Translations under genes and position numbers: made by a program | The notes under the pieces: generated by a model | Databases searched by the model: none | What the model was told of the DNA's origin: nothing | What the model saw: only the letters and a program-made list of their open reading frames with translations | Shown: positions 1 through 55,365 of the stretch, in pieces | Position numbering within the stretch: the first letter of the stretch is position 1 | Layout of the letters: each line of letters starts with the position of its first letter | DNA from: an uncultured virus (IMG/VR IMGVR_UViG_3300001041_000010) | Lineage: Duplodnaviria > Heunggongvirae > Uroviricota > Caudoviricetes | IMG/VR virus record: IMGVR_UViG_3300001041_000010 | Length of the DNA: 55,365 nt | Reading direction: 5' to 3' (one strand)

Positions 1-2850
1 AATTAAATTCGTCATAACCTTCTTGTTCACCGTTTTCTTATTAACGCGACTAAAGAAGTCCGTGAAGTCCGTGTAAGGTCTCGTGTCTTTAATGACATTA
101 ACAATGGCTTCTCCAACTCCACCAATTGTCACTAAGCCAAACCGAATGTTGGGCCCTTCGATAGTAAACCCTACGTCCGATAGATTAATATCCGGCGGAA
201 GCATATCAATACCAATACGTCGACATTCCTGAACATTCGCAACGGTACTATCCTTATTACCAGCCTCCATAGAAAGCTGAGATGTCATAAATTCCGTAGC
301 GTAATGAGTCTTTAACCATGCCGTCTGGTATGTAATTTCTGCATAACATCCAGCGTGTGGTCTGTTAAAACCATAACCGGCAAAGACCTTAATCTGATCG
401 AATAAATGATTCAAGAACTCTTCAGTATAGTTTAAGCTTAATCCTCCGACTAGGTTCTTACTGGTATTGCCATGTAAGAATTCAGGTCGTAATGCTTCAA
501 CTTCATCGACCTTTTTCTTACCCATGACTCGACGAATACTATCGGCACCACCTAATGTATAGCCTGCGAATTGTCGAACTGCTTGAATGATTTGCTCTTG
601 ATAAATAAACACGCCGCTACCCTGCATTAAAATAGGTTCTAAGTCAGGATGTTCAAAGGTAAGCTTAGCACCATGTCGATTCTCAACATATTGTTCAACC
701 ATGGTTAGTCCATTATCTAACTTAGCATCAATAGGCCCTGGCCTATATAGAGCTAATAAGTCAATGATAATATCAAAGGTATCAGGTTTAACATCCTTAA
801 CAAGCCGTGTCATACCGCCGGATTCTAACTGAAAGATTGAGTGAGTATGACCATCTTGAAGAGTCTTATAAGTTGCTGGATCATCAAGTTCAATTTCATC
901 AATGTCAATATCGACACCATGAATCGCTTTAATACTAATCAATGTTTTATCGATTGTTGTTAGTGTCTTAAGGCCTAACACATCAAGCTTTAGTGCGCCA
1001 ACATAATCCAGAGCGGACATATCCCATGCAGCAACCGGAAGAACTGCAGTGTCTGATGCGCTCATGAGTGGAATGTAATCCGTCACAGGGCCTGGCGTAA
1101 TCACAACTCCGGCAGCATGAATACCACGCTGTCGAATGACACCCTCTAAACGTTTCGCATCATGCATAACTTCGGGATAGTTATTAAGCTTAGTCACAAA
1201 GGCCTTGACATCTTTAACAAAGTTCTCACCATAACGTTCTTTAGACTTATCGGTTGTGTCATCTGCAATACCAAAGAGTTTATCTAATGTAACGTCTGAT
1301 TGGTCTGGCATCTTATCTGGTATAAGCTTTGCTAAAGCATCCGTGTCAGCGAAACCGTAATCACGAACTCGCATAACGTCACGAATGGCTGACTTCACAC
1401 CGATTCTACCGAAGGTTGCAATCTGAGCAACATGATCTCTGCCATATTTTTGCATGAGATAGTCAATCATTTCACCGCGGCGCTCATAATCCCAGTCCAT
1501 ATCAATGTCTGGCATGGATTCACGTTCTGGATTTAAGAACCGTTCAAACATAAAACCATGTCTAATGGGATCCATCTTGGTGATCTTCAAACAGTTCGAT
1601 AGTAAGCTACCTGCAGCCGATCCACGGCCTGGGCCATAGCGAATCTTACGTCGTGTTGCTTCGGCACACATGTCCTCTAAGATTAAAAAGTAACTTGCAT
1701 ACCCCTTAGGATTAATAACACCTAGTTCCATGTCAAGTCTCTTAATATAAGTCTCGGGACTATCATAGCATTTCTCACGTTCCATGATATCTATGAGTCC
1801 TTCATATGATTGACGCTTAAGCCATGTCTCAGGACTATAGCCCTCAGGCACCGGAAACTCTGGCATAAGTCGTTGACCTAACTTAGGTTTAAAATTACAC
1901 TTAGCAGTAATACGTACCGTATTGTCAATAGCATAACTATAATACGATTCATACGTAGAGTCCTGAGCCCACGCGTCCATCTCATCGCCATCGCAAAGGT
2001 AATAGTCCGGCCCGCCAGGGAAACGCCAACGAGTTGGATCGTCTTTAAGCTTATTGATCTGAATACAGAGTAATGTATCGTGAACATCAGCATCCGTATC
2101 ATAGATATAGTGAACGTCCTTGGTCGCTACGAGTGGTACGCCATTCGTTTTGTGCATCTCAATAAGCCAAGTGTTAACAACCTTTTGTTCCATGGTTGAA
2201 TTACTTTGAAGCTCCATGTAAACTTCATCGAAGATCGATTGTAGTCGTTCAATAAATTCATTGGCTTCGTTGATTTCACCTTTAAGTACATGCTGCGGTA
2301 CCCGACCACCAATACATGCTGTTGAACAAATTAATCCCTTGCCTAGACCGTGGGCTTCGATAAAATCTAAGTCCGTACGTTCTTTACGGTCAAAGTAACC
2401 TGTCGTACTAGCATCGGATATGATCTTCATTAGGTTCTTAAATCCTGTCTCGTCTTTAATCCAGACAATTAAGTGGTAGTTATCATAACCAAGATCTGCC
2501 ATATCATTACGAGAATGAATTCGACGATCCTCAGTCTCTTCTAATTCACAACCATAAATAACTTTGAAATCCTGGAAACCTTGGGCTTTAGCAGTATTAA
2601 AATCTCCACCGCAACAGCTTAAAGGCTTACCTCCCTTAGGTTCCTCAAGCCATACGCCACAAAACGGACACTTCTTCCATTTCTTAGCTTCGTTATGAAT
2701 TTCAATATAGCCGCAAAGATTTCGATGGTCTGTGATAGCTACAGCATTCTGGCCCATCTCACATGCTCTCTTAATGAGTTCTTTAATCTTAGCTGCTCCA
2801 TCCAAAATGGAAAATTCTGTATGAACATGGAGATGTACGAAATCTCTAAT
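1..2850 (-). CDS. dnaE: DNA polymerase III alpha subunit (3' end runs off the window)
   Basis: Translated by hand in part: IRDFVHLHVHTEFSILDGAAKI (PHP), AITDH, GPGRGSAAGS, FERFLNPERESMPDIDMD, KLDVLGLKTL, FAGYGFNRPHAGCYA. RBS TAAGGAGGTGA precedes an ATT start. Absent from the ORF track, presumably because it has no stop in the window. Confidence 0.97.
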   Translation of the reverse strand, partial: MRDFVHLHVHTEFSILDGAAKIKELIKRACEMGQNAVAITDHRNLCGYIEIHNEAKKWKKCPFCGVWLEEPKGGKPLSCCGGDFNTAKAQGFQDFKVIYGCELEETEDRRIHSRNDMADLGYDNYHLIVWIKDETGFKNLMKIISDASTTGYFDRKERTDLDFIEAHGLGKGLICSTACIGGRVPQHVLKGEINEANEFIERLQSIFDEVYMELQSNSTMEQKVVNTWLIEMHKTNGVPLVATKDVHYIYDTDADVHDTLLCIQINKLKDDPTRWRFPGGPDYYLCDGDEMDAWAQDSTYESYYSYAIDNTVRITAKCNFKPKLGQRLMPEFPVPEGYSPETWLKRQSYEGLIDIMEREKCYDSPETYIKRLDMELGVINPKGYASYFLILEDMCAEATRRKIRYGPGRGSAAGSLLSNCLKITKMDPIRHGFMFERFLNPERESMPDIDMDWDYERRGEMIDYLMQKYGRDHVAQIATFGRIGVKSAIRDVMRVRDYGFADTDALAKLIPDKMPDQSDVTLDKLFGIADDTTDKSKERYGENFVKDVKAFVTKLNNYPEVMHDAKRLEGVIRQRGIHAAGVVITPGPVTDYIPLMSASDTAVLPVAAWDMSALDYVGALKLDVLGLKTLTTIDKTLISIKAIHGVDIDIDEIELDDPATYKTLQDGHTHSIFQLESGGMTRLVKDVKPDTFDIIIDLLALYRPGPIDAKLDNGLTMVEQYVENRHGAKLTFEHPDLEPILMQGSGVFIYQEQIIQAVRQFAGYTLGGADSIRRVMGKKKVDEVEALRPEFLHGNTSKNLVGGLSLNYTEEFLNHLFDQIKVFAGYGFNRPHAGCYAEITYQTAWLKTHYATEFMTSQLSMEAGNKDSTVANVQECRRIGIDMLPPDINLSDVGFTIEGPNIRFGLVTIGGVGEAIVNVIKDTRPYTDFTDFFSRVNKKTVNKKVMTNLI

Positions 2851-2864
2851 AATTAATCACCTCC

Positions 2865-3125
2865 TTAATCTGGTATTACGATCTCGGCAATTTTACTTTT
2901 GCCCATTTCGTAAAGTTGTTCTTCACTAAGTAAAACAGTCTTAGTTTGATCAGCAAACCATTGTAGGATTTCATCAGAACCAAGTTCTATTGGCTCTAAG
3001 GCAGGTCCCTTATCAGCAGTAAACGTAAGTAAAGTAGATGCAGGATAAATACTACCATTCTTATTGGGATAACTTCCACTTAGTGGTGGTCCATGACCTT
3101 CAGAGTTTGATAATTTATATCCCAT
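2865..3125 (-). CDS. hypothetical protein with shared C-terminal tag (LYEMGKSKIAEIVIPD)
   Basis: ORF track; start moved to ATG GGA TAT after AAAGG. Confidence 0.7.
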   Translation of the reverse strand: MGYKLSNSEGHGPPLSGSYPNKNGSIYPASTLLTFTADKGPALEPIELGSDEILQWFADQTKTVLLSEEQLYEMGKSKIAEIVIPD

Positions 3126-3513
3126 TGCATGCCGCCTTTCTTTTAGCCAGATAGGTTCGCAGGTCCATAGTTCCCTTATCATTATTACACCGCTTACAAC
3201 AACAGGCATAATTATCTAAGGAATCGCGCCCTCGTCCAGAATAGTCTGCTCGGCAAACAATATGATCGACTGTAACTTCTGGATCATTAGGGTCTAAGCG
3301 AGCATGACAAATATAACAAGTATAATTATCACGAATCAATGCCTCTTGTCTCATACGCTTCTTGTCTTCTTTAGTAACGAGAAGTCTGATAGCATTGCTA
3401 TTAATCCACTCAGCACCTTGACGGCGAACTAATTGATTAGCGATCATCTTCCGACAGGGTTTCAGAAGTTTGCCTGTGGGATGATACACATCAATTATTG
3501 CTGCTTCTTTCAT
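3115..3513 (-). CDS. HNH endonuclease with N-terminal PLMP/RRXRR-like segment (IshB-like)
   Basis: RDNYTCYIC..TVDHIV..NYACCCKRCNNDKG is an HNH motif; N-terminal VYHPTGKLLKPCRKMIANQLVRRQGA resembles the PLMP domain. Confidence 0.8.
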   Translation of the reverse strand: MKEAAIIDVYHPTGKLLKPCRKMIANQLVRRQGAEWINSNAIRLLVTKEDKKRMRQEALIRDNYTCYICHARLDPNDPEVTVDHIVCRADYSGRGRDSLDNYACCCKRCNNDKGTMDLRTYLAKRKAACNGI

Positions 3514-3515
3514 GT

Positions 3516-3719
3516 TTAGTCCTCCGGAATAGAGATGTTAAGAATACGTTGTCTACCCTTCTCATGAAGTAATTCTTGATCAGTATAACTTATAGTTTCA
3601 TAACTACATCCTGGGCAAATTAGCCATAGATCACCATAATGATCGATTGTATAATGATAATAAACAACATACCTCCATTGACAATTAGGGCACTCAACTT
3701 CTACATTAAATCGCTTCAC
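3516..3719 (-). CDS. small zinc-ribbon protein with shared C-terminal tag
   Basis: CPNC..CPGC; ends LHEKGRQRILNISIPED; probable GTG start, uncertain. Confidence 0.7.
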   Translation of the reverse strand: MKRFNVEVECPNCQWRYVVYYHYTIDHYGDLWLICPGCSYETISYTDQELLHEKGRQRILNISIPED

Positions 3720-4377
3720 CAATCTCAGCTTCTTTAGACTTTGACTTGTCATAGTATTTACCGGCAAGCTTAATGGCAATTACTTCTTGTTCGGCGTCAA
3801 ACTTAGCAATCATTTCTGCTGTAGGATACGTATCAATTAATTCATTACGACGCCAAACATAAGAATCCTTACGAGGCTTTGATAAGTCAACAAAACTATA
3901 TGAAACGTCACGATCTTGAAGACCTAACTCTTTATTGAGTTGTAGTTCTAAGAATTGTTCTTCAGTGATGCGAGTAACAACATCGTAACCATGGTGAGAC
4001 ACGCGATAAGCAGTAACTAATACTACCATAGGAATGACATGGATGTCTTCAACATATCGTTGACAACTAACAAACATAATATCTTTGTAAAGTACAACAC
4101 TTTCCTGACCACCGACACCGTCCCATCCTTTAAGGGATTTGCTCGGATCAATGTCTCGACTTGTGTTTCGTTCTATTATGCTTGTTGGTCTTGATATGTC
4201 CGTGGGAAGTCTTGGTCTTACTAAATCCTTTTTTAAGGACTTCCTAATCTCCTTTTCTTTGGCGAGCGCTTCTTCAGGCGTTACTTGAGCCATACCGTGT
4301 TTCTTAGCAACAACATTAGCAGCATCGATAATCTCAAGAACTGATGTGCTCGGTACCTGCGGAGTCTTCTTGCTCAT
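3706..4377 (-). CDS. hypothetical protein
   Basis: 223-aa ORF with GGAGG RBS, packed between neighbours. Confidence 0.75.
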   Translation of the reverse strand: MSKKTPQVPSTSVLEIIDAANVVAKKHGMAQVTPEEALAKEKEIRKSLKKDLVRPRLPTDISRPTSIIERNTSRDIDPSKSLKGWDGVGGQESVVLYKDIMFVSCQRYVEDIHVIPMVVLVTAYRVSHHGYDVVTRITEEQFLELQLNKELGLQDRDVSYSFVDLSKPRKDSYVWRRNELIDTYPTAEMIAKFDAEQEVIAIKLAGKYYDKSKSKEAEIGEAI

Positions 4378-4912
4378 CTGGATCTTCCTCCTTTGTCATA
4401 TCCTTAAAGAGCTTAACGTACCACTGATTAGCAATCACATCGTCTGTAATAGCTTTGAGTTCATCTTCGGATTCAATGACGCTCCACCAGGAACTCTGAC
4501 CATAAATAACTTCTTTGAGTTCTGGCACAAACATCGCAGGATTATGCATTCGGTTAATACTTAAGACTAATGTCTCAGGATGATGAGAAATTATAAGCCC
4601 TATATCTACTTCGCCGAGTAAGATTCCCAAGTAAGTTTTACCACCATATTCTTCACCACAAGGTCGTACACCGACTAAGCATCCTACTTTACGAGAATAA
4701 AGACCTGGAACAATAGCAGCTTCTTTAGGCTGTTCAATGGCGCTTATAGTTAATGGATACTCGATATATCGTGATTTAAAGCCGTCACATTCGACTTCGA
4801 ATTCATCGTCTTCAACCTGTGATAGGTCTTGTTTGTTTAGTTTACATGCAAAAACTGTTTTACCAAAACTCTTTCCAAATCCACGATATTTACAGCGGCT
4901 ACACTTATGCAT
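4334..4912 (-). CDS. hypothetical phage protein with Cys-rich N-terminus
   Basis: 192-aa ORF, AGGAGG RBS. Confidence 0.75.
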   Translation of the reverse strand: MHKCSRCKYRGFGKSFGKTVFACKLNKQDLSQVEDDEFEVECDGFKSRYIEYPLTISAIEQPKEAAIVPGLYSRKVGCLVGVRPCGEEYGGKTYLGILLGEVDIGLIISHHPETLVLSINRMHNPAMFVPELKEVIYGQSSWWSVIESEDELKAITDDVIANQWYVKLFKDMTKEEDPDEQEDSAGTEHISS

Positions 4913-4914
4913 AA

Positions 4915-5100
4915 TTAATCCTCCTTAATAATATCTTCAAGTAATTTTCTACCACGGTCATGTAAGAAATCTTCATAAGCCTTACTTACAAGCCATCTAG
5001 TATTACAATGGAAGCACCTGATATTACCTCCACGTTTTAATGATCCCATAGATACATAGTGTAATAAATTACACTCAGGACAATGCGACGTAAACATCAT
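4915..5100 (-). CDS. small zinc-ribbon protein with shared C-terminal tag
   Basis: MMFTSHCPEC..RCFHCNTRW..LHDRGRKLLEDII; GAAGGAG RBS. Confidence 0.75.
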   Translation of the reverse strand: MMFTSHCPECNLLHYVSMGSLKRGGNIRCFHCNTRWLVSKAYEDFLHDRGRKLLEDIIKED

Positions 5101-5314
5101 CTTCTCCTTCAAATACTGGTATTTTAATTTCTTGAATATATTTTCGACCTTGAATGTATTGAGATCGTTCAGATTGATCTGTATAATAAATACGCTCAGT
5201 CCAACAATGATCGCATGAAGAACAATGTAATTTAAGATTTGTAAAGGCAACAAGAACAACATTAAAATGACATCGATGATTACACTCAGGACAACGAATT
5301 TTAAATAGGTTCAC
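5075..5314 (-). CDS. small zinc-ribbon protein with shared tag
   Basis: CPEC..CSSCDHCW..QGRKYIQEIKIP. Confidence 0.75.
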   Translation of the reverse strand: MNLFKIRCPECNHRCHFNVVLVAFTNLKLHCSSCDHCWTERIYYTDQSERSQYIQGRKYIQEIKIPVFEGEDDVYVALS

Positions 5315-5326
5315 TCACCAAACCTC

Positions 5327-5548
5327 CTAGTCTGGTATTACAATATCGTCAAGCATTCGGCGACCACGTTCATATAAATCTCGCTTCTCGGTTTCAGAAC
5401 CAGGTTCTGCTTTACCGATTAATTCTTTCTCGATCCATGTATAAGCGCATGCGGGACACTTTAGAGTAGCACCACGATACCAATTATGTTTTGATTCAAA
5501 TCTAACTCCTGCCTTACACACTGGACATAAGGTTTTGAATGTATACAC
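5327..5548 (-). CDS. small zinc-ribbon protein with shared C-terminal tag
   Basis: CPVC..CPACAYTW..LYERGRRMLDDIVIPD. Confidence 0.8.
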   Translation of the reverse strand: MYTFKTLCPVCKAGVRFESKHNWYRGATLKCPACAYTWIEKELIGKAEPGSETEKRDLYERGRRMLDDIVIPD

Positions 5549-5560
5549 TAATCAGACCTC

Positions 5561-5776
5561 CTAGTCTGGTATAACAATATCGTCGAAACACTTTTTACCT
5601 CGCTCATACAATGCCTTATCTGTTTGATTATCAGGAAGTCCTTCAATATTTTTCTCAGTCCAGAAATGACCACAGTTAGTACATCCTATAGATAGATCAT
5701 GATACACTAAAACATGAGTTGTGAAGGTATGAGTGTCTCCACATCTTGGGCAGGTAATTTTATAGTTGTTTGCCAA
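5561..5776 (-). CDS. small zinc-ribbon protein with shared C-terminal tag
   Basis: CPRC..CTNCGHFW..LYERGKKCFDDIVIPD. Confidence 0.8.
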   Translation of the reverse strand: MANNYKITCPRCGDTHTFTTHVLVYHDLSIGCTNCGHFWTEKNIEGLPDNQTDKALYERGKKCFDDIVIPD

Positions 5777-6016
5777 ATTTTAGACCTCCATTTGCACAAA
5801 ATCCTAATATTTGCTAAAATCCTGAAATCGGCCTGGATATATATGTGGATTTTTAGGCCCTTTAAGGCGATTTACTTAGATCGCCTCTTATGCCACCATT
5901 CATAAATTGCACGGCTAGGAACTACCCATATCCAGCAAACAAGAAAGAGCCCAGCCCACCAAAGGCAAACGAGTGGAAATCGCCATCCATCATTTTCAAT
6001 ACTGGGCCCATCTAAG

Positions 6017-6352
6017 TTAAACATCAGTATCCTCGTTTCTTTTACCAGCGGCTCCTAAGGTTAAATAACCAGGGTGACAAATACCATTTTCATCGGGTTC
6101 ACAAGCTTCCGGTACTTCAGCTATAACAAAACGATGACCACAAGAACAATCAATAGTGTAAACTTCGTTAATATTCCAGTCATCAAAAGCATCACCTAAT
6201 TTACTTTGCAAAAACCCACGAAGAGCCATAGGATCTAAAGACGTTCCAATAACCTTGATGTCTTCCCAATTATAGCCGGTCTTACAATTCATGCATTCTG
6301 TGTCTGTGTCATTTTCTTCTTCATCGATCACTACATTGACACTTTTGACCAT
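6017..6352 (-). CDS. hypothetical Cys-containing protein
   Basis: GAGGAG RBS; first gene after the promoter at ~6380. Confidence 0.7.
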   Translation of the reverse strand: MVKSVNVVIDEEENDTDTECMNCKTGYNWEDIKVIGTSLDPMALRGFLQSKLGDAFDDWNINEVYTIDCSCGHRFVIAEVPEACEPDENGICHPGYLTLGAAGKRNEDTDV

Positions 6353-6371
6353 TTAAATCACTCCTCATTAC

Positions 6372-6396
6372 ATATTATATCACAATTTGTAACAAA
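6372..6396 (-). promoter_or_regulatory. phage promoter: TGTTACA box plus extended -10 (TTGTTACAAATTGTGATATAAT)
   Basis: Same motif recurs upstream of transcription units at ~11850, 15490, 23900, 28360 and 36055. Confidence 0.75.
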
Positions 6397-6398
6397 AA

Positions 6399-6426
6399 TA
6401 CACCGACCCACAAAGAGGTCGGTGTA
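6399..6426 (-). terminator. probable intrinsic terminator hairpin (TACACCGACC..GGTCGGTGTA then T-tract)
   Basis: 10-bp inverted repeat followed by T5 on the minus strand, just upstream of the promoter. Confidence 0.65.
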
Positions 6427-6599
6427 TTGCCGTTACGGTAATATTGATTTAAGTAATTGTTTTAATAAAGCACTAAGAAGCTCTGGAGCTATTTCATATA
6501 GGCTAAATCGTACAATACCGCTAAAATCAATATTCCGCGAAGTACATTTTAGTTTCTTAATTTCAACACTTTGCCTAATAGTAGGCTTATCGCAACACA

Positions 6600-6881
6600 T
6601 TAGAGAATAGCCAGGATATCTCGTTCGTTAATTATCCAACAGTCTTTTTCATAAGCTTCGATAGGAACGCCCGTAAATTTAGCGAAGACCACTCGATCTC
6701 CAATTTGAACATCCATTGGAATTAATGCACCTTCTTCAGTACGAGTACCATTACCGATAGCCGTTACAACGCCTATACGGTGTGGATCGTCTTTATGGTC
6801 GACTCCAACTAAGATAATCCCAGATTCTGTTGTTTCTTCTGAATCGACCTTAACAGCAAGTCGAGCACCTAATAATTTCAT
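6600..6881 (-). CDS. groES: co-chaperonin GroES
   Basis: EETTESGIIL, GVVTAIGNG, PMDVQIGDRVVFAKFTG, INERDILAIL. Confidence 0.93.
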   Translation of the reverse strand: MKLLGARLAVKVDSEETTESGIILVGVDHKDDPHRIGVVTAIGNGTRTEEGALIPMDVQIGDRVVFAKFTGVPIEAYEKDCWIINERDILAIL

Positions 6882-6895
6882 TAAGTATGCCTCCA

Positions 6896-7924
6896 TTATG
6901 CAATGTTATTTAGTTTCTCAATCATCATGGGAAGTAGCTCATCAATGGCTATTCGCTTAATTCCGGAAATACCGGTATTTGGAGCGTAAACCATAGGAAT
7001 TTTATGGATCTTAACAAGCTCCTTAACCAAGTTAGATGTATGATGACTAATTGATGTCCAAACGTGAACTAATCCGTTAACTCGGCGCAAAACATTGATG
7101 ATTTCATCTTTATCAGCTTTAGGGTCGATATACTCAAACTCCGCTCCTAAATCCGTTAAGACATCCCTGTAATTGGCTTCTTCTCCGTAACCTCCCACGA
7201 TGCCAACGGTGTACCCTTTTAATTGGCTTGTCGTAATATGAGGTAGTTTTGTTTGCGAGGTTTTCCTTTTGCTTACTTTGATCTGATTACTTAATAGTCC
7301 ATCGTTTGGATAAACTTTAATAATCTTACCTGGAGTATTCTTATTGTCAGTATAATAAGCCACACTGACAACAGATCCGACATTGACACTAAATTTCTCT
7401 ACGTCATGTTTACTTAAAAGTACTTCATCTCCATCAACGATTGCCGTATAGCCTACATTGTTTTGTTCAATAATACCTAATGCTTCAACACGGGTACACG
7501 GCAGGGCATTTTTCTCTACGATCGTAAAGACATAGCGAATTGTAAATCCATCAGAAAGCATACCTGCACGTTCTGCTTTAATTAAATCACCATTTTCAGC
7601 ATGAATTGCAGTAGTAATACTCTCGGGGATAAAAATAGAATTACCATCGATAACTAGTGAGCCGCCCGTTAATTTACGTTCAAATCGACCAATATTAGAG
7701 ATTTCTTCGATAGACTCTTCTATTGGAATAGACGGTTTATTACAGATTGTTTCAGGTTTAAAGGATCTCAGTAGATTTTCAATATCCATGAATTTCTCAA
7801 TTTTCTCAAAGTAAACGCTACGTTGATTCGAAAGACGCGCATCTTCTAGTGCTGATATCTGCATAAGCCGAAAGATATCAGCACTGTCTTGAAGCGTTTG
7901 GTGTTGCTGCATATTTAAGTTCAT
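6896..7924 (-). CDS. protein with C-terminal DUF2325-like domain
   Basis: C-terminal VGIVGG..NYRD..VWTSISHH..IPMVY pattern. Confidence 0.6.
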   Translation of the reverse strand: MNLNMQQHQTLQDSADIFRLMQISALEDARLSNQRSVYFEKIEKFMDIENLLRSFKPETICNKPSIPIEESIEEISNIGRFERKLTGGSLVIDGNSIFIPESITTAIHAENGDLIKAERAGMLSDGFTIRYVFTIVEKNALPCTRVEALGIIEQNNVGYTAIVDGDEVLLSKHDVEKFSVNVGSVVSVAYYTDNKNTPGKIIKVYPNDGLLSNQIKVSKRKTSQTKLPHITTSQLKGYTVGIVGGYGEEANYRDVLTDLGAEFEYIDPKADKDEIINVLRRVNGLVHVWTSISHHTSNLVKELVKIHKIPMVYAPNTGISGIKRIAIDELLPMMIEKLNNIA

Positions 7925-7957
7925 TTTCTCACCTCCTTTCAACAAGATTCGGTGAGA

Positions 7958-8674
7958 TTAGTTAGTAAACTGGTAATTTGGTGCTAATGTTTTAGCCATA
8001 GTAACAGCCGCAGTAAGATCATTCCAGAATTGCTTTTTGGCTAAAAGTTTAGCTTCTTTGGTTTGCTGTCTTAAGACATACTGAGGATGAAAGGTCGGCA
8101 TCACTTGAATTCCATCAATTTCTCGCCAATTACCTCGTTCTTGAGTAATCTTTAAATTCGGATCGTCGCTTAGATATCGCAATGATTCATTACCTAGTGT
8201 TAAGATTACTTTAGGCTTAATAATAGCGATTTCATTAAGTAAATGGATTCCACATGCTGCAAGATCATCTGAAATAGGCGATCGGCCCTCGGGTAAACGA
8301 CACTTAATAATATTTGTAAGTCGAACAAGTTTACGGTCAACACCGGCTTTAATTAAGGTAATTGTAAAGAACATACCAGACTCTCCAACCAATGGAAGAC
8401 CCATAAGATCTTCCACGGTCGAAGGTGCTTCTCCGATAATCATCAAAGGCGAATTAATTGGGCCTGATCCGGGTACTGGCCCGCGATTCTCTGATACTCG
8501 CAAGCTGCAAATTTTACAGCGATAAACATCAAGACTAAGCTTATTCTGATCATCAAAGTTATCGAAGACTTGACCCATCGCTTGGATAACATCAGAATCT
8601 TTAAATCCCTTATCAACTAAACGAGCTTCGACTCGACTTAATTCAGAATTTACTTTGTCGATGTATTTACTCAC
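7958..8674 (-). CDS. uracil-DNA glycosylase family 4
   Basis: CKICSL, LMIIGEAP, LTNIIKCRLPEGRSP, MPTFHPQY; GTG start overlaps the upstream TGA. Confidence 0.92.
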   Translation of the reverse strand: MSKYIDKVNSELSRVEARLVDKGFKDSDVIQAMGQVFDNFDDQNKLSLDVYRCKICSLRVSENRGPVPGSGPINSPLMIIGEAPSTVEDLMGLPLVGESGMFFTITLIKAGVDRKLVRLTNIIKCRLPEGRSPISDDLAACGIHLLNEIAIIKPKVILTLGNESLRYLSDDPNLKITQERGNWREIDGIQVMPTFHPQYVLRQQTKEAKLLAKKQFWNDLTAAVTMAKTLAPNYQFTN

Positions 8675-9051
8675 TGGCTTGCTCCCTTGACTTGTTTCTC
8701 GAGTTCTAATAATTTCCGGATCAGTTGTGCCTGACTCAAGTCCATCAGATCCGAGCGTTCCCCGGCTACTAGACAGGCAACGCATACAGGCTTTCCCTCG
8801 GCATTGTCCTCCAGATCACTAACTGGAATAAGTTCATTACATTCCGAACAATAATTTGCATCAAGTAGTTCAGAGGCTTTAACTGCGACATCGCAATCAG
8901 CACATTGGGTAATGACAAGTGATGAATCCTTGTTTTCCTTAGTGATATTTGGAGCTTCATCAGCCATAGAAATAACGGCTTGTTTCTGGATATATCCCTT
9001 AAAACTAGTACTGGTTTTACAATGTGGACATAATTTTGGCATATTAATCAC
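8671..9051 (-). CDS. multi-CxxC zinc-binding protein
   Basis: Four CxxC pairs. Confidence 0.7.
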   Translation of the reverse strand: MINMPKLCPHCKTSTSFKGYIQKQAVISMADEAPNITKENKDSSLVITQCADCDVAVKASELLDANYCSECNELIPVSDLEDNAEGKPVCVACLVAGERSDLMDLSQAQLIRKLLELEKQVKGASQ

Positions 9052-9294
9052 CCTCCTAAAATTACCGTTTCCTCTACGGCATTAACTCATAGCGTGGCTT
9101 GTCTTTCGGTTTTTCCATGCTGAAACATACTCTTCATTATCCCAGTAAGGATCTACAATTGGTTCTTCATTGTACCGTGGCCTGTTCCAGTAGCGATATC
9201 CGGCCGCTCCTGCAAGTAAGCCGGATATCGCTGTAATTAAGATTGTCAGCACTCATAAATCACCTCACAGCAACGTCCTATTAGGATTACTCCC

Positions 9295-9552
9295 CTAACT
9301 ATCTTCGTGATCAGCAGGCCATTTAGGATTAATGATTTTCATCATATCGCTGGTAATCTCAGAGAAAGCAATTGTACCATCAACAAGAATCGTAGCTACA
9401 ATACTTTGCAATGCGGCCTTATAATCTGAACTATCGGCAAAATAAAGACTTTGAGCTGCAATATGAAGTAAATGAACTTCTTGATCTGACAACTTATTAA
9501 CAGCAGCTTCTAGTTTGTCAAGTTGCTTACACTGTTCACACTGTCTCGCCAT
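9295..9552 (-). CDS. hypothetical protein
   Basis: ORF track; start at MARQCEQC after GGAGAG. Confidence 0.6.
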   Translation of the reverse strand: MARQCEQCKQLDKLEAAVNKLSDQEVHLLHIAAQSLYFADSSDYKAALQSIVATILVDGTIAFSEITSDMMKIINPKWPADHEDS

Positions 9553-10501
9553 TACCATCACTCTCCAGTGGCGCAATTTGAATATTTGTTAGCGCTAGTT
9601 GTAGTTGCTGATTAAGTGTCGTCATTGTGGCACCAAGTAATACTTCATAGTCATCGACCTTATTACGAAGATCCATGATCTGTTTAGTATAGTTCTGAAC
9701 CGTCTTTAATCTTAGGGCTCCGCGTTTACTGAGTAATTCAGCGAAATCAGCCATTAGTTCATTGGCTTCATGAACAACATCCCCTTGAAGTCGATTACCG
9801 ATAAAATTACGTTGATCGACTGTATCGATCATAGGTAGCAGATCCATTGCCGTTGGTTCTATAGCCCAAGGATGTAAATCTTCGACTAGAGCTTTAATAT
9901 CTTTGAGTCGATCGGTTGACGACTTAGGAATAAAGACCGCCTTACCACGACTCATGATACTTACAGGATTGGTTTCTTTAATCATTCGGGTTACAATCGT
10001 ACGAACGGTATCTTTAGTATGATACTGAGTCCATTCGGTAAATAAGGCTTCGATGGATTGGACAATTCCCTTATAATCATACTCGACTAAGAAACTAGAG
10101 TCCCAGCTAACACGCATGAGCTCATTGTCGCGATCGTATTCCATTTTACCAACGGTGATGTACATAGGCTTTTCCTGAGCCTGGTCAATTACTTCGCGGA
10201 CCAGGTGGCGCATGACTCGCTTGTTATCACAAGCTACTTCACGAACAAGTAACTTAGCAGTCTTTGTGTTGCCATCGTATTGGATTTCTAAAGTTTGGGC
10301 AGCCGTTGCCGTTGCTCGTCTATACGCATCATGAGGTTTGATCTCATTAGGCATATAACTTAGCGGCAGATTATTCTTGGTAAATAACTTGGTCAGATCA
10401 TCTTTATGAATTTTGAGATCTGGAATATAATGAAATTCCAAGTGACCAAGTAAAATACTCGGATCAAGTTGATCATTAGTCTTTACAACAGTCGTTGTCA
10501 T
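9536..10501 (-). CDS. DUF6744-like protein associated with the AAA/vWA module
   Basis: DAYRRAT, LLVREV, GKAVFIP and a C-terminal coiled coil resemble proteins encoded near MoxR/vWA pairs in mobile elements. Confidence 0.55.
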   Translation of the reverse strand: MTTTVVKTNDQLDPSILLGHLEFHYIPDLKIHKDDLTKLFTKNNLPLSYMPNEIKPHDAYRRATATAAQTLEIQYDGNTKTAKLLVREVACDNKRVMRHLVREVIDQAQEKPMYITVGKMEYDRDNELMRVSWDSSFLVEYDYKGIVQSIEALFTEWTQYHTKDTVRTIVTRMIKETNPVSIMSRGKAVFIPKSSTDRLKDIKALVEDLHPWAIEPTAMDLLPMIDTVDQRNFIGNRLQGDVVHEANELMADFAELLSKRGALRLKTVQNYTKQIMDLRNKVDDYEVLLGATMTTLNQQLQLALTNIQIAPLESDGNGETV

Positions 10502-11107
10502 TTAATTTCCTCCTAGCCATACGTAATCTACAGGGTCAAAACCAGCTTTAGCTACAAGTATTTCACATTCTTTACGTGAGTCAGGCCAACCAGCTCGTCG
10601 ATATAGAGCTTCTGGTTCTGATGCCGACCATAAGAGTTGATCCCTGGGTATAATCTCATTATAATAAGGTTTCTTTTGATCCTTAAATTTCTCCTGATAA
10701 TAAGCAGGTTTATAAGCTTGAAAGATCCCCTTGCCATCCTCAGAATGTGATGTATAATGCATACGCATAAGTTTCCCTTTTGGTTGTTTCTGAGTATTAG
10801 TCACTAGTTCCTTACGAATTGCTCGATTATAATAGTCCCGAGCCATATCTAAAATGTCTTCGGGCTCCCAAGCAGTTAACGATAACTCAGTCTTATAAAG
10901 CAACTTTTGACTGGTATTCGTTAACTTTAAGATCAATATTTCAACTTTACCAGCATATTCTTTAAATAAGATCTTATGTCTAGTTGTTTCTTTAAAGTAA
11001 ATAGGAGCATCATCCCAAGTTACTGCTCTTGTTCCATTATAATTAATAATCACTGGAACCTTACAAGTCGACTCTGTAAATCCACTACTAAGTAATAAAT
11101 GCTTCAT
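10502..11107 (-). CDS. hypothetical protein
   Basis: ~200-aa ORF in the operon. Confidence 0.7.
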   Translation of the reverse strand: MKHLLLSSGFTESTCKVPVIINYNGTRAVTWDDAPIYFKETTRHKILFKEYAGKVEILILKLTNTSQKLLYKTELSLTAWEPEDILDMARDYYNRAIRKELVTNTQKQPKGKLMRMHYTSHSEDGKGIFQAYKPAYYQEKFKDQKKPYYNEIIPRDQLLWSASEPEALYRRAGWPDSRKECEILVAKAGFDPVDYVWLGGN

Positions 11108-11388
11108 CACCAGGGAACCATCTGCTTAACCATTGGGACACCGCGTTCTGTTAAATCATTGACATAACGCTGAGCCAATTCTCCATGAGCGTATTCCTCA
11201 CCGATGTCTCGAAGAATTCCATGACCACATTTAATACATTTCCATAGATCTCCGGAAGATAAACCTAAGACACGTTCTGACGTAATACCCATAGCTGGCT
11301 GAACTCGAACCAAGGCAACGCCAATTTCTTTTAATTCATAACGTGTACCACAAGTTGCACAGAGCATTAATTTGACCTCCTTAATCAA
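11107..11388 (-). CDS. zinc-ribbon protein
   Basis: CATC..CIKC. Confidence 0.65.
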   Translation of the reverse strand: MIKEVKLMLCATCGTRYELKEIGVALVRVQPAMGITSERVLGLSSGDLWKCIKCGHGILRDIGEEYAHGELAQRYVNDLTERGVPMVKQMVPW

Positions 11389-11818
11389 TAATGTTTCTGG
11401 CCTTTAGATATTTCAAAATACGAGATGTAAACTCACTCATTGTAAAATAAGTTGATTCTTCGAACGAATACCAGCCACCGATTTGATCTGGTGTTTCGAA
11501 TTTAAGTTCAGATTGATCCGTCTTAAAAACAAAGACGGAAACATCGTGTAAGTGATTTCCGAGTTCAAATAAGTAAGAACATAATGGTCTTGGATTTTCT
11601 TGAATATCAAATTCGGAACAATCAACAGTATTAATCATAATCCTAGATTCTTCGAAAGTTTCTCGTACAGCACACTCATAAAGGGATTCATAGACTTCTT
11701 TATGGCCGCCAACGCCTACATAATTATGACTCTTTGGGTGTTTGATTAATAAGACCTTACGATCATGAATCAAATAGACGTTAGCACACGGTTCAACAAC
11801 CTTATTTAAGAATTCCAA
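11381..11818 (-). CDS. Nudix hydrolase
   Basis: Nudix box GGHKEVYESLYECAVRETFEESRI. Confidence 0.9.
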   Translation of the reverse strand: MEFLNKVVEPCANVYLIHDRKVLLIKHPKSHNYVGVGGHKEVYESLYECAVRETFEESRIMINTVDCSEFDIQENPRPLCSYLFELGNHLHDVSVFVFKTDQSELKFETPDQIGGWYSFEESTYFTMSEFTSRILKYLKARNIID

Positions 11819-11863
11819 GTTAGTTAACCTCCATTACTTATAGTATAACCTTTTGTAACACAA

Positions 11864-12256
11864 TTATGCAATAACCCGTCCTAAAGATGTATCTTCACAT
11901 TTTTGAAATCCGTCGAATTTATGACGTCTAAACCCATGATAGATAACATCAATATAGATACTACGAATACCATCAAGAACTGTACTGGCTGGTGTTAAAT
12001 TAGGTGTAGTTATCATGAGTGTATCCGCACAAAGTACTCTATTAGAATAAGTTTCGGTAATAACTATATCAATTCGGTCTGAGTACAAAAACTTGACGAT
12101 AACCCTGTAATCGGGCATCGTCAAGATATAGATAGGATATTCTACTTTTGGCAACCACTTTCCAGATCGATTAGAGCGTTTACGAAACGCTCTAAATCGA
12201 AATAACTTATCTTTCAGGGCGTCTTGAAGTTCAAAGCCTATTGTAACTCTATTCAT
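11864..12256 (-). CDS. hypothetical protein
   Basis: 130-aa ORF. Confidence 0.6.
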   Translation of the reverse strand: MNRVTIGFELQDALKDKLFRFRAFRKRSNRSGKWLPKVEYPIYILTMPDYRVIVKFLYSDRIDIVITETYSNRVLCADTLMITTPNLTPASTVLDGIRSIYIDVIYHGFRRHKFDGFQKCEDTSLGRVIA

Positions 12257-12257
12257 A

Positions 12258-14060
12258 TTACACCTGACTAAAGATTGAACTCGCTACTTCGTCTTCGACA
12301 TCAGCTAATTTAGAAACCGTAACGATATCATCACTAAAGAGTTTTAATGTACGGTCACTTGCTCCATAGCCACCAGAACCGATCAAGACAGATTTCACTC
12401 TGAACTCTTTCTCTTTTTTGATCTTTAAAAACTCTTCAAGAAAACCTTTTTCTAAGTGAGAATCACCATCTGTGATAAAGACAATGTCCGCTAATTTAAA
12501 CTTATTCATCTTCAAGATCTTTAAGGCTTCTTTTAATGGTGGTTCAAAACTAGTGCCGCCGCCTGGAAATGTCTCAGCGATATCTAAGACAATATTAGGT
12601 TTTAAGCTGTCCTTAGGAACAATATAGACCCACTTAGGATCTACATAACTTTCAAATAGAATACAAGCGTAATCACGTCGTTGTTTTTGTGCGATTTCAA
12701 GCAATGCTAATGCTACCGCTTTAGACCATTTTTCCGCTTGACCACTCATTGAGCCTGAGACATCAACACAACAGATAATCGGACCCTTGCCCTTTTTCTG
12801 AGTATTTTCAAGCTCGTATTGAAGAAGTTCCTTTTGATTATATTTGCGATAGAAATCACGTTTAACAACTGGACCCGCTGCAAGTCTAAGTTTTTCACTA
12901 GGTAATATAGATTCAAGTTTATTACCTGTCGTGACGGACTTAATATTCGTAGCGCCATCCTTGGTTTTCTTCTTTTGATCATCCATAGCAAGCTCACGGA
13001 AACGACCAATCAGTTTCGAGAACTCTTTAAGTTTTGACGATCCACGGATGCGTTCGAGTGCGGCTTTCTTCTCTTCAATGGGTATGCGCTGCGCTATATC
13101 ACCCTTTTCCATCCCCCATGCATTTAAGAAATCGCGAACCTCATCAATGTCTTTATCAGCCTTATCGGCGGCCTTAGCCATGACTTGTTGAAGTTCTGTT
13201 GCGGCACCATTGTCAAGTTGTTCATCAATTTGCTGTTCCTTGGCATCGATGTCATCTTGAATCTCTTGCATTTGTTGTTGTAATTTAGCCATAGCTTCGG
13301 CTTCTTCATCGGTAACGCCTTGACCGTTACTACCACCACCAGCACCAGGGTTACCACCTTGACCACCGGGATCTCCTTGACCATTGCCGGATTGCTTCTT
13401 TTTCATATCGTCAAGTTTCTTTTGAAGATCTTGTTTCTTCTTTTCTTGTTCGATAAGTCCGTTAATGGCCTTTAAAATATCCGGATCCATTGGCGGCTTG
13501 CTTTGGCCTCCTCCGCCTCCAGAACCAGAACCTCCTCCGCTACCGCCAGGTTCTCCGTCTTCACCTTCGCCGCCTTCTCCTTCACTTTCTTCTCGCTTAC
13601 GATTATAATCTTCTTTAATAGCGATGACACGGCGAGAAGCTTCTTGTTGCATAACTTCAGTGGCGATTGCTGAACCTAGGATATCAAGTCTGGTATTTTG
13701 TCTTAAATTAGCATACTCAGGCGTGTCCATAAGCTCTGTTATAAGCTTGTGGTTTAACTTATGACTGGCTTTCATTTCGCCTTGTTCGGCGACTTTAGGC
13801 GTATACTTAAACAACGCTCCGAATAAGTCTTGACTTAGTGTATCGAAAGTTTTTAAGTGTTCATGACCAGCTCGTAAGTTATCTGCCATGGCAGGAGATT
13901 GACTGATAAGATCTTGATATATATCAATATCAGCCCAATCTACATTAACGGCATGATCTGTCTTGACAATGGGTTTGAATTCCTGAGCGGTTTCACTAAC
14001 TCCGAAGATAGAAGCAACTGACGGCCCTGCGACCGTCGGTTCTGCTATTTTTATAGTCAA
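12258..14060 (-). CDS. vWA-domain protein (ViaA/CoxE-like partner of a MoxR ATPase)
   Basis: MIDAS motif CVDVSGSM..GGTSF..DIVFITDG; Gly-rich linker. Confidence 0.9.
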   Translation of the reverse strand: MTIKIAEPTVAGPSVASIFGVSETAQEFKPIVKTDHAVNVDWADIDIYQDLISQSPAMADNLRAGHEHLKTFDTLSQDLFGALFKYTPKVAEQGEMKASHKLNHKLITELMDTPEYANLRQNTRLDILGSAIATEVMQQEASRRVIAIKEDYNRKREESEGEGGEGEDGEPGGSGGGSGSGGGGGQSKPPMDPDILKAINGLIEQEKKKQDLQKKLDDMKKKQSGNGQGDPGGQGGNPGAGGGSNGQGVTDEEAEAMAKLQQQMQEIQDDIDAKEQQIDEQLDNGAATELQQVMAKAADKADKDIDEVRDFLNAWGMEKGDIAQRIPIEEKKAALERIRGSSKLKEFSKLIGRFRELAMDDQKKKTKDGATNIKSVTTGNKLESILPSEKLRLAAGPVVKRDFYRKYNQKELLQYELENTQKKGKGPIICCVDVSGSMSGQAEKWSKAVALALLEIAQKQRRDYACILFESYVDPKWVYIVPKDSLKPNIVLDIAETFPGGGTSFEPPLKEALKILKMNKFKLADIVFITDGDSHLEKGFLEEFLKIKKEKEFRVKSVLIGSGGYGASDRTLKLFSDDIVTVSKLADVEDEVASSIFSQV

Positions 14061-14106
14061 GTTACATCATCTCCTCGTCTTCATATTGTTCTAACCAATC
14101 ATTATC

Positions 14107-15402
14107 TCAGAACGGCATAGCCTCTTCGTCATCGGTTGTGGTTCTTTTACGAGCGGCTGCTTTGGGAATTTGTAAAACTTCCTGAATCATCTCTTCATTC
14201 ATTTTGATGATATCGTCACGTTTCTTCTCTAGATTCGTCACGTCACGTCCGGCAGTTTGAGCATCTTTAATGACTCGTTCAATCTTCTTGACGATTTGTT
14301 CATACTTAACACGAGCCTCTACAGCCGCTCCGGCTTTCTCTGTCTTATTATCGATACGTTCCGTACGGTTCTTGATTTCTATAGCCGTATCATAAAGCTC
14401 TTTAACTTTGTCATCATAAGGATTGATTAGCTTCATAACATAGCTTTCAATGATCTTAATGTGTTCTTCTTTTTCCCACAAGACATGAATCAGAGACACA
14501 AAATCATCAAAATCAACACTTGTTCGGCCATTGATTAAGGCGTTCCCCTGAAGAACCTTAAAGCAGGCAACATACCGTCTATCAGAGAAGTAAATGCCTT
14601 CTTTGTTAAGTTCACGACCAAGCTTCTCGAAGGTCTTATAGATATCGTCCGGAATAAGAACTTCTTCCAGTATTTCGTGAATGGCTTCGAGTTCTTCGAG
14701 TGTCACTAAAGTGTGTTTAAAATGAGTCTTAATGGCGGGATTACGGCGCTCAACCGATTGTTTAGCCATCTTAACTTTGTTTGCCGGTTCTTTAACGTAC
14801 TGAGCATTATGCCTAAACATGAGTCTATCGTAAAGCGCTGCTAAGCTTTCATCTTCTGGTGTTTCATTCGAGGCACAAAACATAGAGTATAGCGGAACAT
14901 CATTAGGCACACCGTCATTATAAAAGATACGTTCATTGATGATCGGAAGTAAGATGTTCAGAGTTGGTTCATTCGATTTCCAGATTTCATCCAAGAACAC
15001 GATATGAGCCTCAGGCAAGCGGCCTTTAGATTTACGTTCGAACTTGTCCTTCTCCATACCTTTTAAACTATAAGGACCCAGTATATCCGCTGGATCTGAC
15101 GTTTTGTTTAACAACCATTCAAAGTAATTTGCTTGATCGATATGTCCCGTGAAAGCACGAGTTAATTCAGATTTTGCTGTTCCCGGAGGCCCCATGATAA
15201 ACAGATGATTCTTAGTAACGACCGCTCGGATTATATCTTGTACTATTTCAATTCTTTCCACGAATTGATCGTTGAGTTCATCAGCAATTGCCTTCAAATT
15301 AGCGATACCCTGTGCAGCCAAAATCTTTACGTCAACTGTTTGTTTCGGTGCGCTTACGACCAATACATCCTCATCAGCACTGTCCATTAATGCCATTGCC
15401 AT
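14107..15402 (-). CDS. MoxR/RavA-family AAA+ ATPase
   Basis: GPPGTAKS, ILGPYSL, VFLDEIWK, ASNE, ALYDRL, SDRR. Confidence 0.92.
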   Translation of the reverse strand: MAMALMDSADEDVLVVSAPKQTVDVKILAAQGIANLKAIADELNDQFVERIEIVQDIIRAVVTKNHLFIMGPPGTAKSELTRAFTGHIDQANYFEWLLNKTSDPADILGPYSLKGMEKDKFERKSKGRLPEAHIVFLDEIWKSNEPTLNILLPIINERIFYNDGVPNDVPLYSMFCASNETPEDESLAALYDRLMFRHNAQYVKEPANKVKMAKQSVERRNPAIKTHFKHTLVTLEELEAIHEILEEVLIPDDIYKTFEKLGRELNKEGIYFSDRRYVACFKVLQGNALINGRTSVDFDDFVSLIHVLWEKEEHIKIIESYVMKLINPYDDKVKELYDTAIEIKNRTERIDNKTEKAGAAVEARVKYEQIVKKIERVIKDAQTAGRDVTNLEKKRDDIIKMNEEMIQEVLQIPKAAARKRTTTDDEEAMPF

Positions 15403-15585
15403 AATTAACAATTCCTCCTTAAATTCTTCTTCTTAGTATTACAAATTGTAACGCGAATTATACTCTCCTTTCTCCTATTATATCACATTTTGTTACATAA
15501 ATTAAGTGTTTCAATCCACACATCTAACGAGATGTGACAAAGAGTGAAATCCTCCACCTCCCGAGAGGGAGAGGTGGAGGATGAA

Positions 15586-15792
15586 CTAGAAGCTTTTTCT
15601 AACTTTCTCTTGAATAATCTCGACGGTACGAATATTGGAATCCGCAGTGAGTTCTTCATCATAGATACCGATATTCATTTCTTCAGAAACTTGTTCTGCA
15701 GCCTCTTTGAAAAGTTCACGAGCTTGATCCTTTGGAATTAGATAATACTCATTCATGATCTCTTCAAGTGTTTTTGCATACCGCATGACCAA
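15586..15792 (-). CDS. hypothetical protein
   Basis: ORF track. Confidence 0.55.
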   Translation of the reverse strand: MVMRYAKTLEEIMNEYYLIPKDQARELFKEAAEQVSEEMNIGIYDEELTADSNIRTVEIIQEKVRKSF

Positions 15793-16282
15793 GTAAATTC
15801 AACTCCTCCCAACTAGTAATAGTTTCAGACCTTAAGACTAGACAGCATTCGACATCCCATCCATAAAGATTAAAATCACGAGCATGTTGAGGAAAACGAG
15901 TAGCTATTTGACCCATACTTGTCAAATGAATTACATCAAAGATCTTAGCAGCTTGTTCAAAATCTGGAATATGATGATGCTTAAAGGTTGTATTTTCCGG
16001 TTCGTGAATTCCAACGAGATTTACAAACCGGATCAAATCCATTTGAGTATCAATCGTATAAACACGAGCTAGTGGATCGATCGTTAAGATAGAAGCTTCT
16101 GTATAATTTCTAAATTGTTCATGCGTACACCATTCATGCCATTGAGATAAGAACTTTTGATCTGGAGTGTAAGTCGAACACCAAAGACCACCATTAGGCT
16201 TGCAGACATATGAGTAATTCTCAATGGGTTTGAATAATTTAGGATCATAAAGCTTTCCGAACTTAATCTGCCGCGGCAACAT
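15764..16282 (-). CDS. phage protein with KPxGGLWxS motif
   Basis: KPNGGLWCS..LYGWDVEC. Confidence 0.65.
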   Translation of the reverse strand: MLPRQIKFGKLYDPKLFKPIENYSYVCKPNGGLWCSTYTPDQKFLSQWHEWCTHEQFRNYTEASILTIDPLARVYTIDTQMDLIRFVNLVGIHEPENTTFKHHHIPDFEQAAKIFDVIHLTSMGQIATRFPQHARDFNLYGWDVECCLVLRSETITSWEELNLLGHAVCKNT

Positions 16283-17027
16283 CCTTAGTCACCACCAAGT
16301 CACTAATTTCTCGAATCGTTGCGTGAATTCCCCATAGTGTAAATAAGTGATCCTTTCTATGAACACTGCGATTTTCCCAATAACGAATAGTAATCGATGG
16401 GAAGGTTTCTTTTAATAAAGCAAATAAGAGTTCTCGATTCTTATCGCAATCAAGTAGCCTGTGTTCACTTTCATCTTGAACGAAGATATAACCTTGATTC
16501 TCTAGGTCTTCCCGAGCTTGAACTTTCTTAGTCTTATCGGTTGTCGGAGACTTCGACCATGAAGAAATTCGATCAAAGGAAAAGCTGAATTTGATATCAA
16601 CCGTACCATAAGGCCCATAATCAAAATCAAAGATATGACTACCAGACATTTGATTTCCCCACCAGGATGCAATGCCATCTCTAAGGTTTCTCAATGTATT
16701 AGGAATCATATCGATTGGCATAGCTTCGCCTAACTGACGTTCTAATTCATGAATTCGGCCGTTAAGCTTACGAACTTTAGCGTGTTGTTCTTCAATTCGA
16801 GCAGCCGCTTGGGATGCGTAGCCAATAGGTTCTGCGAGTTCTTTGAGGTAATGATCTAGTAAACTGCACATATTATCACGCATACCAATCGAAAGTGTGT
16901 CACTTTCAATCATCTCATGGACATAGCTAAGACCATGATGCATGTCTTTAATGCCCTTTAGAGCGACGATCTTTTGATCGTCGCTCAACGTAAGAATTGT
17001 TGGATCTAACTCTTTTATTTCAAGCAT
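16263..17027 (-). CDS. hypothetical protein with coiled coil
   Basis: 254-aa ORF, AGGAG RBS. Confidence 0.75.
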   Translation of the reverse strand: MLEIKELDPTILTLSDDQKIVALKGIKDMHHGLSYVHEMIESDTLSIGMRDNMCSLLDHYLKELAEPIGYASQAAARIEEQHAKVRKLNGRIHELERQLGEAMPIDMIPNTLRNLRDGIASWWGNQMSGSHIFDFDYGPYGTVDIKFSFSFDRISSWSKSPTTDKTKKVQAREDLENQGYIFVQDESEHRLLDCDKNRELLFALLKETFPSITIRYWENRSVHRKDHLFTLWGIHATIREISDLVVTKDVAAAD

Positions 17028-17039
17028 TGGTTCATCTCC

Positions 17040-17225
17040 TTAGTTTATTTCATCGCATTCATGTCGTAGTTCACAAGAGCTACAAAGACTAATGTTACAT
17101 CCAGGACACTGACAATTCTCAGGGCCAATCATAGCACCGCAATGATCACAAGGATAGCTGTTATCTCGCTCCCAAGCATCGTCTAAATAAGTAATATTTG
17201 TGCTCTGTCCTCTAACTTCTGACAC
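17040..17225 (-). CDS. small Cys-rich zinc-finger protein
   Basis: CDHC..CPGC..CSSC..HEC. Confidence 0.6.
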   Translation of the reverse strand: MSEVRGQSTNITYLDDAWERDNSYPCDHCGAMIGPENCQCPGCNISLCSSCELRHECDEIN

Positions 17226-18970
17226 TAATTCATCAGCTCCTTTAAGGCTTTAGATTGACTTTCAGAATTTCCATATAAGGCATTAGCCAGATTCTGCTTT
17301 TTCTTAATAGCAGCATAGACGGCTTCATCTAATGTCTCACGAGTCATCAAGTTATAGACAAAGACTTTCTTAAACTTAGAATTAATACGCCGGATTCTCC
17401 CATTGCGTTGAGTATACGTAGCCGGACCCCAAGGTAAATCGTAATTAATCACATACTTACCTTTTTCTAAGTTTAATCCTGTTGCCATGGCTTCGGTGCC
17501 AATTAGAATTTTAACTGTTGTATCGTTCCTGAAGGCCTCTTGGATAATATCTTTCTCCTTAATACCGTATTTACCAGTATAAGTTAAGCACTTCGTGATT
17601 TTACTAAGTTCACGTCTTAAGATCTGAGTCATACGTTCGAACTTCGTAAAGATTACGATCTTATCGCCTTGTGTCACAATCTCACTAACTAATTCTTTAA
17701 GTAAATCTAGCTTTGGACTCGACATATCTCGTTTCACAATTGAGGAGTATGTTTTAGTTACGGATTCTGATTTACTCATCGTGAATAGTTCTGGACTGCT
17801 AGAGGCTCCGATCTTGAGATTTAACATCCCCTGCATACCTTTACTCATAGCATCCGCTTCATCGAGTTTGCCGCGTTGTCTCAGTGCGTCAACTTTAACC
17901 TGAAGCTCAGACATCTGTTCATCAATAGCTTTAATTAAAGCTATTTGAACCGGTGTTGGATCTACATAAAACTCTGACGTAATAACGTCTGGTAAGTCAA
18001 CTTCAACTTCTTCAGCAGTACGCCTGAGGATATATTCGCCAACTTCATCGTGAAGTTCATCTAAGTGTCTATAGCCGATAAATTCGTTAAAGCGTCCAGT
18101 ATAAGCATACTTAATAAAGCGCTTACTGAACTTGCTAAACTTACCAAAGACCTTAGGATCGGCAATTTGAAAGATACCAAAGAGTTCATCCGGCCGGTTC
18201 ATCATTGGTGTGCCTGTTAAAAACATCCAGTATTTAGGCTTAAGTTTACACATGGCTAAATTCGTAACGCCTTTATAATTCTTGGCGTAATGGATTTCGT
18301 CACAAATGATCAAATCATATTTTCCAATTAAAGCGTCAAGATCTGGACCGCGAAGTAAATCATAGTTAATTACAGTATATCTAATACCCTGACTTTGAGC
18401 GTCTTTAATAATCTTAGCTCGTTTCTTAGGTGTCCCATCAATCATCACGGAGGACTCATAAGTGAACTTGTTAATGCCTTCTCGAATCCATTGGCCTTTT
18501 AGAGAATTTAGACAGACAATTAAGACATTCTTAATATTACCATCAGCGATCATCTTTTGAGCAGCACCGAGTGAACTCGGTGTCTTACCTAAGCCAACAT
18601 CATCACAGAGTAAGGCAAAGCCTTTTTCTTTGACTCGGTATGCTAAAAAGTTAGCACCGAATTCTTGAAATTTGTACAAGACTAGTTTAATATCAGGTAT
18701 TGAGTCCTTGGGTATAGCATAATACCATTGAGGCGGCGGAGGTGGGGTTTCACCTAGGATTTTATGGCGTGGTGTGATATAAACAATCTCACCCTTGAAA
18801 AGTTCCTCAAAATCATCGAAGCTACCTACGGGCGTCGTCCACTTTTTGTCTTCAGGATGATACCGTGCACCAGCAACTTGCTTTAATCGATCAATATAGT
18901 CTCGATGATAGTTACAAGTTACATCTAAGATCAAACCATTATCTTGCAGTTCGACTTGTAGCAATAGCAT
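17225..18970 (-). CDS. SNF2/SWI2-family helicase with HARP-like N-terminus
   Basis: DDVGLGKT, DEIH, LTGTP..N, ATGLNL, QRNGRIRRI. Confidence 0.93.
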   Translation of the reverse strand: MLLLQVELQDNGLILDVTCNYHRDYIDRLKQVAGARYHPEDKKWTTPVGSFDDFEELFKGEIVYITPRHKILGETPPPPPQWYYAIPKDSIPDIKLVLYKFQEFGANFLAYRVKEKGFALLCDDVGLGKTPSSLGAAQKMIADGNIKNVLIVCLNSLKGQWIREGINKFTYESSVMIDGTPKKRAKIIKDAQSQGIRYTVINYDLLRGPDLDALIGKYDLIICDEIHYAKNYKGVTNLAMCKLKPKYWMFLTGTPMMNRPDELFGIFQIADPKVFGKFSKFSKRFIKYAYTGRFNEFIGYRHLDELHDEVGEYILRRTAEEVEVDLPDVITSEFYVDPTPVQIALIKAIDEQMSELQVKVDALRQRGKLDEADAMSKGMQGMLNLKIGASSSPELFTMSKSESVTKTYSSIVKRDMSSPKLDLLKELVSEIVTQGDKIVIFTKFERMTQILRRELSKITKCLTYTGKYGIKEKDIIQEAFRNDTTVKILIGTEAMATGLNLEKGKYVINYDLPWGPATYTQRNGRIRRINSKFKKVFVYNLMTRETLDEAVYAAIKKKQNLANALYGNSESQSKALKELMN

Positions 18971-18976
18971 CCCTCC

Positions 18977-19303
18977 TTATTTTAATGTCCAGTGAGCTGC
19001 CCTTGCAAGCTCAAGCTCGATGAGGCCACGTTCTAAGGCCTCATCAACAAGAGCTTTAAAGATTGGTTTTTGAGCAAGCCAATACTGATAATCATCAATG
19101 ATTAAATCTTCATTATCTTCATACTCTATTAATTCTTCAGCACGATTTGCTAAGTAACAAATTGTATTCATTAGATGTTCATCTTCAAAATCCTTAGAGT
19201 AAAGTTCTTTACCATCTTCTGTTGTCCAGACGGCTTCATTGAGATACCACTTGACTGTTAAGGGTATTCGACGTTTCATCCGGATCACCGGCTTCGGCCA
19301 TGT
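18977..19303 (-). CDS. hypothetical protein
   Basis: WTTEDG..HLMNTI motif; start uncertain. Confidence 0.55.
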   Translation of the reverse strand, partial: TWPKPVIRMKRRIPLTVKWYLNEAVWTTEDGKELYSKDFEDEHLMNTICYLANRAEELIEYEDNEDLIIDDYQYWLAQKPIFKALVDEALERGLIELELARAAHWTLK

Positions 19304-20054
19304 CTCTAGTATCCTTCCAAAGGCCTGAAGCCCATACACTCGACGTCGCCAACATAAAAGAATAAAGTTCTTCATCCGTCGGTTCTTCACCTATGATTGA
19401 GACATAACTTCGTTCTTGGTCATCGACATTAAAGAGAAGATTAACTAAAATACTGTAGGCTAATTGATCGGCAAGAAGTTCCTTCATGTCGATTTTCTTT
19501 ATGCCCAGGAGATCCATAAGAACCTTATCATACTCACGAGACTTAGCCCATCGATCCTCAAGATCGGCTTCTTTAATCCAATCACTTACCGTATGTTTAA
19601 CGCCTGCGTTATAAGCAGCACATTGTTCTGGTACTAAAATATAACGCTCCGGTAAGGCTTCGTTTGTTTCTTGGTTACGACCACTAACGCGTCCAATTGG
19701 ATAACTACGACAAACGGTGGGTCGCTCCTTGTAGACTGAACACTTACCGCCTTTAAGAAAACTGCAAGCAGATCGTGTGCGTCCTGGAATTTTAATTCTT
19801 GGTTCAACCATATTTAAAAGTACCATGGGCCACTTACTTCTGCCGCCCGGTTGAATATGAATATAGTTCATGATTTCTTGAGTTGGAATCTTAAGCTCTC
19901 TATGAAGCTTGATAACGTCCCATGGATTAAGTAATACATCGATATCATGGCAGCAGGTACCGCATTGATGACAGTTAAAATCAAATTCATCAGTAAGCTC
20001 TAAAAATGGAATACTTCCATCATCAATTCCGTTAGCTATGGCTTGAGTTGACAT
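19236..20054 (-). CDS. YkgJ/CxxCxxCC cysteine-cluster protein
   Basis: FNCHQCGTCC..CSFL..CSVYKERPTVCRSYP. Confidence 0.88.
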   Translation of the reverse strand: MSTQAIANGIDDGSIPFLELTDEFDFNCHQCGTCCHDIDVLLNPWDVIKLHRELKIPTQEIMNYIHIQPGGRSKWPMVLLNMVEPRIKIPGRTRSACSFLKGGKCSVYKERPTVCRSYPIGRVSGRNQETNEALPERYILVPEQCAAYNAGVKHTVSDWIKEADLEDRWAKSREYDKVLMDLLGIKKIDMKELLADQLAYSILVNLLFNVDDQERSYVSIIGEEPTDEELYSFMLATSSVWASGLWKDTRDMAEAGDPDETSNTLNSQVVSQ

Positions 20055-20338
20055 TCTATTTCCTCCTCGTAAAGTTTCTTAAGTTCTTTGAGTTGATTGA
20101 TCATTAACTCAATTGTTTTAGTTTGAGAAAATGCCAAGATAATTGAGTTAGTATTAGAAAAATCAATACAAGTACCTTTACATGGTGATGAAACATCAGT
20201 TCCTATTTCACGCCCAGGGATTCCAGGACTAAATATCATAGCAACAGTCCCTTGTTCGGCATTATAGCCAGTGACCATATCGATATCACCACTGCCATCA
20301 AAATCTGCAATAGATATTTCTAAGTTTCGATAAATCAA
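20036..20338 (-). CDS. hypothetical protein
   Basis: GGAGG RBS, TTG start. Confidence 0.65.
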   Translation of the reverse strand: MIYRNLEISIADFDGSGDIDMVTGYNAEQGTVAMIFSPGIPGREIGTDVSSPCKGTCIDFSNTNSIILAFSQTKTIELMINQLKELKKLYEEEIECQLKP

Positions 20339-20340
20339 TA

Positions 20341-20589
20341 TTAATCCTCCTTACTCTTTTCTTTAAATATTGCGTAAGTCATATTTAATCGTGCTATAGT
20401 CTGTCTAATAAACTTTACAGCACAAGGCTTACAACACGGAGCACCAACACGTCCACCGTGACTGCAAGCCAATATTCCTTCGGCCTGTCCACCACCATGA
20501 GATCTAGTGCCTCTTCCAAAGTAGTATTCAAAGGCCTTATCAGCAATAGTAATTTGGTCATATACACTAAATTGTTCGTTAATGTCCAT
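20341..20589 (-). CDS. hypothetical protein
   Basis: AGGAGG RBS. Confidence 0.65.
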   Translation of the reverse strand: MDINEQFSVYDQITIADKAFEYYFGRGTRSHGGGQAEGILACSHGGRVGAPCCKPCAVKFIRQTIARLNMTYAIFKEKSKED

Positions 20590-20638
20590 GTTGTAAACCT
20601 CCTGTTGTTAAGTCTAGGGAGGTTTCCCTCCCTATAAA

Positions 20639-21583
20639 TTACTTCGCCGGTGTAGCGGACGCGCCACCCAGTAATAGATTCGCACCAGCCGGTGTATAGA
20701 TTACTTCAACTTTATCATTAAATTTCTCAATAGATTTTAGTTGAAGCATCTTATCTGTTAAGCTGGCACTAATGGTTTCATTCGCTTTGGCTTCAGCTTC
20801 GGCAGCTACTTGTTTAGCTTGAGCATTAATCTTGGCATTATCAAGATTCATTTGGGCTTCGATTAAAGTTTTAGCTGCAGCCGATGTCGCTTGCTTTGTA
20901 GCATTTTCAGCGGCGATCTTGGCTTCAAAGCTCCCCTTAACGGAATCCGGCAATGTAATCCGTCTAAAGTTAAAACCTTCGATAACAAGGCCAACTTCAG
21001 CAAGTTCGGTTCTCATACGGGTTAATACTTTACCGGCAATTTCATCGCGTTTATCGTTCATGTCTAAAATAGAATAGGTACCGGTCGTGGCCATTAAATC
21101 ACTATTAAGTGTGTTACGAAGAACGTTGTGAGCAATCGTTTCGATACTAGCTCCACGATACTTCTTATAGAGTTTTTCAACATCACCAACATGATAAGCA
21201 ACAGAGACGTCAACATTGACATTAGGACCTTCTTTGCTCGGCGTATCAAGGGAGTCATTGCTTGGCGATCCTTCGTCTGCTCCGGCTGTGAGGATCAAAT
21301 ACTCTGTAGAAACGGGATACTCAACAAATTGACTTGTGAAAGGATTGACAAACTTGTAACCAAGTGTATCCTTAACGGTAATTTCACCGTTAATCTTGTT
21401 TTGAATAATACCAACGTAACCAGGTTTAACCCGATCAAAGGATACAAAAAGGAACCCTGCGATAAACATAAATATAATGACTAGGGCAGCACCACCAATC
21501 ATTGTATTACGTGCTTTAATCATGTCTCTGCGACGACGCTCACTTGGGCTCATCTGTTCGTTTTCGAAGTCTTTGTAACTCAT
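20639..21583 (-). CDS. SPFH/band-7/prohibitin membrane protein
   Basis: N-terminal TM helix, VKPGYVGI, VNVDVSVAYHV, Ala/Glu-rich coiled coil. Confidence 0.9.
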   Translation of the reverse strand: MSYKDFENEQMSPSERRRRDMIKARNTMIGGAALVIIFMFIAGFLFVSFDRVKPGYVGIIQNKINGEITVKDTLGYKFVNPFTSQFVEYPVSTEYLILTAGADEGSPSNDSLDTPSKEGPNVNVDVSVAYHVGDVEKLYKKYRGASIETIAHNVLRNTLNSDLMATTGTYSILDMNDKRDEIAGKVLTRMRTELAEVGLVIEGFNFRRITLPDSVKGSFEAKIAAENATKQATSAAAKTLIEAQMNLDNAKINAQAKQVAAEAEAKANETISASLTDKMLQLKSIEKFNDKVEVIYTPAGANLLLGGASATPAK

Positions 21584-21748
21584 CTCTTTTCTCTTCCTCT
21601 CTCTTATCGAGTCCTACATTCTTGGTTATGCGATCTCCGATCCAAGTTAAGGCCGGACGCGCAAAAAACCAGATTAGGACAATGATCATGATTAAAAACA
21701 TCAATGCACGTAGAAACATTTAACTAACCTCCTTTCCAACGAATCACG

Positions 21749-22060
21749 TTAATCCTCCTTTAGCCTTACTGACACCTCTAACAAAGTATAAACAAACTTG
21801 CTTATCTCAGCCGTTAGCTGATTAGCAACTTTATCTTTAAAGTTGTTACGATAACCATCACTTAAAGCATTTTCAACTAGCTTATTGATATGAAGTTTAA
21901 TCGTATGATCAATCGCATCTTTGTCAGATTTGAGAAGACGAAGTATCTCTTCGGAAAAGATTTGTCTGATTAGATCTTTCAAATCATCTTTAGAGATACC
22001 CATTTCGTTGTGAATCAGATTTTTAACAGCAGCATAGTTGCTACCAATAGTTCGACTCAT
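21749..22060 (-). CDS. hypothetical protein
   Basis: ORF track. Confidence 0.65.
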   Translation of the reverse strand: MSRTIGSNYAAVKNLIHNEMGISKDDLKDLIRQIFSEEILRLLKSDKDAIDHTIKLHINKLVENALSDGYRNNFKDKVANQLTAEISKFVYTLLEVSVRLKED

Positions 22061-22371
22061 TTTGATACTCCAATTATTCCATCAGGATATTGTTCGAACT
22101 CGGCGATAAGTTGACCAAGCCATGGAATGGCAAATTCATACGTGCCCCATCCGTTAGGTGCATCGTAGACTTTAAACCGTTCAGGGTCAGACATCATAAG
22201 ACTTAAACCATCCCACAAGGCAGGTAATACGGATTTTGCCGTTTGTCCTGCGGAATTATATAAAGCATTATAAACTCCGGCTGCTGACCACATTTTGCCA
22301 AGATTATGAGTAATGTTTTTATCTACGACAGTTACTTCTTCCATTTGAGTTAACCGGATATCTAAACTCAT
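22057..22371 (-). CDS. phage protein with NITHNLGKM..NGWGTYE motifs
   Basis: GGAGG RBS before MSLDIRL. Confidence 0.7.
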   Translation of the reverse strand: MSLDIRLTQMEEVTVVDKNITHNLGKMWSAAGVYNALYNSAGQTAKSVLPALWDGLSLMMSDPERFKVYDAPNGWGTYEFAIPWLGQLIAEFEQYPDGIIGVSK

Positions 22372-22373
22372 GA

Positions 22374-23870
22374 TTAATCCTCCCAAATAGCTGAATTCGT
22401 ATCGCGATCATCGCGAATTCTCACAAAACGCGGGTGTCTGAACTTTCCTGAGGCTAATCGTTCCATGGCTTCAAGTTCAATAACTTTACCGAGATAATCA
22501 CGATCAAAGTGATCGGTCATGTCTTTACGGATAGCATCGGTCATCCCTGAGGCCTTACCACAATCAAGTAATAAATAATGTGGAAGACGAGGAATACCAA
22601 GAACATCAGGATCAATAAAATCCTTAACTTTTACATTAAGTTCAAAAGCTTTAGCCTCAGTAATCCACTGACCGAATTTAATAGCGCCCAGCATACCGAC
22701 ATATTTACCTTCGTTAGCACCCTCCCAGCCAGTTACGATACAATCGGCCGTCAACATTTTCTTAACCTTATACCAATTCTTAGTAGGGCGGCCACCTTCC
22801 ATGTACTTTGCGTCAATGTGTTTAAACATGCCGCCTTCGAATCCCTTGGCGAGTATGTCACGTAAATACTGTTCTTTGTCTTTAATCGTATAACGACTCA
22901 AAATCAGCGGGAATGTTTCGGGATCATAACCAGGTAAGTTAGGAATCACATCGTTGAATAAGGCTGTAAGTTTCATACGACGGTATTTCCATTCCAGTTT
23001 TGTCAGATCAACTTTACCTTCTTGTAAGATGTCAAAGACTACAAGAACTAAATCCGTATTGTCTCGACCATCCTTAGAGTTTAAGTTGCCTGATACCGTA
23101 GCGCAATCGATCATACCGGCTTCTTCTAGGGTTTCTTTCGTCAAACTTGGATCATCAATTCCATTACGAGGTAATAACTCACAATCCAAGATTGTACCCC
23201 ATAACTCCTTAGGCCATTGAATGGTTTCGATGTGTGGCAAGTTATCCGTTTTCTCAATAGGCTTAGTACCATCTGTTACGCTGGCATTACGCCCAAAAGT
23301 TCTAGTCTTATCTGGTGTTCCATGAGCTGTAATCCGAATCCCATCATACTTTTGTTCTAAGACATAGTTTGGATCATCAATCAACGCTCGATGCTTACGG
23401 ATCGTATACTCAATAATGTCTTCGCCTTCTAATCGCTCACACTTATCATTAAAGGTTTGAGCGTTCTGAGGCCATAAGATACGTGGTTTATAATCATCCG
23501 TATCGATGGTCTTATAAGCACTAGTAGGTGGCGTATAGCGAGCTGGAGATGTATGCTGAGGCCCTGAAACATCTCCTTGATTTTCCTGATAAAATTTAGC
23601 TAATTTAGATTTAATCAGCTTTTCGTATTCATTACGAGCTTTAACTTCACTGACACCGGCATATTTACCGGCGACACTCATTGTTCCGCCGCGCTTGCCG
23701 TAAAAACCCGTAGCGTAATAATAATTCGTTGCAGGGTCATGGCTCATAATAGCAATATAGACCTTATCTGATCCGCCTTGCTGATTATATAAATCTGTGC
23801 GTTCAATTTCATCTCCTGTAAATTGAACGCCATTTCTACCACGACCATAACCCTGAATTTCAGTACTCAA
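22374..23870 (-). CDS. ATP-dependent DNA ligase with N-terminal WGR-like domain
   Basis: EQKYDGIR, ILDCEL, VFDIL, FEGGMFK, WYKVK, RHPRFVRIRDDR; N-terminal GSDKVY..YGKRGG..LIKSKLAKFYQ. Confidence 0.92.
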   Translation of the reverse strand: MSTEIQGYGRGRNGVQFTGDEIERTDLYNQQGGSDKVYIAIMSHDPATNYYYATGFYGKRGGTMSVAGKYAGVSEVKARNEYEKLIKSKLAKFYQENQGDVSGPQHTSPARYTPPTSAYKTIDTDDYKPRILWPQNAQTFNDKCERLEGEDIIEYTIRKHRALIDDPNYVLEQKYDGIRITAHGTPDKTRTFGRNASVTDGTKPIEKTDNLPHIETIQWPKELWGTILDCELLPRNGIDDPSLTKETLEEAGMIDCATVSGNLNSKDGRDNTDLVLVVFDILQEGKVDLTKLEWKYRRMKLTALFNDVIPNLPGYDPETFPLILSRYTIKDKEQYLRDILAKGFEGGMFKHIDAKYMEGGRPTKNWYKVKKMLTADCIVTGWEGANEGKYVGMLGAIKFGQWITEAKAFELNVKVKDFIDPDVLGIPRLPHYLLLDCGKASGMTDAIRKDMTDHFDRDYLGKVIELEAMERLASGKFRHPRFVRIRDDRDTNSAIWED

Positions 23871-23919
23871 TGTTTATCACCTCATTACTATTGTATCACA
23901 ATTTGTAACAAATTATACT

Positions 23920-24348
23920 CTAATCAGGGATCTTAATATCTAAGATTGAGTATCGACCGCGTTCATAGAGTTCTGTCATTGGCATTTCTTCTTCAAGCAA
24001 TAAACCTAGACGTTCGCGTTCGTCAATTGTTAAACCAAATCGGATAATGTCATCTCTCGTATTCGCAACCTGCGAATCACCAGATTCTTGTCAGCCCCAG
24101 CCGGTATAATCGCATCCAGCTCGAATAGCACCATAACGACCGTCTTTGAGTTTAACGACGATGACCCAATTGGCACCGTCGTTTTCACCATCAGCTTTAG
24201 CAATAACTTCTACAACATCTTCAATTGTAAATGGCGAACAATCAACCGTAAGAACACCTGGAATAAATGCTGTAGGTTTTGATTCTGTACCATCGGCATA
24301 AGCAAAGACATAGGGCCAATTATAGTCATCATCAAGTTCTGGTAACAT
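23920..24348 (-). CDS. probable selenoprotein (in-frame UGA at 24091-24093 in GCDYTGWG-U-Q)
   Basis: Frame stays open for 56 sense codons after the UGA and ends in the shared C-terminal tag LYERGRYSILDIKIPD; SECIS-like hairpin 10 nt downstream of the UGA. Confidence 0.75.
24059..24080 (-). promoter_or_regulatory. bacterial SECIS-like hairpin
   Basis: GUGAUUCGCA-GGU-UGCGAAUAC: bulged stem with GGU apical loop, 10 nt after the UGA. Confidence 0.65.
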
Positions 24349-24368
24349 TTAGTTTGGCCTCCTTGTCT

Positions 24369-24746
24369 TTACTCGGGAATTTGAATATCAGCAATCAAGT
24401 CGCGACCTCGTTGTTCCTCTTCGCTAATAACATTTTCGTCCATGTGCATGATCGTCATAGCGATCGACTGAATCAGTCTAGAAATAGTAATAAAGTCATG
24501 GGCTGGCTTTGTTCTTGGCTCTGCATTGAGAACATCAACTATTTTCTCATACTTTTCTTGAATACAATCTTGATACTTTAGAGTTTGATTTACATCTTCT
24601 TTAGTATTGATCATTTCATGAAACAAAGCCGATGTAAAGTCTGCAAAAGCTAAAGCAAGTACTGCATAATCTAATCCAATACCGGTATTTGCCATAGCTT
24701 CAGAAAGCTTATTAACATTAGCTTGTCGTTCTTCCTGGGTTAACAT
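24369..24746 (-). CDS. helical protein with shared C-terminal tag (EQRGRDLIADIQIPE)
   Basis: ORF track, AAAGGTGG RBS. Confidence 0.7.
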   Translation of the reverse strand: MLTQEERQANVNKLSEAMANTGIGLDYAVLALAFADFTSALFHEMINTKEDVNQTLKYQDCIQEKYEKIVDVLNAEPRTKPAHDFITISRLIQSIAMTIMHMDENVISEEEQRGRDLIADIQIPE

Positions 24747-24803
24747 TTATTTCACCACCTTTCTAATATATAATTTCCGCTCCCTGGAAGGGAGGAGCGG
24801 AAA

Positions 24804-25091
24804 TTAATAATACTTAATTAGATCATGATAACTAGTAAGTTCTTCCCATTGTTTATCGGGAATAGTTTGAAGTTCTAATAGAACTGAACTAACAAAAGTC
24901 TCGCCATCTTCATGCTTTAACACTTCATTAAGAAGACCAGCAAGTTCTGACATTGACATTGTTTTAAATCTAGTAACCAAGGAATAAAGATCCATAACTT
25001 CTTTTGGACCCTTATCGTGATAAGTATATGATCCGAATTCTTTAATTGCAGATTCAATAGCCTTAATACATTCATCTGCAGTAACTGGCAT
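24804..25091 (-). CDS. hypothetical protein
   Basis: AAGGAGGAG RBS. Confidence 0.7.
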   Translation of the reverse strand: MPVTADECIKAIESAIKEFGSYTYHDKGPKEVMDLYSLVTRFKTMSMSELAGLLNEVLKHEDGETFVSSVLLELQTIPDKQWEELTSYHDLIKYY

Positions 25092-25120
25092 ACTAACTCC
25101 TCCTTATTACTTAATTAAAC

Positions 25121-25357
25121 TCATATTGACTTCAAAGAACATAGTGCTGTATCAAGCATCGTAACGCCAACTTCATGTCGGTAATCATACATATCGATAC
25201 CGAATTCTCGCTCAGCTATACGTTCAATACCATTATAGATACGAATACGAAAGCCTCCATCAAAACGACTTGTGGCCAATAAGGCATATAACCCACCTCG
25301 ATCGAGACGAGTAACATTTCCATTAACACCGGTCACTTTACTCCATTCTTCTTCCAT
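25121..25357 (-). CDS. hypothetical protein
   Basis: AAGGAG RBS. Confidence 0.6.
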   Translation of the reverse strand: MEEEWSKVTGVNGNVTRLDRGGLYALLATSRFDGGFRIRIYNGIERIAEREFGIDMYDYRHEVGVTMLDTALCSLKSI

Positions 25358-25359
25358 AA

Positions 25360-27000
25360 TTAAGACTCCTTAAAGTCTTCGATCTTAAGTTGAAGACTTC
25401 GTTTGTTATTCCAAACGTTAATATCCGGAGAGAAGACAATATCAACAAAAACTGGAGTACCCATTTCTTCAAATTGTTCTGCCATATTCCAACCGACAAA
25501 TTCATAGGTTTTCTTATCACTTCGGCATATTAATTTCAAGTGCTGTTTATTAGCACCCATATAATTTGCCGTTTCAATTCTAAGATCACGCATCATGAAA
25601 TTAGGTCTGGAATTCCCCTTACCGAAGGGTGCAAGTTGTTGAAGACTCTCAGTAAACTCCATTGTCATTTGACTTGGCTCTACTTCAAAGTCAGCACGGA
25701 TTCGACGAATCAAACTTTCTTCGGTTAAGATACAGTTATCTAGTACGGCTTGTTTAAATAGCTCTAGATTATCCTGATGTATCGTAAGGCCACAGGCTAC
25801 CTTATGACCGCCGAATGCCGTGAGCATAGACTTATGTTTACCTATTGCATCAAACATGTCATAGCCATCAATTGAGCGCCCTGAGCCCTTAATAAACTCC
25901 GTGTGTTCGACATTCGTAAGTAAAATCACTGGACGATTAAGTTCTTCTCGAATCTTACCAGCAATCAAACCGAGTAATCCTTCAGGAAGACCGACTTCAT
26001 AGTGAACACAGATTAGATCCTCAGTATCTCGAAGTTTTTCTAATAAGCGTTCATAGACCTGGGCTTGTAATTCCTGACGATCCTTATTATGCTGAACTAA
26101 TTCCTTAGCAATTCGTAAGGCCTTAAGTGGTGATTTAGTAATTAATAACTCAACAGCCTTATGCGCTGTCTCTAGGCGACCAGTGGCGTTGATACAAGGT
26201 GCCAAAACAAAGCCAACGTTATAAGGTGTAATTTCTTTATCTTTCAGTTCTTTAACGCCTAATAGCCATTCAAGACCAATACGCTTCGTATGCTTAATAG
26301 CGTCAAGGCCGTATTTAACGATAATTCGGTTCTCATCGACTAAGTCAACAACATCCGCTATCGTCCCTAATGTAACGAGATCCAAATACTTATTAACAAC
26401 AAGAGGATCAAATCCATAACGGCGATATAATACAGCAGCGAACTTCCAGGCCACCCCAACACCAGCCAAACTATCAAAAGGATATTTGTGATTACTACAC
26501 TTAGGATCAATAATGGCAGCAGCCTTAGGTAATTCTGCCTGAGGCTCATGATGATCCGTAATAATGACTTCGATTCCCAAGGTTTTAGCATACTCGACCT
26601 CCTTAATTCCAGAGATTCCGCAGTCACATGTAATAATCAACTTTGTTCCATTGGCATGAAGTATAGCAATAGCATCACAATTTAGACCGTAACCTTCTGA
26701 GCGGTCGGGAATATAATAATCCACATCATAGCCAAGTTCGCGGAAGGTTAAGACAAGTAAAGCCGTACTAGTGACACCGTCAACATCGTAATCTCCATAA
26801 ACAGTTAACTTCTTGCCTTTATACTTATCCACAGTATCCACAGCCTTATCCACATTGGGAAGTAAGCTAGGATCATGAAGATCTCGAAGTGTACTATTTA
26901 AGAACTTATCTTTATCAGTAACACCTTTTTTATCCAAGATAAGCTCGATGAGATTATCATTAGAAAGGCATTGAGCGCCTATGCTCCATCGTTTCTCCAA
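25360..27000 (-). CDS. recJ: single-stranded-DNA exonuclease RecJ
   Basis: YGDYDVDGVTS, EGYGL, ITCDCGI, ITDHH, LGTIADVV, KGSGRS, FGGH, PFGKGN; TTG start after GAGGAG. Confidence 0.96.
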   Translation of the reverse strand: MEKRWSIGAQCLSNDNLIELILDKKGVTDKDKFLNSTLRDLHDPSLLPNVDKAVDTVDKYKGKKLTVYGDYDVDGVTSTALLVLTFRELGYDVDYYIPDRSEGYGLNCDAIAILHANGTKLIITCDCGISGIKEVEYAKTLGIEVIITDHHEPQAELPKAAAIIDPKCSNHKYPFDSLAGVGVAWKFAAVLYRRYGFDPLVVNKYLDLVTLGTIADVVDLVDENRIIVKYGLDAIKHTKRIGLEWLLGVKELKDKEITPYNVGFVLAPCINATGRLETAHKAVELLITKSPLKALRIAKELVQHNKDRQELQAQVYERLLEKLRDTEDLICVHYEVGLPEGLLGLIAGKIREELNRPVILLTNVEHTEFIKGSGRSIDGYDMFDAIGKHKSMLTAFGGHKVACGLTIHQDNLELFKQAVLDNCILTEESLIRRIRADFEVEPSQMTMEFTESLQQLAPFGKGNSRPNFMMRDLRIETANYMGANKQHLKLICRSDKKTYEFVGWNMAEQFEEMGTPVFVDIVFSPDINVWNNKRSLQLKIEDFKES

Positions 27001-27406
27001 TATTATCACACTCCTCAGGTTTACGATCGAAAATCGTTGTTTTCCTACCATCAGGATCAAACAAATTAGACTTTACAACAGGTTTTTCAGCTCTTAGATC
27101 GTCCATGTGTTTAGCCCACATATTACCTAGTTCACTAGGTTCACTTTCATAAGAGATTTTAATATTAGCAATAAATGCAAAGGGTAATAATACGATCGAA
27201 ACAACACTTGCTATAAACCAAAAGAATACCGTACCAGCAAGGCGAATAGGTGATGCTAAGATCGTAATCCCTGTGATCTCGGATGTTTTACCCCATGGTG
27301 TTGTTGTTTCACTCGTAATCATATCAATCCAAAACTGTCGCGTTACAATATGACGTATTGAAAGTGGAAAGTAAAGAAAGCTTTTAATTCCGTCCCAGTC
27401 AATCAT
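26960..27406 (-). CDS. putative membrane protein
   Basis: Hydrophobic central segment. Confidence 0.6.
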   Translation of the reverse strand: MIDWDGIKSFLYFPLSIRHIVTRQFWIDMITSETTTPWGKTSEITGITILASPIRLAGTVFFWFIASVVSIVLLPFAFIANIKISYESEPSELGNMWAKHMDDLRAEKPVVKSNLFDPDGRKTTIFDRKPEECDNIGETMEHRRSMPF

Positions 27407-27650
27407 TTGATCACCTTCCTAATGGCTTTATACTTAGCTTTACGCATCATGCGTTTAAACATGGCTTCGGGTCCTTCAATTATAGCTTGAATATCACCTA
27501 ACATGCCAACCATCTTATAAAGATCCTGTCGTATCTTACTTATGGGATTTGCCATATTAATTCCTCCTTGCTTCAAGTATATCAAAGGGTTCAGATAATT
27601 TAACCTGAACCCTTTGATATACTCCGTATGACTACGGAGTAGATATGTAG

Positions 27651-27944
27651 TTACTTAGGGCTTGCAAGAATACGAATTTTAGACTGACTACTACACTTAG
27701 CTCCATTAGCAGATGCTCGTAATCGCTCTGTGCCTTTATTCTGAAAATAAGCATAGATATCTGATTCACTTGGATTATATGGTTTACTTTTAGAAATTAA
27801 AGGTCTAGAATATTGTCTATTTGGAATGTCTGGAAATTCTGCACGACACATTGCAATGGTCTTTCCGTGAGTCTTTAAGTGGGAAGGATTTAAGTCATAA
27901 AATTCCCTCCCACAATAAGGACATGTAATTTTATCCAACGTCAT
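27651..27944 (-). CDS. zinc-finger protein (CPYC..HLKTH, MucR/Ros-like)
   Basis: ITCPYCGREF..SHLKTHG..EFP; start uncertain. Confidence 0.55.
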   Translation of the reverse strand: MTLDKITCPYCGREFYDLNPSHLKTHGKTIAMCRAEFPDIPNRQYSRPLISKSKPYNPSESDIYAYFQNKGTERLRASANGAKCSSQSKIRILASPK

Positions 27945-28317
27945 CGAGTTGAGCCTGTTCGAGTTTAAATTGTGCTGTAAGGAACTCATGATCCGCTTCA
28001 AAATCATAGTTTTGAAAGAGCGGTTGAACAGCAATTAATTCATCGTCCGTTATAACTTCAGCAGTGAATGGAATAGCGCCACTAGCAGCAAGTTCCGGAT
28101 GTTCAGCAATACCTTGTTTGATAACTTCTTCATCAATTACATAACGCATAATTAACGCGCCTTCGTCCGAATCTTCTTTAGGAAGTAGGCCTAAATACGT
28201 ATTGTCGTTGCTCTCAACTACGGCAACCACATTAAATTCATGTGATTGATTATCATTGTCGAAAACACAGACCATAGCACCTATGAATTTACGTTTAAGT
28301 TTTTCTAAGGATGTCAT
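27931..28317 (-). CDS. DUF1292-like protein
   Basis: DNDNQSHEFNVVAVVE..YLGLLP..LIMRY..ITDDEL. Confidence 0.6.
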   Translation of the reverse strand: MTSLEKLKRKFIGAMVCVFDNDNQSHEFNVVAVVESNDNTYLGLLPKEDSDEGALIMRYVIDEEVIKQGIAEHPELAASGAIPFTAEVITDDELIAVQPLFQNYDFEADHEFLTAQFKLEQAQLDDVG

Positions 28318-28405
28318 TTGAATTCCTCCAATTCATTTTATTACATTAAGTATAACATATTGTAACAAATTAAGCTAGTTCGTGATATTGTCAGAAATGT
28401 CAATA

Positions 28406-28600
28406 CTAATCCGGTATTATAATTTCACGGATTTTATCACGACCTATTTCTTCACGAGATTTCAATCGTGAAGTTAGATACCTACTAGGGATATCAAAAC
28501 AATGCTTGGTTTTATTACATAATTCGCATGATCCATAGCTTACAATGCCATTTGATTGATTGGTATAATTATTTGTTAAACACTGATTGCAAATAAACAT
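28406..28600 (-). CDS. small zinc-binding protein with shared C-terminal tag
   Basis: CNQC..CELC..EEIGRDKIREIIIPD. Confidence 0.7.
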   Translation of the reverse strand: MFICNQCLTNNYTNQSNGIVSYGSCELCNKTKHCFDIPSRYLTSRLKSREEIGRDKIREIIIPD

Positions 28601-28602
28601 AC

Positions 28603-28950
28603 TTATACCTCCGGTATAACAATAGAACGAATTTGAGCGGCCCCTGTTTCTTGTAGAGCATTGTCAATTGATCCATTCTTTCCCCATTCTAAGCCTGCTC
28701 TATATGCTTCATCCGGTGTAGGATTAGTATCACCAAAGATAGGATGAACAACGCCAAACCAATCACGGATACGCTTCGCGTCATCATGGCCATAATAGCC
28801 TGACATATAACCAATATTAGCATAAGCATTAGGATTCATAGTAAGATAAAGTTTCATAAACTCTTGGGCTTCTTCTCGTGTATCACACCGGTCAATACCA
28901 TTGCTCATTAAATCACCATAAGAATTTAGATTATAACCTTTCCATCGCAT
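28603..28950 (-). CDS. phage protein with shared C-terminal tag
   Basis: NIGYMSGYY..HPIFG; ends LQETGAAQIRSIVIPEV. Confidence 0.7.
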   Translation of the reverse strand: MRWKGYNLNSYGDLMSNGIDRCDTREEAQEFMKLYLTMNPNAYANIGYMSGYYGHDDAKRIRDWFGVVHPIFGDTNPTPDEAYRAGLEWGKNGSIDNALQETGAAQIRSIVIPEV

Positions 28951-29711
28951 CAGGCTATCATCCCCTTTTTCTTAAGCAATCTCTCGATAAAAATAATACC
29001 CTTATTGGATACATACGTTACGGCTTTGAAGAACTGTTTGTCTTCAGGGCCGCATGGTCGCTGTTCAACAACAAAGTAATCTCGATCCATATACTCCTGA
29101 TAAGGCGTATTATCACTCATAAGAATCTTTTCTTCACGTAAGAATTCAAAGAGTTTATTACGACCAATACCTAAGCTTTTGGCAACTTTCTTCATTGATT
29201 GATTGCCTTCGGCGTTCATAAAGGTATCAAACGATTTAGCCTTTGGAAGCAATACTAAATTAGTTTGCTCTAAAGCTAGTTTTTCTTGCTCTAGTACGAC
29301 GTTCTTCTTTTCAGAAGCTAACCAGGCTTCGATCAATTCGATCTTCGTTTGAGGCATCGTGAAGCTAATCTGAGCCTTGCCTGTTCTTAAGTTTTCTAGC
29401 AAGTCATAAACCCAGTCATAAAACTCATTAGCTTTTGGCTGATGACTGAAACGACAAATTTCATAAACACCTTTTGCCGAATAAAGATTCGTCTTATAAG
29501 TCTTCCCATCAGTTGCCGTCAATATGACGGTAGCTGAAAAAGCATCAAGTCGAGTCTTATTACGGCTATGAATTTTATCGATAGCCTTTTGTGGATTGGC
29601 ATACTCTAAGGCTTCACCGATTTGCTTACGAGTTATGAAATATTCCCCTTTACTATCTTGATATAAATCACAACTTATAGCACCAAATTGTTCTGATTTA
29701 ATTAGGTTCAT
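28950..29711 (-). CDS. phage antirepressor (BRO-N plus KilAC/ANT)
   Basis: TRKQIGEALEYANPQKAI..SHQPKANEFYDWV; PKAKSFD..IGRNKLFEFLRE..NTPYQEY..YFVV. Confidence 0.88.
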   Translation of the reverse strand: MNLIKSEQFGAISCDLYQDSKGEYFITRKQIGEALEYANPQKAIDKIHSRNKTRLDAFSATVILTATDGKTYKTNLYSAKGVYEICRFSHQPKANEFYDWVYDLLENLRTGKAQISFTMPQTKIELIEAWLASEKKNVVLEQEKLALEQTNLVLLPKAKSFDTFMNAEGNQSMKKVAKSLGIGRNKLFEFLREEKILMSDNTPYQEYMDRDYFVVEQRPCGPEDKQFFKAVTYVSNKGIIFIERLLKKKGMIA

Positions 29712-30000
29712 TCTTTTTCTCCTCTTCGTTAAAAAAGTAACATGCAATTCCAGCAATAAGGAGCATAGCGATATATGGAATCATCTTAATATCGCCATAG
29801 TTAATAGTACAACCTAATAAACTGCCGAGAAATAAGAATAATAATACACTCCACCGAGTCCACCGAATAAACTTAAGGCTCCTATTAATCTCAGCAATAC
29901 GATGTTGATGATCTAAATTAGGCTCATGAGATATCTCTGGCTGTTTATAACAACGACGTCGATAAGCTTTAGAGTCTTCGATGACTAATATCTTTGCCAT
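29698..30000 (-). CDS. two-TM membrane protein
   Basis: AGGAGG RBS before MAKILV; two hydrophobic helices. Confidence 0.65.
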   Translation of the reverse strand: MAKILVIEDSKAYRRRCYKQPEISHEPNLDHQHRIAEINRSLKFIRWTRWSVLLFLFLGSLLGCTINYGDIKMIPYIAMLLIAGIACYFFNEEEKKNEPN

Positions 30001-30020
30001 AACAGCCTCCTTGAATATAG

Positions 30021-30133
30021 TGAGGGTTTGATGGTATCGAACCATCAAGGTTAACCAAACGGCATAAACTTCCCCGCTCTCGGCAGACTTGAACTGCGTA
30101 GACCTAACGTATCCTGGCACCTGCCAACCCTCA
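30021..30133 (-). ncRNA. tRNA-like RNA with two T-arm-like hairpins and a GGAAGUUUAUG loop
   Basis: UGAGGGUU/AACCCUCA closing stem; GCAG-UUCAAGU-CUGC and GAUGG-UUCGAUA-CCAUC hairpins. Confidence 0.7.
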
Positions 30134-30141
30134 TGTAGTTA

Positions 30142-30360
30142 TTATAGAGCTTTTTCTGGCGCTTTAAGCCAAACTTCTTGAACATTACCAGAGGCTCCAC
30201 AGGCAAGACAAGTAATTGAATAATTATCAGTTTTACTATTCTTACCGTCTTTTTGTACTAGTCCGTGATATTTTGTTTTAGGACTCGCACAAAAAGGACA
30301 ATAAAGTATCGTTGCCTTAAGTGTATTTTTAGCAAAGATCTTAAGTAGATTTCGCATCAT
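30142..30360 (-). CDS. small zinc-ribbon protein
   Basis: CPFC..CLAC. Confidence 0.6.
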   Translation of the reverse strand: MMRNLLKIFAKNTLKATILYCPFCASPKTKYHGLVQKDGKNSKTDNYSITCLACGASGNVQEVWLKAPEKAL

Positions 30361-30365
30361 ACAAA

Positions 30366-30665
30366 TCACTCCTCGTCTACGTATCTCTTACGAAGTGATA
30401 TAGGTTTATTCCAAACTGAATCTGGCTCATCATCATCGTCATCTTGTTCAAAGCTTAAGACGAATGTAATACCAGCTTTGAGTAAGAAAATACCGATTAA
30501 GACACCTGGAACTAATAAGAATAGAAGATGCTTGACCTTAATAACATTCTTGAATAAATCAAGAATGTTATCAGGATTTAAAGCATCTTCCACCATCATC
30601 CAAATGCCTGCAACAATAGTTATGATCAGTAGTATGATGTTAATAATTATACCGGCTGTAATCAT
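30366..30665 (-). CDS. two-TM membrane protein
   Basis: Two hydrophobic helices, acidic tail. Confidence 0.65.
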   Translation of the reverse strand: MITAGIIINIILLIITIVAGIWMMVEDALNPDNILDLFKNVIKVKHLLFLLVPGVLIGIFLLKAGITFVLSFEQDDDDDEPDSVWNKPISLRKRYVDEE

Positions 30666-30687
30666 TGATAACCTCCTTGGATTTAAT

Positions 30688-30855
30688 TGGGGTGATCGAC
30701 GAGAATTGAACTCGCAACTCTGCCACAGGTCTTCTTAAAGTACGTATTGCTTTCACAACCGTCATGTCAAGCCATGTTAGGTAGCGATCCTATCACGTTC
30801 CTCCTGACTATCAGCTTTCTGCAAGACAGCTTCTACCGATTGAAATACGATCACC
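30688..30855 (-). ncRNA. tRNA-like RNA (His-type G-1:C73 acceptor, CCA) with ~100-nt insert replacing the anticodon loop
   Basis: GGUGAUCG/CGAUCACC-CCA; D arm; CUGUC/GGCAG stem; T arm GCGAG-UUCAAUU-CUCGU. Confidence 0.75.
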
Positions 30856-30862
30856 ATGTTAA

Positions 30863-31117
30863 TTAACGAATTAGTGAATCTTCAACGCGTTTTCCTTCGC
30901 AATGAAACGCCAGAACAATCTTTTGTAGTTCCGGGCGTTTTTCTGGATGTTTTTCCATAATTTCAGCAACTAATTTAGGAATGTCGTTTTCCTTAGAGAA
31001 TTCCATGAGCGCATTTTGAAACTCTTTAATAGTACTCATAGTTTGCCGGTTTACTTCGGCAATTGCTACTCCCTTATTGATAATATCATCAAGTTCAGCC
31101 ATTAGATTACGATCCAT
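30863..31117 (-). CDS. hypothetical protein
   Basis: GAGGAGG RBS. Confidence 0.65.
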   Translation of the reverse strand: MDRNLMAELDDIINKGVAIAEVNRQTMSTIKEFQNALMEFSKENDIPKLVAEIMEKHPEKRPELQKIVLAFHCEGKRVEDSLIR

Positions 31118-31450
31118 GTTTATTCCTCCTCTCTATTCATTTTTCGGATTACTTCCTCTTTACTAAGAAAGCGACCCTTCTTCATATCATAGACACTAGG
31201 ATAATCGCCTATGAGTTCTCTCACAAATTCAGGAAATATTTCGGCTTCAGCTTGCTCGTCTTTAATCATGATGTTCCAACTTTACATACGTTGAACACGT
31301 AATGTACTCAAAATAACCTGGGTCACCAGGCATAAGTATATGATTAGGTACAATTTCAAGAACGTTAGCACGACAGAAGCCACTGTAATTAAAATCACAC
31401 TTAACGATATCGCATTTAACGATCAATAAAATCATCTCCTTTAATTACGT

Positions 31451-31611
31451 CGGCAAGGGAAAGATTCGAACTTTCGAACATCACTCGTAGATAGTTTAGA
31501 GCTCAGTACCGGTTGCTGGGAAATAGTTTTGACGATCATAAACTTCCTCCGTCTAGACCTTTAACTATCGTATCCCTTGACTAGCGCCTTCAACCGCTCG
31601 GCCACCTCGCC
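31451..31611 (-). ncRNA. Ser-type tRNA body with large insert carrying the GGAAGUUUAUG loop
   Basis: GGCGAGGUGGCCGAGCGGUUGAAGGCG...GAAAG-UUCGAAU-CUUUC-CCUUGCC-G; no normal anticodon arm. Confidence 0.75.
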
Positions 31612-31626
31612 ATGAGAATAATAAGT

Positions 31627-31869
31627 TTAAGCTTTATGATACCTTTTGCCGTCCCTAGTTGCAATAGCTCTTCCAAGAGCTAACTCGTGACCTATCTTTT
31701 TATTGAAGACATCTTCAAAACAACATTTGGCAATCCCCTTAGAGCCGTCTGGCAAAATGACGACGGTTCTATTACCAGAGTAGATCACCTGAGCAAGAAC
31801 TGGAACATTGACTTCGACAAACTGAACCTCTGCTTCTTCAATACAATTAGCACCCGACGTGTTTCTCAT
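31627..31869 (-). CDS. small phage protein (GIAKC..EDVFNKKIG..LALGRA)
   Basis: GAGGAGG RBS; motif common in phage ORFs. Confidence 0.7.
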   Translation of the reverse strand: MRNTSGANCIEEAEVQFVEVNVPVLAQVIYSGNRTVVILPDGSKGIAKCCFEDVFNKKIGHELALGRAIATRDGKRYHKA

Positions 31870-31894
31870 AAATCCTTCCTCCTCTTAATTAATA

Positions 31895-32014
31895 TGGCAC
31901 CGAGGACGGGATTTGAACCCGCCTATTACGTTTACCGCTCCCCATAGAAGATTACATCTCTTTACAGCGGAGAGGCGCGCCGGATACGCTCCCTAACCAC
32001 TTGGGTACCTCGGT
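31895..32014 (-). ncRNA. tRNA-like RNA with extended anticodon arm
   Basis: ACCGAGG/CCUCGGU-G-CCA; T arm GCGGG-UUCAAAU-CCCGU; ~55-nt insert. Confidence 0.75.
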
Positions 32015-32142
32015 GATAATTGCTTGGAACGACTCACCATATCATATCGCTCCCGTCCCCTTCGCCACTTATCTCTACGTCTATTTTAGGGGCTTTCCAT
32101 CTAAAATTAATAGTTAAGATAAATCTTAACTAAAGATAACAA

Positions 32143-32216
32143 TGGCAGCCGTCTGAGAGAATTGAACTCTCCCTTCGCTATGAAGAGTAGCGCGTGCTTC
32201 CTTACACTATCCGGCC
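32143..32216 (-). tRNA. atypical tRNA, anticodon loop CUCUUCA (CUU, nominal Lys), mismatched acceptor stem
   Basis: CGCUA/UAGCG anticodon stem, GAGAG-UUCAAUU-CUCUC T arm, CCA end; C at position 37. Confidence 0.55.
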
Positions 32217-32220
32217 ATGA

Positions 32221-32294
32221 TGGATTCTGTTGCGAGAATCGAACTCGCCCTTCACTGCCTGGTAGCAGGGCGTGCGTCCGTACACCAATAGAAT
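32221..32294 (-). ncRNA. tRNA-like RNA with distorted anticodon arm
   Basis: GCGAG-UUCGAUU-CUCGC T arm, CCA end; CUGC-UACCAG-GCAG in place of a 7-nt loop. Confidence 0.6.
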
Positions 32295-32316
32295 CATGTA
32301 ATACGTTGAAATAATT

Positions 32317-32350
32317 TACATAGCGTCTCTCTTGAGAGACGCTATGTAAC
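32317..32350. terminator. long inverted repeat TTACATAGCGTCTC-TCTT-GAGAGACGCTATGTAA
   Basis: Near-perfect palindrome just after the coiled-coil gene. Confidence 0.55.
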
Positions 32351-32360
32351 GATTAAATCT

Positions 32361-33380
32361 TTACTTCTGAGTTTTATCTTTCACTAAGGCCTCAAGACTA
32401 TTAACCATTCGCGAATTGGCTTGAGATTCGATAGCTGCCGTAGCGGTTTCCTGAATTTTGCTATATGCAGTTTTCAAATCTTCATTTAGTCTCGTTAATT
32501 CGTCATTCGCTTTATTGAGCTGAGCCTCTAGCATGGCAACCTTATTTTCAAGTATCGTCTTTTCAGAAGTTGTCTTGGATTCGATTGCTCTCTTTTCAAA
32601 TCCGAAACTTGTTCCAGCTTTCTTTTCGCCTTCAGCTTCTCCAGCTTTTCTGGCAGCGTCAACTAATTGCGGAATTTCTTCCACTTTAGCCTTAAGGTCG
32701 TCAATCGTTTCTTCCCTTGTTGTTACCAGTTCAAGTCTTGTTTTGACTTCACTTTCAAGTTCCGATAACTGTTTTTCACGTACCTTTTTCTCATCTTCCC
32801 AATCGTTATCGTCAAGTTGCTTCTTCCTTGCGAAGTCGTACGTGTATTCTTCTTGATCCCTGGCACGTTTCCGTTTAACTTCTTCGTCTTGCAGATAGGT
32901 TTCATTCAAATGAGCAGCTTTTTCAGCCTTCAAATCAGCTTTTAATTGATCAAGTTCAGCCTGCATTCTTGCTTTGTCTTCATCGAAAGCAGCCTTAAAC
33001 TTATCTTTGGTTTCCCTATTTGCATTGACCAACGCAGTTAAGGCGAACGCTTCTTTTTCAATGTCAAACAGCTCTTTCAGTTCGGATTCTTTGAGGGCGA
33101 TTGCTTCTTGTAAATCATTGAATGTTTTAATTTCTTCCGTAAAACTATTCGCTAAATTACCAAGTATGCTGGCGACACTCTTCTGCAATTTTGCAATTTG
33201 GTCTTCAACATTAAGACCAACAGTTTCAGTGGCTTTAGTCAAAGTCTCTCCGGCTTTTTTCATGGACATTTCTTTGGCTGGATCAACTATGATACCTTCA
33301 CTAGCTTTTAACAATTCCAAGGCCTCGGAATAAGCAGATAAGATTTCCTTCTTCGTGTTGTTTTCGGTTACGATTTTCAT
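32361..33380 (-). CDS. long coiled-coil protein
   Basis: 339 aa, heptad-rich; motifs NTKKEILSAY and RDQEEYTYDF. Confidence 0.8.
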   Translation of the reverse strand: MKIVTENNTKKEILSAYSEALELLKASEGIIVDPAKEMSMKKAGETLTKATETVGLNVEDQIAKLQKSVASILGNLANSFTEEIKTFNDLQEAIALKESELKELFDIEKEAFALTALVNANRETKDKFKAAFDEDKARMQAELDQLKADLKAEKAAHLNETYLQDEEVKRKRARDQEEYTYDFARKKQLDDNDWEDEKKVREKQLSELESEVKTRLELVTTREETIDDLKAKVEEIPQLVDAARKAGEAEGEKKAGTSFGFEKRAIESKTTSEKTILENKVAMLEAQLNKANDELTRLNEDLKTAYSKIQETATAAIESQANSRMVNSLEALVKDKTQK

Positions 33381-33576
33381 TTCTTTTCCTCCTCATATTC
33401 TTTACAACTAGATAATATTTAATAAGCCATCAGGCTATATACAAAACGCCTCGAAGAGACGCTATGTAAGCAAATTAAGATCATATAGGCTTGAGTTATT
33501 TAAGCTCAACTTAGCTCATTGTCCTGCAATTACTACAGGCTACAGAGTACCTATATAATCAAAACTAACAAATGAT

Positions 33577-33660
33577 CGCGGAAGTGCAGAATTGAACTGC
33601 AAGAGTTTAATACTGATGTCTGACGCATCTAACATATTTCTCTGTCACCAAGACCTTCCA
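33577..33660 (-). ncRNA. degenerate tRNA-like RNA
   Basis: GGAAG/CUUCC stem; UGCAG-UUCAAUU-CUGCA T arm; enlarged central arm. Confidence 0.5.
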
Positions 33661-33666
33661 GATGAT

Positions 33667-33748
33667 TGGGCAGGGCAAAGGGATTCGAACCCCTGATAGC
33701 GATCATAAACTTCCTTCGCTCGTTTTAAACCACTAAACTATACCCCGC
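33667..33748 (-). ncRNA. tRNA-like RNA (G-1:C73, CCA) with 13-nt anticodon loop AGGAAGUUUAUGA
   Basis: AGCGA/UCGCU stem; AGGGG-UUCGAAU-CCCUU T arm. Confidence 0.8.
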
Positions 33749-33761
33749 ATGAGAATAATAT

Positions 33762-33957
33762 TGTAGCGGATAGAAGGGCTCGAACCCCCAACCGTATATA
33801 AGCTACTTATATGCTTTCGTCCGGACTAATCACATACTCCTCACTTATACAGTTAATCTCCAAAGAATTACTTTATTCATGTGATCAACATGGTTTATAT
33901 AACTCCGTAATTAACCGCTATCTCTCGATAGCCGCTCTACCATTGAGCTATATCCGC
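33762..33957 (-). ncRNA. tRNA-like RNA with ~130-nt multi-hairpin insert
   Basis: GCGGAUA/UAUCCGC; canonical D arm GCUC-AAUGGUA-GAGC; T arm; GAGA tetraloop instead of an anticodon loop. Confidence 0.75.
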
Positions 33958-33966
33958 AAAATTAGC

Positions 33967-34423
33967 TGGCGGACCCGACGGGGAGCCGCCCCCCGTGTCC
34001 AGAATGTCTACCCTTTGTCCCTGTTACTACTGAGAAATCTGAGTGTCTAACCTACTGGAATTGCAACCAGCGCTTATTAAACCCTCGCCTCCACCACCTG
34101 CATTATACGATGCAGGAAACATGCGTTAATAGACGGGACTCGAACCCGCACGGGACTTTCGTCTTCCACATTTGCATGCAGCCATAGTTAATTCTTTGAC
34201 CTCGCTTTATTTCAAGCGTGCGTATGCCAACTTCGCCACTATTAACTACCCAGTCTTCGACCTTCAGGAGTCGTTGGGTACTCTCCGTTTTAGGGCTGTA
34301 GTTCCTAATTAATTAAAATTAGGCAGCGTTTTTCATAGGTGTAGCATTTGCTTTAATGTCGTCTTTCCGACTGTCATCTCAGAGGACATACTCTATTCAC
34401 CCTGTCGAAACTAACTCGGGCCC
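33967..34423 (-). ncRNA. ssrA: tmRNA with tag peptide ANATPMKNAA* (34319-34351) and a nested tRNA-like element
   Basis: 5' GGGCCCG..UUUCGACAGGG; 3' CUGGACACGGG..CCCGUCGGGUCCGCCA with G3:U70; tag ends in AA. Confidence 0.85.
34124..34246 (-). ncRNA. Leu-type tRNA-like element nested within the tmRNA
   Basis: GUUAAUAG/CUAUUAAC stem; D arm UGGCGAAGUUGGCAUACGCAC; T arm GCGGG-UUCGAGU-CCCGU. Confidence 0.75.
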
Positions 34424-34536
34424 ATAATTCAGTGAGTTTCCTCACTAAGGAGAATACCAGATAAGGAGTGGGGTAATGACTCCTTAAACCATAAAGGGTA
34501 ATGGCTCTGATATTCTATTTAGTGAGGATATCATCA

Positions 34537-34755
34537 CTAAGATCGTCTAAACAATCTAGCAAACCATGATAACCTCTTAGGTTTAATAATTGGCACTGGA
34601 TAGACCTCTCTAGGAGAAGTTGCTATAAAATGACCACATCGTAAGCAACTCCATCCCGTTGGATGAAATACTTTACTATCGATAAGGATCGTGATGTTAT
34701 TTAGTGTCGCTTGGGTAAAAGAAGAGCATTCATTTGGACATTTCTCATTTACCAT
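34537..34755 (-). CDS. small zinc-ribbon protein
   Basis: CPNEC..CLRC. Confidence 0.55.
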   Translation of the reverse strand: MVNEKCPNECSSFTQATLNNITILIDSKVFHPTGWSCLRCGHFIATSPREVYPVPIIKPKRLSWFARLFRRS

Positions 34756-35150
34756 TTTTCAACATAAGTCTCGAATGTAAGTTCTATGAGATCATCATCA
34801 TGAGCCTTACAACGAAAGGCATACGTACGAGAACCGTATTCATCCTGTGATTCATACGATAAATCACCATATGTTCGATGATAATAGACAGCGCCCTTAC
34901 GGAACCAGCCGTTCTTTTTCTTGGCAGTGTTTATAATCAGCTCGATGGCTAAATCATTATTCTCTTCGATAGCGTTGATAATAGCTAGAGCTTCTGCACA
35001 CTGAGGGTGATAATTAGCTAATGGTAATTCTATATCACCTCCAGGATGATCGCTGTACTCTTCAGCAGCCTCAGCAATATGACTCTTAATTTCTTTAAAG
35101 TCAATTTCAACTTTGAAACGTTTGTTATCAACAATACGTTCGATTAACAC
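34749..35150 (-). CDS. hypothetical protein
   Basis: GTG start after AGGAGGTGG. Confidence 0.65.
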   Translation of the reverse strand: MLIERIVDNKRFKVEIDFKEIKSHIAEAAEEYSDHPGGDIELPLANYHPQCAEALAIINAIEENNDLAIELIINTAKKKNGWFRKGAVYYHRTYGDLSYESQDEYGSRTYAFRCKAHDDDLIELTFETYVEKW

Positions 35151-35299
35151 AAATCCACCTCCTAAGTTATTTAAGTTTTCTCCACCCTTCCCGAAAGGGA
35201 AGAAGGGTGGAGAAACCACTTGTGATCCATTTAAAGGCTAGTTGTAATCGCCACAATTAGCTATAAAGACGAACGCTAGTAGGCCAGCGTCTTGCACAA

Positions 35300-35606
35300 T
35301 AGGCGGCGTTTCAACCCGCTTCCCGCCGCAAGGGTTTCATATAAGCATCTTCCATCCACTTTAGCTCCATGTGGATCTTATTCGCATGCCCGTCGCGCCG
35401 GTAATTGTGCGCCGCGTGGCCTGGTGTTTCAACTCACTCTAACACCTGTGAGTTTATCTTCGGCTATTTTCAACCCTATTTCATCAGCCCTTCGGGTTAT
35501 GCGGTATGGTCTTGGCGTTTTCAACTACTCTCAACGCCTACGTAGTTCTCACATCATCTTCATTAAGCGTCTCAGCCCGTCTCACGCCTATATCAAATCG
35601 GGCTTA
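35300..35606 (-). ncRNA. tandem array of ~6 predicted H-type pseudoknots
   Basis: Each 32-41-nt unit has two interleaved stems, e.g. AACUCAC/GUGAGUU plus GGUGUU/AACACC. Confidence 0.7.
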
Positions 35607-36043
35607 TCCATAATAAATAACGATAATAGTACTACTCTAAATCTATAGGGCCGTAAGCTTCCTCCCATATAAATTATACCAACTGTAGTAATATTCTTAT
35701 AACATGTACTTAGCGTTCCCAGCTAAGCACCCTGGATCTAGAAATACTCCTAGATCACTACTATTAACTGGAATTTCATGATGTATTTAGCCTTGCAATA
35801 GCCTTATACTAGAATTTCCAGAAACGACCGCCTCCACATTACTAATCAAACTTAAGTCGAGGTACGTCCATTCCAGACACCCTTAAGCATGATAGCGATC
35901 GACATCCACTCCTGTACCGGAGGAGCTACATGTTACGTTTAGTGATTTATTACTTCACTAACCTCAACGCCAAGAATCATAAATATCAGATCGTCATCCG
36001 ATAGATCAATCCAGTGGCGCTGAAGTTAACAAAGTATCTATTA

Positions 36044-36070
36044 CTATTATATAACATTTTGTAACATAAA
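36044..36070 (-). promoter_or_regulatory. phage promoter (TGTTACAAAATGTTATATAAT) upstream of a non-coding RNA block
   Basis: Same motif as the other phage promoters; followed by ~850 nt without a credible ORF. Confidence 0.7.
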
Positions 36071-36154
36071 TACATTGTTTTGTTGGCGGCCCAATGACTA
36101 AGGGCCGCCAAATACTTACTAAACAGTTGCACTCTAAATTTATAAAATAGCAAT

Positions 36155-36223
36155 GATGCATTGCTGGACTCGAACCAGCACTCAACGCGTCAACGTCAGC
36201 TCTGCCAATTAAGCTATCTGCAT
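36155..36223 (-). ncRNA. pseudo-tRNA with shortened anticodon arm
   Basis: D arm GCUU-AAUUGGCA-GAGC; T arm GCUGG-UUCGAGU-CCAGC. Confidence 0.6.
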
Positions 36224-36229
36224 TTGAAT

Positions 36230-36300
36230 CATACAATACAAGGAGTCGAACCTTGTGCTCACCCTTACGGGGCAGCTCTACGCGTTAAGCTAATTGCATG
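36230..36300 (-). ncRNA. pseudo-tRNA with GUAA tetraloop instead of an anticodon loop
   Basis: AUGCAAU/AUUGUAU; CCC-GUAA-GGG; ACAAGG-UUCGACU-CCUUGU. Confidence 0.65.
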
Positions 36301-36354
36301 AAGTCTTATTTAAAACATAACACGTTACCTCCTGTAAGAATTTATTTAACCACA

Positions 36355-36647
36355 TGGAGTCCAGAGACTTACACTCTGGAATGTTTGGAGACTATTGCAA
36401 ATTCGTCTCACTGGTGTGTTTTAGATCGAAGGTCATAACTCTAAGTTCTGGTTCCGTGGCACACCACCCATTCACGGACCAAGATCGGAATACCTTTACG
36501 TGTATAGCTAACACACAACCGATACCTTTAACGTCTTTTAGTTATTATTAATTATCACAAGACATAAACTTCCTCTTGTGTGCTTAATCCCGACCATAGC
36601 CTATCATAAAGCCGATAATTAAATATAACTCGTATTCCGTCACTCCA
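36355..36647 (-). ncRNA. ~290-nt structured RNA with tRNA-like terminus and a GGAAGUUUAUG loop
   Basis: UGGAGU/ACUCCA closing stem; CCAGAG-UGUAAGU-CUCUGG T-like arm; CACAAGA-GGAAGUUUAUG-UCUUGUG hairpin. Confidence 0.6.
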
Positions 36648-36648
36648 T

Positions 36649-37228
36649 ATAACTTTACCATCGCTTTACTCTACTGTACCGCTACCCTACACCACTTCGC
36701 CTTGCCGTTACTCTACTCTACCATACCGTTACATTACCCCTCGTTGCGTTACCTTTGCACTACCCTGCTGTACCGTTGCACTACTTTTCCTTACCACAAC
36801 CGTACTTTACCACGCCTTGACGCGACTATACCCTACGCTACTTTACCATGACTGAACACTACCGCGCCTCGCCTTACCATAACATTACAGTACCATACCC
36901 TACTTTACCTTGACGCAACAGTATTCTACTTTACCTTTACACACACAGTACAATAATTCACAACACCATACCATGACGGAACACCACTAGGCTAGGCCTT
37001 ACCACTGCAATACCCTGCTTAACTTCACTCCACCGCAACTTTACCCTACCCTACTTCACCGCTACGCTACCTTACTTCGCCATTACGTTACCATGCTGTA
37101 CCATTACAGGACTGGGCTAGACTCTACCATAACATCACTTCGCTTTGCCTTACCGTGACTGAACCTAACCCTACAATCACGAGACAACACCGAGCCTCAC
37201 TTTGCCATAACCCCGCTCAACTATACCA
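36649..37228 (-). repeat. non-coding array of NGY-NN pentamers (candidate guide-RNA array)
   Basis: Near-strict 5-nt period (GGT/AGT/GGC/TGT/CGT plus a variable dinucleotide), with one extra base every 4-6 pentamers; starts right after the RAMP gene stop codon. Confidence 0.85.
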
Positions 37229-37864
37229 TTACTTTGCTGTGGCTAATACTGTTTGAGAAATCGACTCAATAACAGTAAAGCTGTTAACTTTAAACTGTCC
37301 AAAACTACCATTCCGGAATTGGCCTAAACCCTTAAGTTCTCCGAAGTTAAGGATCTCTTTAATCGTATCACTCGTAATTTCCTTATGGTTTACCAGTGTG
37401 ATATCGAAAGATAATTTTGCACCAGCATGAACAACATCACTCTTGGCTAGTGTTACTCGTGGACCCTGCGCGGTCATAGCCCGTAATGGTCGCTCGAAAA
37501 CTGAATCACATTTCATGATATTAACGCCATTGCGGACAAATCGAATCTTGCGAGGCGTCACAAAGATGAAGTTTTCAAGCTTAGATTTAAGATTCTTAAT
37601 CTTAAGTTGATCCTTTAGATTGTTACCGGCATCACGCAGAAAACCAAGTATCATGTAATTATAGATAAATAAGCCATCTTCGTCTTCCATAAACGTTGTC
37701 CATCCGGAAGTATCGTCTTCAACGATATTCTGAGCTTCTTCGGCAGCTACTTCGGGTATCACTTTAGTGGCTATATATTTTGTATAAACGTCACGATTCT
37801 TTGGAACAGTTCCTAGTTGATCTTCAAGCAGCTCAATTTCTACTTTCATTACGGTCTTTTCCAA
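37229..37864 (-). CDS. stand-alone RAMP / Cas7(Csm3)-like RNA-binding protein
   Basis: N-terminal strand KVEIELLEDQLG, internal ILGFLRDA, C-terminal Gly-rich loop FGELKGLGQFRNGSFGQF; no other cas genes in the window. Confidence 0.8.
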   Translation of the reverse strand: MEKTVMKVEIELLEDQLGTVPKNRDVYTKYIATKVIPEVAAEEAQNIVEDDTSGWTTFMEDEDGLFIYNYMILGFLRDAGNNLKDQLKIKNLKSKLENFIFVTPRKIRFVRNGVNIMKCDSVFERPLRAMTAQGPRVTLAKSDVVHAGAKLSFDITLVNHKEITSDTIKEILNFGELKGLGQFRNGSFGQFKVNSFTVIESISQTVLATAK

Positions 37865-38054
37865 GTAAGTCTCCTCTTTCCTTTAAATCAGACACGCACC
37901 CAAAGCAAGTGATGAGATAGGACGGCTTCTTTTGGCTCCCTAGTTAAACTAGATCAAGACCTCGTCTCAGAAGTTATTCCGTTGACTCTTCTCAAGAGCT
38001 TGTATATTAAGCACCGGATTACTTAATATAAGTTTGTGCCTGAAACTTAATTAT

Positions 38055-38408
38055 TTAACAGTTACCGCCGGGGCCTGTGGCCTTCTGTAATTCTCGTTCG
38101 GTTTTCTCCCATGCTTCGATATCGATAAGTTCCGTAACGTCATACATTTGCTCATTGAGCCATACGTAGCAGGTATGACACTTAGTGCAAATCATAACCT
38201 GGAGTGAATCCTTAGAGACATTCTTTGTTTTATCCGCTCTCATAAAGGGAACAAGAACTTCAACGTAGCCGCCGTGTCTAAAATGAACATTGTCACATTG
38301 ACATTGAAAGAAAAATAAGTCACCAGCCTCGCTGATTTTCTTCGGTGTTACCTTTTTACTGAATTCATCAGCACCCATCGAGATCATAACTGCATCTTTA
38401 TCTGGCAT
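38055..38408 (-). CDS. zinc-binding hypothetical protein
   Basis: CQC..HFRHGGY..CTKC. Confidence 0.7.
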   Translation of the reverse strand: MPDKDAVMISMGADEFSKKVTPKKISEAGDLFFFQCQCDNVHFRHGGYVEVLVPFMRADKTKNVSKDSLQVMICTKCHTCYVWLNEQMYDVTELIDIEAWEKTERELQKATGPGGNC

Positions 38409-38481
38409 TTAATCCAACTCCTTTATTTAATTGAGATATCTCCCGCTCCCCGAAAGGGGAGGAGCGGGAGATTCGATACTC

Positions 38482-41400
38482 TTATTCGCTATCTTCAGTA
38501 GTCGTGTTGGTTGATTCGACGTCTACTTTCTTTTTATGAGAACGTTTTTCTTTAACTGGTTCCGGTGCTCCGAACCCTTTCATCATTTGTGACATCATCA
38601 TCATCGGCATCATGGATTCCATGCCTTCGCCCATATCACCACCGCTGAACATTGACATCATCATCATGGGCATCATAGCCGCCATGGGATCAACTGCTCC
38701 GTCAACTGGTGCTGTTCCGCCGAACATATTACCCATTCCGCCGCCCATCATTTGACTTATCATCATCATGGGCATCATTGCTTCCATTGGGTTTTTCTTA
38801 TCTGAACTACCATAACCAGGAGAACCTGGCTTTGGCTTACTACCAAACATATCGCCACCGCTGAACATAGACATCATGATCATGGGCATCATAGCCTGTA
38901 AACTACCGGTATTCGGCGTAGCACCCATCATGTTAAACATTGAAACAACTTTGATAAAGAAGTTCCAACCGAACATGCTGCGGCTTGGGACGATGGTCTC
39001 GATCTTCTCTTCGATGGGGTTAAATACCGAAATGTTTTGACCAACCTTAGAAATGACATAGTAAGGTTTGCCATTAGAGATGATTAAATCACCGGCCACG
39101 ACTGCTTGAGCAGGCATACGGAAGATCATGTTGTTGGCGTCGATTACCATTTCCATAACATCAATACAAGAGCCCTGTTCCGGATCATAGCACCGGTACG
39201 ATCCATTGTCACCTTTGATTGCGATACCCATCATTGAGAGTTTGAACATATCCGTTGTGTCTTTACCAATTGCGCTTCCGAAGATCTTTTCTAAATTCAT
39301 GCCTGCAAATGCCATTGTTTTTTCCTCCCTTAAGTCAGCGACCACTAGGTCTGCTGCTGTTAATGTTGCGCCCCATGGGCTAGTTAATACCGGATCTACT
39401 CCTGTTACTGGTATGGTTAATTTCGCGATATCACGAGATCCAATTTCGAATACTGGACTTACACTTCCGGATTTATCAATTGATACTAGTGGTATTTGAT
39501 GTGGCAAAATAGCCTTTGGAATAGGAACTCCAAACTTCTTAAACTCACCCCAATGTTCTGGGTAAAGAAAGACATTCCAATCACCAACACGGACGTTGAT
39601 TGCGCCATTATCATCGATCATTATAGTCCAATTAGATTTTGATTGATCTTCTGACGGATCATGACTATAAGCCGTTAATTTACGATGACCAGTAACTGAG
39701 TAATGTATTGAGTTAATCTTAAAATCATCTGGCACAACAATCCAACGAAAATCCATGCTTGAAGTATTTGGACAAAGTACTTTAAATTCGGTGCCAAGTG
39801 AAAATACCGACGAGATAGAAAAATCCAATTTAGGTTCTTTCTTAGCCGTTAATGCTTCCATGATTTCGGGCCAATCACTTAAGTCAATATTGAGCTGATA
39901 AGTGGAATTTGTAGTACGAATTACCGTGTGTGATTTAACTTCAAGAAGTTCCGTGAGCAAAATATCATGAACACGCGTTATCGTTGCCTCTTTTCCAGAA
40001 GCATAATGATACTTATTAGTATCAATCTTACTACCTTTAGGTACGGCAAACCAATTGGCATTACTATTGTCAAACTTATGATTATTTAAGATAACCGTAT
40101 CGATTTCAAGATCAGATTTTAAGAACTCGTCGAGCTTTAACTTAGAGGTCATATCTGGCTCTTGCTTCTTAATCGGCATTATGGGTTTAGGACATTTTCC
40201 AGAATAAGTCTCTTGAAGTTTAGGCCACATATCTGGGAAGATATCAATAGTAAAGTTACCAGCCGAAACTCTTAAGTTTCCATTACTTCCAACATAAACA
40301 TGCCAATCAGACTGATCTAGTACAGGTTCATGTTTGATCTCCAGGATACCTAGATCATTGTAATCAAGTTTATCCCAGTCCATATCTGGTGGAATTCCAA
40401 TCCATCCAAAACTACCGGCTCGTACATCCATATCATGTTTAGCCGATAAAACGCGGACTCTAGTTCCGACAGGAAATAAATCAGATAAGGTTTTCCTTGA
40501 TTCAACTTGCGGCAAAATAGCCTTAGGACAAATTCCTGGGTAAGCCGCATTAAGTTTTGGCCAATGTTCGGGAAAGATTCGAATACCATAATTGGCAATA
40601 ACACTCATAGAACCATTTGAATCGATAAGATGATGCCAATCTGATGAGTTATGCATAGCACTTTCATCGAGTTCACGAATACCTAAATCATCATATATCG
40701 ATTTATCCCAGTCCATATCTGGTGGAATTCCAATCCAAGTAGGCATATTATTAATAACCTTAAGATTACTCTTAACCTTAAGAACTTGGATCTTAGTACT
40801 GATTGGCATAAGGTCTAACATGGTCTTAGGTCTCATTTTGTAATTAATAGCGAACGCTTTGTCCCAGTCTTCGATATTAAAAACAAGATTGAAGTTATCC
40901 GTTATGATACGATCTCCATGGATTCCACGAACTGTCGTTGTATTGACGGATGGTAAATACTTATCTTCGATCATCCGATCCTGTTTAATACTTGTATGAG
41001 CAATTAATGGTAAGGCATATTTAACATTGCCTTCCGTATAACCACGTAAAATACCAATTCTAACAGTATCATCAACCTTGATGTACGTATCAGCTTTGGA
41101 TTTAGGTTCAGGTTTGGGCTCTGGTTCGGTCCAATCATCAACATCAAAGTTAGTTCTACCATGTCCATCAAGACGAACTACGAATCGCTCAGATAAATTA
41201 TCCGATATATACTCAACAATTTCATACCGTTCTGATCGAATTTCATATTTCTCTTGAAGTTTTGCTTCTTGCTCGGCAGATATTTCCGATTTGAGTGGTA
41301 TAGAAAAGAAGTTAGTAAAACGTTGATCGAAGATAAACGTCTTTAATTTACCAAGTCTAACTCCTTTTCCAACGGCCAAGTAATCACGAATAGATTGTAA

Positions 41401-42021
41401 TTTAGACTTACTCCAGTCTTCTGGATTGAAATTAATATCTGAGTAGTTATCCGTAGATAATATCGTTCGTTCGACGACTGTCAAGTCTTTGACAAACTTA
41501 ACACTAGAGACTGTGTCATCTTCAATTCGGATTTCATAATTCTCTAAGATTCTTTCTTCTTGGGAACTCGAAGTGGCTGATTTAAGTGGTAAGGCAAACC
41601 AATTAGCATCGTCGATATCGTCATATTGCTCACGATATAATTTCCCAACACGAACAGTATCACCAACTTCAAGGTATTCAGCGAGTGCGCCATCACCTTG
41701 ATCTTCAAGTTCATCTTCTTCCCAGTCTTCTGGATCAAAGTTGACATCATCATAATCATCCATAGTAATCGGTGTACGATCCTGCGGTGTTAGATCCTTG
41801 GTAATATCGTCGTCTACGTATTCAATTTTATAAGTCTCACCTTCGATTTCATACTTGGCCTTGAGCCTACGCTCTTGTTGGGATGTTGTGTTACGATGCA
41901 GTGGTAAAATAAAGGTATCTGCATCACCACCAAACGTGGATTCTCTTAATGTACCAATTCGAACTCTAGTTCCTTCTTCAATTGGATATTCTTCAAATGG
42001 TTGGTAGTTATAATCTTTCAC
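38482..42021 (-). CDS. 1179-aa modular protein with internal domain repeats and a Met-rich C-terminal domain
   Basis: Repeats VRxGxL..FxLPL..TSxxQE and WIGIPPDMDWDK; MMPMMMMS repeats; GAGAGGTGAG RBS, GTG start. Confidence 0.85.
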   Translation of the reverse strand: MKDYNYQPFEEYPIEEGTRVRIGTLRESTFGGDADTFILPLHRNTTSQQERRLKAKYEIEGETYKIEYVDDDITKDLTPQDRTPITMDDYDDVNFDPEDWEEDELEDQGDGALAEYLEVGDTVRVGKLYREQYDDIDDANWFALPLKSATSSSQEERILENYEIRIEDDTVSSVKFVKDLTVVERTILSTDNYSDINFNPEDWSKSKLQSIRDYLAVGKGVRLGKLKTFIFDQRFTNFFSIPLKSEISAEQEAKLQEKYEIRSERYEIVEYISDNLSERFVVRLDGHGRTNFDVDDWTEPEPKPEPKSKADTYIKVDDTVRIGILRGYTEGNVKYALPLIAHTSIKQDRMIEDKYLPSVNTTTVRGIHGDRIITDNFNLVFNIEDWDKAFAINYKMRPKTMLDLMPISTKIQVLKVKSNLKVINNMPTWIGIPPDMDWDKSIYDDLGIRELDESAMHNSSDWHHLIDSNGSMSVIANYGIRIFPEHWPKLNAAYPGICPKAILPQVESRKTLSDLFPVGTRVRVLSAKHDMDVRAGSFGWIGIPPDMDWDKLDYNDLGILEIKHEPVLDQSDWHVYVGSNGNLRVSAGNFTIDIFPDMWPKLQETYSGKCPKPIMPIKKQEPDMTSKLKLDEFLKSDLEIDTVILNNHKFDNSNANWFAVPKGSKIDTNKYHYASGKEATITRVHDILLTELLEVKSHTVIRTTNSTYQLNIDLSDWPEIMEALTAKKEPKLDFSISSVFSLGTEFKVLCPNTSSMDFRWIVVPDDFKINSIHYSVTGHRKLTAYSHDPSEDQSKSNWTIMIDDNGAINVRVGDWNVFLYPEHWGEFKKFGVPIPKAILPHQIPLVSIDKSGSVSPVFEIGSRDIAKLTIPVTGVDPVLTSPWGATLTAADLVVADLREEKTMAFAGMNLEKIFGSAIGKDTTDMFKLSMMGIAIKGDNGSYRCYDPEQGSCIDVMEMVIDANNMIFRMPAQAVVAGDLIISNGKPYYVISKVGQNISVFNPIEEKIETIVPSRSMFGWNFFIKVVSMFNMMGATPNTGSLQAMMPMIMMSMFSGGDMFGSKPKPGSPGYGSSDKKNPMEAMMPMMMISQMMGGGMGNMFGGTAPVDGAVDPMAAMMPMMMMSMFSGGDMGEGMESMMPMMMMSQMMKGFGAPEPVKEKRSHKKKVDVESTNTTTEDSE

Positions 42022-42084
42022 GAACTCACCTCTCTTTATTTATATGTTTCCCCTCCCGCAAGGGAGGAGGGGAAACATATTAGA

Positions 42085-42888
42085 TTAATAGTTGGCTAAG
42101 ATTTCTAAGGCCTGCACTTTAGTTTTAATCTTGCTGGCACAGGCTTTATTTTGATAATCGTTTTCTGGACAATAACCTAAGACCTTACAGCTAGGCCCGG
42201 CGTTGACAAAGAGATCGGGAGCAGCCTGTTTGCATAAAGCCAACATCTTGTTTGCCATGTCTCTGATTTCTTCTTGCGCATTAACACACGTTCGAATTGT
42301 AAACCAGTCAAGTAAGGCATGAGCATTCATTCCGATAAGGGCCTTAAACTCCGTAGCTTGCGGCTTCATAAAACGAAGATCCTCTTCAGGTAGATTCATA
42401 ATAATTCCTTGAGCGTACCATTCTTCGAGGATTTCTAAGATCTGAATTGTATTTAGATCAAGGTAAACGAATTCATCTTGGATTAAAATCGAGACATCAT
42501 TACCACTTTTAAAGAACAAAGACTTAACGGGTATCTTAACTCTTGCTTTAACATTCATAATACGTTTAGGCATAACGACACTGTATTGGCGATTACCAAG
42601 CTTAGAGCGGCCGGATTTAATGATATACGATGCAATTCTTTTACGTACGAGTTGAACTTCAGTGGTTCGTGAGAAACCTTCTACGCCAAAGATAAAGTAA
42701 TCGAATTCTACGGCCGCCTTATGACCTGAGTTTACAATGTTATTAACGATCTCCTGATCATAAGGAGAAGCTACAATTTCGGCCAAAGATCTTTCAGACC
42801 GAACAAAACGTGCAGCGAGATCGGTATATGTTTTTCCGCCCCCTGCAATTAACATGACATTACCTTCACCAACATAAGTTATTTTCAA
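42085..42888 (-). CDS. thyX: FAD-dependent thymidylate synthase
   Basis: GHKAAVEF, FSRTTEVQLVRKRIASY, EDLRF, MNAHALLDWFTIRTC..AQEEIR. Confidence 0.9.
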   Translation of the reverse strand: MKITYVGEGNVMLIAGGGKTYTDLAARFVRSERSLAEIVASPYDQEIVNNIVNSGHKAAVEFDYFIFGVEGFSRTTEVQLVRKRIASYIIKSGRSKLGNRQYSVVMPKRIMNVKARVKIPVKSLFFKSGNDVSILIQDEFVYLDLNTIQILEILEEWYAQGIIMNLPEEDLRFMKPQATEFKALIGMNAHALLDWFTIRTCVNAQEEIRDMANKMLALCKQAAPDLFVNAGPSCKVLGYCPENDYQNKACASKIKTKVQALEILANY

Positions 42889-43793
42889 GTAACGGCCTCC
42901 TTGACTTTCTTTACTTTAGGTAAAATACCGGCCTTAATTAAAACACTAACAGCATTAGGCTCGGTGATTGCCTGAAATTGCGCATAAATATCGTCGAATG
43001 AATAATTGACTGCTTGGTTATACTTGTCTTTATATTTACTTCCAGGATAACTCTCGCGTTCGACAGTGGTAATATACGTTAACGGAATACTAATAGGATA
43101 ATGATCCTTTTCGCTATTATGGCGATAACCAATTATACTAGTAATAAATCGATAAAGATCATTACTGTTCTCACTATAAAGTTTCATCCCAACGACTAAC
43201 GTTTCGATTTGCTTTGTCGATAAGAAACAAAGACGTAACGGCTCACTATAACTATAAATAGCATAATCATGAGTAATCTTATTAACTAGATCATCTTTGA
43301 GTTTATCAGCATCAAAATTAAGAAGTTTCTGCGTTTCTTCAGGTAAGGCGTTATATTCAGCAATTTGCTTAAACACCTTCTGAACTGGGATTTTATAATC
43401 ACAACGCATCGTCCCTAAGAATTCACGCACTTGATAATAGACTGATCTAGGCGCTTGACTACGCAACATAGTCATACACTTAGTCATAACTATTTGATCG
43501 TCGGTCCTAGACGTTACGACGTCTGCTTCATAAGGATCAAGAACAATTGTATGATATTCTTGGGTACTAAACTGAACAATACCTGTTGGATAATACCGGT
43601 ACCAATGATAGTATTTATAACCATCTTTGTGCATCGGAATCTCTTCGAAACATTTCATGAGTTTAATCCGTAAATCAGCCACTATTTCATCGCACTCTTC
43701 AAGAACCTCTAGAATTTTAATGGCCTTGAAGAGATGCTCAATAGGCTGCTCGAAGACTGAACTACATTGTATTAATTCATAGCCGCTTGCCAT
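42885..43793 (-). CDS. hypothetical protein
   Basis: ~300-aa ORF, AAGGAGA RBS. Confidence 0.75.
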   Translation of the reverse strand: MASGYELIQCSSVFEQPIEHLFKAIKILEVLEECDEIVADLRIKLMKCFEEIPMHKDGYKYYHWYRYYPTGIVQFSTQEYHTIVLDPYEADVVTSRTDDQIVMTKCMTMLRSQAPRSVYYQVREFLGTMRCDYKIPVQKVFKQIAEYNALPEETQKLLNFDADKLKDDLVNKITHDYAIYSYSEPLRLCFLSTKQIETLVVGMKLYSENSNDLYRFITSIIGYRHNSEKDHYPISIPLTYITTVERESYPGSKYKDKYNQAVNYSFDDIYAQFQAITEPNAVSVLIKAGILPKVKKVKEAVT

Positions 43794-43816
43794 GATCATC
43801 TCTCCTTAGCAATTCA

Positions 43817-44560
43817 TTAGATTCCGATGGCGAAATCCATAAGGCCTTTAAGTGATGCGCGGACATCCTTAGAGGCAATGGAAATATTGAGTTTAGCTAA
43901 GCGAGATTTGTCGCTGCATTCATTGCTGTATTTACTGACGTTGCGGACATACGTCTGAGCTTTAGCAATTAACTCTTTAACGCCTTCGTCCTTGTTAACG
44001 GCTTTCTTCCAGGTGCGTTCGGCTTCATTGACTTTGCGAGTTAAGCGAGTCGTTGCAAGACCGTGCTTGGTATTTAACACTCGATATTCTTGCTGTGCAA
44101 CTTGTTTCTCGGCATACGTTAAATCAGGGTCTTCAAGCCATGGTGATTCTGGTGCATTCAAATCATGTTCGTTCAAAGCTTCTTTGGCTTCCTGCCATGC
44201 ATCATAAAGCATGCGAGTGTTTGACTGATCCGCCAAAGCCTCAAGACGTTGATCTGTAAAGATGCCACCACCGTAGTAATTATTATTACTGAAGAAGTTA
44301 ACAAACTGAGACATTTCTTGACTATGATTATTAAGGCGTGAGATAACGCTGTCTTCCCATTCTCCAATAATCTTTATGGCAAAGTCTTTCTCGTCCTTTT
44401 CTAGTTCTCCCGTATGGTCGCCGATGGCTTCGATGGCAGCACTGAGTCCACTGAAGTCGATATCCTTGAAGATATTAAAGACATTGGTTTGCAATTGAGC
44501 TCCAGCCGAGATAACTAAACCTGTTTCTTGAGTCTTAACATTACCGACGTTTTGATCCAT
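43817..44560 (-). CDS. hypothetical coiled-coil protein
   Basis: 247-aa ORF, GAGGAG RBS. Confidence 0.75.
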   Translation of the reverse strand: MDQNVGNVKTQETGLVISAGAQLQTNVFNIFKDIDFSGLSAAIEAIGDHTGELEKDEKDFAIKIIGEWEDSVISRLNNHSQEMSQFVNFFSNNNYYGGGIFTDQRLEALADQSNTRMLYDAWQEAKEALNEHDLNAPESPWLEDPDLTYAEKQVAQQEYRVLNTKHGLATTRLTRKVNEAERTWKKAVNKDEGVKELIAKAQTYVRNVSKYSNECSDKSRLAKLNISIASKDVRASLKGLMDFAIGI

Positions 44561-44662
44561 GTTAATTACACACTCCTCTATCGTATTACATTTAGTGTTA
44601 CCAATTGTGATTAAAATATACTAATGTCCCCTCCCAAAAGGAGGGAGGGGACATTGTAAATT

Positions 44663-44732
44663 ATAGCCATGTGAGGATCAAACTCACGCATCACCGTTAT
44701 TAACGGGACTCTATTCACTGAGCTAATGGCTA
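44663..44732 (-). ncRNA. pseudo-tRNA with a 3-nt anticodon loop
   Basis: UAGCCAU/AUGGCUA; GCUC/GAGU D stem; CCGUU-AAU-AACGG; GUGAG-UUUGAUC-CUCAC. Confidence 0.6.
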
Positions 44733-44955
44733 ATATTATTAAATAGTACTTGCAATACAAAGACTTAAAATAACTAGGTACTCGTCTAGCCGATTCATCG
44801 TCGGTGTTTTTATATATAATCCGTTCGCGTCTTCGCATGTCATCCCCTCCGCGTTGCTCGTGCAGATTCGACTTACTTGGGAGTCTTCAATTGTTTCGAC
44901 TACTAGGTTACTTATAATGAGCATTTCCCTAAGTTACTTAAGCATGCTTTCGTAT

Positions 44956-45630
44956 TTAATGCAGTTTAAATGGATTTTTACGATTCTCATTCATGAGCTC
45001 GGAAATATCAACGACAACGCAATTCTTAAGCATCTCTGCAAGGTTCGGAGGCAGATTACTAGGTTGAGCTGGAGTTTGACTTGATTGACAATGACCACAA
45101 CTACATGGTGGCGCTTCCGAAGCGGGCGATGAGCTACTCGGAGTAGGATCAGTCGCTGCCTTGGGCATTGTTAGTTTCGATAGAAAGTCCTTGATAGAAT
45201 TATCTACACTCTTGACGACTTCAAAGCTATGCATAGCAGAACCAGCCAATTGAAGAATCGCCATAACCATGATCCGCGGATCACTCTGACCCGATGCTAG
45301 ATCGGCATTCATAAGCTCCTTAATAAAGGCATGGATCTTATTTCGCATTTCGTTTGCTGCTTTTTCAGCTTCATTGTATGCTCCTTCATTAGGATAAGAA
45401 GCCATTATCTGATGTAAGGAGAAAACCTGAAGTGATTCGAGGACTTCATAACCCTCAATATTAGGATTGGCTTCGTGGAACTTATTAGTAAATTCTGTTA
45501 AGCCGTTTACGGTTGCTACAAGATTAGCCTGGTGAGGCGTTAATTCCGGTTTTGCTTGATTCATGATTCCTGAAATAATCTCGCGTAGTTTTTCACTTAA
45601 ATCACTCGGTAATTGTTGCATTAGTAGCAC
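44956..45630 (-). CDS. hypothetical helical protein
   Basis: ORF track. Confidence 0.7.
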   Translation of the reverse strand: MLLMQQLPSDLSEKLREIISGIMNQAKPELTPHQANLVATVNGLTEFTNKFHEANPNIEGYEVLESLQVFSLHQIMASYPNEGAYNEAEKAANEMRNKIHAFIKELMNADLASGQSDPRIMVMAILQLAGSAMHSFEVVKSVDNSIKDFLSKLTMPKAATDPTPSSSSPASEAPPCSCGHCQSSQTPAQPSNLPPNLAEMLKNCVVVDISELMNENRKNPFKLH

Positions 45631-46009
45631 TCTCCTCTTTATTTTGGTTAGAAATTGATTCTACGATCGATGCGCTGATAAGACTTTCAAGCGATGTAGC
45701 GATACTAAGTACAATGACTTCGCCTGGAAACTGATTCTTCTTAGCTATCTCTTTAATGGCAAGTAGCATATCAAAACCAGCATCACTAAAACTTTCAATG
45801 ATCTTAGTGGCTTCTTCTGCTCCGTGTTCATCTCTCATAATATCATACATACTCTGAGAGATAGCACCGGACATTCCAGCAATAATGGCTGAGATATCAA
45901 ATTTCTTAGGCGAAGTAGTAACTAGATCATAAATTGCTTTCATAACGGTGTCTAGTACTACATCACGACTTTCAATATGGTCAGCGGGTAAATAATCTTC
46001 TCTACTCAA
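45602..46009 (-). CDS. hypothetical protein
   Basis: ORF track. Confidence 0.65.
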   Translation of the reverse strand: MSREDYLPADHIESRDVVLDTVMKAIYDLVTTSPKKFDISAIIAGMSGAISQSMYDIMRDEHGAEEATKIIESFSDAGFDMLLAIKEIAKKNQFPGEVIVLSIATSLESLISASIVESISNQNKEESATNATITE

Positions 46010-46334
46010 TCGGTGTCTCTTCCTTTCTCAACGAATCAATAAGATACATATTCACCATGTTTAGAGCGACAGACTGAACACCCATAGATACAGAGACTTT
46101 CTTATTGTAGAGTTCAAGGCATTTCAAAATGTACTCAGCTTGCTTAGTTGCCTGGTCAATAACGCCTTCTACGGTAAGCTCTTTAGGTGTTGACTGCATA
46201 ATAACATCAATGATAAGCTCTGAAAAGGCAGTGACTAATTCCTGTGATGTAACGCTTTCGTTACCCTCAAGAAATTGATCAACTGCCTTCGATAATTGAA
46301 CTGCTAGTCCATCTTCTTCTGATACTTCTGGCAT
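46002..46334 (-). CDS. hypothetical protein
   Basis: AGGAGG RBS. Confidence 0.7.
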   Translation of the reverse strand: MPEVSEEDGLAVQLSKAVDQFLEGNESVTSQELVTAFSELIIDVIMQSTPKELTVEGVIDQATKQAEYILKCLELYNKKVSVSMGVQSVALNMVNMYLIDSLRKEETPIE

Positions 46335-46431
46335 AAGTTTAAGCCTCCTAATTCAGTACAAATATTAATTTGATTATACCATTAGAGGCACTTTATGTCA
46401 ATTAGTATTACAAATTGTAATGGTTTACAGT

Positions 46432-47055
46432 TTAAAATGGAACATCGTCCAGGGCTCCGGCGCTGAAGGTGTCGCCTGCTAGTGTTTCAGTTGTTCCGAC
46501 GGCTCCGTCTACTTCAACTCCACCTTCAGTTACTGAACTGCCTCCTGTAGAAATTGTAGCTACAAGTCCGCTACCTGAACTAATTTGAGTACCTTCGGGC
46601 ATATCGTCAGCATAGCGCCAATAAATAACTCGGAACTCCCAGCCAGTATAATAAAAGTCTTTAGCTAACGTCTTAGCAAGTTCTGCAGCGTCAAGATTAA
46701 TATCGACGGATTTACCATCGATATTAACTTTAGCCTTAATAATCTTAGGTTTAGTTGGGCTAGGCTGAAGAATAGTAGGCTGCCATTCGCCGATTAAGGC
46801 AACGCGACGTGGTGATGCTACTTTATCGACTGGGCCAAAGACTTCATGGAGTTTATCAGCATTAGCACCAAATGCGACAATCGGAACAAACATGTTATCG
46901 CGAATCTTACGAGCCTCCCCATTAACTACCTTGTCTTGAGGCATGCCATATGGCATATAGAGACTACCGCGAAGTGTATTCCCTTTAGATGGATCTTTAC
47001 TTGAAAACAAAACCAAGTTAGTCGTTTTACCTACGAGTGTGTTAACTTGAAACAT
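46432..47055 (-). CDS. putative single-stranded DNA-binding protein
   Basis: OB-fold-like pattern (NTLVGKTT..FVPIVAFGANAD..VALIGEW), low-complexity linker, acidic tail DDVPF. Confidence 0.7.
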   Translation of the reverse strand: MFQVNTLVGKTTNLVLFSSKDPSKGNTLRGSLYMPYGMPQDKVVNGEARKIRDNMFVPIVAFGANADKLHEVFGPVDKVASPRRVALIGEWQPTILQPSPTKPKIIKAKVNIDGKSVDINLDAAELAKTLAKDFYYTGWEFRVIYWRYADDMPEGTQISSGSGLVATISTGGSSVTEGGVEVDGAVGTTETLAGDTFSAGALDDVPF

Positions 47056-47083
47056 GTTGATTCCTCCTTTAATTTAGTTTAGG

Positions 47084-47308
47084 TTAAGTGAATCCTTTCC
47101 CTTCTTCCCTTTCGGGAAGGGAAGAAGGGAAAGGTGAACTAAGTTTATACTTTCGATACATGAAATCAACACGGGCAAGGGCAATATTCAGTTGTTCAAT
47201 GGCTAAGTCAATATGACTAGGCTCAGCGTTGTCAAAGGCATTGAACGCTACATCACGTTGCGCCAATGCCTCTTCAACTTCCTTGGGCATAGGTTGAATC
47301 ATGAACAC
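47084..47308 (-). CDS. DUF2508/YaaL-like protein
   Basis: AFNAFDNAEPSHIDLAIEQLNIALARVDFMYRKYK. Confidence 0.5.
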   Translation of the reverse strand: MFMIQPMPKEVEEALAQRDVAFNAFDNAEPSHIDLAIEQLNIALARVDFMYRKYKLSSPFPSSLPEREEGKGFT

Positions 47309-47509
47309 CTCATCTCATGTTATTCCAAGAACGATACTGTTCAATAGCGGATTTAATATCCTGCTCAGTCCATGGACGGCTAAGGGTTTTAGTTAACATA
47401 CAAAAGACACCGAGTAGAATTGATACACCAAGGATTGTCATGTTGATCAACTCCTTTAAGTGTGTTTTATTTCCCTTCTCCCGAAGGGAGGAGAGAAGGG
47501 AAATAAACA

Positions 47510-47770
47510 TTAAGCTTTCTTATTAAGGGTGAGAATGCTTAAAACATCGCCAACAAAGTTTACAGCAGAACTGAGTAATTGAACAGGGACGTTAACAACT
47601 TGATTCACAATATTGTTAGGATCAGTATGTGTCAAATTGGCCGTGGCTAATGCCGTTTGTACTGCGGATGTGATTATGGCTTGAAGTTGTTCCTGGGTCA
47701 TTGTGATCGTCTGTGGTATCGGTTGTGGTTCTTTATCACCGTCTTGATCGGTATTACGATCGCGTTCCAT
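47510..47770 (-). CDS. hypothetical protein
   Basis: AAGGAGG RBS. Confidence 0.6.
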   Translation of the reverse strand: MERDRNTDQDGDKEPQPIPQTITMTQEQLQAIITSAVQTALATANLTHTDPNNIVNQVVNVPVQLLSSAVNFVGDVLSILTLNKKA

Positions 47771-47837
47771 GAGTCATTCCTCCTTATTTAATGTAATAAT
47801 CCCTTCCTGCAAAGCAAGGAAGGGATTATGAAATGAC

Positions 47838-48122
47838 TTAGAACATAGGAAAATTAATCTTAGGAAGTAAATCAGCAACTGTTAATGTATAGCCATTCCA
47901 TTGAGCTACTTTAGAATCCACTACAATGGCTATACGATCAACACACTTAATTAAATCCCAATTACTCCAGCCGTTATGTTCGTGAAGTTCAACCAATGCT
48001 TTGATATAAGTCTCAACCTTAGCTTGAAGTTCTGGAGACTGATCGTCCAAATTAGTTTCAACCATTCTCTTAATATAGTCGGTTAAATCCTTATCTGATA
48101 ATGCCATTAACATCTCCTCCAA
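47838..48122 (-). CDS. hypothetical protein
   Basis: ORF track. Confidence 0.6.
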   Translation of the reverse strand: MEEMLMALSDKDLTDYIKRMVETNLDDQSPELQAKVETYIKALVELHEHNGWSNWDLIKCVDRIAIVVDSKVAQWNGYTLTVADLLPKINFPMF

Positions 48123-48129
48123 TCATGAC

Positions 48130-48158
48130 TTGTATTATAGTATTCTAGGTGCTATACT
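48130..48158 (+). promoter_or_regulatory. sigmaA-type promoter TTGTAT-N17-TATACT with extended -10 TG
   Basis: Points into the ~650-nt leader of the only convincing plus-strand gene. Confidence 0.6.
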
Positions 48159-48830
48159 TAAAACATTATCAGGATTGACAATACATAAACAACAAGAACC
48201 CCTCGAACTTGCAATTCGAAGGGCTCTCTCTCAGAATGCAACGCCATGCATTGAGATTTGTTACATAAATTATACCATAGAGTGAACAAGTCTACAAGAG
48301 GCTTTGTGATACTAGGTAAATTTATATAACAAATCTTAAAGCCGGTAGTTGCATAAGCTACCGGCTTTTACTATGCAATAATTGAATAAGTTAGATGTCC
48401 CAGTCCTGACAAGACTGAACCTTATGGTGCGACATCCACGTCAATGTTAGTGGTTTTAAGGGGAATCAAACACACTATAAAAACCCTGGGTAACATTGCA
48501 ACCCTCAGAATCGAGATGCAGTAGCATGTAATAGCGAGTACCTTTACTCTCGCCTGGACCTACGTGCTGGATGGACGGCCGAATAACCGTCTCAAATGGG
48601 CTGGAGGTTTCTGGATGAAGATCAGAGGAGTACACGCATTAAACCCGCTGGGCAGAAATGGCGATGGTAGTGTGCTTGGTAGTAATACCGTAGCTGAGTA
48701 AAGGATATTACATAGGCTCCGAAGAAGTAATAAGGCAATCTCCTGACGCCCGCATATTACTTATTTATGCGGGCGTCAGGAGATAACTATACCCATTCAC
48801 CAAAGAAGTAATAGTTAAGGAGTGTTGATA

Positions 48831-49217
48831 ATGGGTCACAATCCAATGAATAATATTAAATGTAGTACAGGTGAAATTGCACTAACATATCAAGACTATT
48901 TAAACACAGCTCATTGGAAAGCACTAAGGATTCAGGTAGCTGAACGTGATAAGTATACCTGTCAACGATGTAATGGAATCTTTAAGAACTATTTTCATAT
49001 ACATCACAACACTTATAAGAGATTAGGTAAAGAAAAACTATCGGATTTAACCTTCTACTGTAATAAATGTCATTCTGTAATTCATAATGATCGAAAGAAC
49101 AAACGTGGTTTCAATAGATCATATAGTGCTATAATATCTCAAAAGATGTCTAAGATGAACGAAGAACAAATTGAGCTTGTACTAATTTACATAGACAAGC
49201 TCAATTCAGAACGATAG
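48831..49217 (+). CDS. HNH endonuclease
   Basis: YQDYLNTAHWKALR..ERDKYTCQRC..HIHHNTYKRLGKEKLSDL..CNKCH; AAGGAG RBS. Confidence 0.88.
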   Translation: MGHNPMNNIKCSTGEIALTYQDYLNTAHWKALRIQVAERDKYTCQRCNGIFKNYFHIHHNTYKRLGKEKLSDLTFYCNKCHSVIHNDRKNKRGFNRSYSAIISQKMSKMNEEQIELVLIYIDKLNSER

Positions 49218-49218
49218 C

Positions 49219-50955
49219 CTACGCTGATCTTAATGCTAAGACAGAATCAAGAATCTCGTTATCAAGAATCTTATCAGGTTTAGACATCGCTACGGAATAA
49301 GCAAGTCTGATACAGTTCTTAATATCCCGTCCATTGAGTTTATAATCAGCAAGCGTACTAACACGAGAGAAGACCTCATCATGAATTACGATATCAAGAG
49401 CGTCTGCTTTATAAAGCAGACTTCTCCAAATAGTCGCTCTCTCTATACTAGAGAGTTCAGCATATTCAATAGTAGCCGTGGCTCTGCTCTTGAAGGCTTC
49501 GTCGAGATTGTCAATCAGATTTGTTGTCATAAACAATATCCCATTGAATCTCTCAAGCAGACGGAGTAATATAGCCGTCATAGCATTTCTTTGAATGTCA
49601 GCACCGAGTCGCTTAACGGCGAAGACATCGACTTCATCGAGTAATACTATAGCATTCCAGCTAATGGCGATATCCATGATATTAGACAAACTCGATTCCA
49701 TGGATTCTGGTGATACGCCAAGATCTCCTACAGAAACATAATAGATCGGCATCCGTAAGAACTCTGCAACGGATTCAGCCGTCATTGTTTTGCCGCAGCC
49801 CGGAGGGCCATAAAGCAAGAAGATCTTACCGTTACCTTTTCCTTCGATACTATCAAGAGAAGGCATGTTATTTGTTAGACTAGATAAGAAGATACTCTTG
49901 TATGTGGCTGGAACAATCAATTCATCGAACGCTGTATCTGAAAACACAATATCCTTGATGCTATCGATTTTCATTCGTAACCAGTCTTTGGTCGTAAAGG
50001 AGAATCCGAAGACAATCGGTGATGCCATCCATAGATCAGTTTCAGGAATAGATTGTATTACACCATCGTCATCATCGAATGGGTCTCCAGTGTACCACTC
50101 GTCATCAAGACTAGAGTTAAGAACTCTCATGGCATTAATATCAACCATGACTCGACCATCGACCTTAGTTCGGATGTCGCCAAACCATGAACCAGGCCTA
50201 AATGCAAAGTCATTATAGCTACAATACGACGGTTCTTTAGTATACTTAACATAAGTTCTTCCACGTTCTGTTAATCTAGCCTTGATTTCTAGAGTAATGG
50301 GTGTTAGTCCGATATCTTCGAGCTTGCTGGCATGATCTTTAAAGGGTAAATCAAATTCAGCCAGATTCTTAACGTAGCCGTCTTTACCCTTTGAGATAAT
50401 ATTGATTGACAATATTAATCTCATAGAGAATATGTTTCTACGAAGCATGATCTCGTCTAATGTACCGGAATACTCACATCCTTCTTCATCCTTAAATAAT
50501 ATTTCAAGGTTTTTGTCCTTATTGGCTATGTTGATAAAGAGCGGAATAGGTACCGGACGCGTGATGTCTGCTAATTTGTTAATGTCTTTAAACTTTGACT
50601 TAAAGTAACAATAACAAATATAACACATGACTAACATTTGATTGCCGTCGTCACTTTCATCAAATTTGTCATCGATTGTAGCTGATTTTAATCTTTCAGC
50701 GCGGTACTCAACCCAGCTAAAGGAATCCGACGTATGAATTGACAAGAGAATATCCATAGAAGAGATTTTAACGGTCCCTGTTCTCGTTATGATATCGGCA
50801 TTATATAAACGCCTGGAAATTTCGTTTCTGACCTCAAACATAAGCTCATTATCCTCAAGTGACATTGAAAATAAATCATGAGATAGAGCTAATATTTGCT
50901 CTGTACAATCAGTCGTTTTGAGTAATATGTCTTCTACTGAATCTGTTTTAAACAA
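49219..50955 (-). CDS. AAA+ ATPase
   Basis: GKGNGKIFLLYGPPGCGKTMTAESVAE, LLDEVD, LFMTTN..LDEAFKSR, NGRDIKN. Confidence 0.9.
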   Translation of the reverse strand: MFKTDSVEDILLKTTDCTEQILALSHDLFSMSLEDNELMFEVRNEISRRLYNADIITRTGTVKISSMDILLSIHTSDSFSWVEYRAERLKSATIDDKFDESDDGNQMLVMCYICYCYFKSKFKDINKLADITRPVPIPLFINIANKDKNLEILFKDEEGCEYSGTLDEIMLRRNIFSMRLILSINIISKGKDGYVKNLAEFDLPFKDHASKLEDIGLTPITLEIKARLTERGRTYVKYTKEPSYCSYNDFAFRPGSWFGDIRTKVDGRVMVDINAMRVLNSSLDDEWYTGDPFDDDDGVIQSIPETDLWMASPIVFGFSFTTKDWLRMKIDSIKDIVFSDTAFDELIVPATYKSIFLSSLTNNMPSLDSIEGKGNGKIFLLYGPPGCGKTMTAESVAEFLRMPIYYVSVGDLGVSPESMESSLSNIMDIAISWNAIVLLDEVDVFAVKRLGADIQRNAMTAILLRLLERFNGILFMTTNLIDNLDEAFKSRATATIEYAELSSIERATIWRSLLYKADALDIVIHDEVFSRVSTLADYKLNGRDIKNCIRLAYSVAMSKPDKILDNEILDSVLALRSA

Positions 50956-50969
50956 GATAATCTTCCTCC

Positions 50970-51701
50970 TTATAATAATACCTTACGGTATTTGTCTCGT
51001 AATTTGGATTCAAGACCACAGCGATTACAATCACCATACTTCATATCACGAATATGATTAATAATCGTTACGGGATCGTCTGTGATGTGGCCTATAATAA
51101 AGCACTGATCGGCTTCACCGGCATGGATATAACCATTGTAGTCAATCGAAGGATTACAGAACTTTAACAGCTTTCTCTCAAGATAAGCTATAAGCTCAGG
51201 CATGGTTGATACCGCATTACTTCGAACTAAAGACCTAAGATTAAAGCACTTAGGTCCCAATTGATTACCCGTAGGAATGTTATTAACAACGGCACGACCT
51301 AATGGATAAATACTACGGATCTTGTGTTCATAAGTCAGAAGCTTGTGCTTTATAATCGGAATCTTTAGTGGATAGTATTGCGGATCATTGGTTATTTGTA
51401 GGTCAATGCCTAGATTAAGAACCTTAGCAGTTAACTCTGGATCACGTAGAAACATACCATTACTTAAGATAAGTAATCTGGTTGATGGAATCATCTCCTG
51501 GAATGTTTCCATGATGTCAATAAAGTCCGGGTGTTCGGTTGGTTCTCCGCCTGAAACCAGTAAGACGAGCGGAGTACTAATACTCAAGAACTTAACAAGC
51601 TCTTTAAGTGTATCAGCCGTCATATGGTCTTCTTCTGGCCCAGCATTAATAAAACAATGCGAACATCCCATATGACATTGATTTGTGATTCTTACTAACA
51701 C
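50970..51701 (-). CDS. radical SAM protein
   Basis: ITNQCHMGCSHC (CxxxCxxC), SGGEPTEHP, SNG. Confidence 0.9.
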   Translation of the reverse strand: MLVRITNQCHMGCSHCFINAGPEEDHMTADTLKELVKFLSISTPLVLLVSGGEPTEHPDFIDIMETFQEMIPSTRLLILSNGMFLRDPELTAKVLNLGIDLQITNDPQYYPLKIPIIKHKLLTYEHKIRSIYPLGRAVVNNIPTGNQLGPKCFNLRSLVRSNAVSTMPELIAYLERKLLKFCNPSIDYNGYIHAGEADQCFIIGHITDDPVTIINHIRDMKYGDCNRCGLESKLRDKYRKVLL

Positions 51702-51713
51702 AGCATCAACTCC

Positions 51714-51935
51714 TTACTCAAATGTCTTGGCTTCACGATCGTCTGGTTCTTTAAGTAAATCATAGTCTTCACGCTTCTCGTCAGAGACTTCAGGGTTCTT
51801 ACTACAATACATCCAGCAGCCACCGCATGCTCTAACGGCATCCATTGAACAAATGGCCTGACACATGCATTTATTCGAAGCGCAATCACCATCGTCATCA
51901 GCACACTGATGATAGTTTACTTGATTTTGATTCAT
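51714..51935 (-). CDS. small Cys-rich protein
   Basis: 8 Cys within ~35 aa; GGGAGG RBS. Confidence 0.65.
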   Translation of the reverse strand: MNQNQVNYHQCADDDGDCASNKCMCQAICSMDAVRACGGCWMYCSKNPEVSDEKREDYDLLKEPDDREAKTFE

Positions 51936-52150
51936 AACTTATCCTCCCTCTTCTTGAGCATAATATTGAATAAAGAATATTTCACATAACAGTCTGTCAT
52001 GCTATTGAATATTTCTTCTAAAACTGATAGATCATCATCAGCATGATCCTTAACGATCTGCTTGAGCTCTTTTTCAAGCAGATCGCGTTGAACTTGAATT
52101 TCGTCCATCTTAGTAGAAATATCAGCAACTTGTTTTAAAATATCATCCAA
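51932..52150 (-). CDS. hypothetical protein
   Basis: AAGGAGG RBS. Confidence 0.65.
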   Translation of the reverse strand: MDDILKQVADISTKMDEIQVQRDLLEKELKQIVKDHADDDLSVLEEIFNSMTDCYVKYSLFNIMLKKREDKL

Positions 52151-52162
52151 GATTAGTCCTCC

Positions 52163-52627
52163 TTAAATAACATTATGCATGAATCTAAAGACATAACCTC
52201 GTAAATGTGGAACCCAGATCGTACCCATGAATTCAGGTGCTGGTATGGCTTTACAACGCCACTCTTGATTCACTGGTATGATAACAACTAAGTTTTCATT
52301 ATTGCAATCAGCAATGGCTCTAATCTGCCAGTCTTTACCATCATGATCAACCCAGATCTCATCAACTTGTGGAACAGCACGAACAATATTACCAGTACTT
52401 AAAACAACTGGCGACGTTGCAATAGAACCCGATCGATTATAAAACAGGTTATTAATTTCTTGCTGAGTCACATGAATCGTAGGATCTGTCCTCTTAAACC
52501 AATCAAGCTCAACACAACGATTAGGACAATGAGCTTCACGTTTAGGCGGCATACTTTCTAGATTAACTTCATAAAACTTAGACTTACAACCAGGACATAT
52601 TAGCCTTACTTCATCCATGATTATCAC
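52163..52627 (-). CDS. hypothetical protein
   Basis: ORF track. Confidence 0.65.
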   Translation of the reverse strand: MIIMDEVRLICPGCKSKFYEVNLESMPPKREAHCPNRCVELDWFKRTDPTIHVTQQEINNLFYNRSGSIATSPVVLSTGNIVRAVPQVDEIWVDHDGKDWQIRAIADCNNENLVVIIPVNQEWRCKAIPAPEFMGTIWVPHLRGYVFRFMHNVI

Positions 52628-52977
52628 CAGCCAATCATAATCTTAGGCGGTTTAGGCATTTCTTGATCTTGAACTTTCCACAAGTGAAGACAATAAGGAT
52701 GCATATTAACATAATCGGATTTAGCCGGATGATACTGAACAACGCACTCATCTTCTAAGAAGAATAGGCCTTTGATATAACACATCTCTTCCCAAGTTAA
52801 GCAACGATTAGATAAACTAACAGAAACATGATCCCAGCCCATGCCCCAGCTAAATACTACCAAAGCCTCTTCTTTAGATTCTGGGAGAATTATATTAGCA
52901 ATTCCTCCCTCTCCTAATTGTGATGCGGTTACGACCTGAATGAGTGAATCACTTTTGATTTGCTCTAAGGTTTTAAT
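52624..52977 (-). CDS. phage protein with GWDHVSVS..WEEMC..QYHP..HPYCLHLW motifs, ATT start
   Basis: Frame open upstream of the track ORF to an ATT preceded by AAGGAGGAG; in-frame TAA just upstream. Confidence 0.75.
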   Translation of the reverse strand: MKTLEQIKSDSLIQVVTASQLGEGGIANIILPESKEEALVVFSWGMGWDHVSVSLSNRCLTWEEMCYIKGLFFLEDECVVQYHPAKSDYVNMHPYCLHLWKVQDQEMPKPPKIMIGW

Positions 52978-53477
52978 ATTGACTCCTCCTTATGATATCG
53001 ATATAAGCTTTCAACGTCTGGATCCTGAGTTACTGAACCATCATAGATAACAAAGGTCTTAAATAAAGCACCACCAAGTCTCACGATCTCAGCCTTAACG
53101 GCGTTTCGAGTCTTACCGGAATAAAAGCTGTCATCAATAAAGATAAAGGCACGATCTTTAATTAGGTCTTTGAGATAAGTTAATCGATCAATTGGTATAC
53201 CCTTACGCATACCACCATTAACAACGATTATGGGCAAAGATTCATAAATACCAGGTTCAGTTATATGCCAATTATCAAAGAACCGACCAAATTTACCAGA
53301 GACAATAAATGCCGGAGATTCAAGACGAGATTCAACAATCCAAAAGTAAGCTTTCTTATAGATCTGATTTACAATAGGATTTTGCTGTACGGCTTGATCT
53401 AGGTGATTGAAAAACTCTTCTCCGCCTTGATGCTTCTCAAGCATTTCTTTAACGATTAGATCCAGTTCATTTTGCAT
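52965..53477 (-). CDS. phosphoribosyltransferase-like protein
   Basis: PRPP-binding motif FIFIDDSFYSGKT. Confidence 0.7.
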   Translation of the reverse strand: MQNELDLIVKEMLEKHQGGEEFFNHLDQAVQQNPIVNQIYKKAYFWIVESRLESPAFIVSGKFGRFFDNWHITEPGIYESLPIIVVNGGMRKGIPIDRLTYLKDLIKDRAFIFIDDSFYSGKTRNAVKAEIVRLGGALFKTFVIYDGSVTQDPDVESLYRYHKEESILKP

Positions 53478-53799
53478 TGGCTTTCTCTCGCTTTCTCAAA
53501 TAATAACGTAGAGTAGCTAGGCCATTAAGTAAATGACCTTCACTTAAATCTGGAGTATTAACAAATTCTTCTAATGAACGATGTTTGTTTGCATCATACC
53601 AAGAACAAACATCGTTCATATTGTCCATCTCATCCTTACCGGCTACAAAGATAAAGGACACAATAGTTACAATACCAATTAAAACAGAACTATGAATACA
53701 ATAACGTACAGGAATAACATTGTACTCCAATAATATTAAAGAACTAATCATTGCGACTATAAAGCCGACAGTAACTTTAGCGCCTCTCATTGTCATCAT
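53467..53799 (-). CDS. membrane protein
   Basis: Two TM helices; GGGAGG RBS before MMTMRG. Confidence 0.6.
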   Translation of the reverse strand: MMTMRGAKVTVGFIVAMISSLILLEYNVIPVRYCIHSSVLIGIVTIVSFIFVAGKDEMDNMNDVCSWYDANKHRSLEEFVNTPDLSEGHLLNGLATLRYYLRKREKANAK

Positions 53800-54013
53800 G
53801 CCTCCCGTATATTTCACGATACTTAGATGCATGTTTATAAAAATCAACGTACGTGGCGATAACCATAAGTATAATCGCCACGACAACGACGATCACAACA
53901 AAGTTAATTAAGAAACTAGGTGTAACAATATCACGACCCATGAGAAAACCTATGAATAATTGGATTGGTAACATGCACGCAGTTAGGATCACTACCTTGG
54001 TCTTATAATCCAT
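53777..54013 (-). CDS. membrane protein
   Basis: Two TM helices. Confidence 0.6.
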   Translation of the reverse strand: MDYKTKVVILTACMLPIQLFIGFLMGRDIVTPSFLINFVVIVVVVAIILMVIATYVDFYKHASKYREIYGRHDDNERR

Positions 54014-54404
54014 CGCTAATCACATGCTTATAGAGTCCATTAAAGGATCCTGCTGGATAATACTGACTACTAAACTCTCTATACTCTCGCTTGGCCCATT
54101 CTTCAGACAAATCACGAGTCACGACGACCCAATCATTATTCTGCCAGCCGTCGCGAATAATATCTTGATTACTAACAATAGCTTGCTTAAAGGCATCACC
54201 CATCCATAAGCGAGCATGACCAACATTAACTTCGCCACCATAGGCCCATTTACCACTTGATTTAAACCAATCAACACGGATCACAAGATCTGGTTTAGAT
54301 TTTTTAACAGGCTCAACAACAAGAGTAGCAATAAAGGACTCTACTACTCCTTGGGCCGGACTAGGGCTAAACATAGCCTTATCTATGATAAACGCCTCCT
54401 TCAC
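54003..54404 (-). CDS. hypothetical protein
   Basis: VDWFKSSGKWAY motif. Confidence 0.65.
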   Translation of the reverse strand: MKEAFIIDKAMFSPSPAQGVVESFIATLVVEPVKKSKPDLVIRVDWFKSSGKWAYGGEVNVGHARLWMGDAFKQAIVSNQDIIRDGWQNNDWVVVTRDLSEEWAKREYREFSSQYYPAGSFNGLYKHVISDGL

Positions 54405-54588
54405 TTTCGAATCTGTGCATAACGCTTAATAACTCACAATATTCACCACCATGAATCCTGTAAAGACTGCTTTTATAAACCTCCTCCCAATTACCAGTTT
54501 CTTTGGCTTTCACAATTCGCTTAATGTCGGTCTGCTTAGTATAGCTTGGTGTACGTTTTGACCTAATTAGATCTAAGACTTGCTTCAT
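54379..54588 (-). CDS. hypothetical protein
   Basis: AAGGAGG RBS. Confidence 0.6.
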   Translation of the reverse strand: MKQVLDLIRSKRTPSYTKQTDIKRIVKAKETGNWEEVYKSSLYRIHGGEYCELLSVMHRFESEGGVYHR

Positions 54589-54762
54589 ATATTACCTCCT
54601 TTGAGGTTAATTCGTAAAAGAATAGCCTAATATAGTATTACACTTTGTAATGCAAACTATACTAAGCCAATTAAGGTGTGGGTCTAGCTTATAGTTTGGA
54701 CAAATTATATTCCAAACTATAAGCAAAAGCCACATCGCAAGCACTCGGAATAACCGGTGATC

Positions 54763-54810
54763 AAAAAAAGGGGAGCGTAGCCTATGACAAGATAGGCTAC
54801 GCTCCCCTTT
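54763..54810 (-). terminator. strong intrinsic terminator
   Basis: Long GC-rich inverted repeat followed by a T7 tract on the minus strand. Confidence 0.8.
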
Positions 54811-55049
54811 ATATTATGAGGATAACTTAGTGAGTATACAATCTAATAATTAAGTTGTCAACTATGGATCATGCCATGTTAGCTCAACCCATGTATTGCG
54901 TTGCTTACGCTTAGGCATGACTTTCAAAAACGGAGCAATAACCCATTTAGCAAACAGATCAATCGAAATGTTAAACACCTGGATAAAATCATAGTAACAC
55001 CAATGAGTATGACAATCACAATAATCATATGTTCCCATGGAATTCCTCC

Positions 55050-55334
55050 TTAAATTAAAGAATGCGGTTCACATTTGTCTGACGAGATACCTTCAACTCT
55101 AGGTGGAACAACTCCCAATGCAACGTCAATCATATTCGTTAAATTAACAATACGTAAAGCAGATCCTTCTTTAAACTTAGGATCACATCCACAACCACGA
55201 TAGTTTTTAACAACATCAGGACAATTTAAACACGTAGGATTAAGTAAACATCGAAGGTCAATAAGATCTTCTTTATCAGCATTAACCGTTAACCTAAACA
55301 TAATTTGCTCTATAATGGCTTTCACTGATATCAA
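55050..55334 (-). CDS. hypothetical protein
   Basis: ORF track; AGGAG RBS. Confidence 0.55.
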   Translation of the reverse strand: MISVKAIIEQIMFRLTVNADKEDLIDLRCLLNPTCLNCPDVVKNYRGCGCDPKFKEGSALRIVNLTNMIDVALGVVPPRVEGISSDKCEPHSLI

Positions 55335-55365
55335 CTCCTATATTTAGTTTTCTTTGCCCTGTCTC

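Follow-up and report, generated by a model that had tools for sequence, protein, structure and literature searches.

Ten small open reading frames in a 55,365-nt stretch of DNA (the window, to which all positions refer) from a large, uncultured phage that infects spore-forming bacteria, a relative of Bacillus phage 0305phi8-36, were found to share a C-terminal tag of 16 residues, with the consensus L-Y-E-R-G-(R/K)-x-x-I-x-(D/E)-I-x-I-P-(D/E). The tag looks undescribed and probably binds a partner; the reading tentatively preferred is that it serves, adaptor-style, as a lineage-specific docking motif for one shared cytoplasmic partner, most likely a host Clp protease or chaperone. All ten frames lie on the minus strand, nine with a clean copy of the tag and one with a degenerate copy, and frames and tails were present where the original prediction had placed them. 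The carriers, named below by the first coordinate of each frame, and two accompanying elements are:

2865..3125, minus strand: 86-aa protein outside known families, with an uncertain start and without a clear RBS; immediately upstream of the DNA polymerase III alpha gene; tag 2868-2915
3516..3719, minus strand: 67-aa Zn-ribbon protein, start uncertain; tag 3522-3569
4915..5100, minus strand: 61-aa Zn-ribbon protein; degenerate tag LHDRGRKLLEDIIKED, one residue shorter, with IKED replacing IPD and without proline
5075..5314, minus strand: 79-aa Zn-ribbon protein; tag 5114-5161, then 12 more residues, which overlap the following gene's RBS and start
5327..5548, minus strand: 73-aa Zn-ribbon protein; tag 5330-5377, LYERGRRMLDDIVIPD, then stop
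5561..5776, minus strand: 71-aa Zn-ribbon protein; tag 5564-5611, LYERGKKCFDDIVIPD, then stop
6378..6395, minus strand: promoter-like box (putative promoter) upstream of the largest tagged cluster
23920..24348, minus strand: 142-aa probable selenoprotein; tag 23923-23970
24059..24078, minus strand: hairpin, candidate bacterial SECIS, 13-32 nt past the in-frame TGA of the 23920 frame
24369..24746, minus strand: 125-aa all-helical protein of no known family; tag 24372-24419
28406..28600, minus strand: 64-aa Cys-rich protein; tag 28409-28456
28603..28950, minus strand: 115-aa protein of no known family; tag 28609-28656

For significance, the 117-kb phage contig was divided at stops in all six frames, and a leave-one-out 16-column PSSM was scored against the 4,121 segments other than the tags; eight of the ten tags scored above every other segment, the 5075 tag was beaten by one and the 4915 tag by 444. 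Of 178 genes, 9 had the pattern G-x3-[ILFMV]-x2-I-x-I-P within their last 30 residues, and it occurred at no other place in the set; shuffling of the tails (n = 3,000) gave at most one match, a test that is partly circular since the pattern was derived from the same tails. When the last 18 residues were clustered blind, one component of 11 was obtained (nine tagged proteins and two spurious joiners), the largest component in 300 shuffles being 4; the 5075 tag falls outside the 18-residue window and is hence absent from it. The motif thus stood out against shuffled C-termini, and an HMM of the tag, the check proposed at the outset, matched the same ten places on the contig and no others. Across the 12 clean copies of two records G5, I12, I14 and P15 were invariant (12/12), 11 of 13 copies had Asp or Glu as the final residue, and the middle position of IxI was frequently Lys, Gln or Ser. 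Each of the four Pro codons and of the three Ile codons was in use, third-position identity among tags was 0.34, and 119 of 270 same-residue codon pairs were identical (104.5 expected from genome usage). Judged by its codons, the tag is conserved at the amino-acid level.

Nucleotide conservation beyond the protein code, as would mark a DNA repeat or cassette, was not found. The near-identity of positions 5323-5350 and 5557-5584 was confirmed (27/28 nt, spanning stop and RBS) for this one pair; over the 48 nt of the tag itself the 5327/5561 pair agreed at 33 positions and the next-best pair at 31. Fusion of the stop codon with the next RBS, said to occur in several copies, was seen in 2865, 5327 and 5561 but in only these 3 of 10. 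Tags that lie next to each other did not clearly resemble one another more than tags far apart (permutation p 0.07 for all sites, 0.12 for third positions), and no RNA fold shared across the tags was apparent. The suggested role as a recombination junction came out weak, synonymous sites having diverged about as codon usage predicts. It is accordingly very doubtful that the tail is a by-product with no function as protein, the terminal part of an ancestral Zn-ribbon gene that was disseminated as a junction for recombination or as a DNA cassette containing the RBS: the tandem runs of tagged genes, the 28-nt repeat, the paralogy of five carriers and the one degenerate copy would fit such an origin, but scrambled synonymous sites around four invariant residues, the rarity of the stop-RBS fusion and the lack of a neighbour effect or common RNA fold argue against it.

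The carriers had been described as coming from unrelated families, and this holds for six unrelated N-terminal families rather than ten, because the Zn ribbons encoded by five frames (3516, 4915, 5075, 5327 and 5561) are paralogues, recognisable as such when the tag is left out (phmmer E 3e-8 to 0.03). Zn-ribbon starts were the only N-termini that carriers had in common, and the Cys-rich 28406 protein showed no detectable kinship with the five ribbons. In Pfam, PHROG, NCBIfam and PADLOC none of the ten window proteins passed a curated cut-off or was strongly matched over its full length (sub-threshold Zn-ribbon matches only), and no N-terminal domain (head) matched a defence-system or other curated family that would indicate targets. 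For 24369 and 28603 a search of ESM Atlas yielded no usable family, and Foldseek against PDB and BFVD returned nothing at E<=0.001. The weak top fold matches of the ribbon head were LysW and MJ0042/ZitP (E 0.36-0.39, not significant), in which, as in the five ribbon heads, a zinc ribbon is followed by a C-terminal extension; the LysW tail differs in sequence from the tag, and five of the ten carriers lie outside this ribbon family. P0010 exceeds the TIGR02098 cut-off. Among 1,594 called proteins of this and seven other phage records, the heads found, beyond themselves and their ribbon paralogues, nothing better than E 0.01; the idea that the heads are bait copied from the phage's own proteins was therefore unsupported in this set, which does not include the phage's own head genes.

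Portability was supported by untagged homologues, clearly for one domain and weakly for a second. The 23920 frame contains an in-frame TGA (24091-24093) at a position occupied by Cys in homologues (candidate SECIS hairpin z -1.9, with 11 of 200 shuffles folding equally well); all 17 viral homologues of this selenoprotein domain lacked the tag, and the five best ended no more than about ten residues from the beginning of the tag-bearing extension. A weak homologue of the 28603 protein, from Xanthomonas phage JGB6, was likewise without the tag. No viral loci were found for the 28603 protein; a viral locus search with 5327 returned one irrelevant-looking locus. In an AlphaFold model the 5327 protein consists of a ribbon (1-45), a helix (52-67) and an extended tail, and in both models made (5327 and 24369) the tag forms a terminal helix and a low-confidence extended tail (pLDDT 61-67; 35-50). 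It is predicted to be an unpacked appendix, a loose helix followed by an unpacked IxIP strand. The tag is thus, as in adaptors, a short terminal peptide set apart from a variable domain (six families) and unpacked when modelled alone (two models). The proposal of a portable docking or address signal acting at the protein level was borne out in so far as amino-acid conservation, untagged homologues and the unpacked tail in the models bear on it.

Two explanations would need no adaptor. If helix and IxIP strand paired mutually, the ten proteins could form homo- or hetero-oligomers without an outside partner; the invariant mid-helix Gly and alternating Ile strand would suit helix-helix and strand-strand packing, and no complementary motif was found in host or phage proteins, but sixteen residues would be few for a stable oligomer core, six unrelated heads would have no clear reason to co-assemble, and homologues of the selenoprotein domain manage without the tag, so that self-assembly is judged improbable. 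A tail that sets half-life and times the removal of its carriers, with no adaptor role, would also be C-terminal, short, shared and portable. Degrons of the ssrA or Prc type have a free hydrophobic C-terminus, which the tag lacks, and a terminal acid, such as 11 of the 13 copies have, usually blocks C-terminal degrons. Because the 5075 copy bears 12 extra residues, a free carboxylate is probably not required by the tag, which likewise speaks against a degron, and this explanation is considered very unlikely.

The range of the motif so far comprises one phage and one small related record, a separate 3,554-bp assembly in which three Zn ribbons keep the same tail. Searches of 13 other phage records and of 301 bacterial genomes did not detect the tag (0/301 at E<=0.001); at E<=0.1 matches in 5 of 121 genomes were at chance level, and no host protein with the motif was found, so no mimicked ligand is evident. 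PDB sequences gave no match (best E 2), and neither there nor in the 301 genomes (E<=0.001) was a likeness to a known adaptor tail or host protein found. The closest named relatives, 0305phi8-36 included, lack the tag, though they face the same kind of host proteases. Degenerate DNA patterns hit 0 and 6 stretches in viral contigs, none of the six scoring >8 within 20 residues of a stop, and 93 stretches in metagenomes, where multi-copy, stop-adjacent tags were confined to two loci (L052 and L063), both 100% identical to the studied phage. Of seven stretches in species genomes, three scored 14.9-28.5 near a stop and were taken as chance, their open frames having <=47 residues. Word-index protein searches recovered only the studied phage and the 3.5-kb record (8 matches of 123 candidates in one search, and self matches alone in another); a third search gave 4 of the phage's own proteins and 26 leucine-rich-repeat proteins, the latter set aside on their Pfam labels as probable repeated IxIP matches. 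A search of sequencing runs listed no RNA data set with the phage. A second DNA run gave short pieces over the cluster, with no differences in the covered tags, and was uninformative.

In the docking reading, the tail would fold upon binding, as an amphipathic helix with a Leu1/Gly5/hydrophobic9/Ile12 face followed by an extended I-x-I-P strand. Through it, small accessory proteins belonging to six unrelated kinds would all dock on a single partner inside infected cells. The carriers would then be modular adaptors, the variable head (Zn ribbon, helical bundle or selenoprotein) meeting a target and the constant tail anchoring it at the hub, most plausibly a host protein-quality machine (the N-domain of an AAA+ protease, ClpC or ClpX, or GroEL) that could be used for removing, occupying or redirecting host proteins. 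We infer that the partner is cytoplasmic rather than the prohead. ClpX was present in 14/14 and Clp N-domains in 13/14 clostridial genomes used as stand-ins for the host. According to the part of PMC12373786 consulted, the XB tether of SspB, a peptide that binds the ClpX zinc-binding domain, is similarly short and terminal and, by way of a flexible link, keeps a separate binding module at the hub; it functions regardless of position. Unlike XB, the tag is encoded by a phage, includes a helix in its roughly 16 residues and occurs on six families, and no sequence match was found. SPO1 Gp53, an adaptor-like phage protein of Bacillus ClpC, is likewise a small non-structural protein of a Firmicutes phage and a proposed redirector of a host AAA+ protease, but it differs by description in being a single protein, with no tail shared with others described in the text available (PMC6873191).

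One form of the docking reading, thought very unlikely, is that I-x-I-P-D copies the mobile loop of GroES and so occupies or recruits host GroEL. The GroES loops of three stand-in genomes read GIVLPD, GILIPD and GIVLPD, and a phage groES, its own loop without PD, is found upstream of the largest tagged cluster, at a distance of about 0.8 kb. The match nevertheless extends over five residues only, helix and G5 having no counterpart, the middle IxI residue is in many copies Lys, Gln or Ser, and in 0305phi8-36 a groES occupies the corresponding place although tags are absent. The tag carriers showed no GroES fold. Other candidates (FtsZ C-terminal peptide, small heat-shock IXI motif, SSB tail, encapsulin and microcompartment peptides) were dropped for want of a sequence match, as was docking to the phage MoxR/VWA MIDAS, MoxR/VWA being found also in untagged relatives.

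If the partner lay in the prohead instead, the tag would be a capsid-loading or ejection signal. By binding scaffold or core it would bring a varied set of small counter-defence proteins into the capsid, to be injected along with the DNA, and would correspond to the T4 capsid targeting sequence, but at the C-terminus; this is regarded as unlikely, less so than self-assembly. The T4 signal is N-terminal and removed by a protease, whereas the present tag is C-terminal in 10/10 and has another sequence. The plan of a variable body with a constant tag is the same: the T-even internal proteins are, in the portion of PMC3012670 consulted, highly diverse small defence proteins with only the targeting sequence in common, a conserved short tag on diverse small accessory proteins. 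A narrow lineage range would suit a partner that evolves with the phage. All ten genes, however, sit amid replication and accessory genes, in a region that corresponds by synteny to the non-structural right arm of 0305phi8-36 (PMC2147016, as excerpted). Among the structural genes on the 117-kb contig (52% complete, with the head genes in the other half of a 230-kb genome), none bore the motif. In favour of capsid loading, the right arm of 0305phi8-36 does include a few virion genes, and for that phage a shared virion-anchoring domain, paralogue family a, has been proposed (PMC2147016, same excerpt); like the tag it is a small shared element on different proteins in the same lineage, but it has about 50 residues, is internally repetitive and occurs on virion proteins.

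Most small phage proteins have no assigned function, and a shared, selected tail unites ten of them into one system. Should its reader be the prohead, the tail would be a C-terminal packaging signal for jumbo-phage cargo; should it be a host protease or chaperone, the carriers would form a natural modular adaptor set and a possible Gram-positive tool. A bolder extension of the docking reading, to which we give a small chance, is that this lineage has its own toolkit for targeted degradation, in which interchangeable heads, a selenoprotein among them, carry an anchor of 16 residues that fits an AAA+ protease or a chaperonin of Firmicutes, the ten proteins being natural 'degraders' that remove chosen host proteins; the anchor would then be a new, transplantable handle for protein degradation in Gram-positive bacteria. 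Boxes similar to the promoter-like element at 6378..6395 begin at 23911 and 28368, directly after the other two tagged clusters.

The tails that the original prediction had placed on ten small ORFs, named here by their lower coordinate, were all confirmed. Every one is encoded on the minus strand, and the carriers form three clusters:

2865-5776, minus strand, tag cluster with six carriers
23920-24746, minus strand, tag cluster with two carriers
28406-28950, minus strand, tag cluster with two carriers

Twelve clean copies, nine from the window and three from another record, gave the consensus L1-Y2-E3-R4-G5-(R/K)6-x-x-I9-x-(D/E)11-I12-x-I14-P15-(D/E)16, in which G5, I12, I14 and P15 were invariant. 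When each tag was left out in turn and scored alongside the 4,121 other six-frame segments, eight of the tags ranked first; one segment scored higher than the 5075 tag and 444 scored higher than the 4915 tag, which is one residue short and has no proline. Of 178 genes, 9 contained the core pattern, always within the last 30 residues, and it stood out from shuffled C-termini, which gave at most one such gene in 3,000 shuffles (a partly circular comparison). After blind clustering of C-termini, nine of the ten tagged proteins were contained in a single component of 11, versus at most four in 300 shuffles. An HMM of the tag was run over G000, the 117,365-base virus record (estimated 52% complete) whose right 55 kb is the window, and returned the ten known places and no others. 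A set of 141 loci retrieved independently of the tag (1.78 Mb, 18,838 open segments) had the pattern near a stop a single time, and the sequence concerned did not resemble the tag. The tag is real and statistically strong.

Conservation of the tag is that of a protein, not of DNA. Identity at codon positions 1, 2 and 3 was 0.54, 0.64 and 0.34, codons were identical in 119 of 270 same-residue pairs versus 104.5 expected from genome usage, and all four Pro codons and all three Ile codons occurred. Tags within a cluster were not clearly closer than tags of different clusters (p 0.07 and 0.12), and no common fold of the tag RNAs was apparent by eye. The near-identical DNA noted earlier was recovered at 27 of 28 nt, but covers the stop codon and ribosome-binding site of one paralogue pair; fusion of the stop with the next ribosome-binding site applied to three of ten carriers and not to the other seven. 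A tag that is a by-product of the DNA is considered quite improbable.

Five carriers (3516, 4915, 5075, 5327 and 5561) were CxxC-CxxC zinc ribbons and paralogues of one another, a relationship that held at E 3e-8 to 0.03 when the tag was removed; in the same tag-free comparison the remaining five were unrelated to the ribbons or to one another. The tag thus joins six families, and the earlier description of about ten proteins from unrelated families is overstated. None passed curated cut-offs in Pfam, NCBIfam or PADLOC, and no strong PHROG match was obtained. For 2865, 24369 and 28406 no homologues were found, so portability there rests on unlikeness to the ribbons; in Xanthomonas phage JGB6 the 28603 protein has a weak, tagless homologue (E 0.01). 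The 23920 gene starts at 24348 (minus strand) and reads through an in-frame TGA at 24091-24093, which aligns with the Cys of the CDYTGWGC motif of a viral family (17 loci). Cys at this position in 17 of 17 viral homologues (a count biased by one search pattern that held this Cys), together with a SECIS-like hairpin 13 nt beyond the TGA (24059-24078; z -1.9), makes the product a probable phage-encoded selenoprotein. The tag is absent from all 17 homologues, the five best of which end about where the tag-bearing extension begins; nothing else indicates as clearly that the tag is an addition.

The range of the tag is narrow. From 1.84 billion representatives, a profile search recovered 56 proteins, including the window's own six. 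Three full-length matches from outside the window (P0009, P0010 and P0023) each end in the tag. Each has a single record, its longest contig being 3,554 bases, and the three may share one contig. Neither 13 other phage records, 0305phi8-36 and MTATph1 included (with a positive control), nor 1,419 ORFs called from seven of these records (G006 and G009 represented in part), nor 301 bacterial genomes sampled from one clostridial phylum yielded a copy of the tag. No additional tagged protein from the other half of the phage genome turned up in protein searches, weak evidence that the ten are nearly the full set. In the 0305phi8-36 record (L157-L159), several unrelated proteins share another tail, a partly low-complexity Lys-rich run with an acidic stretch and final Phe or Trp, which differs from the tag within the same lineage.

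G000 proteins also recurred on contigs as long as 226-230 kb, and two loci of one 229,618-base contig were 100% identical to G000, which would therefore be about half of a jumbo phage. Bacillus phage 0305phi8-36 is a syntenic relative, with matches to 44 of 175 called G000 genes at E<=1e-5; Moorella phage MTATph1 matches 26, and five other records match 2-9. Besides many small genes, the half in G000 carries tail-side structural genes, replication genes, GroES and a MoxR/VWA pair; in a scan of 55 genes, none was recognisable as a capsid gene. The phage GroES (6600-6896, minus strand) has a mobile loop without the PD of host GroES, and GroEL is absent from the half read. Gene content points to a spore-forming, selenocysteine-using clostridial host, spore formation being suggested by a 49-aa gene (G000 C1 31209-31358, plus strand), which we take to resemble a small acid-soluble spore protein, and by an M23 peptidase and FtsK/SpoIIIE-like gene (G000 C1 32820-35497, minus strand).

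In the AlphaFold2 model of the 5327 protein, a confident ribbon (1-45, pLDDT about 90) is followed by a helix (52-67) and an extended IVIPD end (pLDDT 61-67); for 24369, a single-sequence model of low confidence (mean pLDDT 55) likewise has a terminal helix and loose tail. No fold match was obtained at E 0.001, the weak list being headed by LysW and the ZitP finger. Tag positions 1, 5, 9 and 12 share one helical face, and an invariant Gly in this face followed by Ile-x-Ile-Pro has the look of a peptide that may fold onto a partner. Since the tail appears to be selected as protein, grafted on unrelated heads (the variable N-terminal domains) and unpacked by itself, it is best read, from sequence and models, as a motif that docks onto a single partner; that it binds some partner is probable. 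Self-assembly through the tag is improbable. A degron is less probable again, as the tags have terminal acids and one copy is extended beyond the tag. Mimicry of a GroES loop is the least probable reading: five residues resemble the GroES loops read and groES lies 0.8 kb upstream of the largest cluster, but untagged 0305phi8-36 has groES too.

As to where docking would occur, the tagged genes lie in the stretch matching the non-structural arm of 0305phi8-36 (PMC2147016). A repeated-box search found a promoter-like box of the TGTTACA-x-x-TGTGATA type seven times, every copy lying in the half of the contig that the window covers:

6395, minus strand, promoter-like box
11861, minus strand, promoter-like box
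15454, minus strand, promoter-like box
23911, minus strand, promoter-like box
28368, minus strand, promoter-like box
36067, minus strand, promoter-like box
44595, plus strand, promoter-like box

One box precedes the largest cluster, which with the non-structural-arm position favours a cytoplasmic role. With variable heads and a constant tail, the proteins could be anchored like adaptors at a cytoplasmic hub, a reading by analogy to which we give slightly less than an even chance. Protease adaptors have the same variable-head, constant-anchor plan; the SspB XB peptide tethers fused modules to ClpX at any placement (PMC12373786), and SPO1 Gp53 is proposed to redirect ClpC (PMC6873191). Against a hub, bacterial genome searches did not find the motif on host proteins and close relatives do without the tag, and none of the heads has a known target. 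Capsid loading via the tag, although unlikely, has the best precedent in plan, the T-even internal proteins being diverse with only a targeting sequence in common (PMC3012670). A "bait" variant, with heads copied from the phage's own proteins, received no support from comparison of the heads with called proteins.

Topic searches of full-text literature for shared C-terminal tags on phage proteins, few subscription papers being included, brought up nothing on the motif or such a system in titles and abstract openings, and the motif is apparently undescribed. Shared address peptides on phage accessory proteins are already known; the tag would be another of that sort, with a different sequence.

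Ends of the x-P-F type, like SSB tails, were seen on six proteins (window 14107, 26960 and 46432; G000 C1 31380, 58178 and 60663). Of these six, two are SSB-like proteins and one is the MoxR ATPase. Neither four family libraries nor the two named relatives gave a match for a 1,179-aa protein (38482-42021, minus strand). A 211-aa protein (37229-37864, minus strand), without a match in Pfam, PHROGs, PADLOC or NCBIfam, has a Gly-rich C-terminal loop that, to our mind, recalls RAMP/Cas7 proteins. A tRNA-Lys and several odd tRNA-like elements (32143-32293, 33670-33747, 36155-36223 and 44663-44732, minus strand) were present, two of the latter with unreadable anticodons and two detected by Rfam alone. 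Differences between a second DNA run of low depth and the window were almost confined to the HNH gene and a small gene at about 5830-6000 (regions 3164-3420 and 5789-6025), which hints at local exchange there.

Follow-up and report, generated by a model that had tools for sequence, protein, structure and literature searches.

The locus studied here raises a simple question: does an in-frame UGA codon in a gene of an uncultured virus end a protein of 85 amino acids (AA), or is it read as selenocysteine (Sec) within a longer one? The window (the whole stretch of DNA that was analysed, 55,365 nucleotides) comes from a virus fragment of 117 kb that is about 52% complete. The gene lies on its minus strand, at positions 23920–24348, and runs from an ATG at 24348 to a TAG at 23920–23922, with a ribosome-binding site (RBS), AAGGAGG, at 24358–24364, 9 nt 5′ of the ATG. 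Eighty-five codons ending in AGCDYTGWG precede the TGA (24091–24093, codon 86), where gene callers end the product (truncated entry P0002), and 56 open codons (QESGD...DIKIPD) follow it, for a candidate product of 142 AA including Sec86. A preliminary description of this DNA, in which the strand was not given, had claimed that the frame stays open from the TGA to the TAG and that no good RBS serves an in-frame start past the UGA; we find both statements correct, the starts concerned being TTG 117, ATG 122 and ATG 124. The TGA is also unlikely to be a sequencing error, as it is unchanged in the contigs of the four sequencing runs checked, one of them from a second study (depth 5.9) and three possibly the source of the same DNA. 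The evidence presented below argues that the UGA at codon 86 is very probably read as Sec.

A repeated 24-nt element occurs near the gene. One copy (23889–23912) sits just 3′ of the gene stop and 5′ of a DNA ligase gene, and there are four copies in all (23889–23912, 6373, 15476 and 36045), with 0–4 mismatches. On the minus strand the element reads TTGTTACAAATTGTGATA[C/T]AAT and resembles an extended -10 promoter, and an RBS-like sequence trails two of the four copies; matches in a promoter scan were at chance level.

Homologues carry cysteine where this gene has UGA

A first protein search gave 49 matches, one of them this gene. Among the 48 others, column 86 is Cys in 28, and the remaining 20 terminate precisely at GWG; the stop codon of the latter is not readable from protein data, and ending at this point is the pattern that gene callers give at an in-frame stop. 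The family comprises 1402 representatives at 50% identity. In relatives the motif is CDYTGW[G/D]x, with Cys at the position of the UGA, and the corresponding motif of this gene, C79-D-Y-T-G-W-G-U86 (C-x6-U), is encoded at 24091–24114. The preliminary description had proposed to ask whether Cys aligns with the UGA and whether similarity continues past it. The first expectation was borne out, since 143 of 147 aligned rows have Cys in column 86, with one Trp and no Gly. Across a set of 195 homologues, 167 have Cys at position 86, about 23 lack the position because the protein ends, and five have another residue there; the non-Cys residues found at this column in the protein sets are one each of Trp, Arg, Tyr, Val and Ala. 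C79 is present in 194 of these homologues, D80 in 188, G83 in 193 and W84 in 191, and the nearly invariant residues of the family are W11, G54, D57, W61, C79, D80, T82, G83 and W84. A few homologues have Cys in place of D80, among them two of the five with a residue other than Cys at 86. These two, P0119 and P0154, carry the motif GCC, as though the partner residue had changed position.

At the DNA level, the codon scan covered TGA, TGY, TAA/TAG and codons starting with A, C or G followed by CA. Among exact-motif stretches of IMG/VR, codon 86 is TGY in 91 and TGA in 18, with no TAA or TAG and none of the A-, C- or G-starting codons followed by CA. In metagenomes TGA is found at codon 86 in at least 119 stretches; species genomes gave three TGA matches, one of them by chance, which leaves two genome bins with TGA. 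The G+C content of the TGA members ranges from 0.31 to 0.71.

Similarity does continue past the UGA, as the tail of this gene is 40% identical to a Cys homologue over 45 residues (E 9e-9). The conserved part (residues 87–118, 23995–24090) has the pattern QxxG..VA..RFGL..R.RL and corresponds to the last strand and two helices of the predicted structure. A C-terminal family profile, biased towards the subfamily of this gene, matched 82 of 115 TGA loci and 47 of 81 Cys loci at E<0.01. The length after codon 86 is also similar in the two forms, with medians of 39.5–44 AA for TGA genes and 40.5 AA for Cys genes, and the frame closes within 20 codons at only three of 115 TGA loci; two of these are chance motif matches and the third, L092, is frameshifted. 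L092, a metagenome locus of the TGA form with a hairpin, has its frameshift one codon past the TGA, which may be decay or an assembly error.

A tree of 168 rows over 81 columns requires 39 Sec/Cys changes, compared with 55 for shuffles. The two forms are intermixed on the best tree, at low branch support; well-supported branches force just three changes, and their direction is not readable.

A SECIS-like hairpin accompanies the in-frame TGA

The candidate bacterial-type SECIS element lies within the coding sequence at 24055–24084, with its apical GGU loop at 24068–24070, 20 nt 3′ of the UGA; as the preliminary description said, the hairpin GUGAUUCGCA-GGU-UGCGAAUAC starts 10 nt past the UGA. 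It folds at -12.3 kcal/mol. Taken alone this hairpin is moderately unusual, with a z-score of -3.0 in a folding window of 44 nt (one of 200 shuffles as extreme), and it is not significant in three longer folding windows (z -1.55, -0.51 and 0.09) or against synonymous-codon shuffles (z -1.4, p 0.11). A stem of at least 7 bp at the SECIS position follows 16 of the 4919 TGA triplets of the 117-kb record, six of these 16 have a G in the first two loop positions, and among those six only the TGA of codon 86 is flanked by long open frames on both sides. This gene is also the only TGA-ended open reading frame (ORF) in this record to combine a stem with a long open continuation that is non-overlapping. 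A search with bSECISearch had been suggested at the outset; in our own implementation of the published bSECIS constraints, which is not that program, this gene satisfies them with a GGU loop, 6 bp, a spacing of 20 nt and an energy of -12.7 kcal/mol. Rfam covariance models at the gathering score gave no SECIS match in the window, and just two tRNA matches.

We compared 100 TGA and 79 Cys sequences after dereplication at 85%, having dropped L037 and L105 (chance matches), L092 (frameshifted), L149 (cut) and L078 (identical to the window here). A Watson–Crick stem of at least 4 bp around nt 25–27 is present in 75 of the 100 TGA and eight of the 79 Cys sequences (Fisher p 3e-19, the sequences being related and not independent). 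Where both forms encode Val-Ala under the loop, the stem is found in 44 of 51 TGA compared with three of 25 Cys sequences, and, scored against synonymous shuffles, TGA sequences average a z of -1.91 and Cys sequences one of -0.10. The published bSECIS model (our own implementation, after section 5 of PMC13188914) is satisfied by 95 of 100 TGA and 26 of 79 Cys sequences, and the loop lies 19–21 nt from the codon in 71 of those 95 TGA genes. Forty-one genes also end in TGA: in 33 of these a stem is found after the internal TGA, and in three after the terminal one. Most TGA loci are metagenome contigs without proof of viral origin while all Cys controls are viral; among the viral TGA members alone, the stem is present in 11 of 17 and the model is satisfied in 15 of 17.

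The stem itself varies. Covariation in a fixed register, assessed on 21 TGA sequences, is not above that of shuffles (47.6% paired compared with 45.2%) because the register of the stem shifts between members, although the position of the loop is constant. Pair 21:30 is GC in 14, CG in 13 and AU in four of 34 sequences, a count that is circular in that these sequences were picked for one register.

The C-terminal tag

The last residues of the read-through product, encoded at 23923–23979, form a phage-specific tag, LYERGRxxILDIKIPD. The preliminary description had counted this tag in nine other proteins and had taken it as independent evidence of translation. Eight other copies are clear, in ORFs at 2865–3209, 3516–3779, 4915–5262, 5327–5548, 5561–5776, 24369–24746, 28406–28600 and 28603–28950, all on the minus strand, but the ninth (5075–5314) is weak (E 0.74), and the rest of the 117-kb record holds no further clear copy. 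A profile made from the eight other ORFs of the window, with this gene excluded, finds the read-through tail with E 2.6e-5 among 4442 peptides. The tag is thus real, but as evidence of translation it is weaker than claimed, because ATG122 or ATG124 could in principle yield it; the homologues are stronger evidence than the tag for read-through. It is absent from the family homologues, and among 393 sequences only this protein and the identical L078 match it. In all, nine otherwise unrelated small proteins share this tag of about 18 AA, L[YH]E[RK]G[RK]xx[IL]x[DE]IxIP[DE], which might possibly be a degradation, targeting or docking signal.

Predicted structure, neighbours and family libraries

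AlphaFold2, run with 147 sequences, gave a model with a mean pLDDT of 92.9, in which strands are predicted at residues 45–52, 61–67, 72–81 and 86–95, together with short helices. The turn that joins the last two strands has C79 on one side and U86 on the other. Fold searches of the PDB and BFVD and a wide search gave no significant match, which does not imply a novel fold. The best structural match has a Z of 5.4 (rmsd 3.5, 78 aligned), and a WGR match a Z of 4.9 (rmsd 3.8, 86 aligned), both within background; WGR-domain and cystatin-like folds were compared. Pfam gave no match for this protein and five weak member matches among 147, PHROGs a best E of 0.1 and 0.28 with seven single-member matches among 147, NCBIfam only matches far below cut-off, and the PDB sequence search none. 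A thioredoxin-fold selenoprotein of the CxxU/UxxC kind was considered and rejected, given the position of C-x6-U at a β-hairpin turn and the lack of any Pfam thioredoxin-clan match in the 147 members. Among 1043 ORFs around 132 loci, no neighbour cluster occurs in more than six loci; the largest clusters are general phage replication and recombination genes of related Cys-form phages. Fusions are sporadic (one SEC-C and one GNAT among 28 long homologues). No conserved neighbour or fold match indicates a function.

When a natural Cys homologue was used as the query, the nearest ESM Atlas clusters were 82–92% viral; because of this choice of query, the ESM Atlas results describe the family and not this protein. 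The family thus appears to be largely viral. The nearest named clusters are of DUF7574, viral proteins of unknown function (feature score 0.88–0.90), and the query reaches a TM of 0.63 to a cluster in which 11% is DUF7574. Membership in DUF7574 (PF24459) itself was rejected, as the Pfam model matches none of the 147 members and, in 50 viral records with a family member, gives nothing above cut-off. Kinship with DUF7574 may be followed as a lead to a remote relation.

The probable host and its presumed Sec machinery

A gene for an α/β-type SASP is present in the record outside the window (G000:C1:31212–31340, L261), with 43.2 bits for a cut-off of 22, and the RecJ matches that name an organism are to Clostridia or Bacillota, at about 40% identity. 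Together these point to a spore-forming clostridial anaerobe, and the host is probably a clostridial spore-former. Sec is not used by all Clostridia, but the host of this phage would be one that uses it. No tRNA-Sec was found at the Rfam cut-off in this record or in any of the 18 viral records with the TGA form, so that the machinery of the host is presumably used. Of the two genome bins with a TGA relative, one has selA, selB and selC: this is the bin of L038, where selA, selB and tRNA-Sec (selC) are all above cut-off, and where the TGA copy adjoins an integrase-like ORF and looks prophage-like by sequence reading. In the other, the L036 bin (1.4 Mb), no selA, selB or tRNA-Sec is above cut-off. 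Among 401 genomes of the phylum of the L038 bin, the one real family match is the L038 copy.

The window has other features. Three irregular tRNA-like genes lie at 32221–32293, 33670–33747 and 36155–36223 (minus strand), of which one has 8 nt in its anticodon loop (ACCA) and a CCA end that is encoded, another an enlarged anticodon loop, and the remaining one a short loop; none of the three has a UCA anticodon. Among the accessory genes, a MoxR AAA ATPase beside a vWA protein, together with SPFH/band 7, radical SAM and CxxCxxCC proteins, is encoded at 12258–15411, 20639–21583, 50970–51701 and 19236–20054, and an ORF at 38482–42021 (minus strand) encodes 1179 AA with no Pfam or PHROG match.

Proposed decoding and chemistry of the site

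The reading of the UGA as Sec put forward in the preliminary description is supported by the Cys/TGA pattern, by the hairpin that is specific to the TGA form and by the similarity that continues past the codon. The Cys/TGA pattern, the TGA-linked hairpin, the normal role of TGA as a stop at other places and a single case of co-occurrence with selABC are direct results of computation. The gene appears in these respects as a SECIS-dependent selenoprotein gene would, with a Cys column at the UGA, continuation beyond it, a UGA that is kept, SECIS constraints satisfied and TGA as a stop elsewhere. The interpretation also appears to extend from this one gene to a widespread, mostly viral family that switches between Cys and Sec at a single site.

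In the model that we propose, a complex of host SelB and Sec-tRNA(Sec) would bind the hairpin, with its G-containing loop 20 nt past the UGA, and Sec would be placed at position 86 of a cytoplasmic selenoprotein of 142 AA. The phage would depend on the Sec machinery of its host. Without selenium, or in a host that lacks Sec, an 85-AA fragment would be made, without the last strand and the tag; as termination at the UGA drops both, the amount of full-length protein would vary with host selenium. Sec86 and Cys79 would flank a β-hairpin turn (DYTGW) in a small antiparallel sheet and would form a reactive thiol/selenol site, either a redox pair or a nucleophile, aided by D80 and D57. Sec usually takes the place of reactive rather than structural cysteines, and it is for this reason that we take C79/U86 as a redox or nucleophilic site. 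We lean slightly towards such a chemistry, acting on a host or phage target.

A metal-related role of the same residues is the chief alternative, though a weaker candidate. If position 86 is Sec, then C79, D80 and U86, perhaps with D57, might bind a metal or attack a metal–carbon or metal–sulfur bond. MerB uses a Cys/Asp/Cys set, and the replacement of D80 by Cys described above would fit an exchange of ligands. A MerB-like selenoprotein is listed among the catalogued families (PMC13188914). Against this role, there are just two conserved Cys/Sec residues, the fold searches gave no match to MerB or to any metalloprotein, and a partner exchange fits a disulfide equally well. A chemistry that is neither redox or nucleophilic nor that of a metal site seems improbable.

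Other readings of the UGA

Sequence data do not separate Sec from Cys at a UGA marked by a SECIS, and the same hairpin could serve a host selC*-type tRNA(Cys) with a UCA anticodon, which would decode the UGA as Cys, always or when selenium is scarce. Such selC* tRNAs(Cys), with a GCA or UCA anticodon, were described in anaerobic Firmicutes and δ-proteobacteria, and suppression of UGA with Cys was tested in E. coli (PMC5389517). However, all the selC*-containing genomes reported there had a complete Sec apparatus, so that decoding as Cys would be an added route; the wide G+C range of the TGA members suggests many unrelated hosts; and no tRNA with a UCA anticodon is present in this record. We regard decoding as Cys as very unlikely.

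It is likewise highly improbable that the TGA is a true stop, whether a recurrent nonsense mutation, a sequencing error or the end of a functional 85-AA protein followed by a separate tail. A single change turns TGY into TGA, ATG122 or ATG124 could give rise to the tag, and three TGA loci do close early, although two of them are chance matches and one is frameshifted. A true stop is opposed by the absence of TAA and TAG at codon 86 in the IMG/VR scan, by the conservation of post-TGA residues across about 100 divergent sequences, by the specificity of the hairpin for the TGA form and by the TGA in the contig of the second study. It would moreover delete a strand of the predicted sheet.

Finally, stop-codon reassignment is known in phages, but a genome-wide reassignment of TGA (to Trp, code 4, or Gly, code 25) or a leakage without any signal is hardly credible here, as the column is Cys with a single Trp and no Gly, TGA ends 39 of the 188 ORFs of the record, mostly with 0–14 more codons beyond it, 42 of 94 TGA-form genes have TGA as their own terminal stop, at a length usual for the family, and the hairpin accompanies the internal TGA and not the terminal one; the higher long-ORF coverage under code 4 than under code 11 in most loci is uninformative because removing any stop codon raises coverage.

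Comparison with known selenoproteins

Decoding as Sec, the reading that we retain, makes this family resemble bacterial selenoproteins in having an in-frame UGA at a conserved Cys column and Cys homologues without the hairpin. The hairpin is also of the bacterial kind, lying in the coding region, with a 3-nt loop that begins with G, a stem of at least 6 bp, a distance of 20 nt and an energy below -7.5 kcal/mol. The family differs from these selenoproteins in being phage-encoded, in its C-x6-U, which is outside the listed motifs, and in lacking a thioredoxin fold. A 2026 catalogue (PMC13188914, Table 1) counts 119 families of prokaryotic selenoproteins, known or predicted, most of them predicted, as here, from Sec/Cys pairing and a SECIS; the families of Haft and Tolstoy (2025) were compared through the same table. 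The phage family is not among the 119 families of that table, all of which carry a Pfam, NCBIfam, CDD or PANTHER identifier, and our Pfam and NCBIfam scans set it apart from them. The word "phage" does not occur in the main texts of the catalogue and of the BSepDB paper (PMC13326102), and the main texts of openly available articles that were searched yielded no phage selenoprotein family.

Two precedents come from viruses. The glutathione peroxidases of poxviruses (molluscum contagiosum virus and fowlpox) are established viral selenoproteins (PMC8310308): there, too, a virus exploits the Sec machinery of its host, and in fowlpox the SECIS likewise lies within the coding region. They are, however, captured host enzymes of eukaryotic viruses, whereas the phage family has a bacterial SECIS and no known cellular counterpart, the prophage-like L038 copy being its one real match in the 401 genomes of one phylum that were scanned. 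In Basilisk-like Bacillus phages a tRNA-Sec was predicted (PMC6145125), which likewise ties phages to Sec decoding, but this is a tRNA prediction, with no selenoprotein named alongside it.

In conclusion, our results probably describe a selenoprotein family that arose and persists in bacteriophages, with a C-x6-U active site that would be new and a fold that is uncharacterised, in which Sec and Cys would have been switched repeatedly according to the host, with gain and loss of the SECIS, and in which the UGA may tie the full-length, tagged protein to host selenium. Catalogues of prokaryotic selenoproteins derive from cellular genomes, and annotation cuts genes of this kind short, as in 20 of the 48 non-self matches. 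About 100 divergent Sec members, largely phage-borne, would mean that phages draw on Sec decoding by the host to express genes of their own. The Sec/Cys pair would mark the reactive residue of a large family of unknown function, and the members would form a natural series in which short SECIS variants, alongside matched Cys controls, could be used to study SelB recognition in different hosts. The Sec form might, in addition, mark a phage as one that infects a Sec-using host.

Follow-up and report, generated by a model that had tools for sequence, protein, structure and literature searches.

Organization of the locus

The window, by which we mean the whole stretch of 55,365 nucleotides analyzed here, comes from an uncultured virus of the Caudoviricetes and contains an island of tRNA look-alikes together with four hairpins displaying one and the same loop (sites 1 to 4). 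Their positions and structural elements are as follows:

30021..36302, minus strand: tRNA look-alike island, about 12 tRNA-shaped genes among small ORFs
30021..30133, minus strand: tRNA-shaped body A, with site 1 at its anticodon-arm position; the minimum-energy fold is a four-way junction
30057..30079, minus strand: site 1 hairpin, 6-bp stem GAGCGG/CCGUUU with two G.U pairs and the 11-nt loop GGAAGUUUAUG at 30063-30073
30688..30854, minus strand: island element B
31449..31612, minus strand: tRNA-shaped body C, carrying site 2, recovered by folding and only by the intron mode of ARAGORN (79-nt 'intron')
31531..31553, minus strand: site 2 hairpin, GACGG/UCGUC with A.A flanks and a 13-nt loop
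31895..32014, minus strand: island element D
32143..32216, minus strand: tRNA-Lys(CUU)
32221..32293, minus strand: island element with an 8-nt loop
about 33575..33660, minus strand: island element F
33667..33747, minus strand: tRNA body G, carrying site 3; Rfam RF00005 match at 33670-33747, 40.4 bits
33698..33720, minus strand: site 3 hairpin, anticodon stem AGCGA/UCGCU and 13-nt loop A-GGAAGUUUAUG-A
33765..33957, minus strand: island element H
34123..34246, minus strand: island element I
36155..36223, minus strand: island element J1
36228..36302, minus strand: island element J2
36556..36580, minus strand: site 4, a free-standing hairpin with a 7-bp stem CACAAGA/UCUUGUG and an 11-nt loop, about 60 nt past the final unit of the pentamer array

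The three bodies that carry the loop differ in how closely they approach a tRNA. In body A, an acceptor stem of 8 bp is joined by a T arm (GAUGG-UUCGAUA-CCAUC; a T-arm-like hairpin is detected at 30046) and by a long arm replacing the D arm, and CCA is not encoded. Body C has an acceptor stem of 7 bp, a T arm and a D arm resembling class II (GGCCGAGCGGUUGAAGGC), and its anticodon arm carries an insert of about 80-100 nt, where site 2 caps a long arm (GGGA/UCCC, AUAGUU/AACUAU). Body G is a canonical cloverleaf except for its 13-nt loop and encodes CCA, and ARAGORN finds it only when a 6-nt 'intron' is allowed. Site 4 is followed by an ORF of five codons and by three TAA codons in frame. The gene just upstream codes for a Cas7-like Vipr and is followed by a staggered pentamer guide array; together the two constitute a VIPR system, of a kind described in 2026, and the sole 5-nt-periodic stretch in the whole window lies at 36641-37211. 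Scans of the neighboring genes against Pfam, PHROGs, PADLOC and NCBIfam recovered no RNA-binding family except this Cas7-like Vipr.

An invariant loop on covarying stems

An exact search of the window for GGAAGTTTATG returned exactly four copies, all on the minus strand (30063-30073, 31537-31547, 33704-33714 and 36563-36573), precisely as the initial annotation had placed them, and the whole 117,365-bp record holds only these four. Allowing up to one mismatch yields six matches against 1.22 expected, a count reached in none of 100 shuffles. When the motif is required to sit in a hairpin and up to three mismatches are tolerated, four sites show none and the other 13 all show three; the motif is without degenerate or partly diverged copies.

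In a motif-anchored alignment of the four sites, the stems, whose sequences (AGCGG/CCGUU plus a further G.U, GACGG/UCGUC, AGCGA/UCGCU and CACAAGA/UCUUGUG for sites 1 to 4) agree with those reported earlier, form standard pairs in 22 of 24 cells; all six stem pairs vary on both sides, and the 11 loop letters are constant in every copy. None of 500 shuffles matched the observed pairing or covariation score, and sliding the 3' partner by one to three columns lowers the pairing to 33-46%. The earlier description of the loop on four hairpins is confirmed, with the amendment that at sites 2 and 3 the motif is bordered by an A.A mismatch, which makes the loop there 13 nt long. Because the loop is invariant while the stems covary, the structure points to a recognized element, as the initial annotation had argued, and the constancy of the loop, with no partial divergence, fits selection on the loop sequence itself.

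Partition-function folds in full context form the hairpin strongly at sites 1 and 4, with pair probabilities of 0.83-0.92 and 0.96-0.98, respectively, and a probability of 0.87-0.89 that the motif is unpaired. At sites 2 and 3, GUUU(A) pairs with an upstream AGAC or AAAC and displaces the hairpin, whose enforcement costs 6.8 kcal/mol at site 2 and 3.2 kcal/mol at site 3; in the competing fold of site 2, GUUUAUGAUC is paired and a 7-nt loop displays GGAGGAA. Taken in isolation, the 31-nt hairpins are not unusually stable (z from -0.45 to -1.83, the latter at site 4).

tRNA-shaped bodies without a decoding loop

In a decoding tRNA the anticodon loop is expected to be 7 nt long and to include U33 and an anticodon of 3 nt. 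The site 3 body matches the tRNA model well above its gathering score (40.4 bits versus 29, over model positions 1-71) and has 13 nt where the model has 7; standard ARAGORN makes no call for it. Bodies A and C do not match the tRNA model even at E values up to 5. Placement of the motif at the anticodon position, which had been noted for site 3, is borne out there by the Rfam match, and it extends to sites 1 and 2, such that all copies but one are found where a tRNA-shaped RNA, here unable to decode, would have its anticodon arm.

The remaining members of the island show a comparable organization. The anticodon position is capped by GAGA, GUAA and UGAC tetraloops in H, J2 and J1, respectively, and bears inserts of 26-116 nt in further sibling look-alikes; these bodies are therefore scaffolds rather than decoders. 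Standard ARAGORN calls only three genes, of which tRNA-Lys(CUU) alone is normal, and among the roughly 12 look-alikes it is the only one that appears able to decode.

Start-site character of the loop

Each copy together with its 5' flank reads as a purine-rich Shine-Dalgarno (SD) sequence, a 6-nt AAGUUU spacer and an AUG. The predicted anti-SD duplex energies of sites 1 to 4 (-7.3, -9.5, -6.2 and -5.9 kcal/mol) resemble those of real starts in this phage (median of -8.8 over 149 ORF starts), compared with a median of -1.5 at random ATGs, only 5.6% of which reach -6 or below. The likeness to a short SD plus AUG is hence the best-supported remark of the initial annotation. The ORFs that follow the four AUGs are short (4, 5, 25 and 32 codons), unrelated to each other and overlap the tRNA-like 3' halves; it is therefore likely that the start-like sequence is retained for a reason other than its product. 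Elsewhere in the record, GGAGGAAGTAAATG does open a real ORF, of 74 codons.

Possible roles of the loop

Given these start-like features, the motifs might be working ribosome-binding sites, at which 30S subunits bind or begin translation of the mini-ORFs; in variants of this idea, the bound subunit would protect the non-coding RNAs against 5' exonucleases or Rho (the 'stabilizer SD' concept of the Bacillus literature), or would unfold the tRNA-like 3' half and thereby couple translation to processing. We regard this as unlikely. The SD-like energies at all four sites and the 6-nt spacing, which falls among the spacings of real genes (4-12, mode 7), agree with it, as do the 32-codon frame of site 2, which stops 5 nt ahead of the SD of the next gene, and the two mutually exclusive folds of that site, which expose either the SD or the AUG. 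However, the stem buries part of the SD, the mini-ORFs are unrelated, site 4 is without a downstream gene, and the invariant 6-nt spacer exceeds what ribosome binding needs and points to a more specific reader. A seed for RNA-RNA pairing, with the loop kissing CAU-anticodon tRNAs (e.g., UUAUGA with UCAUAA at positions 33-38 of the initiator, Met and Ile2 tRNAs), a C-rich sRNA or the 16S tail, would make use of the apical, exposed position of the loop, and CAU anticodon loops are complementary to an AUG flanked by U and A. It is nevertheless improbable: the complementarity common to the four sites is just 5 nt (UUAUG), as sites 1 and 4 continue with C or U, and the invariance of all 11 nt is left unexplained. 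For the antisense seed envisaged by the initial annotation, no target emerged in the phage, as no complement longer than 7 nt occurs within the island and the best in the whole window is a single 10/11 match of chance level, located within an ORF (6996-7006). Across 151 Bacilli genomes the 11-mer shows no excess over its reversed control, and it therefore has no complementarity to any multicopy host RNA that is conserved; a homologous RNA was found in none of the collections searched. CsrA sites are likewise SD mimics, and RGGAAG lies on the 5' side of the apical loop. Titration of a CsrA/RsmA homolog by the loop GGA, the specific suggestion of the initial annotation, is nonetheless very improbable in view of the single GGA hairpin per RNA as against the many of known sponges, the loops of 11-13 nt, the invariant UUUAUG half that CsrA binding does not require, the lack of a match to any Csr/Rsm family of Rfam even at E values up to 5, and the failure to find a CsrA gene among the scanned phage ORFs. 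The sponge or decoy proposed earlier gained no Rfam family match and no partner, and its copies are one per RNA, four over 6.5 kb.

A relationship to the neighboring VIPR system, in which the hairpin would be the Vipr-binding 3' tail and the tRNA-scaffold copies would regulate or nucleate Vipr, is suggested by the location of site 4 about 60-85 nt past the last pentamer unit of the array and by the invariable structured 3' tail of published vrRNAs (bioRxiv 10.64898/2026.04.26.720920). Such a tail would be expected to adjoin a (G/R)GY-NN pentamer tract directly and to be conserved after related arrays; published tails begin immediately behind the last repeat. In contrast, there is no 5-nt-periodic tract near sites 1-3, the motif is absent inside the array, an exact copy occurs in 0 of 73 VIPR loci, and the 130 nt after the array have the loop in none of 17 related loci with downstream arrays, rendering a VIPR handle very unlikely. 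The motif might alternatively be a short tRNA intron or a processing site whose excision yields working tRNAs, such as Ile(UAU) at site 3 or a CUA suppressor at site 2. In its intron mode ARAGORN does call six 'intron-containing' tRNAs in the island, and Ile(UAU) results once AGGAAG is removed, but on inspection a bulge-helix-bulge cannot form in the 13-nt loop of site 3 or in the free hairpin of site 4, which is outside any tRNA; moreover, the inserts fall far below the length of group I introns and match no Rfam intron family, the scanned ORFs, which cover 117 kb of the 229.6-kb contig, yielded neither a splicing endonuclease nor RtcB nor an RNA ligase, and the genes read well under code 11, making a suppressor unnecessary. 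We accordingly see hardly any chance for this explanation. Finally, the motif could at present be functionless, the 11-mer having been recently copied between hairpins of decaying tRNA pseudogenes through gene conversion or duplication of an anticodon arm, or it could act at the DNA level as a protein-binding or nicking site on an extruded hairpin. Speaking for this are the exact identity of the copies, among which no gradual divergence is seen, the 16 nt common to sites 2 and 3, the apparent relatedness of their stems to that of site 1, and the abundance of aberrant tRNAs in the island. Against it, the stem of site 4 is unrelated to the others, so simple duplication fails there, the flanks beyond 11-16 nt lack homology that could drive conversion, and pairing is maintained through two-sided changes; moreover, all copies are on the transcribed strand within RNA genes. 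We hold this alternative to be quite unlikely.

We therefore tentatively favor, short of even chances, the reading of GGAAGUUUAUG as an operator-like, start-mimicking recognition loop for a single trans-acting factor, presented on tRNA scaffolds and on one free hairpin. With the acceptor, T and mostly also the D arms kept, host tRNA-processing enzymes would excise the bodies from long transcripts and the resulting RNAs would persist; the anticodon position, no longer decoding, would then present the loop to the factor, most likely an RNA-binding protein whose usual target is a start region (for instance a translational repressor, an RNase or a regulator that binds the SD), for which the four copies might serve as decoys or loading sites. 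Weighing against this recognition-loop reading are the failure of the neighborhood scans to yield a candidate partner and of the collections to yield a related RNA, the presence of just four copies, one per RNA, and the preference of nearest-neighbor folding for alternatives at sites 2 (with most of the motif paired) and 3; the exact identity could also stem from recent copying rather than selection. In a bolder version, which we deem unlikely, a jumbo phage would deploy stable tRNA-scaffolded decoys with a fixed start mimic at the anticodon position that capture a host factor binding start regions, such as a translational regulator, a defense RNase or toxin, or the initiator tRNA/30S complex. 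If true, such decoys would represent a new RNA-based takeover or counter-defense strategy.

Relationship to known systems

The usual interpretation of phage tRNA clusters is that they supplement codons or, in a more recent view, replace tRNAs that host defenses have cut. In the present large cluster nearly all members appear unable to decode and several show the same non-anticodon loop, which would mean that tRNA bodies have been reused as carriers of other RNA functions. Among the closest parallels are the phage T4 species 1 and 2 RNAs (rnaC and rnaD), small structured non-decoding RNAs of the phage tRNA cluster. Like these and other phage look-alikes, the RNAs described here lie in a tRNA cluster, are presumably released by tRNA-processing enzymes and do not decode; unlike rnaC and rnaD, they comprise about a dozen look-alikes, three of which have the same exact 11-nt loop at the anticodon position.

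The loop itself recalls translational operators, for example those of the MS2 coat protein and of T4 RegA and gp43, in that an SD and an AUG, the latter at the 3' end of the loop, lie within a hairpin, which in the operators is read by one sequence-specific protein. It differs from them in being present in four copies without a real downstream gene, in tRNA-shaped RNAs, and with a cognate protein that we only postulate. The Csr/Rsm sponges (CsrB and RsmZ, which titrate their regulator) similarly expose an SD-mimicking GGA in hairpin loops, whereas each of the present RNAs has a single motif, in a longer loop whose 3' half is invariant, and matches no Csr/Rsm family of Rfam. With vrRNAs, whose invariable structured 3' tail adjoins a pentamer guide array (bioRxiv 10.64898/2026.04.26.720920), the likeness lies in site 4, which comes after an array of this kind; the other three copies are distant from pentamer tracts, and the arrays of relatives are without the loop.

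If a partner were found, the two would form a recognition pair, of RNA with protein or of RNA with RNA, that is small and portable, and nature would offer a precedent for displaying RNAs on tRNA scaffolds, with a scope of one phage lineage. In engineered 'tRNA scaffold' RNAs and in tmRNA, the anticodon arm is swapped for a functional insert and the body provides processing and stability; the same replacement of the anticodon arm in a tRNA body is seen here, in a form that, unlike the engineered scaffolds, is natural and multi-copy. ARAGORN detected no tmRNA, and the Rfam tmRNA model gives a sub-threshold match at 34319-34461 (21.8 bits versus a threshold of 47), away from the motif sites.

An invariant loop on variable stems

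The 11-nt motif GGAAGUUUAUG is real, non-random and structurally coherent. Scaffolds shaped like tRNAs present it in a non-coding island of the phage, which spans 30021-36302 (minus strand) and comprises about 12 tRNA-shaped genes. There are four exact copies of GGAAGTTTATG, found on the minus strand only, at 30063, 31537, 33704 and 36563 (hereinafter sites 1-4); the first three lie within tRNA-shaped RNAs and the fourth in a free-standing hairpin. Allowing up to one mismatch yields six matches against 1.22 expected, a number reached in none of 100 shuffles. The window corresponds to bases 62001-117365 of a 117-kb virus record, which holds no copies beyond these four, and the same phage is present in a metagenome collection as a 229.6-kb contig (L026). 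When up to three mismatches were tolerated in a search for copies embedded in hairpins, the four exact ones and 13 others were recovered, all 13 with three mismatches; hence, the motif is all-or-none.

The initial annotation described an identical loop on stems that differ and still pair, and this description holds: in a motif-anchored alignment of six flanking pairs, 22 of the 24 cells are standard, the two non-standard ones being A.A pairs adjoining the loop at sites 2 and 3, and both sides change in all six stem pairs. None of 500 shuffles matches the observed pairing or covariation score, and the stem signal is lost when the partner strand is slid. DNA sequencing runs containing the same phage, from groundwater and sediment metagenomes, show five single-base differences, none inside the motif copies, and therefore yield no covariation. 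Full-context thermodynamic folds favor the hairpin at two of the sites, 1 and 4, with pair probabilities of 0.83-0.98. The fold of site 2 prefers a 9-bp alternative pairing GGUCUAGAC with GUUUA-U-GAUC and leaving GGAGGAA looped, and that of site 3 prefers AAAC paired with GUUU; enforcing the originally described hairpin costs 6.8 and 3.2 kcal/mol, respectively. At site 3 the cloverleaf is the more credible fold, as the Rfam tRNA model aligns with the whole body end-to-end (40.4 bits), with 13 nt replacing the 7-nt loop.

At 35651-35680 (minus strand) lies GGAGGAAGCUUACGG, which is related to the motif and carries two changes, among them AUG to ACG. By eye, a TGnTATAAT-like -10 element (35678-35673) precedes it by about 7 nt, and its position is likely a transcript 5' end. 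Separately, 35290-35600 (minus strand) contains four tandem hairpins with differing 6-bp stems and 12-15-nt purine-rich loops, all finishing in GUUGAA(A) and one opening with GGAAG, which make up a second family in which the loop is conserved and the stems vary. The same stretch has a weak, sub-threshold Rfam CRISPR-DR8 match on the opposite strand (19.1 bits, threshold 39).

The scaffolds are tRNA look-alikes

On the minus strand between 30046 and 36255, 12 of the 13 T-arm-like hairpins sit in tRNA-shaped elements, the thirteenth, at 31300, being inside an ORF; of the 15 GTTCRANTC matches in the window, 11 lie on the minus strand of this stretch. Of the look-alikes, only three pass standard ARAGORN, namely a Lys(CUU) and two with an 8-nt and a 6-nt loop; nine are called in its intron mode, the 'introns' being 6 to 116 nt long. 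In the folds, the RNA with site 1 forms a four-way junction with a good T arm and acceptor stem, site 1 being its arm at the anticodon position; site 2 is at the tip of a long arm inserted into a class-II-like tRNA body. Some sibling elements carry inserts of about 100 nt at the anticodon position, and several encode CCA. Further look-alikes are as follows:

Look-alikes with tetraloops or inserts
30688-30854, minus strand, element with an insert (26-93 nt across the three such elements)
31895-32014, minus strand, element with an insert (same range)
33765-33957, minus strand, tetraloop GAGA at the anticodon position
34123-34246, minus strand, element with an insert (same range)
36155-36223, minus strand, tetraloop UGAC at the anticodon position
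36228-36302, minus strand, tetraloop GUAA at the anticodon position

Among the approximately 12 tRNA-shaped genes, only Lys(CUU), at 32143-32216, looks capable of decoding. The island retains tRNA bodies and not the ability to decode. ARAGORN found no tmRNA; the Rfam permuted-tmRNA model has a match at 34319-34461 (minus strand), just upstream of the tRNA-like element at 34123-34246, that stays below threshold (21.8 of the required 47 bits). Full-text literature searches returned no account of phage tRNA look-alikes that share a non-anticodon loop.

Resemblance to a translation start and readings of the motif

Together with its purine-rich 5' strand, each site spells out a Shine-Dalgarno (SD) sequence, AAGUUU and AUG, with GGGG, GGAGG, AAGG and GAGG as the SD at sites 1-4. 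With the anti-SD core, the sites form duplexes of -7.3, -9.5, -6.2 and -5.9 kcal/mol, respectively, against medians of -8.8 for 149 phage ORF starts and -1.5 for random ATGs, 5.6% of which are at -6 kcal/mol or below. The 6-nt spacing is within the range of real genes, and a genuine 74-codon ORF elsewhere in the record opens with GGAGGAAGTAAATG. The frames following the four AUGs run for 4, 5, 25 and 32 codons and are mutually unrelated: the motif is start-like, yet not kept for its product. A sigma-70 promoter reading of the TATGAT within the motif was rejected, with site 3 alone being listed and promoter-like sites being fewer than in shuffles.

We tentatively favor an operator-like mimic of a start site that would be read by one putative factor. 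One rival is true ribosome binding, in line with the start-like features; however, the invariant spacer is more than ribosome binding requires. Another possibility is that the motif acts as an RNA pairing seed, as in the initial proposal of a seed for an antisense target. The antisense target did not materialize: complements of the motif in the island do not exceed 7 nt, and in the class of Thermoactinomyces (Bacilli), where 120 of 151 genomes have a match to the 11-mer, the counts per genome (0-5 per strand) stay inside or under the range of the reversed control (0-13). As these counts are no higher than the control, the motif is neither a copy nor the complement of a conserved multicopy host RNA in these genomes. 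Other rivals are a CsrA sponge, in keeping with the sponge-or-decoy idea of the initial annotation, and an intron or processing signal; the ORFs scanned across the 117 kb yielded no CsrA, splicing endonuclease, RtcB or RNA ligase. A further one, a recent copy devoid of function, has to be set beside the stems, which differ on both sides of every pair. Finally, the motif might be a handle of the VIPR system described below, with site 4 lying about 60 nt beyond its guide array. We rate this as very improbable, because sites 1-3 have no periodic tract near them and the loop is absent after the arrays of related loci.

Relatives of the RNA were sought by DNA, pattern and neighbor-protein searches, and no homologous RNA was recovered from phage records, IMG/VR, metagenome contigs or GTDB genomes. 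With 29900-36900 as the query against 50,697 phage records, megablast returned no matches and blastn a sole 108-nt match, which is coding. In viral_contigs, AGGAAGTTTATGATCG occurs at 20 loci, none in a hairpin and most clearly coding, and the motif followed by a T loop at none. Around homologues of the 339-aa protein encoded within the island (80 metagenome and 71 genome loci), neither a motif hairpin nor a tRNA-like island was seen outside L026, the exact motif being limited to this same phage and a stemless copy in one other locus (L168). The single locus for the 1179-aa neighbor and the 73 loci around Vipr homologues likewise lacked both a hairpin with the exact motif and a tRNA-like island. 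The Rfam comparison suggested for the loop in the initial annotation matched no family except tRNA.

A VIPR system adjacent to the island

The ORF at 37229-37849 (minus strand) has no profile matches and belongs to a large phage family (297 matches), in which Vipr proteins with 70-76% identity are encoded on contigs of up to 71.6 kb. Its AF2 model is confident (pLDDT 90.6), and the top Foldseek matches are all Cas7-family RAMPs, viz., Csm3, type VII Cas7, Cmr4 and Cas7-11 (E 2e-8, TM ~0.55). Directly downstream of this vipr gene, 36641-37228 (minus strand) is C-poor with a strong 5-nt periodicity, comprising 18 chains of 4-6 units of the form (G/A)G(U/C)NN, 88 units in total, with the chains starting at intervals of 21, 26 or 31 nt. 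Among the 73 homologue loci, 43 have such a stretch abutting the gene, on its downstream side in 29, its upstream side in 13 and both in one. As outlined in a 2026 preprint, VIPR combines Vipr with vrRNAs of GGY/NN repeats in staggered arrays with an invariable structured 3' tail (10.64898/2026.04.26.720920). The locus at 36641-37849 is one more VIPR system of this kind, with R allowed at the first fixed position of its repeats. A candidate for the accessory gene is the zinc-ribbon ORF at 38055-38408.

T-arm hairpins as a general punctuation of VIPR were considered and rejected, being seen at two of 43 arrays. Four of the 73 Vipr-homologue loci (L193, L194, L210 and L226) have a tRNA-Met(CAU) 0.3-3.4 kb downstream of vipr, and in another (L198) a T-arm-like hairpin immediately follows the array.

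The phage and its other genes

By gene content, this is a large tailed phage of Bacillota type. The 339-aa protein, a coiled-coil product of 32361-33380 (minus strand), has 37% identity to gp268 of Bacillus phage G, and its homologues, some of them 51-54% identical to it, are common in phages and prophages of many phyla. Its gene is flanked by terminator-like hairpins at 33445-33463 and 32316-32349 (minus strand), which have the arm ACAUAGCGUCUC in common. Farther away, at 12258-15411 (minus strand), a MoxR-type AAA ATPase (bpMoxR domain) is encoded beside a 600-aa vWA-domain protein, representing a MoxR-vWA pair in a phage.

Follow-up and report, generated by a model that had tools for sequence, protein, structure and literature searches.

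A tRNA-shaped unit is nested within the tmRNA gene of an uncultured phage, downstream of the tag and inside one gene, as had been proposed from the letters alone. The arrangement is real, and the composite gene is a new variant of tmRNA gene architecture, so far unique. The window (the whole stretch of DNA analysed, 55,365 nt) makes up the final 55 kb of virus record G000, which has 117,365 bases and an estimated completeness of 52%. The initial annotation had left room for an assembly chimera; against this, a 48.5-kb contig of depth 80 covers 29800-37300 with zero differing letters and no joint that skips the nested unit (the run is possibly the source sample, so it rules out an assembler join and is no independent sampling), and a stretch identical to the tmRNA region is also found on a 229,618-bp contig (L172). 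The DNA is present in groundwater and sediment sequencing runs, with no RNA dataset among the listed runs containing it. A virion protein matches Bacillus phage 0305phi8-36 (32%), Moorella phage MTATph1, three other Bacillus phage records and a 206-kb Paenibacillus replicon (36%), the best database relatives being 31-42% identical; because these relatives are Bacillus and Moorella phages and a Paenibacillus replicon, the host presumably belongs to the Bacillota.

The features referred to below are as follows.

30021..36300, minus: cluster of 12 delimited tRNA-shaped units, tmRNA and nested unit included.
34423-33967, minus: tmRNA gene, standard order, divergent; 457 nt, or 335 nt without the nested unit.
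34398..34423, minus: tRNA-like domain, 5' half, with acceptor strand (G3), D loop and 5' strand of helix 2a.
34356..34395, minus: candidate pseudoknot 1 (pk1), 5+5 bp, ending 10 nt ahead of the resume codon.
34319..34345, minus: tag reading frame ATPMKNAA plus stop, resume codon GCT (from ARAGORN and upstream context).
34304..34323, minus: helix 5, containing the stop codon; pair probability 0.93-1.0.
34247..34286, minus: pk2-position domain; its 3' strand, 34252-47, is the RNase P leader of the nested unit.
34246-34125, minus: nested tRNA-shaped unit, 122 nt, with 8-bp acceptor, D arm (34236-20), variable arm (34163-54) and T arm (34149-33).
34218-03, minus: hairpin at the anticodon position of the nested unit, 5 bp with 6-nt loop, followed by about 40 extra nt.
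34087..34120, minus: pk3-position domain, homologous to viral tmRNAs L022 and L026 (score 40 against a shuffle mean of 19).
33967..34006, minus: tRNA-like domain, 3' half, with helix 2a strand, GAC connector, 6-bp T arm, acceptor strand (U70), G73 at 33970 and CCA.
33765..33957, minus: next gene, a 193-nt tRNA-shaped unit with a large insert replacing the anticodon arm.
33667..33748, minus: tRNA-shaped unit whose anticodon position holds a 13-nt loop; G-1:C73 and CCA are present.

The 457-nt tmRNA with a G3:U70 acceptor described initially is upheld by helices, GAC connector, CCA, tag and a shuffle-tested descriptor. The acceptor has 7 bp including G3:U70 (34423-17/33977-71) and the 3' CCA is encoded; helix 2a has 7 bp (34404-398/34006-000); the T stem has 6 bp and the loop GGCGGCU; a stemless D loop and the GAC connector join both gene ends. 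Predicted pair probabilities for acceptor and helix 2a are 0.95-1.0, and the predicted fold of the composite RNA has a z-score of -2.5; all folds given here are predictions on one sequence, with no covariation. A descriptor pairing both tmRNA ends gives one match in the 117-kb record and none in 100 dinucleotide shuffles. The coding half lies upstream of the acceptor half, so gene order is not circularly permuted.

Standard tools miss the gene. Default ARAGORN does not call it, and a call is obtained only at threshold 80 with the nested unit removed. The flanks were expected to align to the Rfam tmRNA model as one gene; RF00023 (47 bits needed) does not call the window gene, whereas both ends pair under the descriptor. 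Searched separately with tmRNA_permuted, the two halves score 23.1 and 11 bits (cut-off 47). A profile built from 15 viral tmRNAs matches at the two ends only, the 3' end at E 9e-8 (a circular score, the 15 having been picked by that end) and the 5' tRNA-domain half at E 0.19, the second-best match in the whole record; it fails to align across the interior, with the unit present or removed. A 6-bp GGCRG T arm is common to the window gene and 33 viral loci, of which all 20 tested pass an Rfam tmRNA cut-off; loci L022 and L029 likewise score above one. The composite is thus classed as a tmRNA-derived variant; that it works as a tmRNA we infer, and only infer, because A73 and the Rfam model score both fail.

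The tag had been given as ANATPMKNAA plus stop. Frame and end stand, the proposed start at 34351 being in frame, but translation probably resumes two codons later, at GCT 34345, giving A-ATPMKNAA: this codon, called by ARAGORN, has A at -4, which the GCA two codons earlier lacks. The short open tag ends in Ala-Ala and its stop sits within helix 5. The earlier tmRNA description omitted the discriminator: N73 is G (33970), with no variant letter across contigs, against A in 33/33 viral comparators. A73 and G3:U70 are key determinants for AlaRS (PMC3968760, PMC9976931). A strict pseudoknot scan of 34392-34340 finds no pk1, where the same scan finds one in 5/6 comparators; a wider scan gives the 5+5-bp candidate from 34395, which is mutually exclusive with the distal helix 2 (34388-84/34020-16; predicted probability 0.93-0.98). 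In E. coli a hairpin can substitute for pk1 (PMC3968760). One pseudoknot candidate is found at the pk2 position and nine at pk3/4 (single sequence, unranked by covariation). Given G73 and a pk1 that is a candidate, tagging may be absent altogether. Two observations on other viral tmRNAs are recorded here. L022:1100-1533 and L028 have long tags of 24 and 37 encoded residues (by the resume codon chosen here). L043 (match 901-1073, minus) is an apparently minimal tmRNA, its two tRNA-domain halves together spanning about 83 nt, and in this resembles phage DS6A with its tRNA-domain-only form.

The nested module, described initially with an 8-bp acceptor, D arm, canonical T arm and no standard anticodon loop, has all of these features by fold and ARAGORN. 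Its location is as described; its bounds, given as 34124-34246 (123 nt), are better set at 34246-34125. The acceptor pairs 8/8 in Watson-Crick fashion, including a His-type G-1:C73 pair; CCA and a 7-nt anticodon loop are absent. Charging by way of that pair would require that the unit be freed and given a CCA. The term Leu-type suits the D arm (3-bp stem, G18G19, A20a) and the variable arm, short as drawn and long (Leu-type) by the tRNA-Leu test, but not the identity elements: A73 and A15:U48 are missing, with C73 and G15 with U48 in their place (Leu determinants and the His G-1:C73 rule as in PMC9976931). A tRNA-shape descriptor gives three matches in the record (positions not itemised) and none in 100 shuffles, and the Rfam scan lists no RF00005 match to the unit. 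A cloverleaf is plausible: folded alone, it is predicted at -33.3 kcal/mol against a minimum of -36.2, that is 2.9 above; within the full RNA, predicted probability is 0.45 for the nested acceptor and about 0.2 for its T stem. A 10-base complement is seen by eye between the nested unit and the next gene.

What the unit displaced was assessed from lengths and from viral tmRNAs lacking it. Without the unit the gene has 335 nt, within the 310-441 nt spanned by 15 standard viral comparators. The 34 bases 3' of the unit align to L022 and L026, gut-type viral tmRNAs that keep the downstream domain without a nested unit, with score 40 against shuffle means of 19; this is reached by 0 and 1 of 300 shuffles, respectively. 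Eight comparators were aligned to the downstream domain, and among the other six only L005 came near (10/300 shuffles). The alignment with L022/L026 includes one compensatory pair (by eye), and in L022 both flanks of the nested unit align across a short linker. The two are distant, since the 5' flank fails to align, and the empty site is therefore approximate. On these alignments the nested unit is an insertion in a linker rather than a replacement of pseudoknots; the suggestion of a permanent structural replacement is not supported, given that 335 nt remain and domains persist on both sides. Comparison with other phage ssrA genes, as had been advised, was thus productive in part: L022/L026 show a unit-free form, but no tmRNA was found in seven related phage records. 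Signs of an island integrated at ssrA were not found: no duplicated gene end or target duplication occurs among the listed 20 of 37 direct-repeat families, nor an integrase in 102 protein scans covering part of the ORFs. A sigma-70-like site at 34129-34102 (10/12, best of 8) was treated as chance, shuffles giving 10.6.

The nested unit has relatives in its surroundings. The record contains thirteen T arms, all of them on the minus strand from 36255 to 30046; 12 units were delimited, the T arm at 33601 being left out since no clear acceptor was found. A readable anticodon in a 7-nt loop occurs only in the unit at 32216, whose acceptor pairs 5/7. On the predicted folds, the nested unit is one of the phage's family of tRNA-shaped units, most of them unable to decode, a kinship left out of the initial annotation. 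CCA is encoded by 6/11 units other than the nested one. A Watson-Crick -1:73 pair not involving U is present in six cluster units, against 6/91 canonical tRNAs in the fetched loci (P 5e-5, post hoc); counted with U-1, -1:73 pairing (10/12, P 0.09) is not unusual. G-1:C73 is common to the nested unit and the units at 33748 and 30855.

Further observations concern the cluster itself. The unit at 30021-30133 (minus) holds a second T-arm-like hairpin (30097-30083), so that nesting may recur. Four copies of the 11-mer GGAAGTTTATG exist in the record, all in the cluster and on the minus strand (36563-36573, 33704-33714, 31537-31547, 30063-30073; shuffle mean 0.09, maximum 1); each copy lies in a stem-loop, three of them within tRNA-shaped units. 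It resembles a ribosome-binding site plus ATG and may be a motif that tRNA scaffolds present for protein binding or antisense pairing. Two related terminator-like hairpins (32316-32349 and 33445-33469) with a common 15-base repeat flank a 339-aa gene that interrupts the cluster; no relative of the 339-aa protein was found. Beside the cluster, about 770 nt at 35215-35985 (minus) contain no minus-strand ORF of at least 50 aa and fold with z -3.9 (0/20 shuffles as stable), with no Rfam match but a hairpin-level microRNA one at the edge: a candidate large phage ncRNA. The stretch 36641-37864 (minus) holds a 211-aa RAMP/Cas7-like gene, which has an Atlas neighbour annotated 'RAMP superfamily' (score 0.96) and no Pfam or PHROG match, and after it a tract of about 590 nt that contains 50 GGY triplets and shows a 5-base periodicity (0.51 at lag 5); gene and tract together look like a VIPR system, by analogy with the system described in bioRxiv 10.64898/2026.04.26.720920. 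Three loci with a RAMP-like gene gave no tRNA call.

Tracing the kind beyond this phage, insert-bearing tRNA shapes are also present in related records G001, G004 and G005, and a D-arm/T-arm pattern derived from the nested unit matches 92 viral stretches; among the 80 examined, 58 are distinct and 37 have at least 6/7 acceptor pairs. With so many viral stretches matched by the pattern, RNAs of the nested unit's kind are common in phages. None of these 80 of 92 lies upstream of a tmRNA end, and the interior of the nested unit scores no better against the 58 other insert-bearing units (best 24) than shuffles do (22.7). The viral Leu-type units (L055-L134) have unrelated interiors, and 24 of the 58 distinct ones have at least 8 contiguous acceptor pairs, some 11-12.

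A second nested case was sought with patterns that fix spacing and loop sequence, so that other nested forms can be missed. Patterns placing a T arm upstream of a tmRNA end give 0 nested cases in 18 and in 8 viral loci; the same type in metagenomes gives 89 matches, of which 80 were examined, the only nested case being L172 (same phage); a pk3-position motif has at least 119 matches, and the 80 loci inspected show no tmRNA end. By blastn the region has only 22-39-base tRNA-arm matches in phages and none in plasmids. The seven related phage records yielded no tmRNA, nor did the 18 kb surrounding the Paenibacillus replicon's tRNA-like match. Among eight related records the sole match above the tmRNA cut-off is chromosomal; four weak RF00023 matches were rejected, lacking the tmRNA 3'-end pattern and reading as coding DNA.

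Whether the nested unit is cut out depends largely on its leader. Bases 34252-47 pair with 34280-75 (probability 0.93-0.99), and they are paired in both candidate folds, hairpin or H-type pseudoknot (the sole one found there), which use the same helix. Mean unpaired probability at leader positions -2 to -5 is 0.04, against 0.34-0.97 in the other 11 units, and freeing four leader bases has a predicted cost of 4.0 kcal/mol. RNase Z works poorly prior to 5' maturation. A leader hairpin shuts off RNase P processing, about four free bases being needed (PMC7897497); the blocking hairpins described there have 11-15 bp.

Our favoured reading, held tentatively and somewhat short of even confidence, is a one-piece tmRNA carrying a tRNA-shaped passenger; it is preferred over excision because the RNase P leader is locked by pairing. 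The single-stranded linker that joins the pk2- and pk3-position domains of a phage tmRNA gene would have received a tRNA-shaped gene, without anticodon, from the phage's own set. The cluster would be transcribed as a single precursor and the outer tmRNA ends matured by host RNase P and 3' nucleases; the inner unit, with leader sequestered and CCA absent, would be cut slowly or never, leaving a one-piece 457-nt RNA as main product. This RNA would bind host SmpB, be alanylated less well than host tmRNA owing to G73, and add the A-ATPMKNAA tag, the nested unit forming a second tRNA elbow that sticks out of the pseudoknot ring and is unneeded for trans-translation. The pk2-pk4 region of tmRNA accepts replacement (PMC3968760), L022/L026 align without the unit, and GOLLD RNAs carry covalently linked tRNAs; by analogy these suggest that a passenger may be borne. 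Against it, the T arm, G18G19 and perfect acceptor, all the parts that RNase P and RNase Z read, are kept, which is hard to explain if they go unread, and the abutting helix, whose base consists of two A-U pairs, is just 6 bp long, versus the published 11-15 bp.

Excision had been proposed initially as another route to a two-piece tmRNA, and we consider it unlikely, although the site suits it: in natural two-piece tmRNAs the break lies downstream of the tag (PMC3978253), as it would here. RNase P would cut 5' and RNase Z or exonucleases 3', giving from an unpermuted gene a 177-nt coding piece and an acceptor piece of about 158 nt, joined by helices 1 and 2, and freeing an RNA whose G-1:C73 end is of His type. 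The elbow is the point from which RNase P measures, and CCA-less precursors are substrates of RNase Z (PMC4919913); the acceptor is 8/8 Watson-Crick and the T loop canonical; two free-standing siblings have G-1:C73 too; and one permuted tmRNA has a tRNA-Ala within its removed spacer (PMC11915505). The sequestered leader, paired up to the cut site, tells against excision, as do the missing CCA, a cloverleaf above the predicted minimum with its T stem at about 0.2 in the full RNA, and the lack of a second case in three pattern scans, hence no sign of repeated selection for such a route. Equally unlikely is the fuller form of this proposal, a fourth tmRNA gene form in which RNase P and RNase Z excise a His-type tRNA mimic to leave a working two-piece tmRNA, the leader hairpin or pseudoknot serving as a timing switch.

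Rather improbable, in our estimate, is a decoy that has kept the tRNA shape and lost the job, titrating SmpB or another tRNA-binding factor and dampening host trans-translation, with the nested unit as a second elbow. G73 against A73 in 33/33 viral tmRNA ends would fit this, A73 being key to AlaRS (PMC3968760), and so would neighbours mostly without a usable anticodon, six units with a non-U Watson-Crick -1:73 pair against 6/91 canonical tRNAs (post hoc), and SmpB not being found in 117 kb of the record; a tRNA-domain-only form is reported to inhibit tmRNA, perhaps by titrating SmpB (PMC4131195). A pure decoy would, however, have no need of G3:U70, the resume context, an open tag ending AA, helix 5 and a candidate pk1 at 10-nt spacing, all of which are kept. 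A recent accident, in which recombination in a cluster rich in tRNA arms put the unit into ssrA and left a decaying, functionless composite, is very unlikely: occurrence in one phage only, no tmRNA seen in the seven related phage records or the Paenibacillus replicon, the missing Rfam call and G73 would agree with it, but the core helices of both RNAs are all intact, the fold z-score is -2.5 and the insertion misses every essential element.

Three tmRNA gene forms have been described, standard, intron and permuted (PMC11915505). The largely open-access literature consulted gave no report of a standard gene that houses a tRNA-shaped unit. The nearest precedents are a permuted tmRNA with a tRNA in its spacer and GOLLD RNA with its embedded tRNAs. 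The window tag and tmRNA 5' end are absent from one text supplement of PMC11915505. Phage tmRNAs are known in Bacillus phage G and mycobacteriophages (PMC4131195), and usual tmRNA length is 230-400 nt (PMC3968760). The window gene shares with standard tmRNA (RF00023) gene order, G3:U70, GAC connector, helix 2a, tag ending AA and helix 5, and differs in the 122-nt tRNA-shaped insert, G73, a length of 457 nt and the missing Rfam and default ARAGORN calls. With the two-piece permuted tmRNAs of alpha- and beta-proteobacteria and cyanobacteria (RF04321) it shares the site after the tag, where they are broken and the unit is nested; the gene itself is unpermuted, and two pieces would arise by hypothetical excision. 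Permuted tmRNA GCA-2688965__sp002688965.2 also has a tRNA body inside the gene, but there an intact tRNA-Ala lies in a spacer removed anyway, and here a non-decoding unit lies in the body of a standard gene (PMC11915505). Intron-form tmRNA is likewise an interrupted standard-order gene, with a group I intron in the T loop (PMC11915505); the window insert is tRNA-shaped, 122 nt and far from the T loop, which is intact, and the Rfam scan gives no match to a group I intron family. GOLLD RNA (RF02032) resembles the window gene in a tRNA shape within a larger phage RNA, in a tRNA array and possibly shielded from processing (PMC12286853, PMC12990946), but here the carrier is a tmRNA and the passenger has no anticodon. 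No RF02032 match is present in the window; one GOLLD RNA was seen in L089:2302-2760 (minus, 191 bits), with a tRNA inside at 2623-2693 and an insert-bearing tRNA-shaped unit nearby. RNA C and RNA D of phage T4 (rnaC, rnaD), which come from a phage tRNA cluster, are stable RNAs that have tRNA ends but do not decode. Likened by description only, they share with the window unit a non-decoding tRNA shape; the T4 ones are free-standing and the window unit is nested.

The finding comes from the DNA of one phage, which limits its weight. Beyond this case a detection gap is apparent: neither default ARAGORN nor Rfam picks up the gene, and standard calls overlapped by a tRNA of more than 42 bits are discarded in the tmRNA database pipeline of the 2025 survey (PMC11915505), so that nested forms would be under-counted. 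If the RNA is left uncut, the pseudoknot ring would be able to bear a 122-nt folded cargo; if the unit is excised, the gene would represent a novel route to two-piece tmRNA. Because one sequence can be assayed both cut and uncut, it offers a natural test of the idea that a tmRNA moves through the ribosome more easily once its ring is broken after the tag.

Follow-up and report, generated by a model that had tools for sequence, protein, structure and literature searches.

A six-unit array of diverged H-type pseudoknots with a conserved G-N-U-G-R-R-A junction in a groundwater phage: a candidate RNA decoy

Several reports describe RNAs with which a newly noticed phage array can be compared. In the type III antitoxin ToxI, loop 2 of the pseudoknot has 1–2 nt and loop 3 is longer (PMC3401426), and the pseudo-ToxI RNA of phage phiTE keeps most of the ToxI bases, with repeats that are near-identical (PMC3475682). 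The vrRNAs of SUSP1 carry a pseudoknot of roughly 40 nt at their 3' end (bioRxiv 10.64898/2026.04.26.720920 and 10.64898/2026.04.26.720927). Among T-loops, the UG..A pentamer is the core of T-loop 2 in the L1 stalk, in RNase P and in the T-box, and a tRNA-binding double T-loop requires both AG..A and UG..A (PMC3664808).

Known phage RNA decoys, namely pseudo-ToxI and the repeat-like anti-CRISPRs, copy the sequence of their targets and are found by sequence search. A decoy that kept only a fold and a seven-base motif would escape such searches, so that RNA counter-defence is possibly under-counted. The array described here is an uncatalogued RNA module repeated six times and known from one phage. 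Its six natural variants form a ready mutational series for a fold of 32–39 nt with unusual loop lengths.

Genomic setting and architecture of the array

The window, the whole stretch of 55,365 nucleotides that was analysed, corresponds to bases 62001–117365 of a 117-kb virus record judged to be 52% complete. The same array is found on a 229,618-base contig (L230) of this phage, and most of it is also covered, with zero base changes, by contigs from a second study. The sequencing runs that match the phage best are groundwater DNA, with no RNA run among the matches listed. Its RecJ shares 37.5% identity with the RecJ of Bacillus phage 0305phi8-36, and the named relatives of its ThyX, at about 60–63% identity, include Desulfitobacteriaceae, Pelotomaculum, Syntrophomonadaceae and Halanaerobiales. 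Judged from these ThyX relatives, the host is probably an anaerobic member of the Bacillota.

The array belongs to a minus-strand region in which tRNA-like genes and genes for other small RNAs are clustered. At 33968–34412 (minus strand) a tmRNA-like gene can be recognized by eye, which has a short tag frame and an internal tRNA-like element (about 34125–34235) and is called neither by ARAGORN nor by Rfam at E 0.01. The stretches 31455–32300, 33760–33960 and 36155–36290 (minus strand) contain many tRNA-like genes that are degenerate and have odd anticodon loops, and two of three ARAGORN tRNA calls came without an assignment. The sequence GGAAGTTTATG stands in hairpin loops at 33714, 31547 and 36573 (minus strand), with a fourth copy at 30073; twice it falls in the anticodon arm of a tRNA-like gene, one of which (33670–33747) forms a loop of 13 nt. 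The motif resembles a ribosome-binding site and start codon carried on a tRNA scaffold. Farther along, at 38482–42021 (minus strand), is an orphan of 1179 aa with acidic N-terminal repeats, a Met/Gly-rich tail and no PHROG match.

A pseudoknot scan predicts six H-type pseudoknots, U1–U6, of 32–39 nt each on the minus strand (Table 1). All the stems that a preliminary description had listed for six minus-strand units with two interleaved stems each were recovered. The description had further stated that the sequences vary while the topology is kept. Of the 66 pairs over the six units, 64 are of the Watson-Crick kind and only 2 are G-U, a composition that speaks for an RNA encoded by the minus strand. 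With strict settings five of the six units were detected within 331 nt, U5 being absent because it lies below the G-C cut-off, while 1000 dinucleotide shuffles gave no knot in 800 cases, one in 192 and two in 8, so that the shuffled maximum is two against five in the real sequence. At a looser cut-off all six units appear within one 320-nt stretch, and the densest other stretch of the 117-kb record holds three. Since the units are homologous copies, counts of the six-of-six type do not represent six independent events. A pseudoknot-free folding program favours other, long-range pairings over the predicted knots. Taken as predicted folds, the six H-type pseudoknots are confirmed.

Table 1. Features of the array and its immediate flanks, in the order of the minus strand; unit dimensions are given as stem 1, loop 1, stem 2, loop 2 and loop 3
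Feature	Coordinates	Strand	Description
TGnTATAAT extended -10-like promoter element	35673..35681	-	possible start of an array transcript near 35666; putative function
U1	35566..35604	-	6 bp, 10 nt, 5 bp (extendable to 7), 4 nt, 3 nt
U2	35514..35547	-	6 bp, 3 nt, 6 bp, 4 nt, 3 nt
U3	35462..35498	-	5 bp, 4 nt, 4 bp, 9 nt, 6 nt
U4	35423..35454	-	7 bp, 1 nt, 6 bp, 3 nt, 2 nt
Hairpin in the U4–U5 interval, rich in G+C and unlike the units in type	35388..35420	-	-14.6 kcal/mol for 35422-35377
U5	35343..35376	-	6 bp, 3 nt, 4 bp, 4 nt, 7 nt; junction pentamer UGGAA
U6	35303..35336	-	5 bp, 2 nt, 6 bp, 6 nt, 4 nt
Two hairpins 3' of the array	35235..35292	-	first (35291-35272) terminator-like
Long stable hairpin preceding the next gene	35172..35221	-	-27.3 kcal/mol
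133-aa orphan ORF with ribosome-binding site	34749..35150	-	156-aa form matches phrog_28797 (unknown function)

The promoter-like element is one of five TGnTATAAT-type sites on the minus strand of the window and is not among the sites listed by a sigma-70 scan. Directly upstream of it is a seventh pseudoknot (35706–35736, minus strand) of the classic H-type, with 5 bp, 1 nt, 8 bp, 0 nt and 4 nt in the order of Table 1, which is not unit-type. Farther 5', a very stable long hairpin (35950–36035, minus strand; -38.2 kcal/mol) opens about 340 nt of structured non-coding sequence that runs from 36035 to 35700 and has no Rfam match at the gathering score. Relatives of the long hairpin that precedes the next gene occur at three other places in the record. 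They form a family of long purine/pyrimidine hairpins with a common apical loop, at 35199 (minus), 38458 (minus), 47107 (plus) and about genome position 48370 (minus); three members stand just 5' of a ribosome-binding site, and the family may possibly serve as processing or stabilising elements.

The order of promoter-like site, six knots, terminator-like hairpin and ORF is that of a type III locus (PMC5086642), and raises the question whether the phage's own orphan of 133 aa has the array as its regulatory leader or its antitoxin, in other words whether the two are a new RNA-protein pair. A length of 133 aa is within the range of toxin sizes listed in Table 2 of PMC3401426, and conserved loops would fit a single partner. 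Several results argue against such a pair. The ORF has no Pfam or PADLOC match at E 0.1 and in NCBIfam only weak ones (Csm6, E 0.036), and none of 14 type III toxins matched the 117-kb record, which is about half of the genome, by tblastn. Terminator-like sites, of which 2 were found against 1.6 expected, are at chance level. Because the long hairpin 5' of the ORF recurs before other genes, the ORF may be a unit separate from the array. Its predicted fold has a pLDDT of 45 with no structural match at E 0.001. A dedicated partner of this kind is considered quite improbable.

A fixed junction within variable stems

In each of the six units the strand that exits stem 1 has the sequence G-N-U-G-R-R-A. 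The preliminary description had noted the junction GUUGAAA in four units, and this is what is seen. In U1 and U5 the motif occurs in variant form, the pentamer being UGAAA in four units, UGAGA in U1 and UGGAA in U5. A UG..A beginning at the last base of stem 1 is present in 6/6 units versus 2/209 other predicted pseudoknots. The first pair of stem 1 is an invariant A-U and a C-G pair two pairs in is likewise invariant, flanking a variable column 2 that covaries (A-U in four units, G-C in one and U-A in one). In stem 2 the first base is always G and columns 2–4 each show three pair types. Between U2 and U4, the unit nearest to it, a C-G pair is exchanged for U-A and there is one paired insertion. 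As the units are homologous, these compensatory changes indicate that the structure is under selection. Loop 2 is purine-rich and 3–9 nt long and loop 3 has 2–7 nt. A second pentamer, UG..A or UU..A, stands in loop 2 of U1–U4, with UGAGA present twice in U1.

Loops that stay fixed while the stems are free to change point to one ligand bound six times, and suggest that the array consists of six copies of one module. The divergence of the stems may limit cross-pairing between neighbours. In a matrix of stem 1 strands each strand pairs best with its own partner except for U3 and U6, whose stem 1 is identical and which are about 160 nt apart; this supports the proposal. The stem 2 strands support it less, being less orthogonal, with the 5' strand of U1 pairing with the 3' strand of U2 at least as well as with its own.

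The tentatively preferred explanation is that the array is a multivalent decoy with a tRNA-like surface built of T-loop-type junctions, the nature of the ligand being conjectural. One transcript from a promoter near 35680 would carry the six diverged copies of one compact pseudoknot, in which the stems could drift as long as pairing was kept and their divergence would stop neighbouring units from cross-pairing. The working part would be the fixed A-N-C / G-N-U-G-R-R-A junction together with the second pentamer in loop 2 of four units. The pentamers may adopt turns of the T-loop type, in which the T-loop gap is occupied by the invariant 5' A, and so present a flat surface, similar to the tRNA elbow or able to bind it, that would lie 9–13 bp away from the 3' end of stem 2. 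With six copies in a cluster of tRNA and small RNA genes, this surface could sequester a single kind of RNA-binding factor of the host, most likely a defence protein that recognizes a tRNA-like shape.

Among 30 Bacillota T-box loci 20 fit the pattern, with the pentamer UGAAA in six and UGGAA in five of these 20; UGAGA was seen by eye in 3/10 T-box rows outside the pattern, so that all three pentamer variants of the units occur in T-boxes. By sequence, 6/6 units have a UG..A T-loop 2 with the preceding G-N, and the T-loop proposal accounts at once for the pentamer variants, the second pentamer and the invariant A. The many tRNA-like genes in the neighbourhood also count in its favour. There are, however, several points against it. 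The G-N-U of the motif is base-paired in the units. With 0–3 nt following the pentamer, a true T-loop would be hard to fit into a classic coaxial pseudoknot. No conserved copy of the AG..A T-loop 1 partner is recognizable by eye in the units, and GUUG, present in 4/6 units, has no counterpart among the 20 T-box matches, all of which are GCUG or GGUG. A profile of the six units did not single out T-box apices among 355 loci. The CCA end is missing from 4/6 units, which counts against a tRNA-like decoy; CCA follows only U2 and U4, and since its CC is inside stem 2 there is no unpaired NCCA end. If the T-loop explanation is true, the array would either mimic the tRNA elbow or grip it.

Several riboswitch aptamers are built as small H-type pseudoknots whose loops at the helix junction are rich in purines. 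The module could be a ligand-binding or stability element with no decoy role, for instance a tandem small-molecule aptamer, a nuclease roadblock or a mark for small-RNA processing. A terminator-like hairpin and a gene 3' of the array would suit such a function, whereas no riboswitch family in Rfam matches at E values up to 10, and this explanation appears rather improbable.

Antitoxin, CRISPR-handle and vrRNA readings of the units

The preliminary description had proposed a panel of decoy antitoxins against several type III systems. The units could in that case be mimics directed at host ToxN, CptN and TenpN toxins, and their tandem H-type topology and size of 32–39 nt fit type III antitoxins, whose range is 31–62 nt. 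Type III systems are also present in the Bacillota samples (7/251, 4/301 and 6/251 genomes). The similarity does not extend to sequence: in local alignments to 17 toxN/tenpN/cptN leaders from Bacillota samples, which is a small sample of antitoxins, U1–U5 are at shuffle level (101–130 of 200 shuffles as good), and U6 is marginal against one leader (9/200). Some CptI repeats contain GGGUUGAAA, but as those repeats are read here the GUUGAAA sits in the tail after stem 2 rather than in loop 3. Of 14 leaders folded automatically, 12 gave a repeat-borne knot, and loop 2 of the best pseudoknot is 0–2 nt in eight of the 12 and 5–10 nt in the other four. These four are read as pairings across repeat borders, and in one of them (L222) an equal-scoring fold has a loop 2 of 2 nt. 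The linkers between the units share no A-rich cleavage motif, and conserved loops argue for one ligand rather than several toxins. A decoy RNA as such stays plausible, whereas a panel against several toxins is, as far as known toxin families go, poorly supported by loop geometry and leader alignments; it is the weaker reading and very unlikely.

The other proposal in the preliminary description, mimicry of crRNA 5' handles, has genuine if limited support. The 3' strand of stem 1 and loop 3 would copy the 3' end of a class 1 repeat, locked in a pseudoknot, and would act in the manner of an RNA anti-CRISPR as a stable but non-productive ligand of Cas5, Cas6 or Cas7. The segment 35437–35426 of U4 is identical at 12/12 positions to the final 12 bases of the natural CRISPR repeat L295, and 35319–35308 of U6 matches the repeat end of a type I-C locus (L262) at 11/12, as does U4; L295 is placed by the likeness of its repeat alone. 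The other four units reach 8–9/12 against repeat ends. With both strands counted, the 117-kb record has only three sites that reach 11/12 against the L262 end, and two of these belong to the array; the result is modest, since the units are copies of one another and the test was picked post hoc. A type I-C repeat profile ranked U6 second and U4 fourth of 38 matches, though these matches span only 9–12 nt with E values of 5–300. Rfam yields a single match within the array, which is to CRISPR-DR8 and falls on U1 (19.1 bits, E 0.13, against a gathering score of 39). When three repeat-end motifs were required at the spacing of a CRISPR array, 55/151 Bacillota genomes matched.

Whole-unit similarity is, by contrast, mostly background. 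Compared with 47 repeats, U1–U6 were equalled by 200, 279, 105, 105, 150 and 20 of 700 control windows, which were genome windows ending in the same motif. A profile of 37-nt repeats gave 47 matches, none of them in the array, and a separate idea that U1–U3 resemble 37-nt CRISPR repeats was dropped on the control windows and this profile. No near-complete match of a unit to a CRISPR repeat was obtained in Rfam, among the 47 repeats or with the repeat profiles. After 4 of the 47 strings had been dropped as wrong-strand or non-CRISPR, all 43 remaining repeat ends have UGAAA and none has the UGAGA of U1; the patterns used were unable to sample the UGGAA of U5. The hairpin that precedes the handle in a repeat is absent, and the handle is base-paired in the knot. 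For RacrIF1, the handle alone is reported to have given no inhibition (PMC10651486). Pseudoknot-locked handle decoys are judged unlikely; a true handle mimic would jam class 1 CRISPR assembly and escape repeat-matching searches.

About 1.6 kb upstream of the array is a VIPR-like locus, in which a protein of 211 aa (37229–37864, minus strand) with 1528 relatives is followed by some 600 nt of repeats with a 5-nt period (36620–37225, minus strand); by eye this tract has no internal tails. The protein is RAMP-like and shares a G-loop region with SUSP1 Vipr at a probability of 84%, and the units could be vrRNA tails serving it, given the similar size of the SUSP1 pseudoknot. The SUSP1 tail is, as read here, a classic knot with a loop 2 of 0 nt and a loop 3 of 7 nt, and the array lacks the 5-nt periodicity (0.26 at lag 5 versus 0.49 in the VIPR tract), which makes such a role most improbable. 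Hammerhead, K-turn, TIGR, attC and frameshift readings were dropped by eye against consensus features.

Distribution and relation to described RNA systems

At the gathering score no Rfam family matches the units, including the wcaG, abiF and DUF3800 motifs, riboswitches and ribozymes. Neither DUF3800 nor Abi_2 was found in the half of the genome present in the record. Pattern scans, which in their exact form miss diverged units, gave no unit-type array among the matches listed for viral contigs (17, 15, at least 120 and 37 matches) or among 11 matches in genome contigs; of 12 matches in metagenome contigs, L230 alone has such an array and belongs to the same phage. No match to the array was returned by blastn against phages and plasmids. 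Of the protein-led locus searches two were empty, and the matches listed for the others, three Vipr-like loci and two distant phages, show no such array in the sequence listed. The six-unit profile, run over 355 loci (1.04 Mb) and the genome, produced 13 matches, and only the six units form the knot. A published description of the array was not found in a literature search that covered open papers and preprint main texts.

It is possible, if somewhat doubtful, that the array represents a new class of phage counter-defence RNA, in which each pseudoknot of a multivalent series locks a GUUGAAA-type motif and acts either as a fourth free-standing T-loop device or as an uncleavable mimic of the crRNA handle.

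The known systems each share part of this design. The tail of the SUSP1 vrRNA has in common a pseudoknot of about 40 nt near a Vipr-like gene, but its loop geometry differs and the units are not preceded by a GGYNN tract. RNA anti-CRISPRs built of solitary repeat units and viral crlRNA arrays (PMC10651486; bioRxiv 10.1101/2024.10.29.618823) are likewise non-coding phage arrays, and their class 1 repeat-end motif has a candidate counterpart in the units. The present array differs from them in having no whole repeat, no pre-handle hairpin and no spacer-like segments, and in pairing the handle within a pseudoknot. ToxI/AbiQ, CptI, TenpI and pseudo-ToxI (PMC3401426, PMC5086642, PMC12283969, PMC3475682) are all tandem H-type knots of 30–45 nt, and the likeness to type III loci extends to the order of promoter-like site, array, terminator-like hairpin and small ORF. 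The units are, however, not near-identical and share no A-rich tail, and they reverse the geometry of ToxI, with a loop 2 of 3–9 nt and a loop 3 of 2–7 nt in place of a loop 2 of 1–2 nt and a longer loop 3. Whereas pseudo-ToxI keeps sequence, the array keeps its loops and lets its stems vary. The double T-loop modules of the T-box type share the G-N-U-G-R-R-A motif with the same pentamer variants, with a second pentamer nearby in four units; they differ in having an AG..A partner, while in the array the pentamers are 5–6 nt apart and embedded in a pseudoknot.
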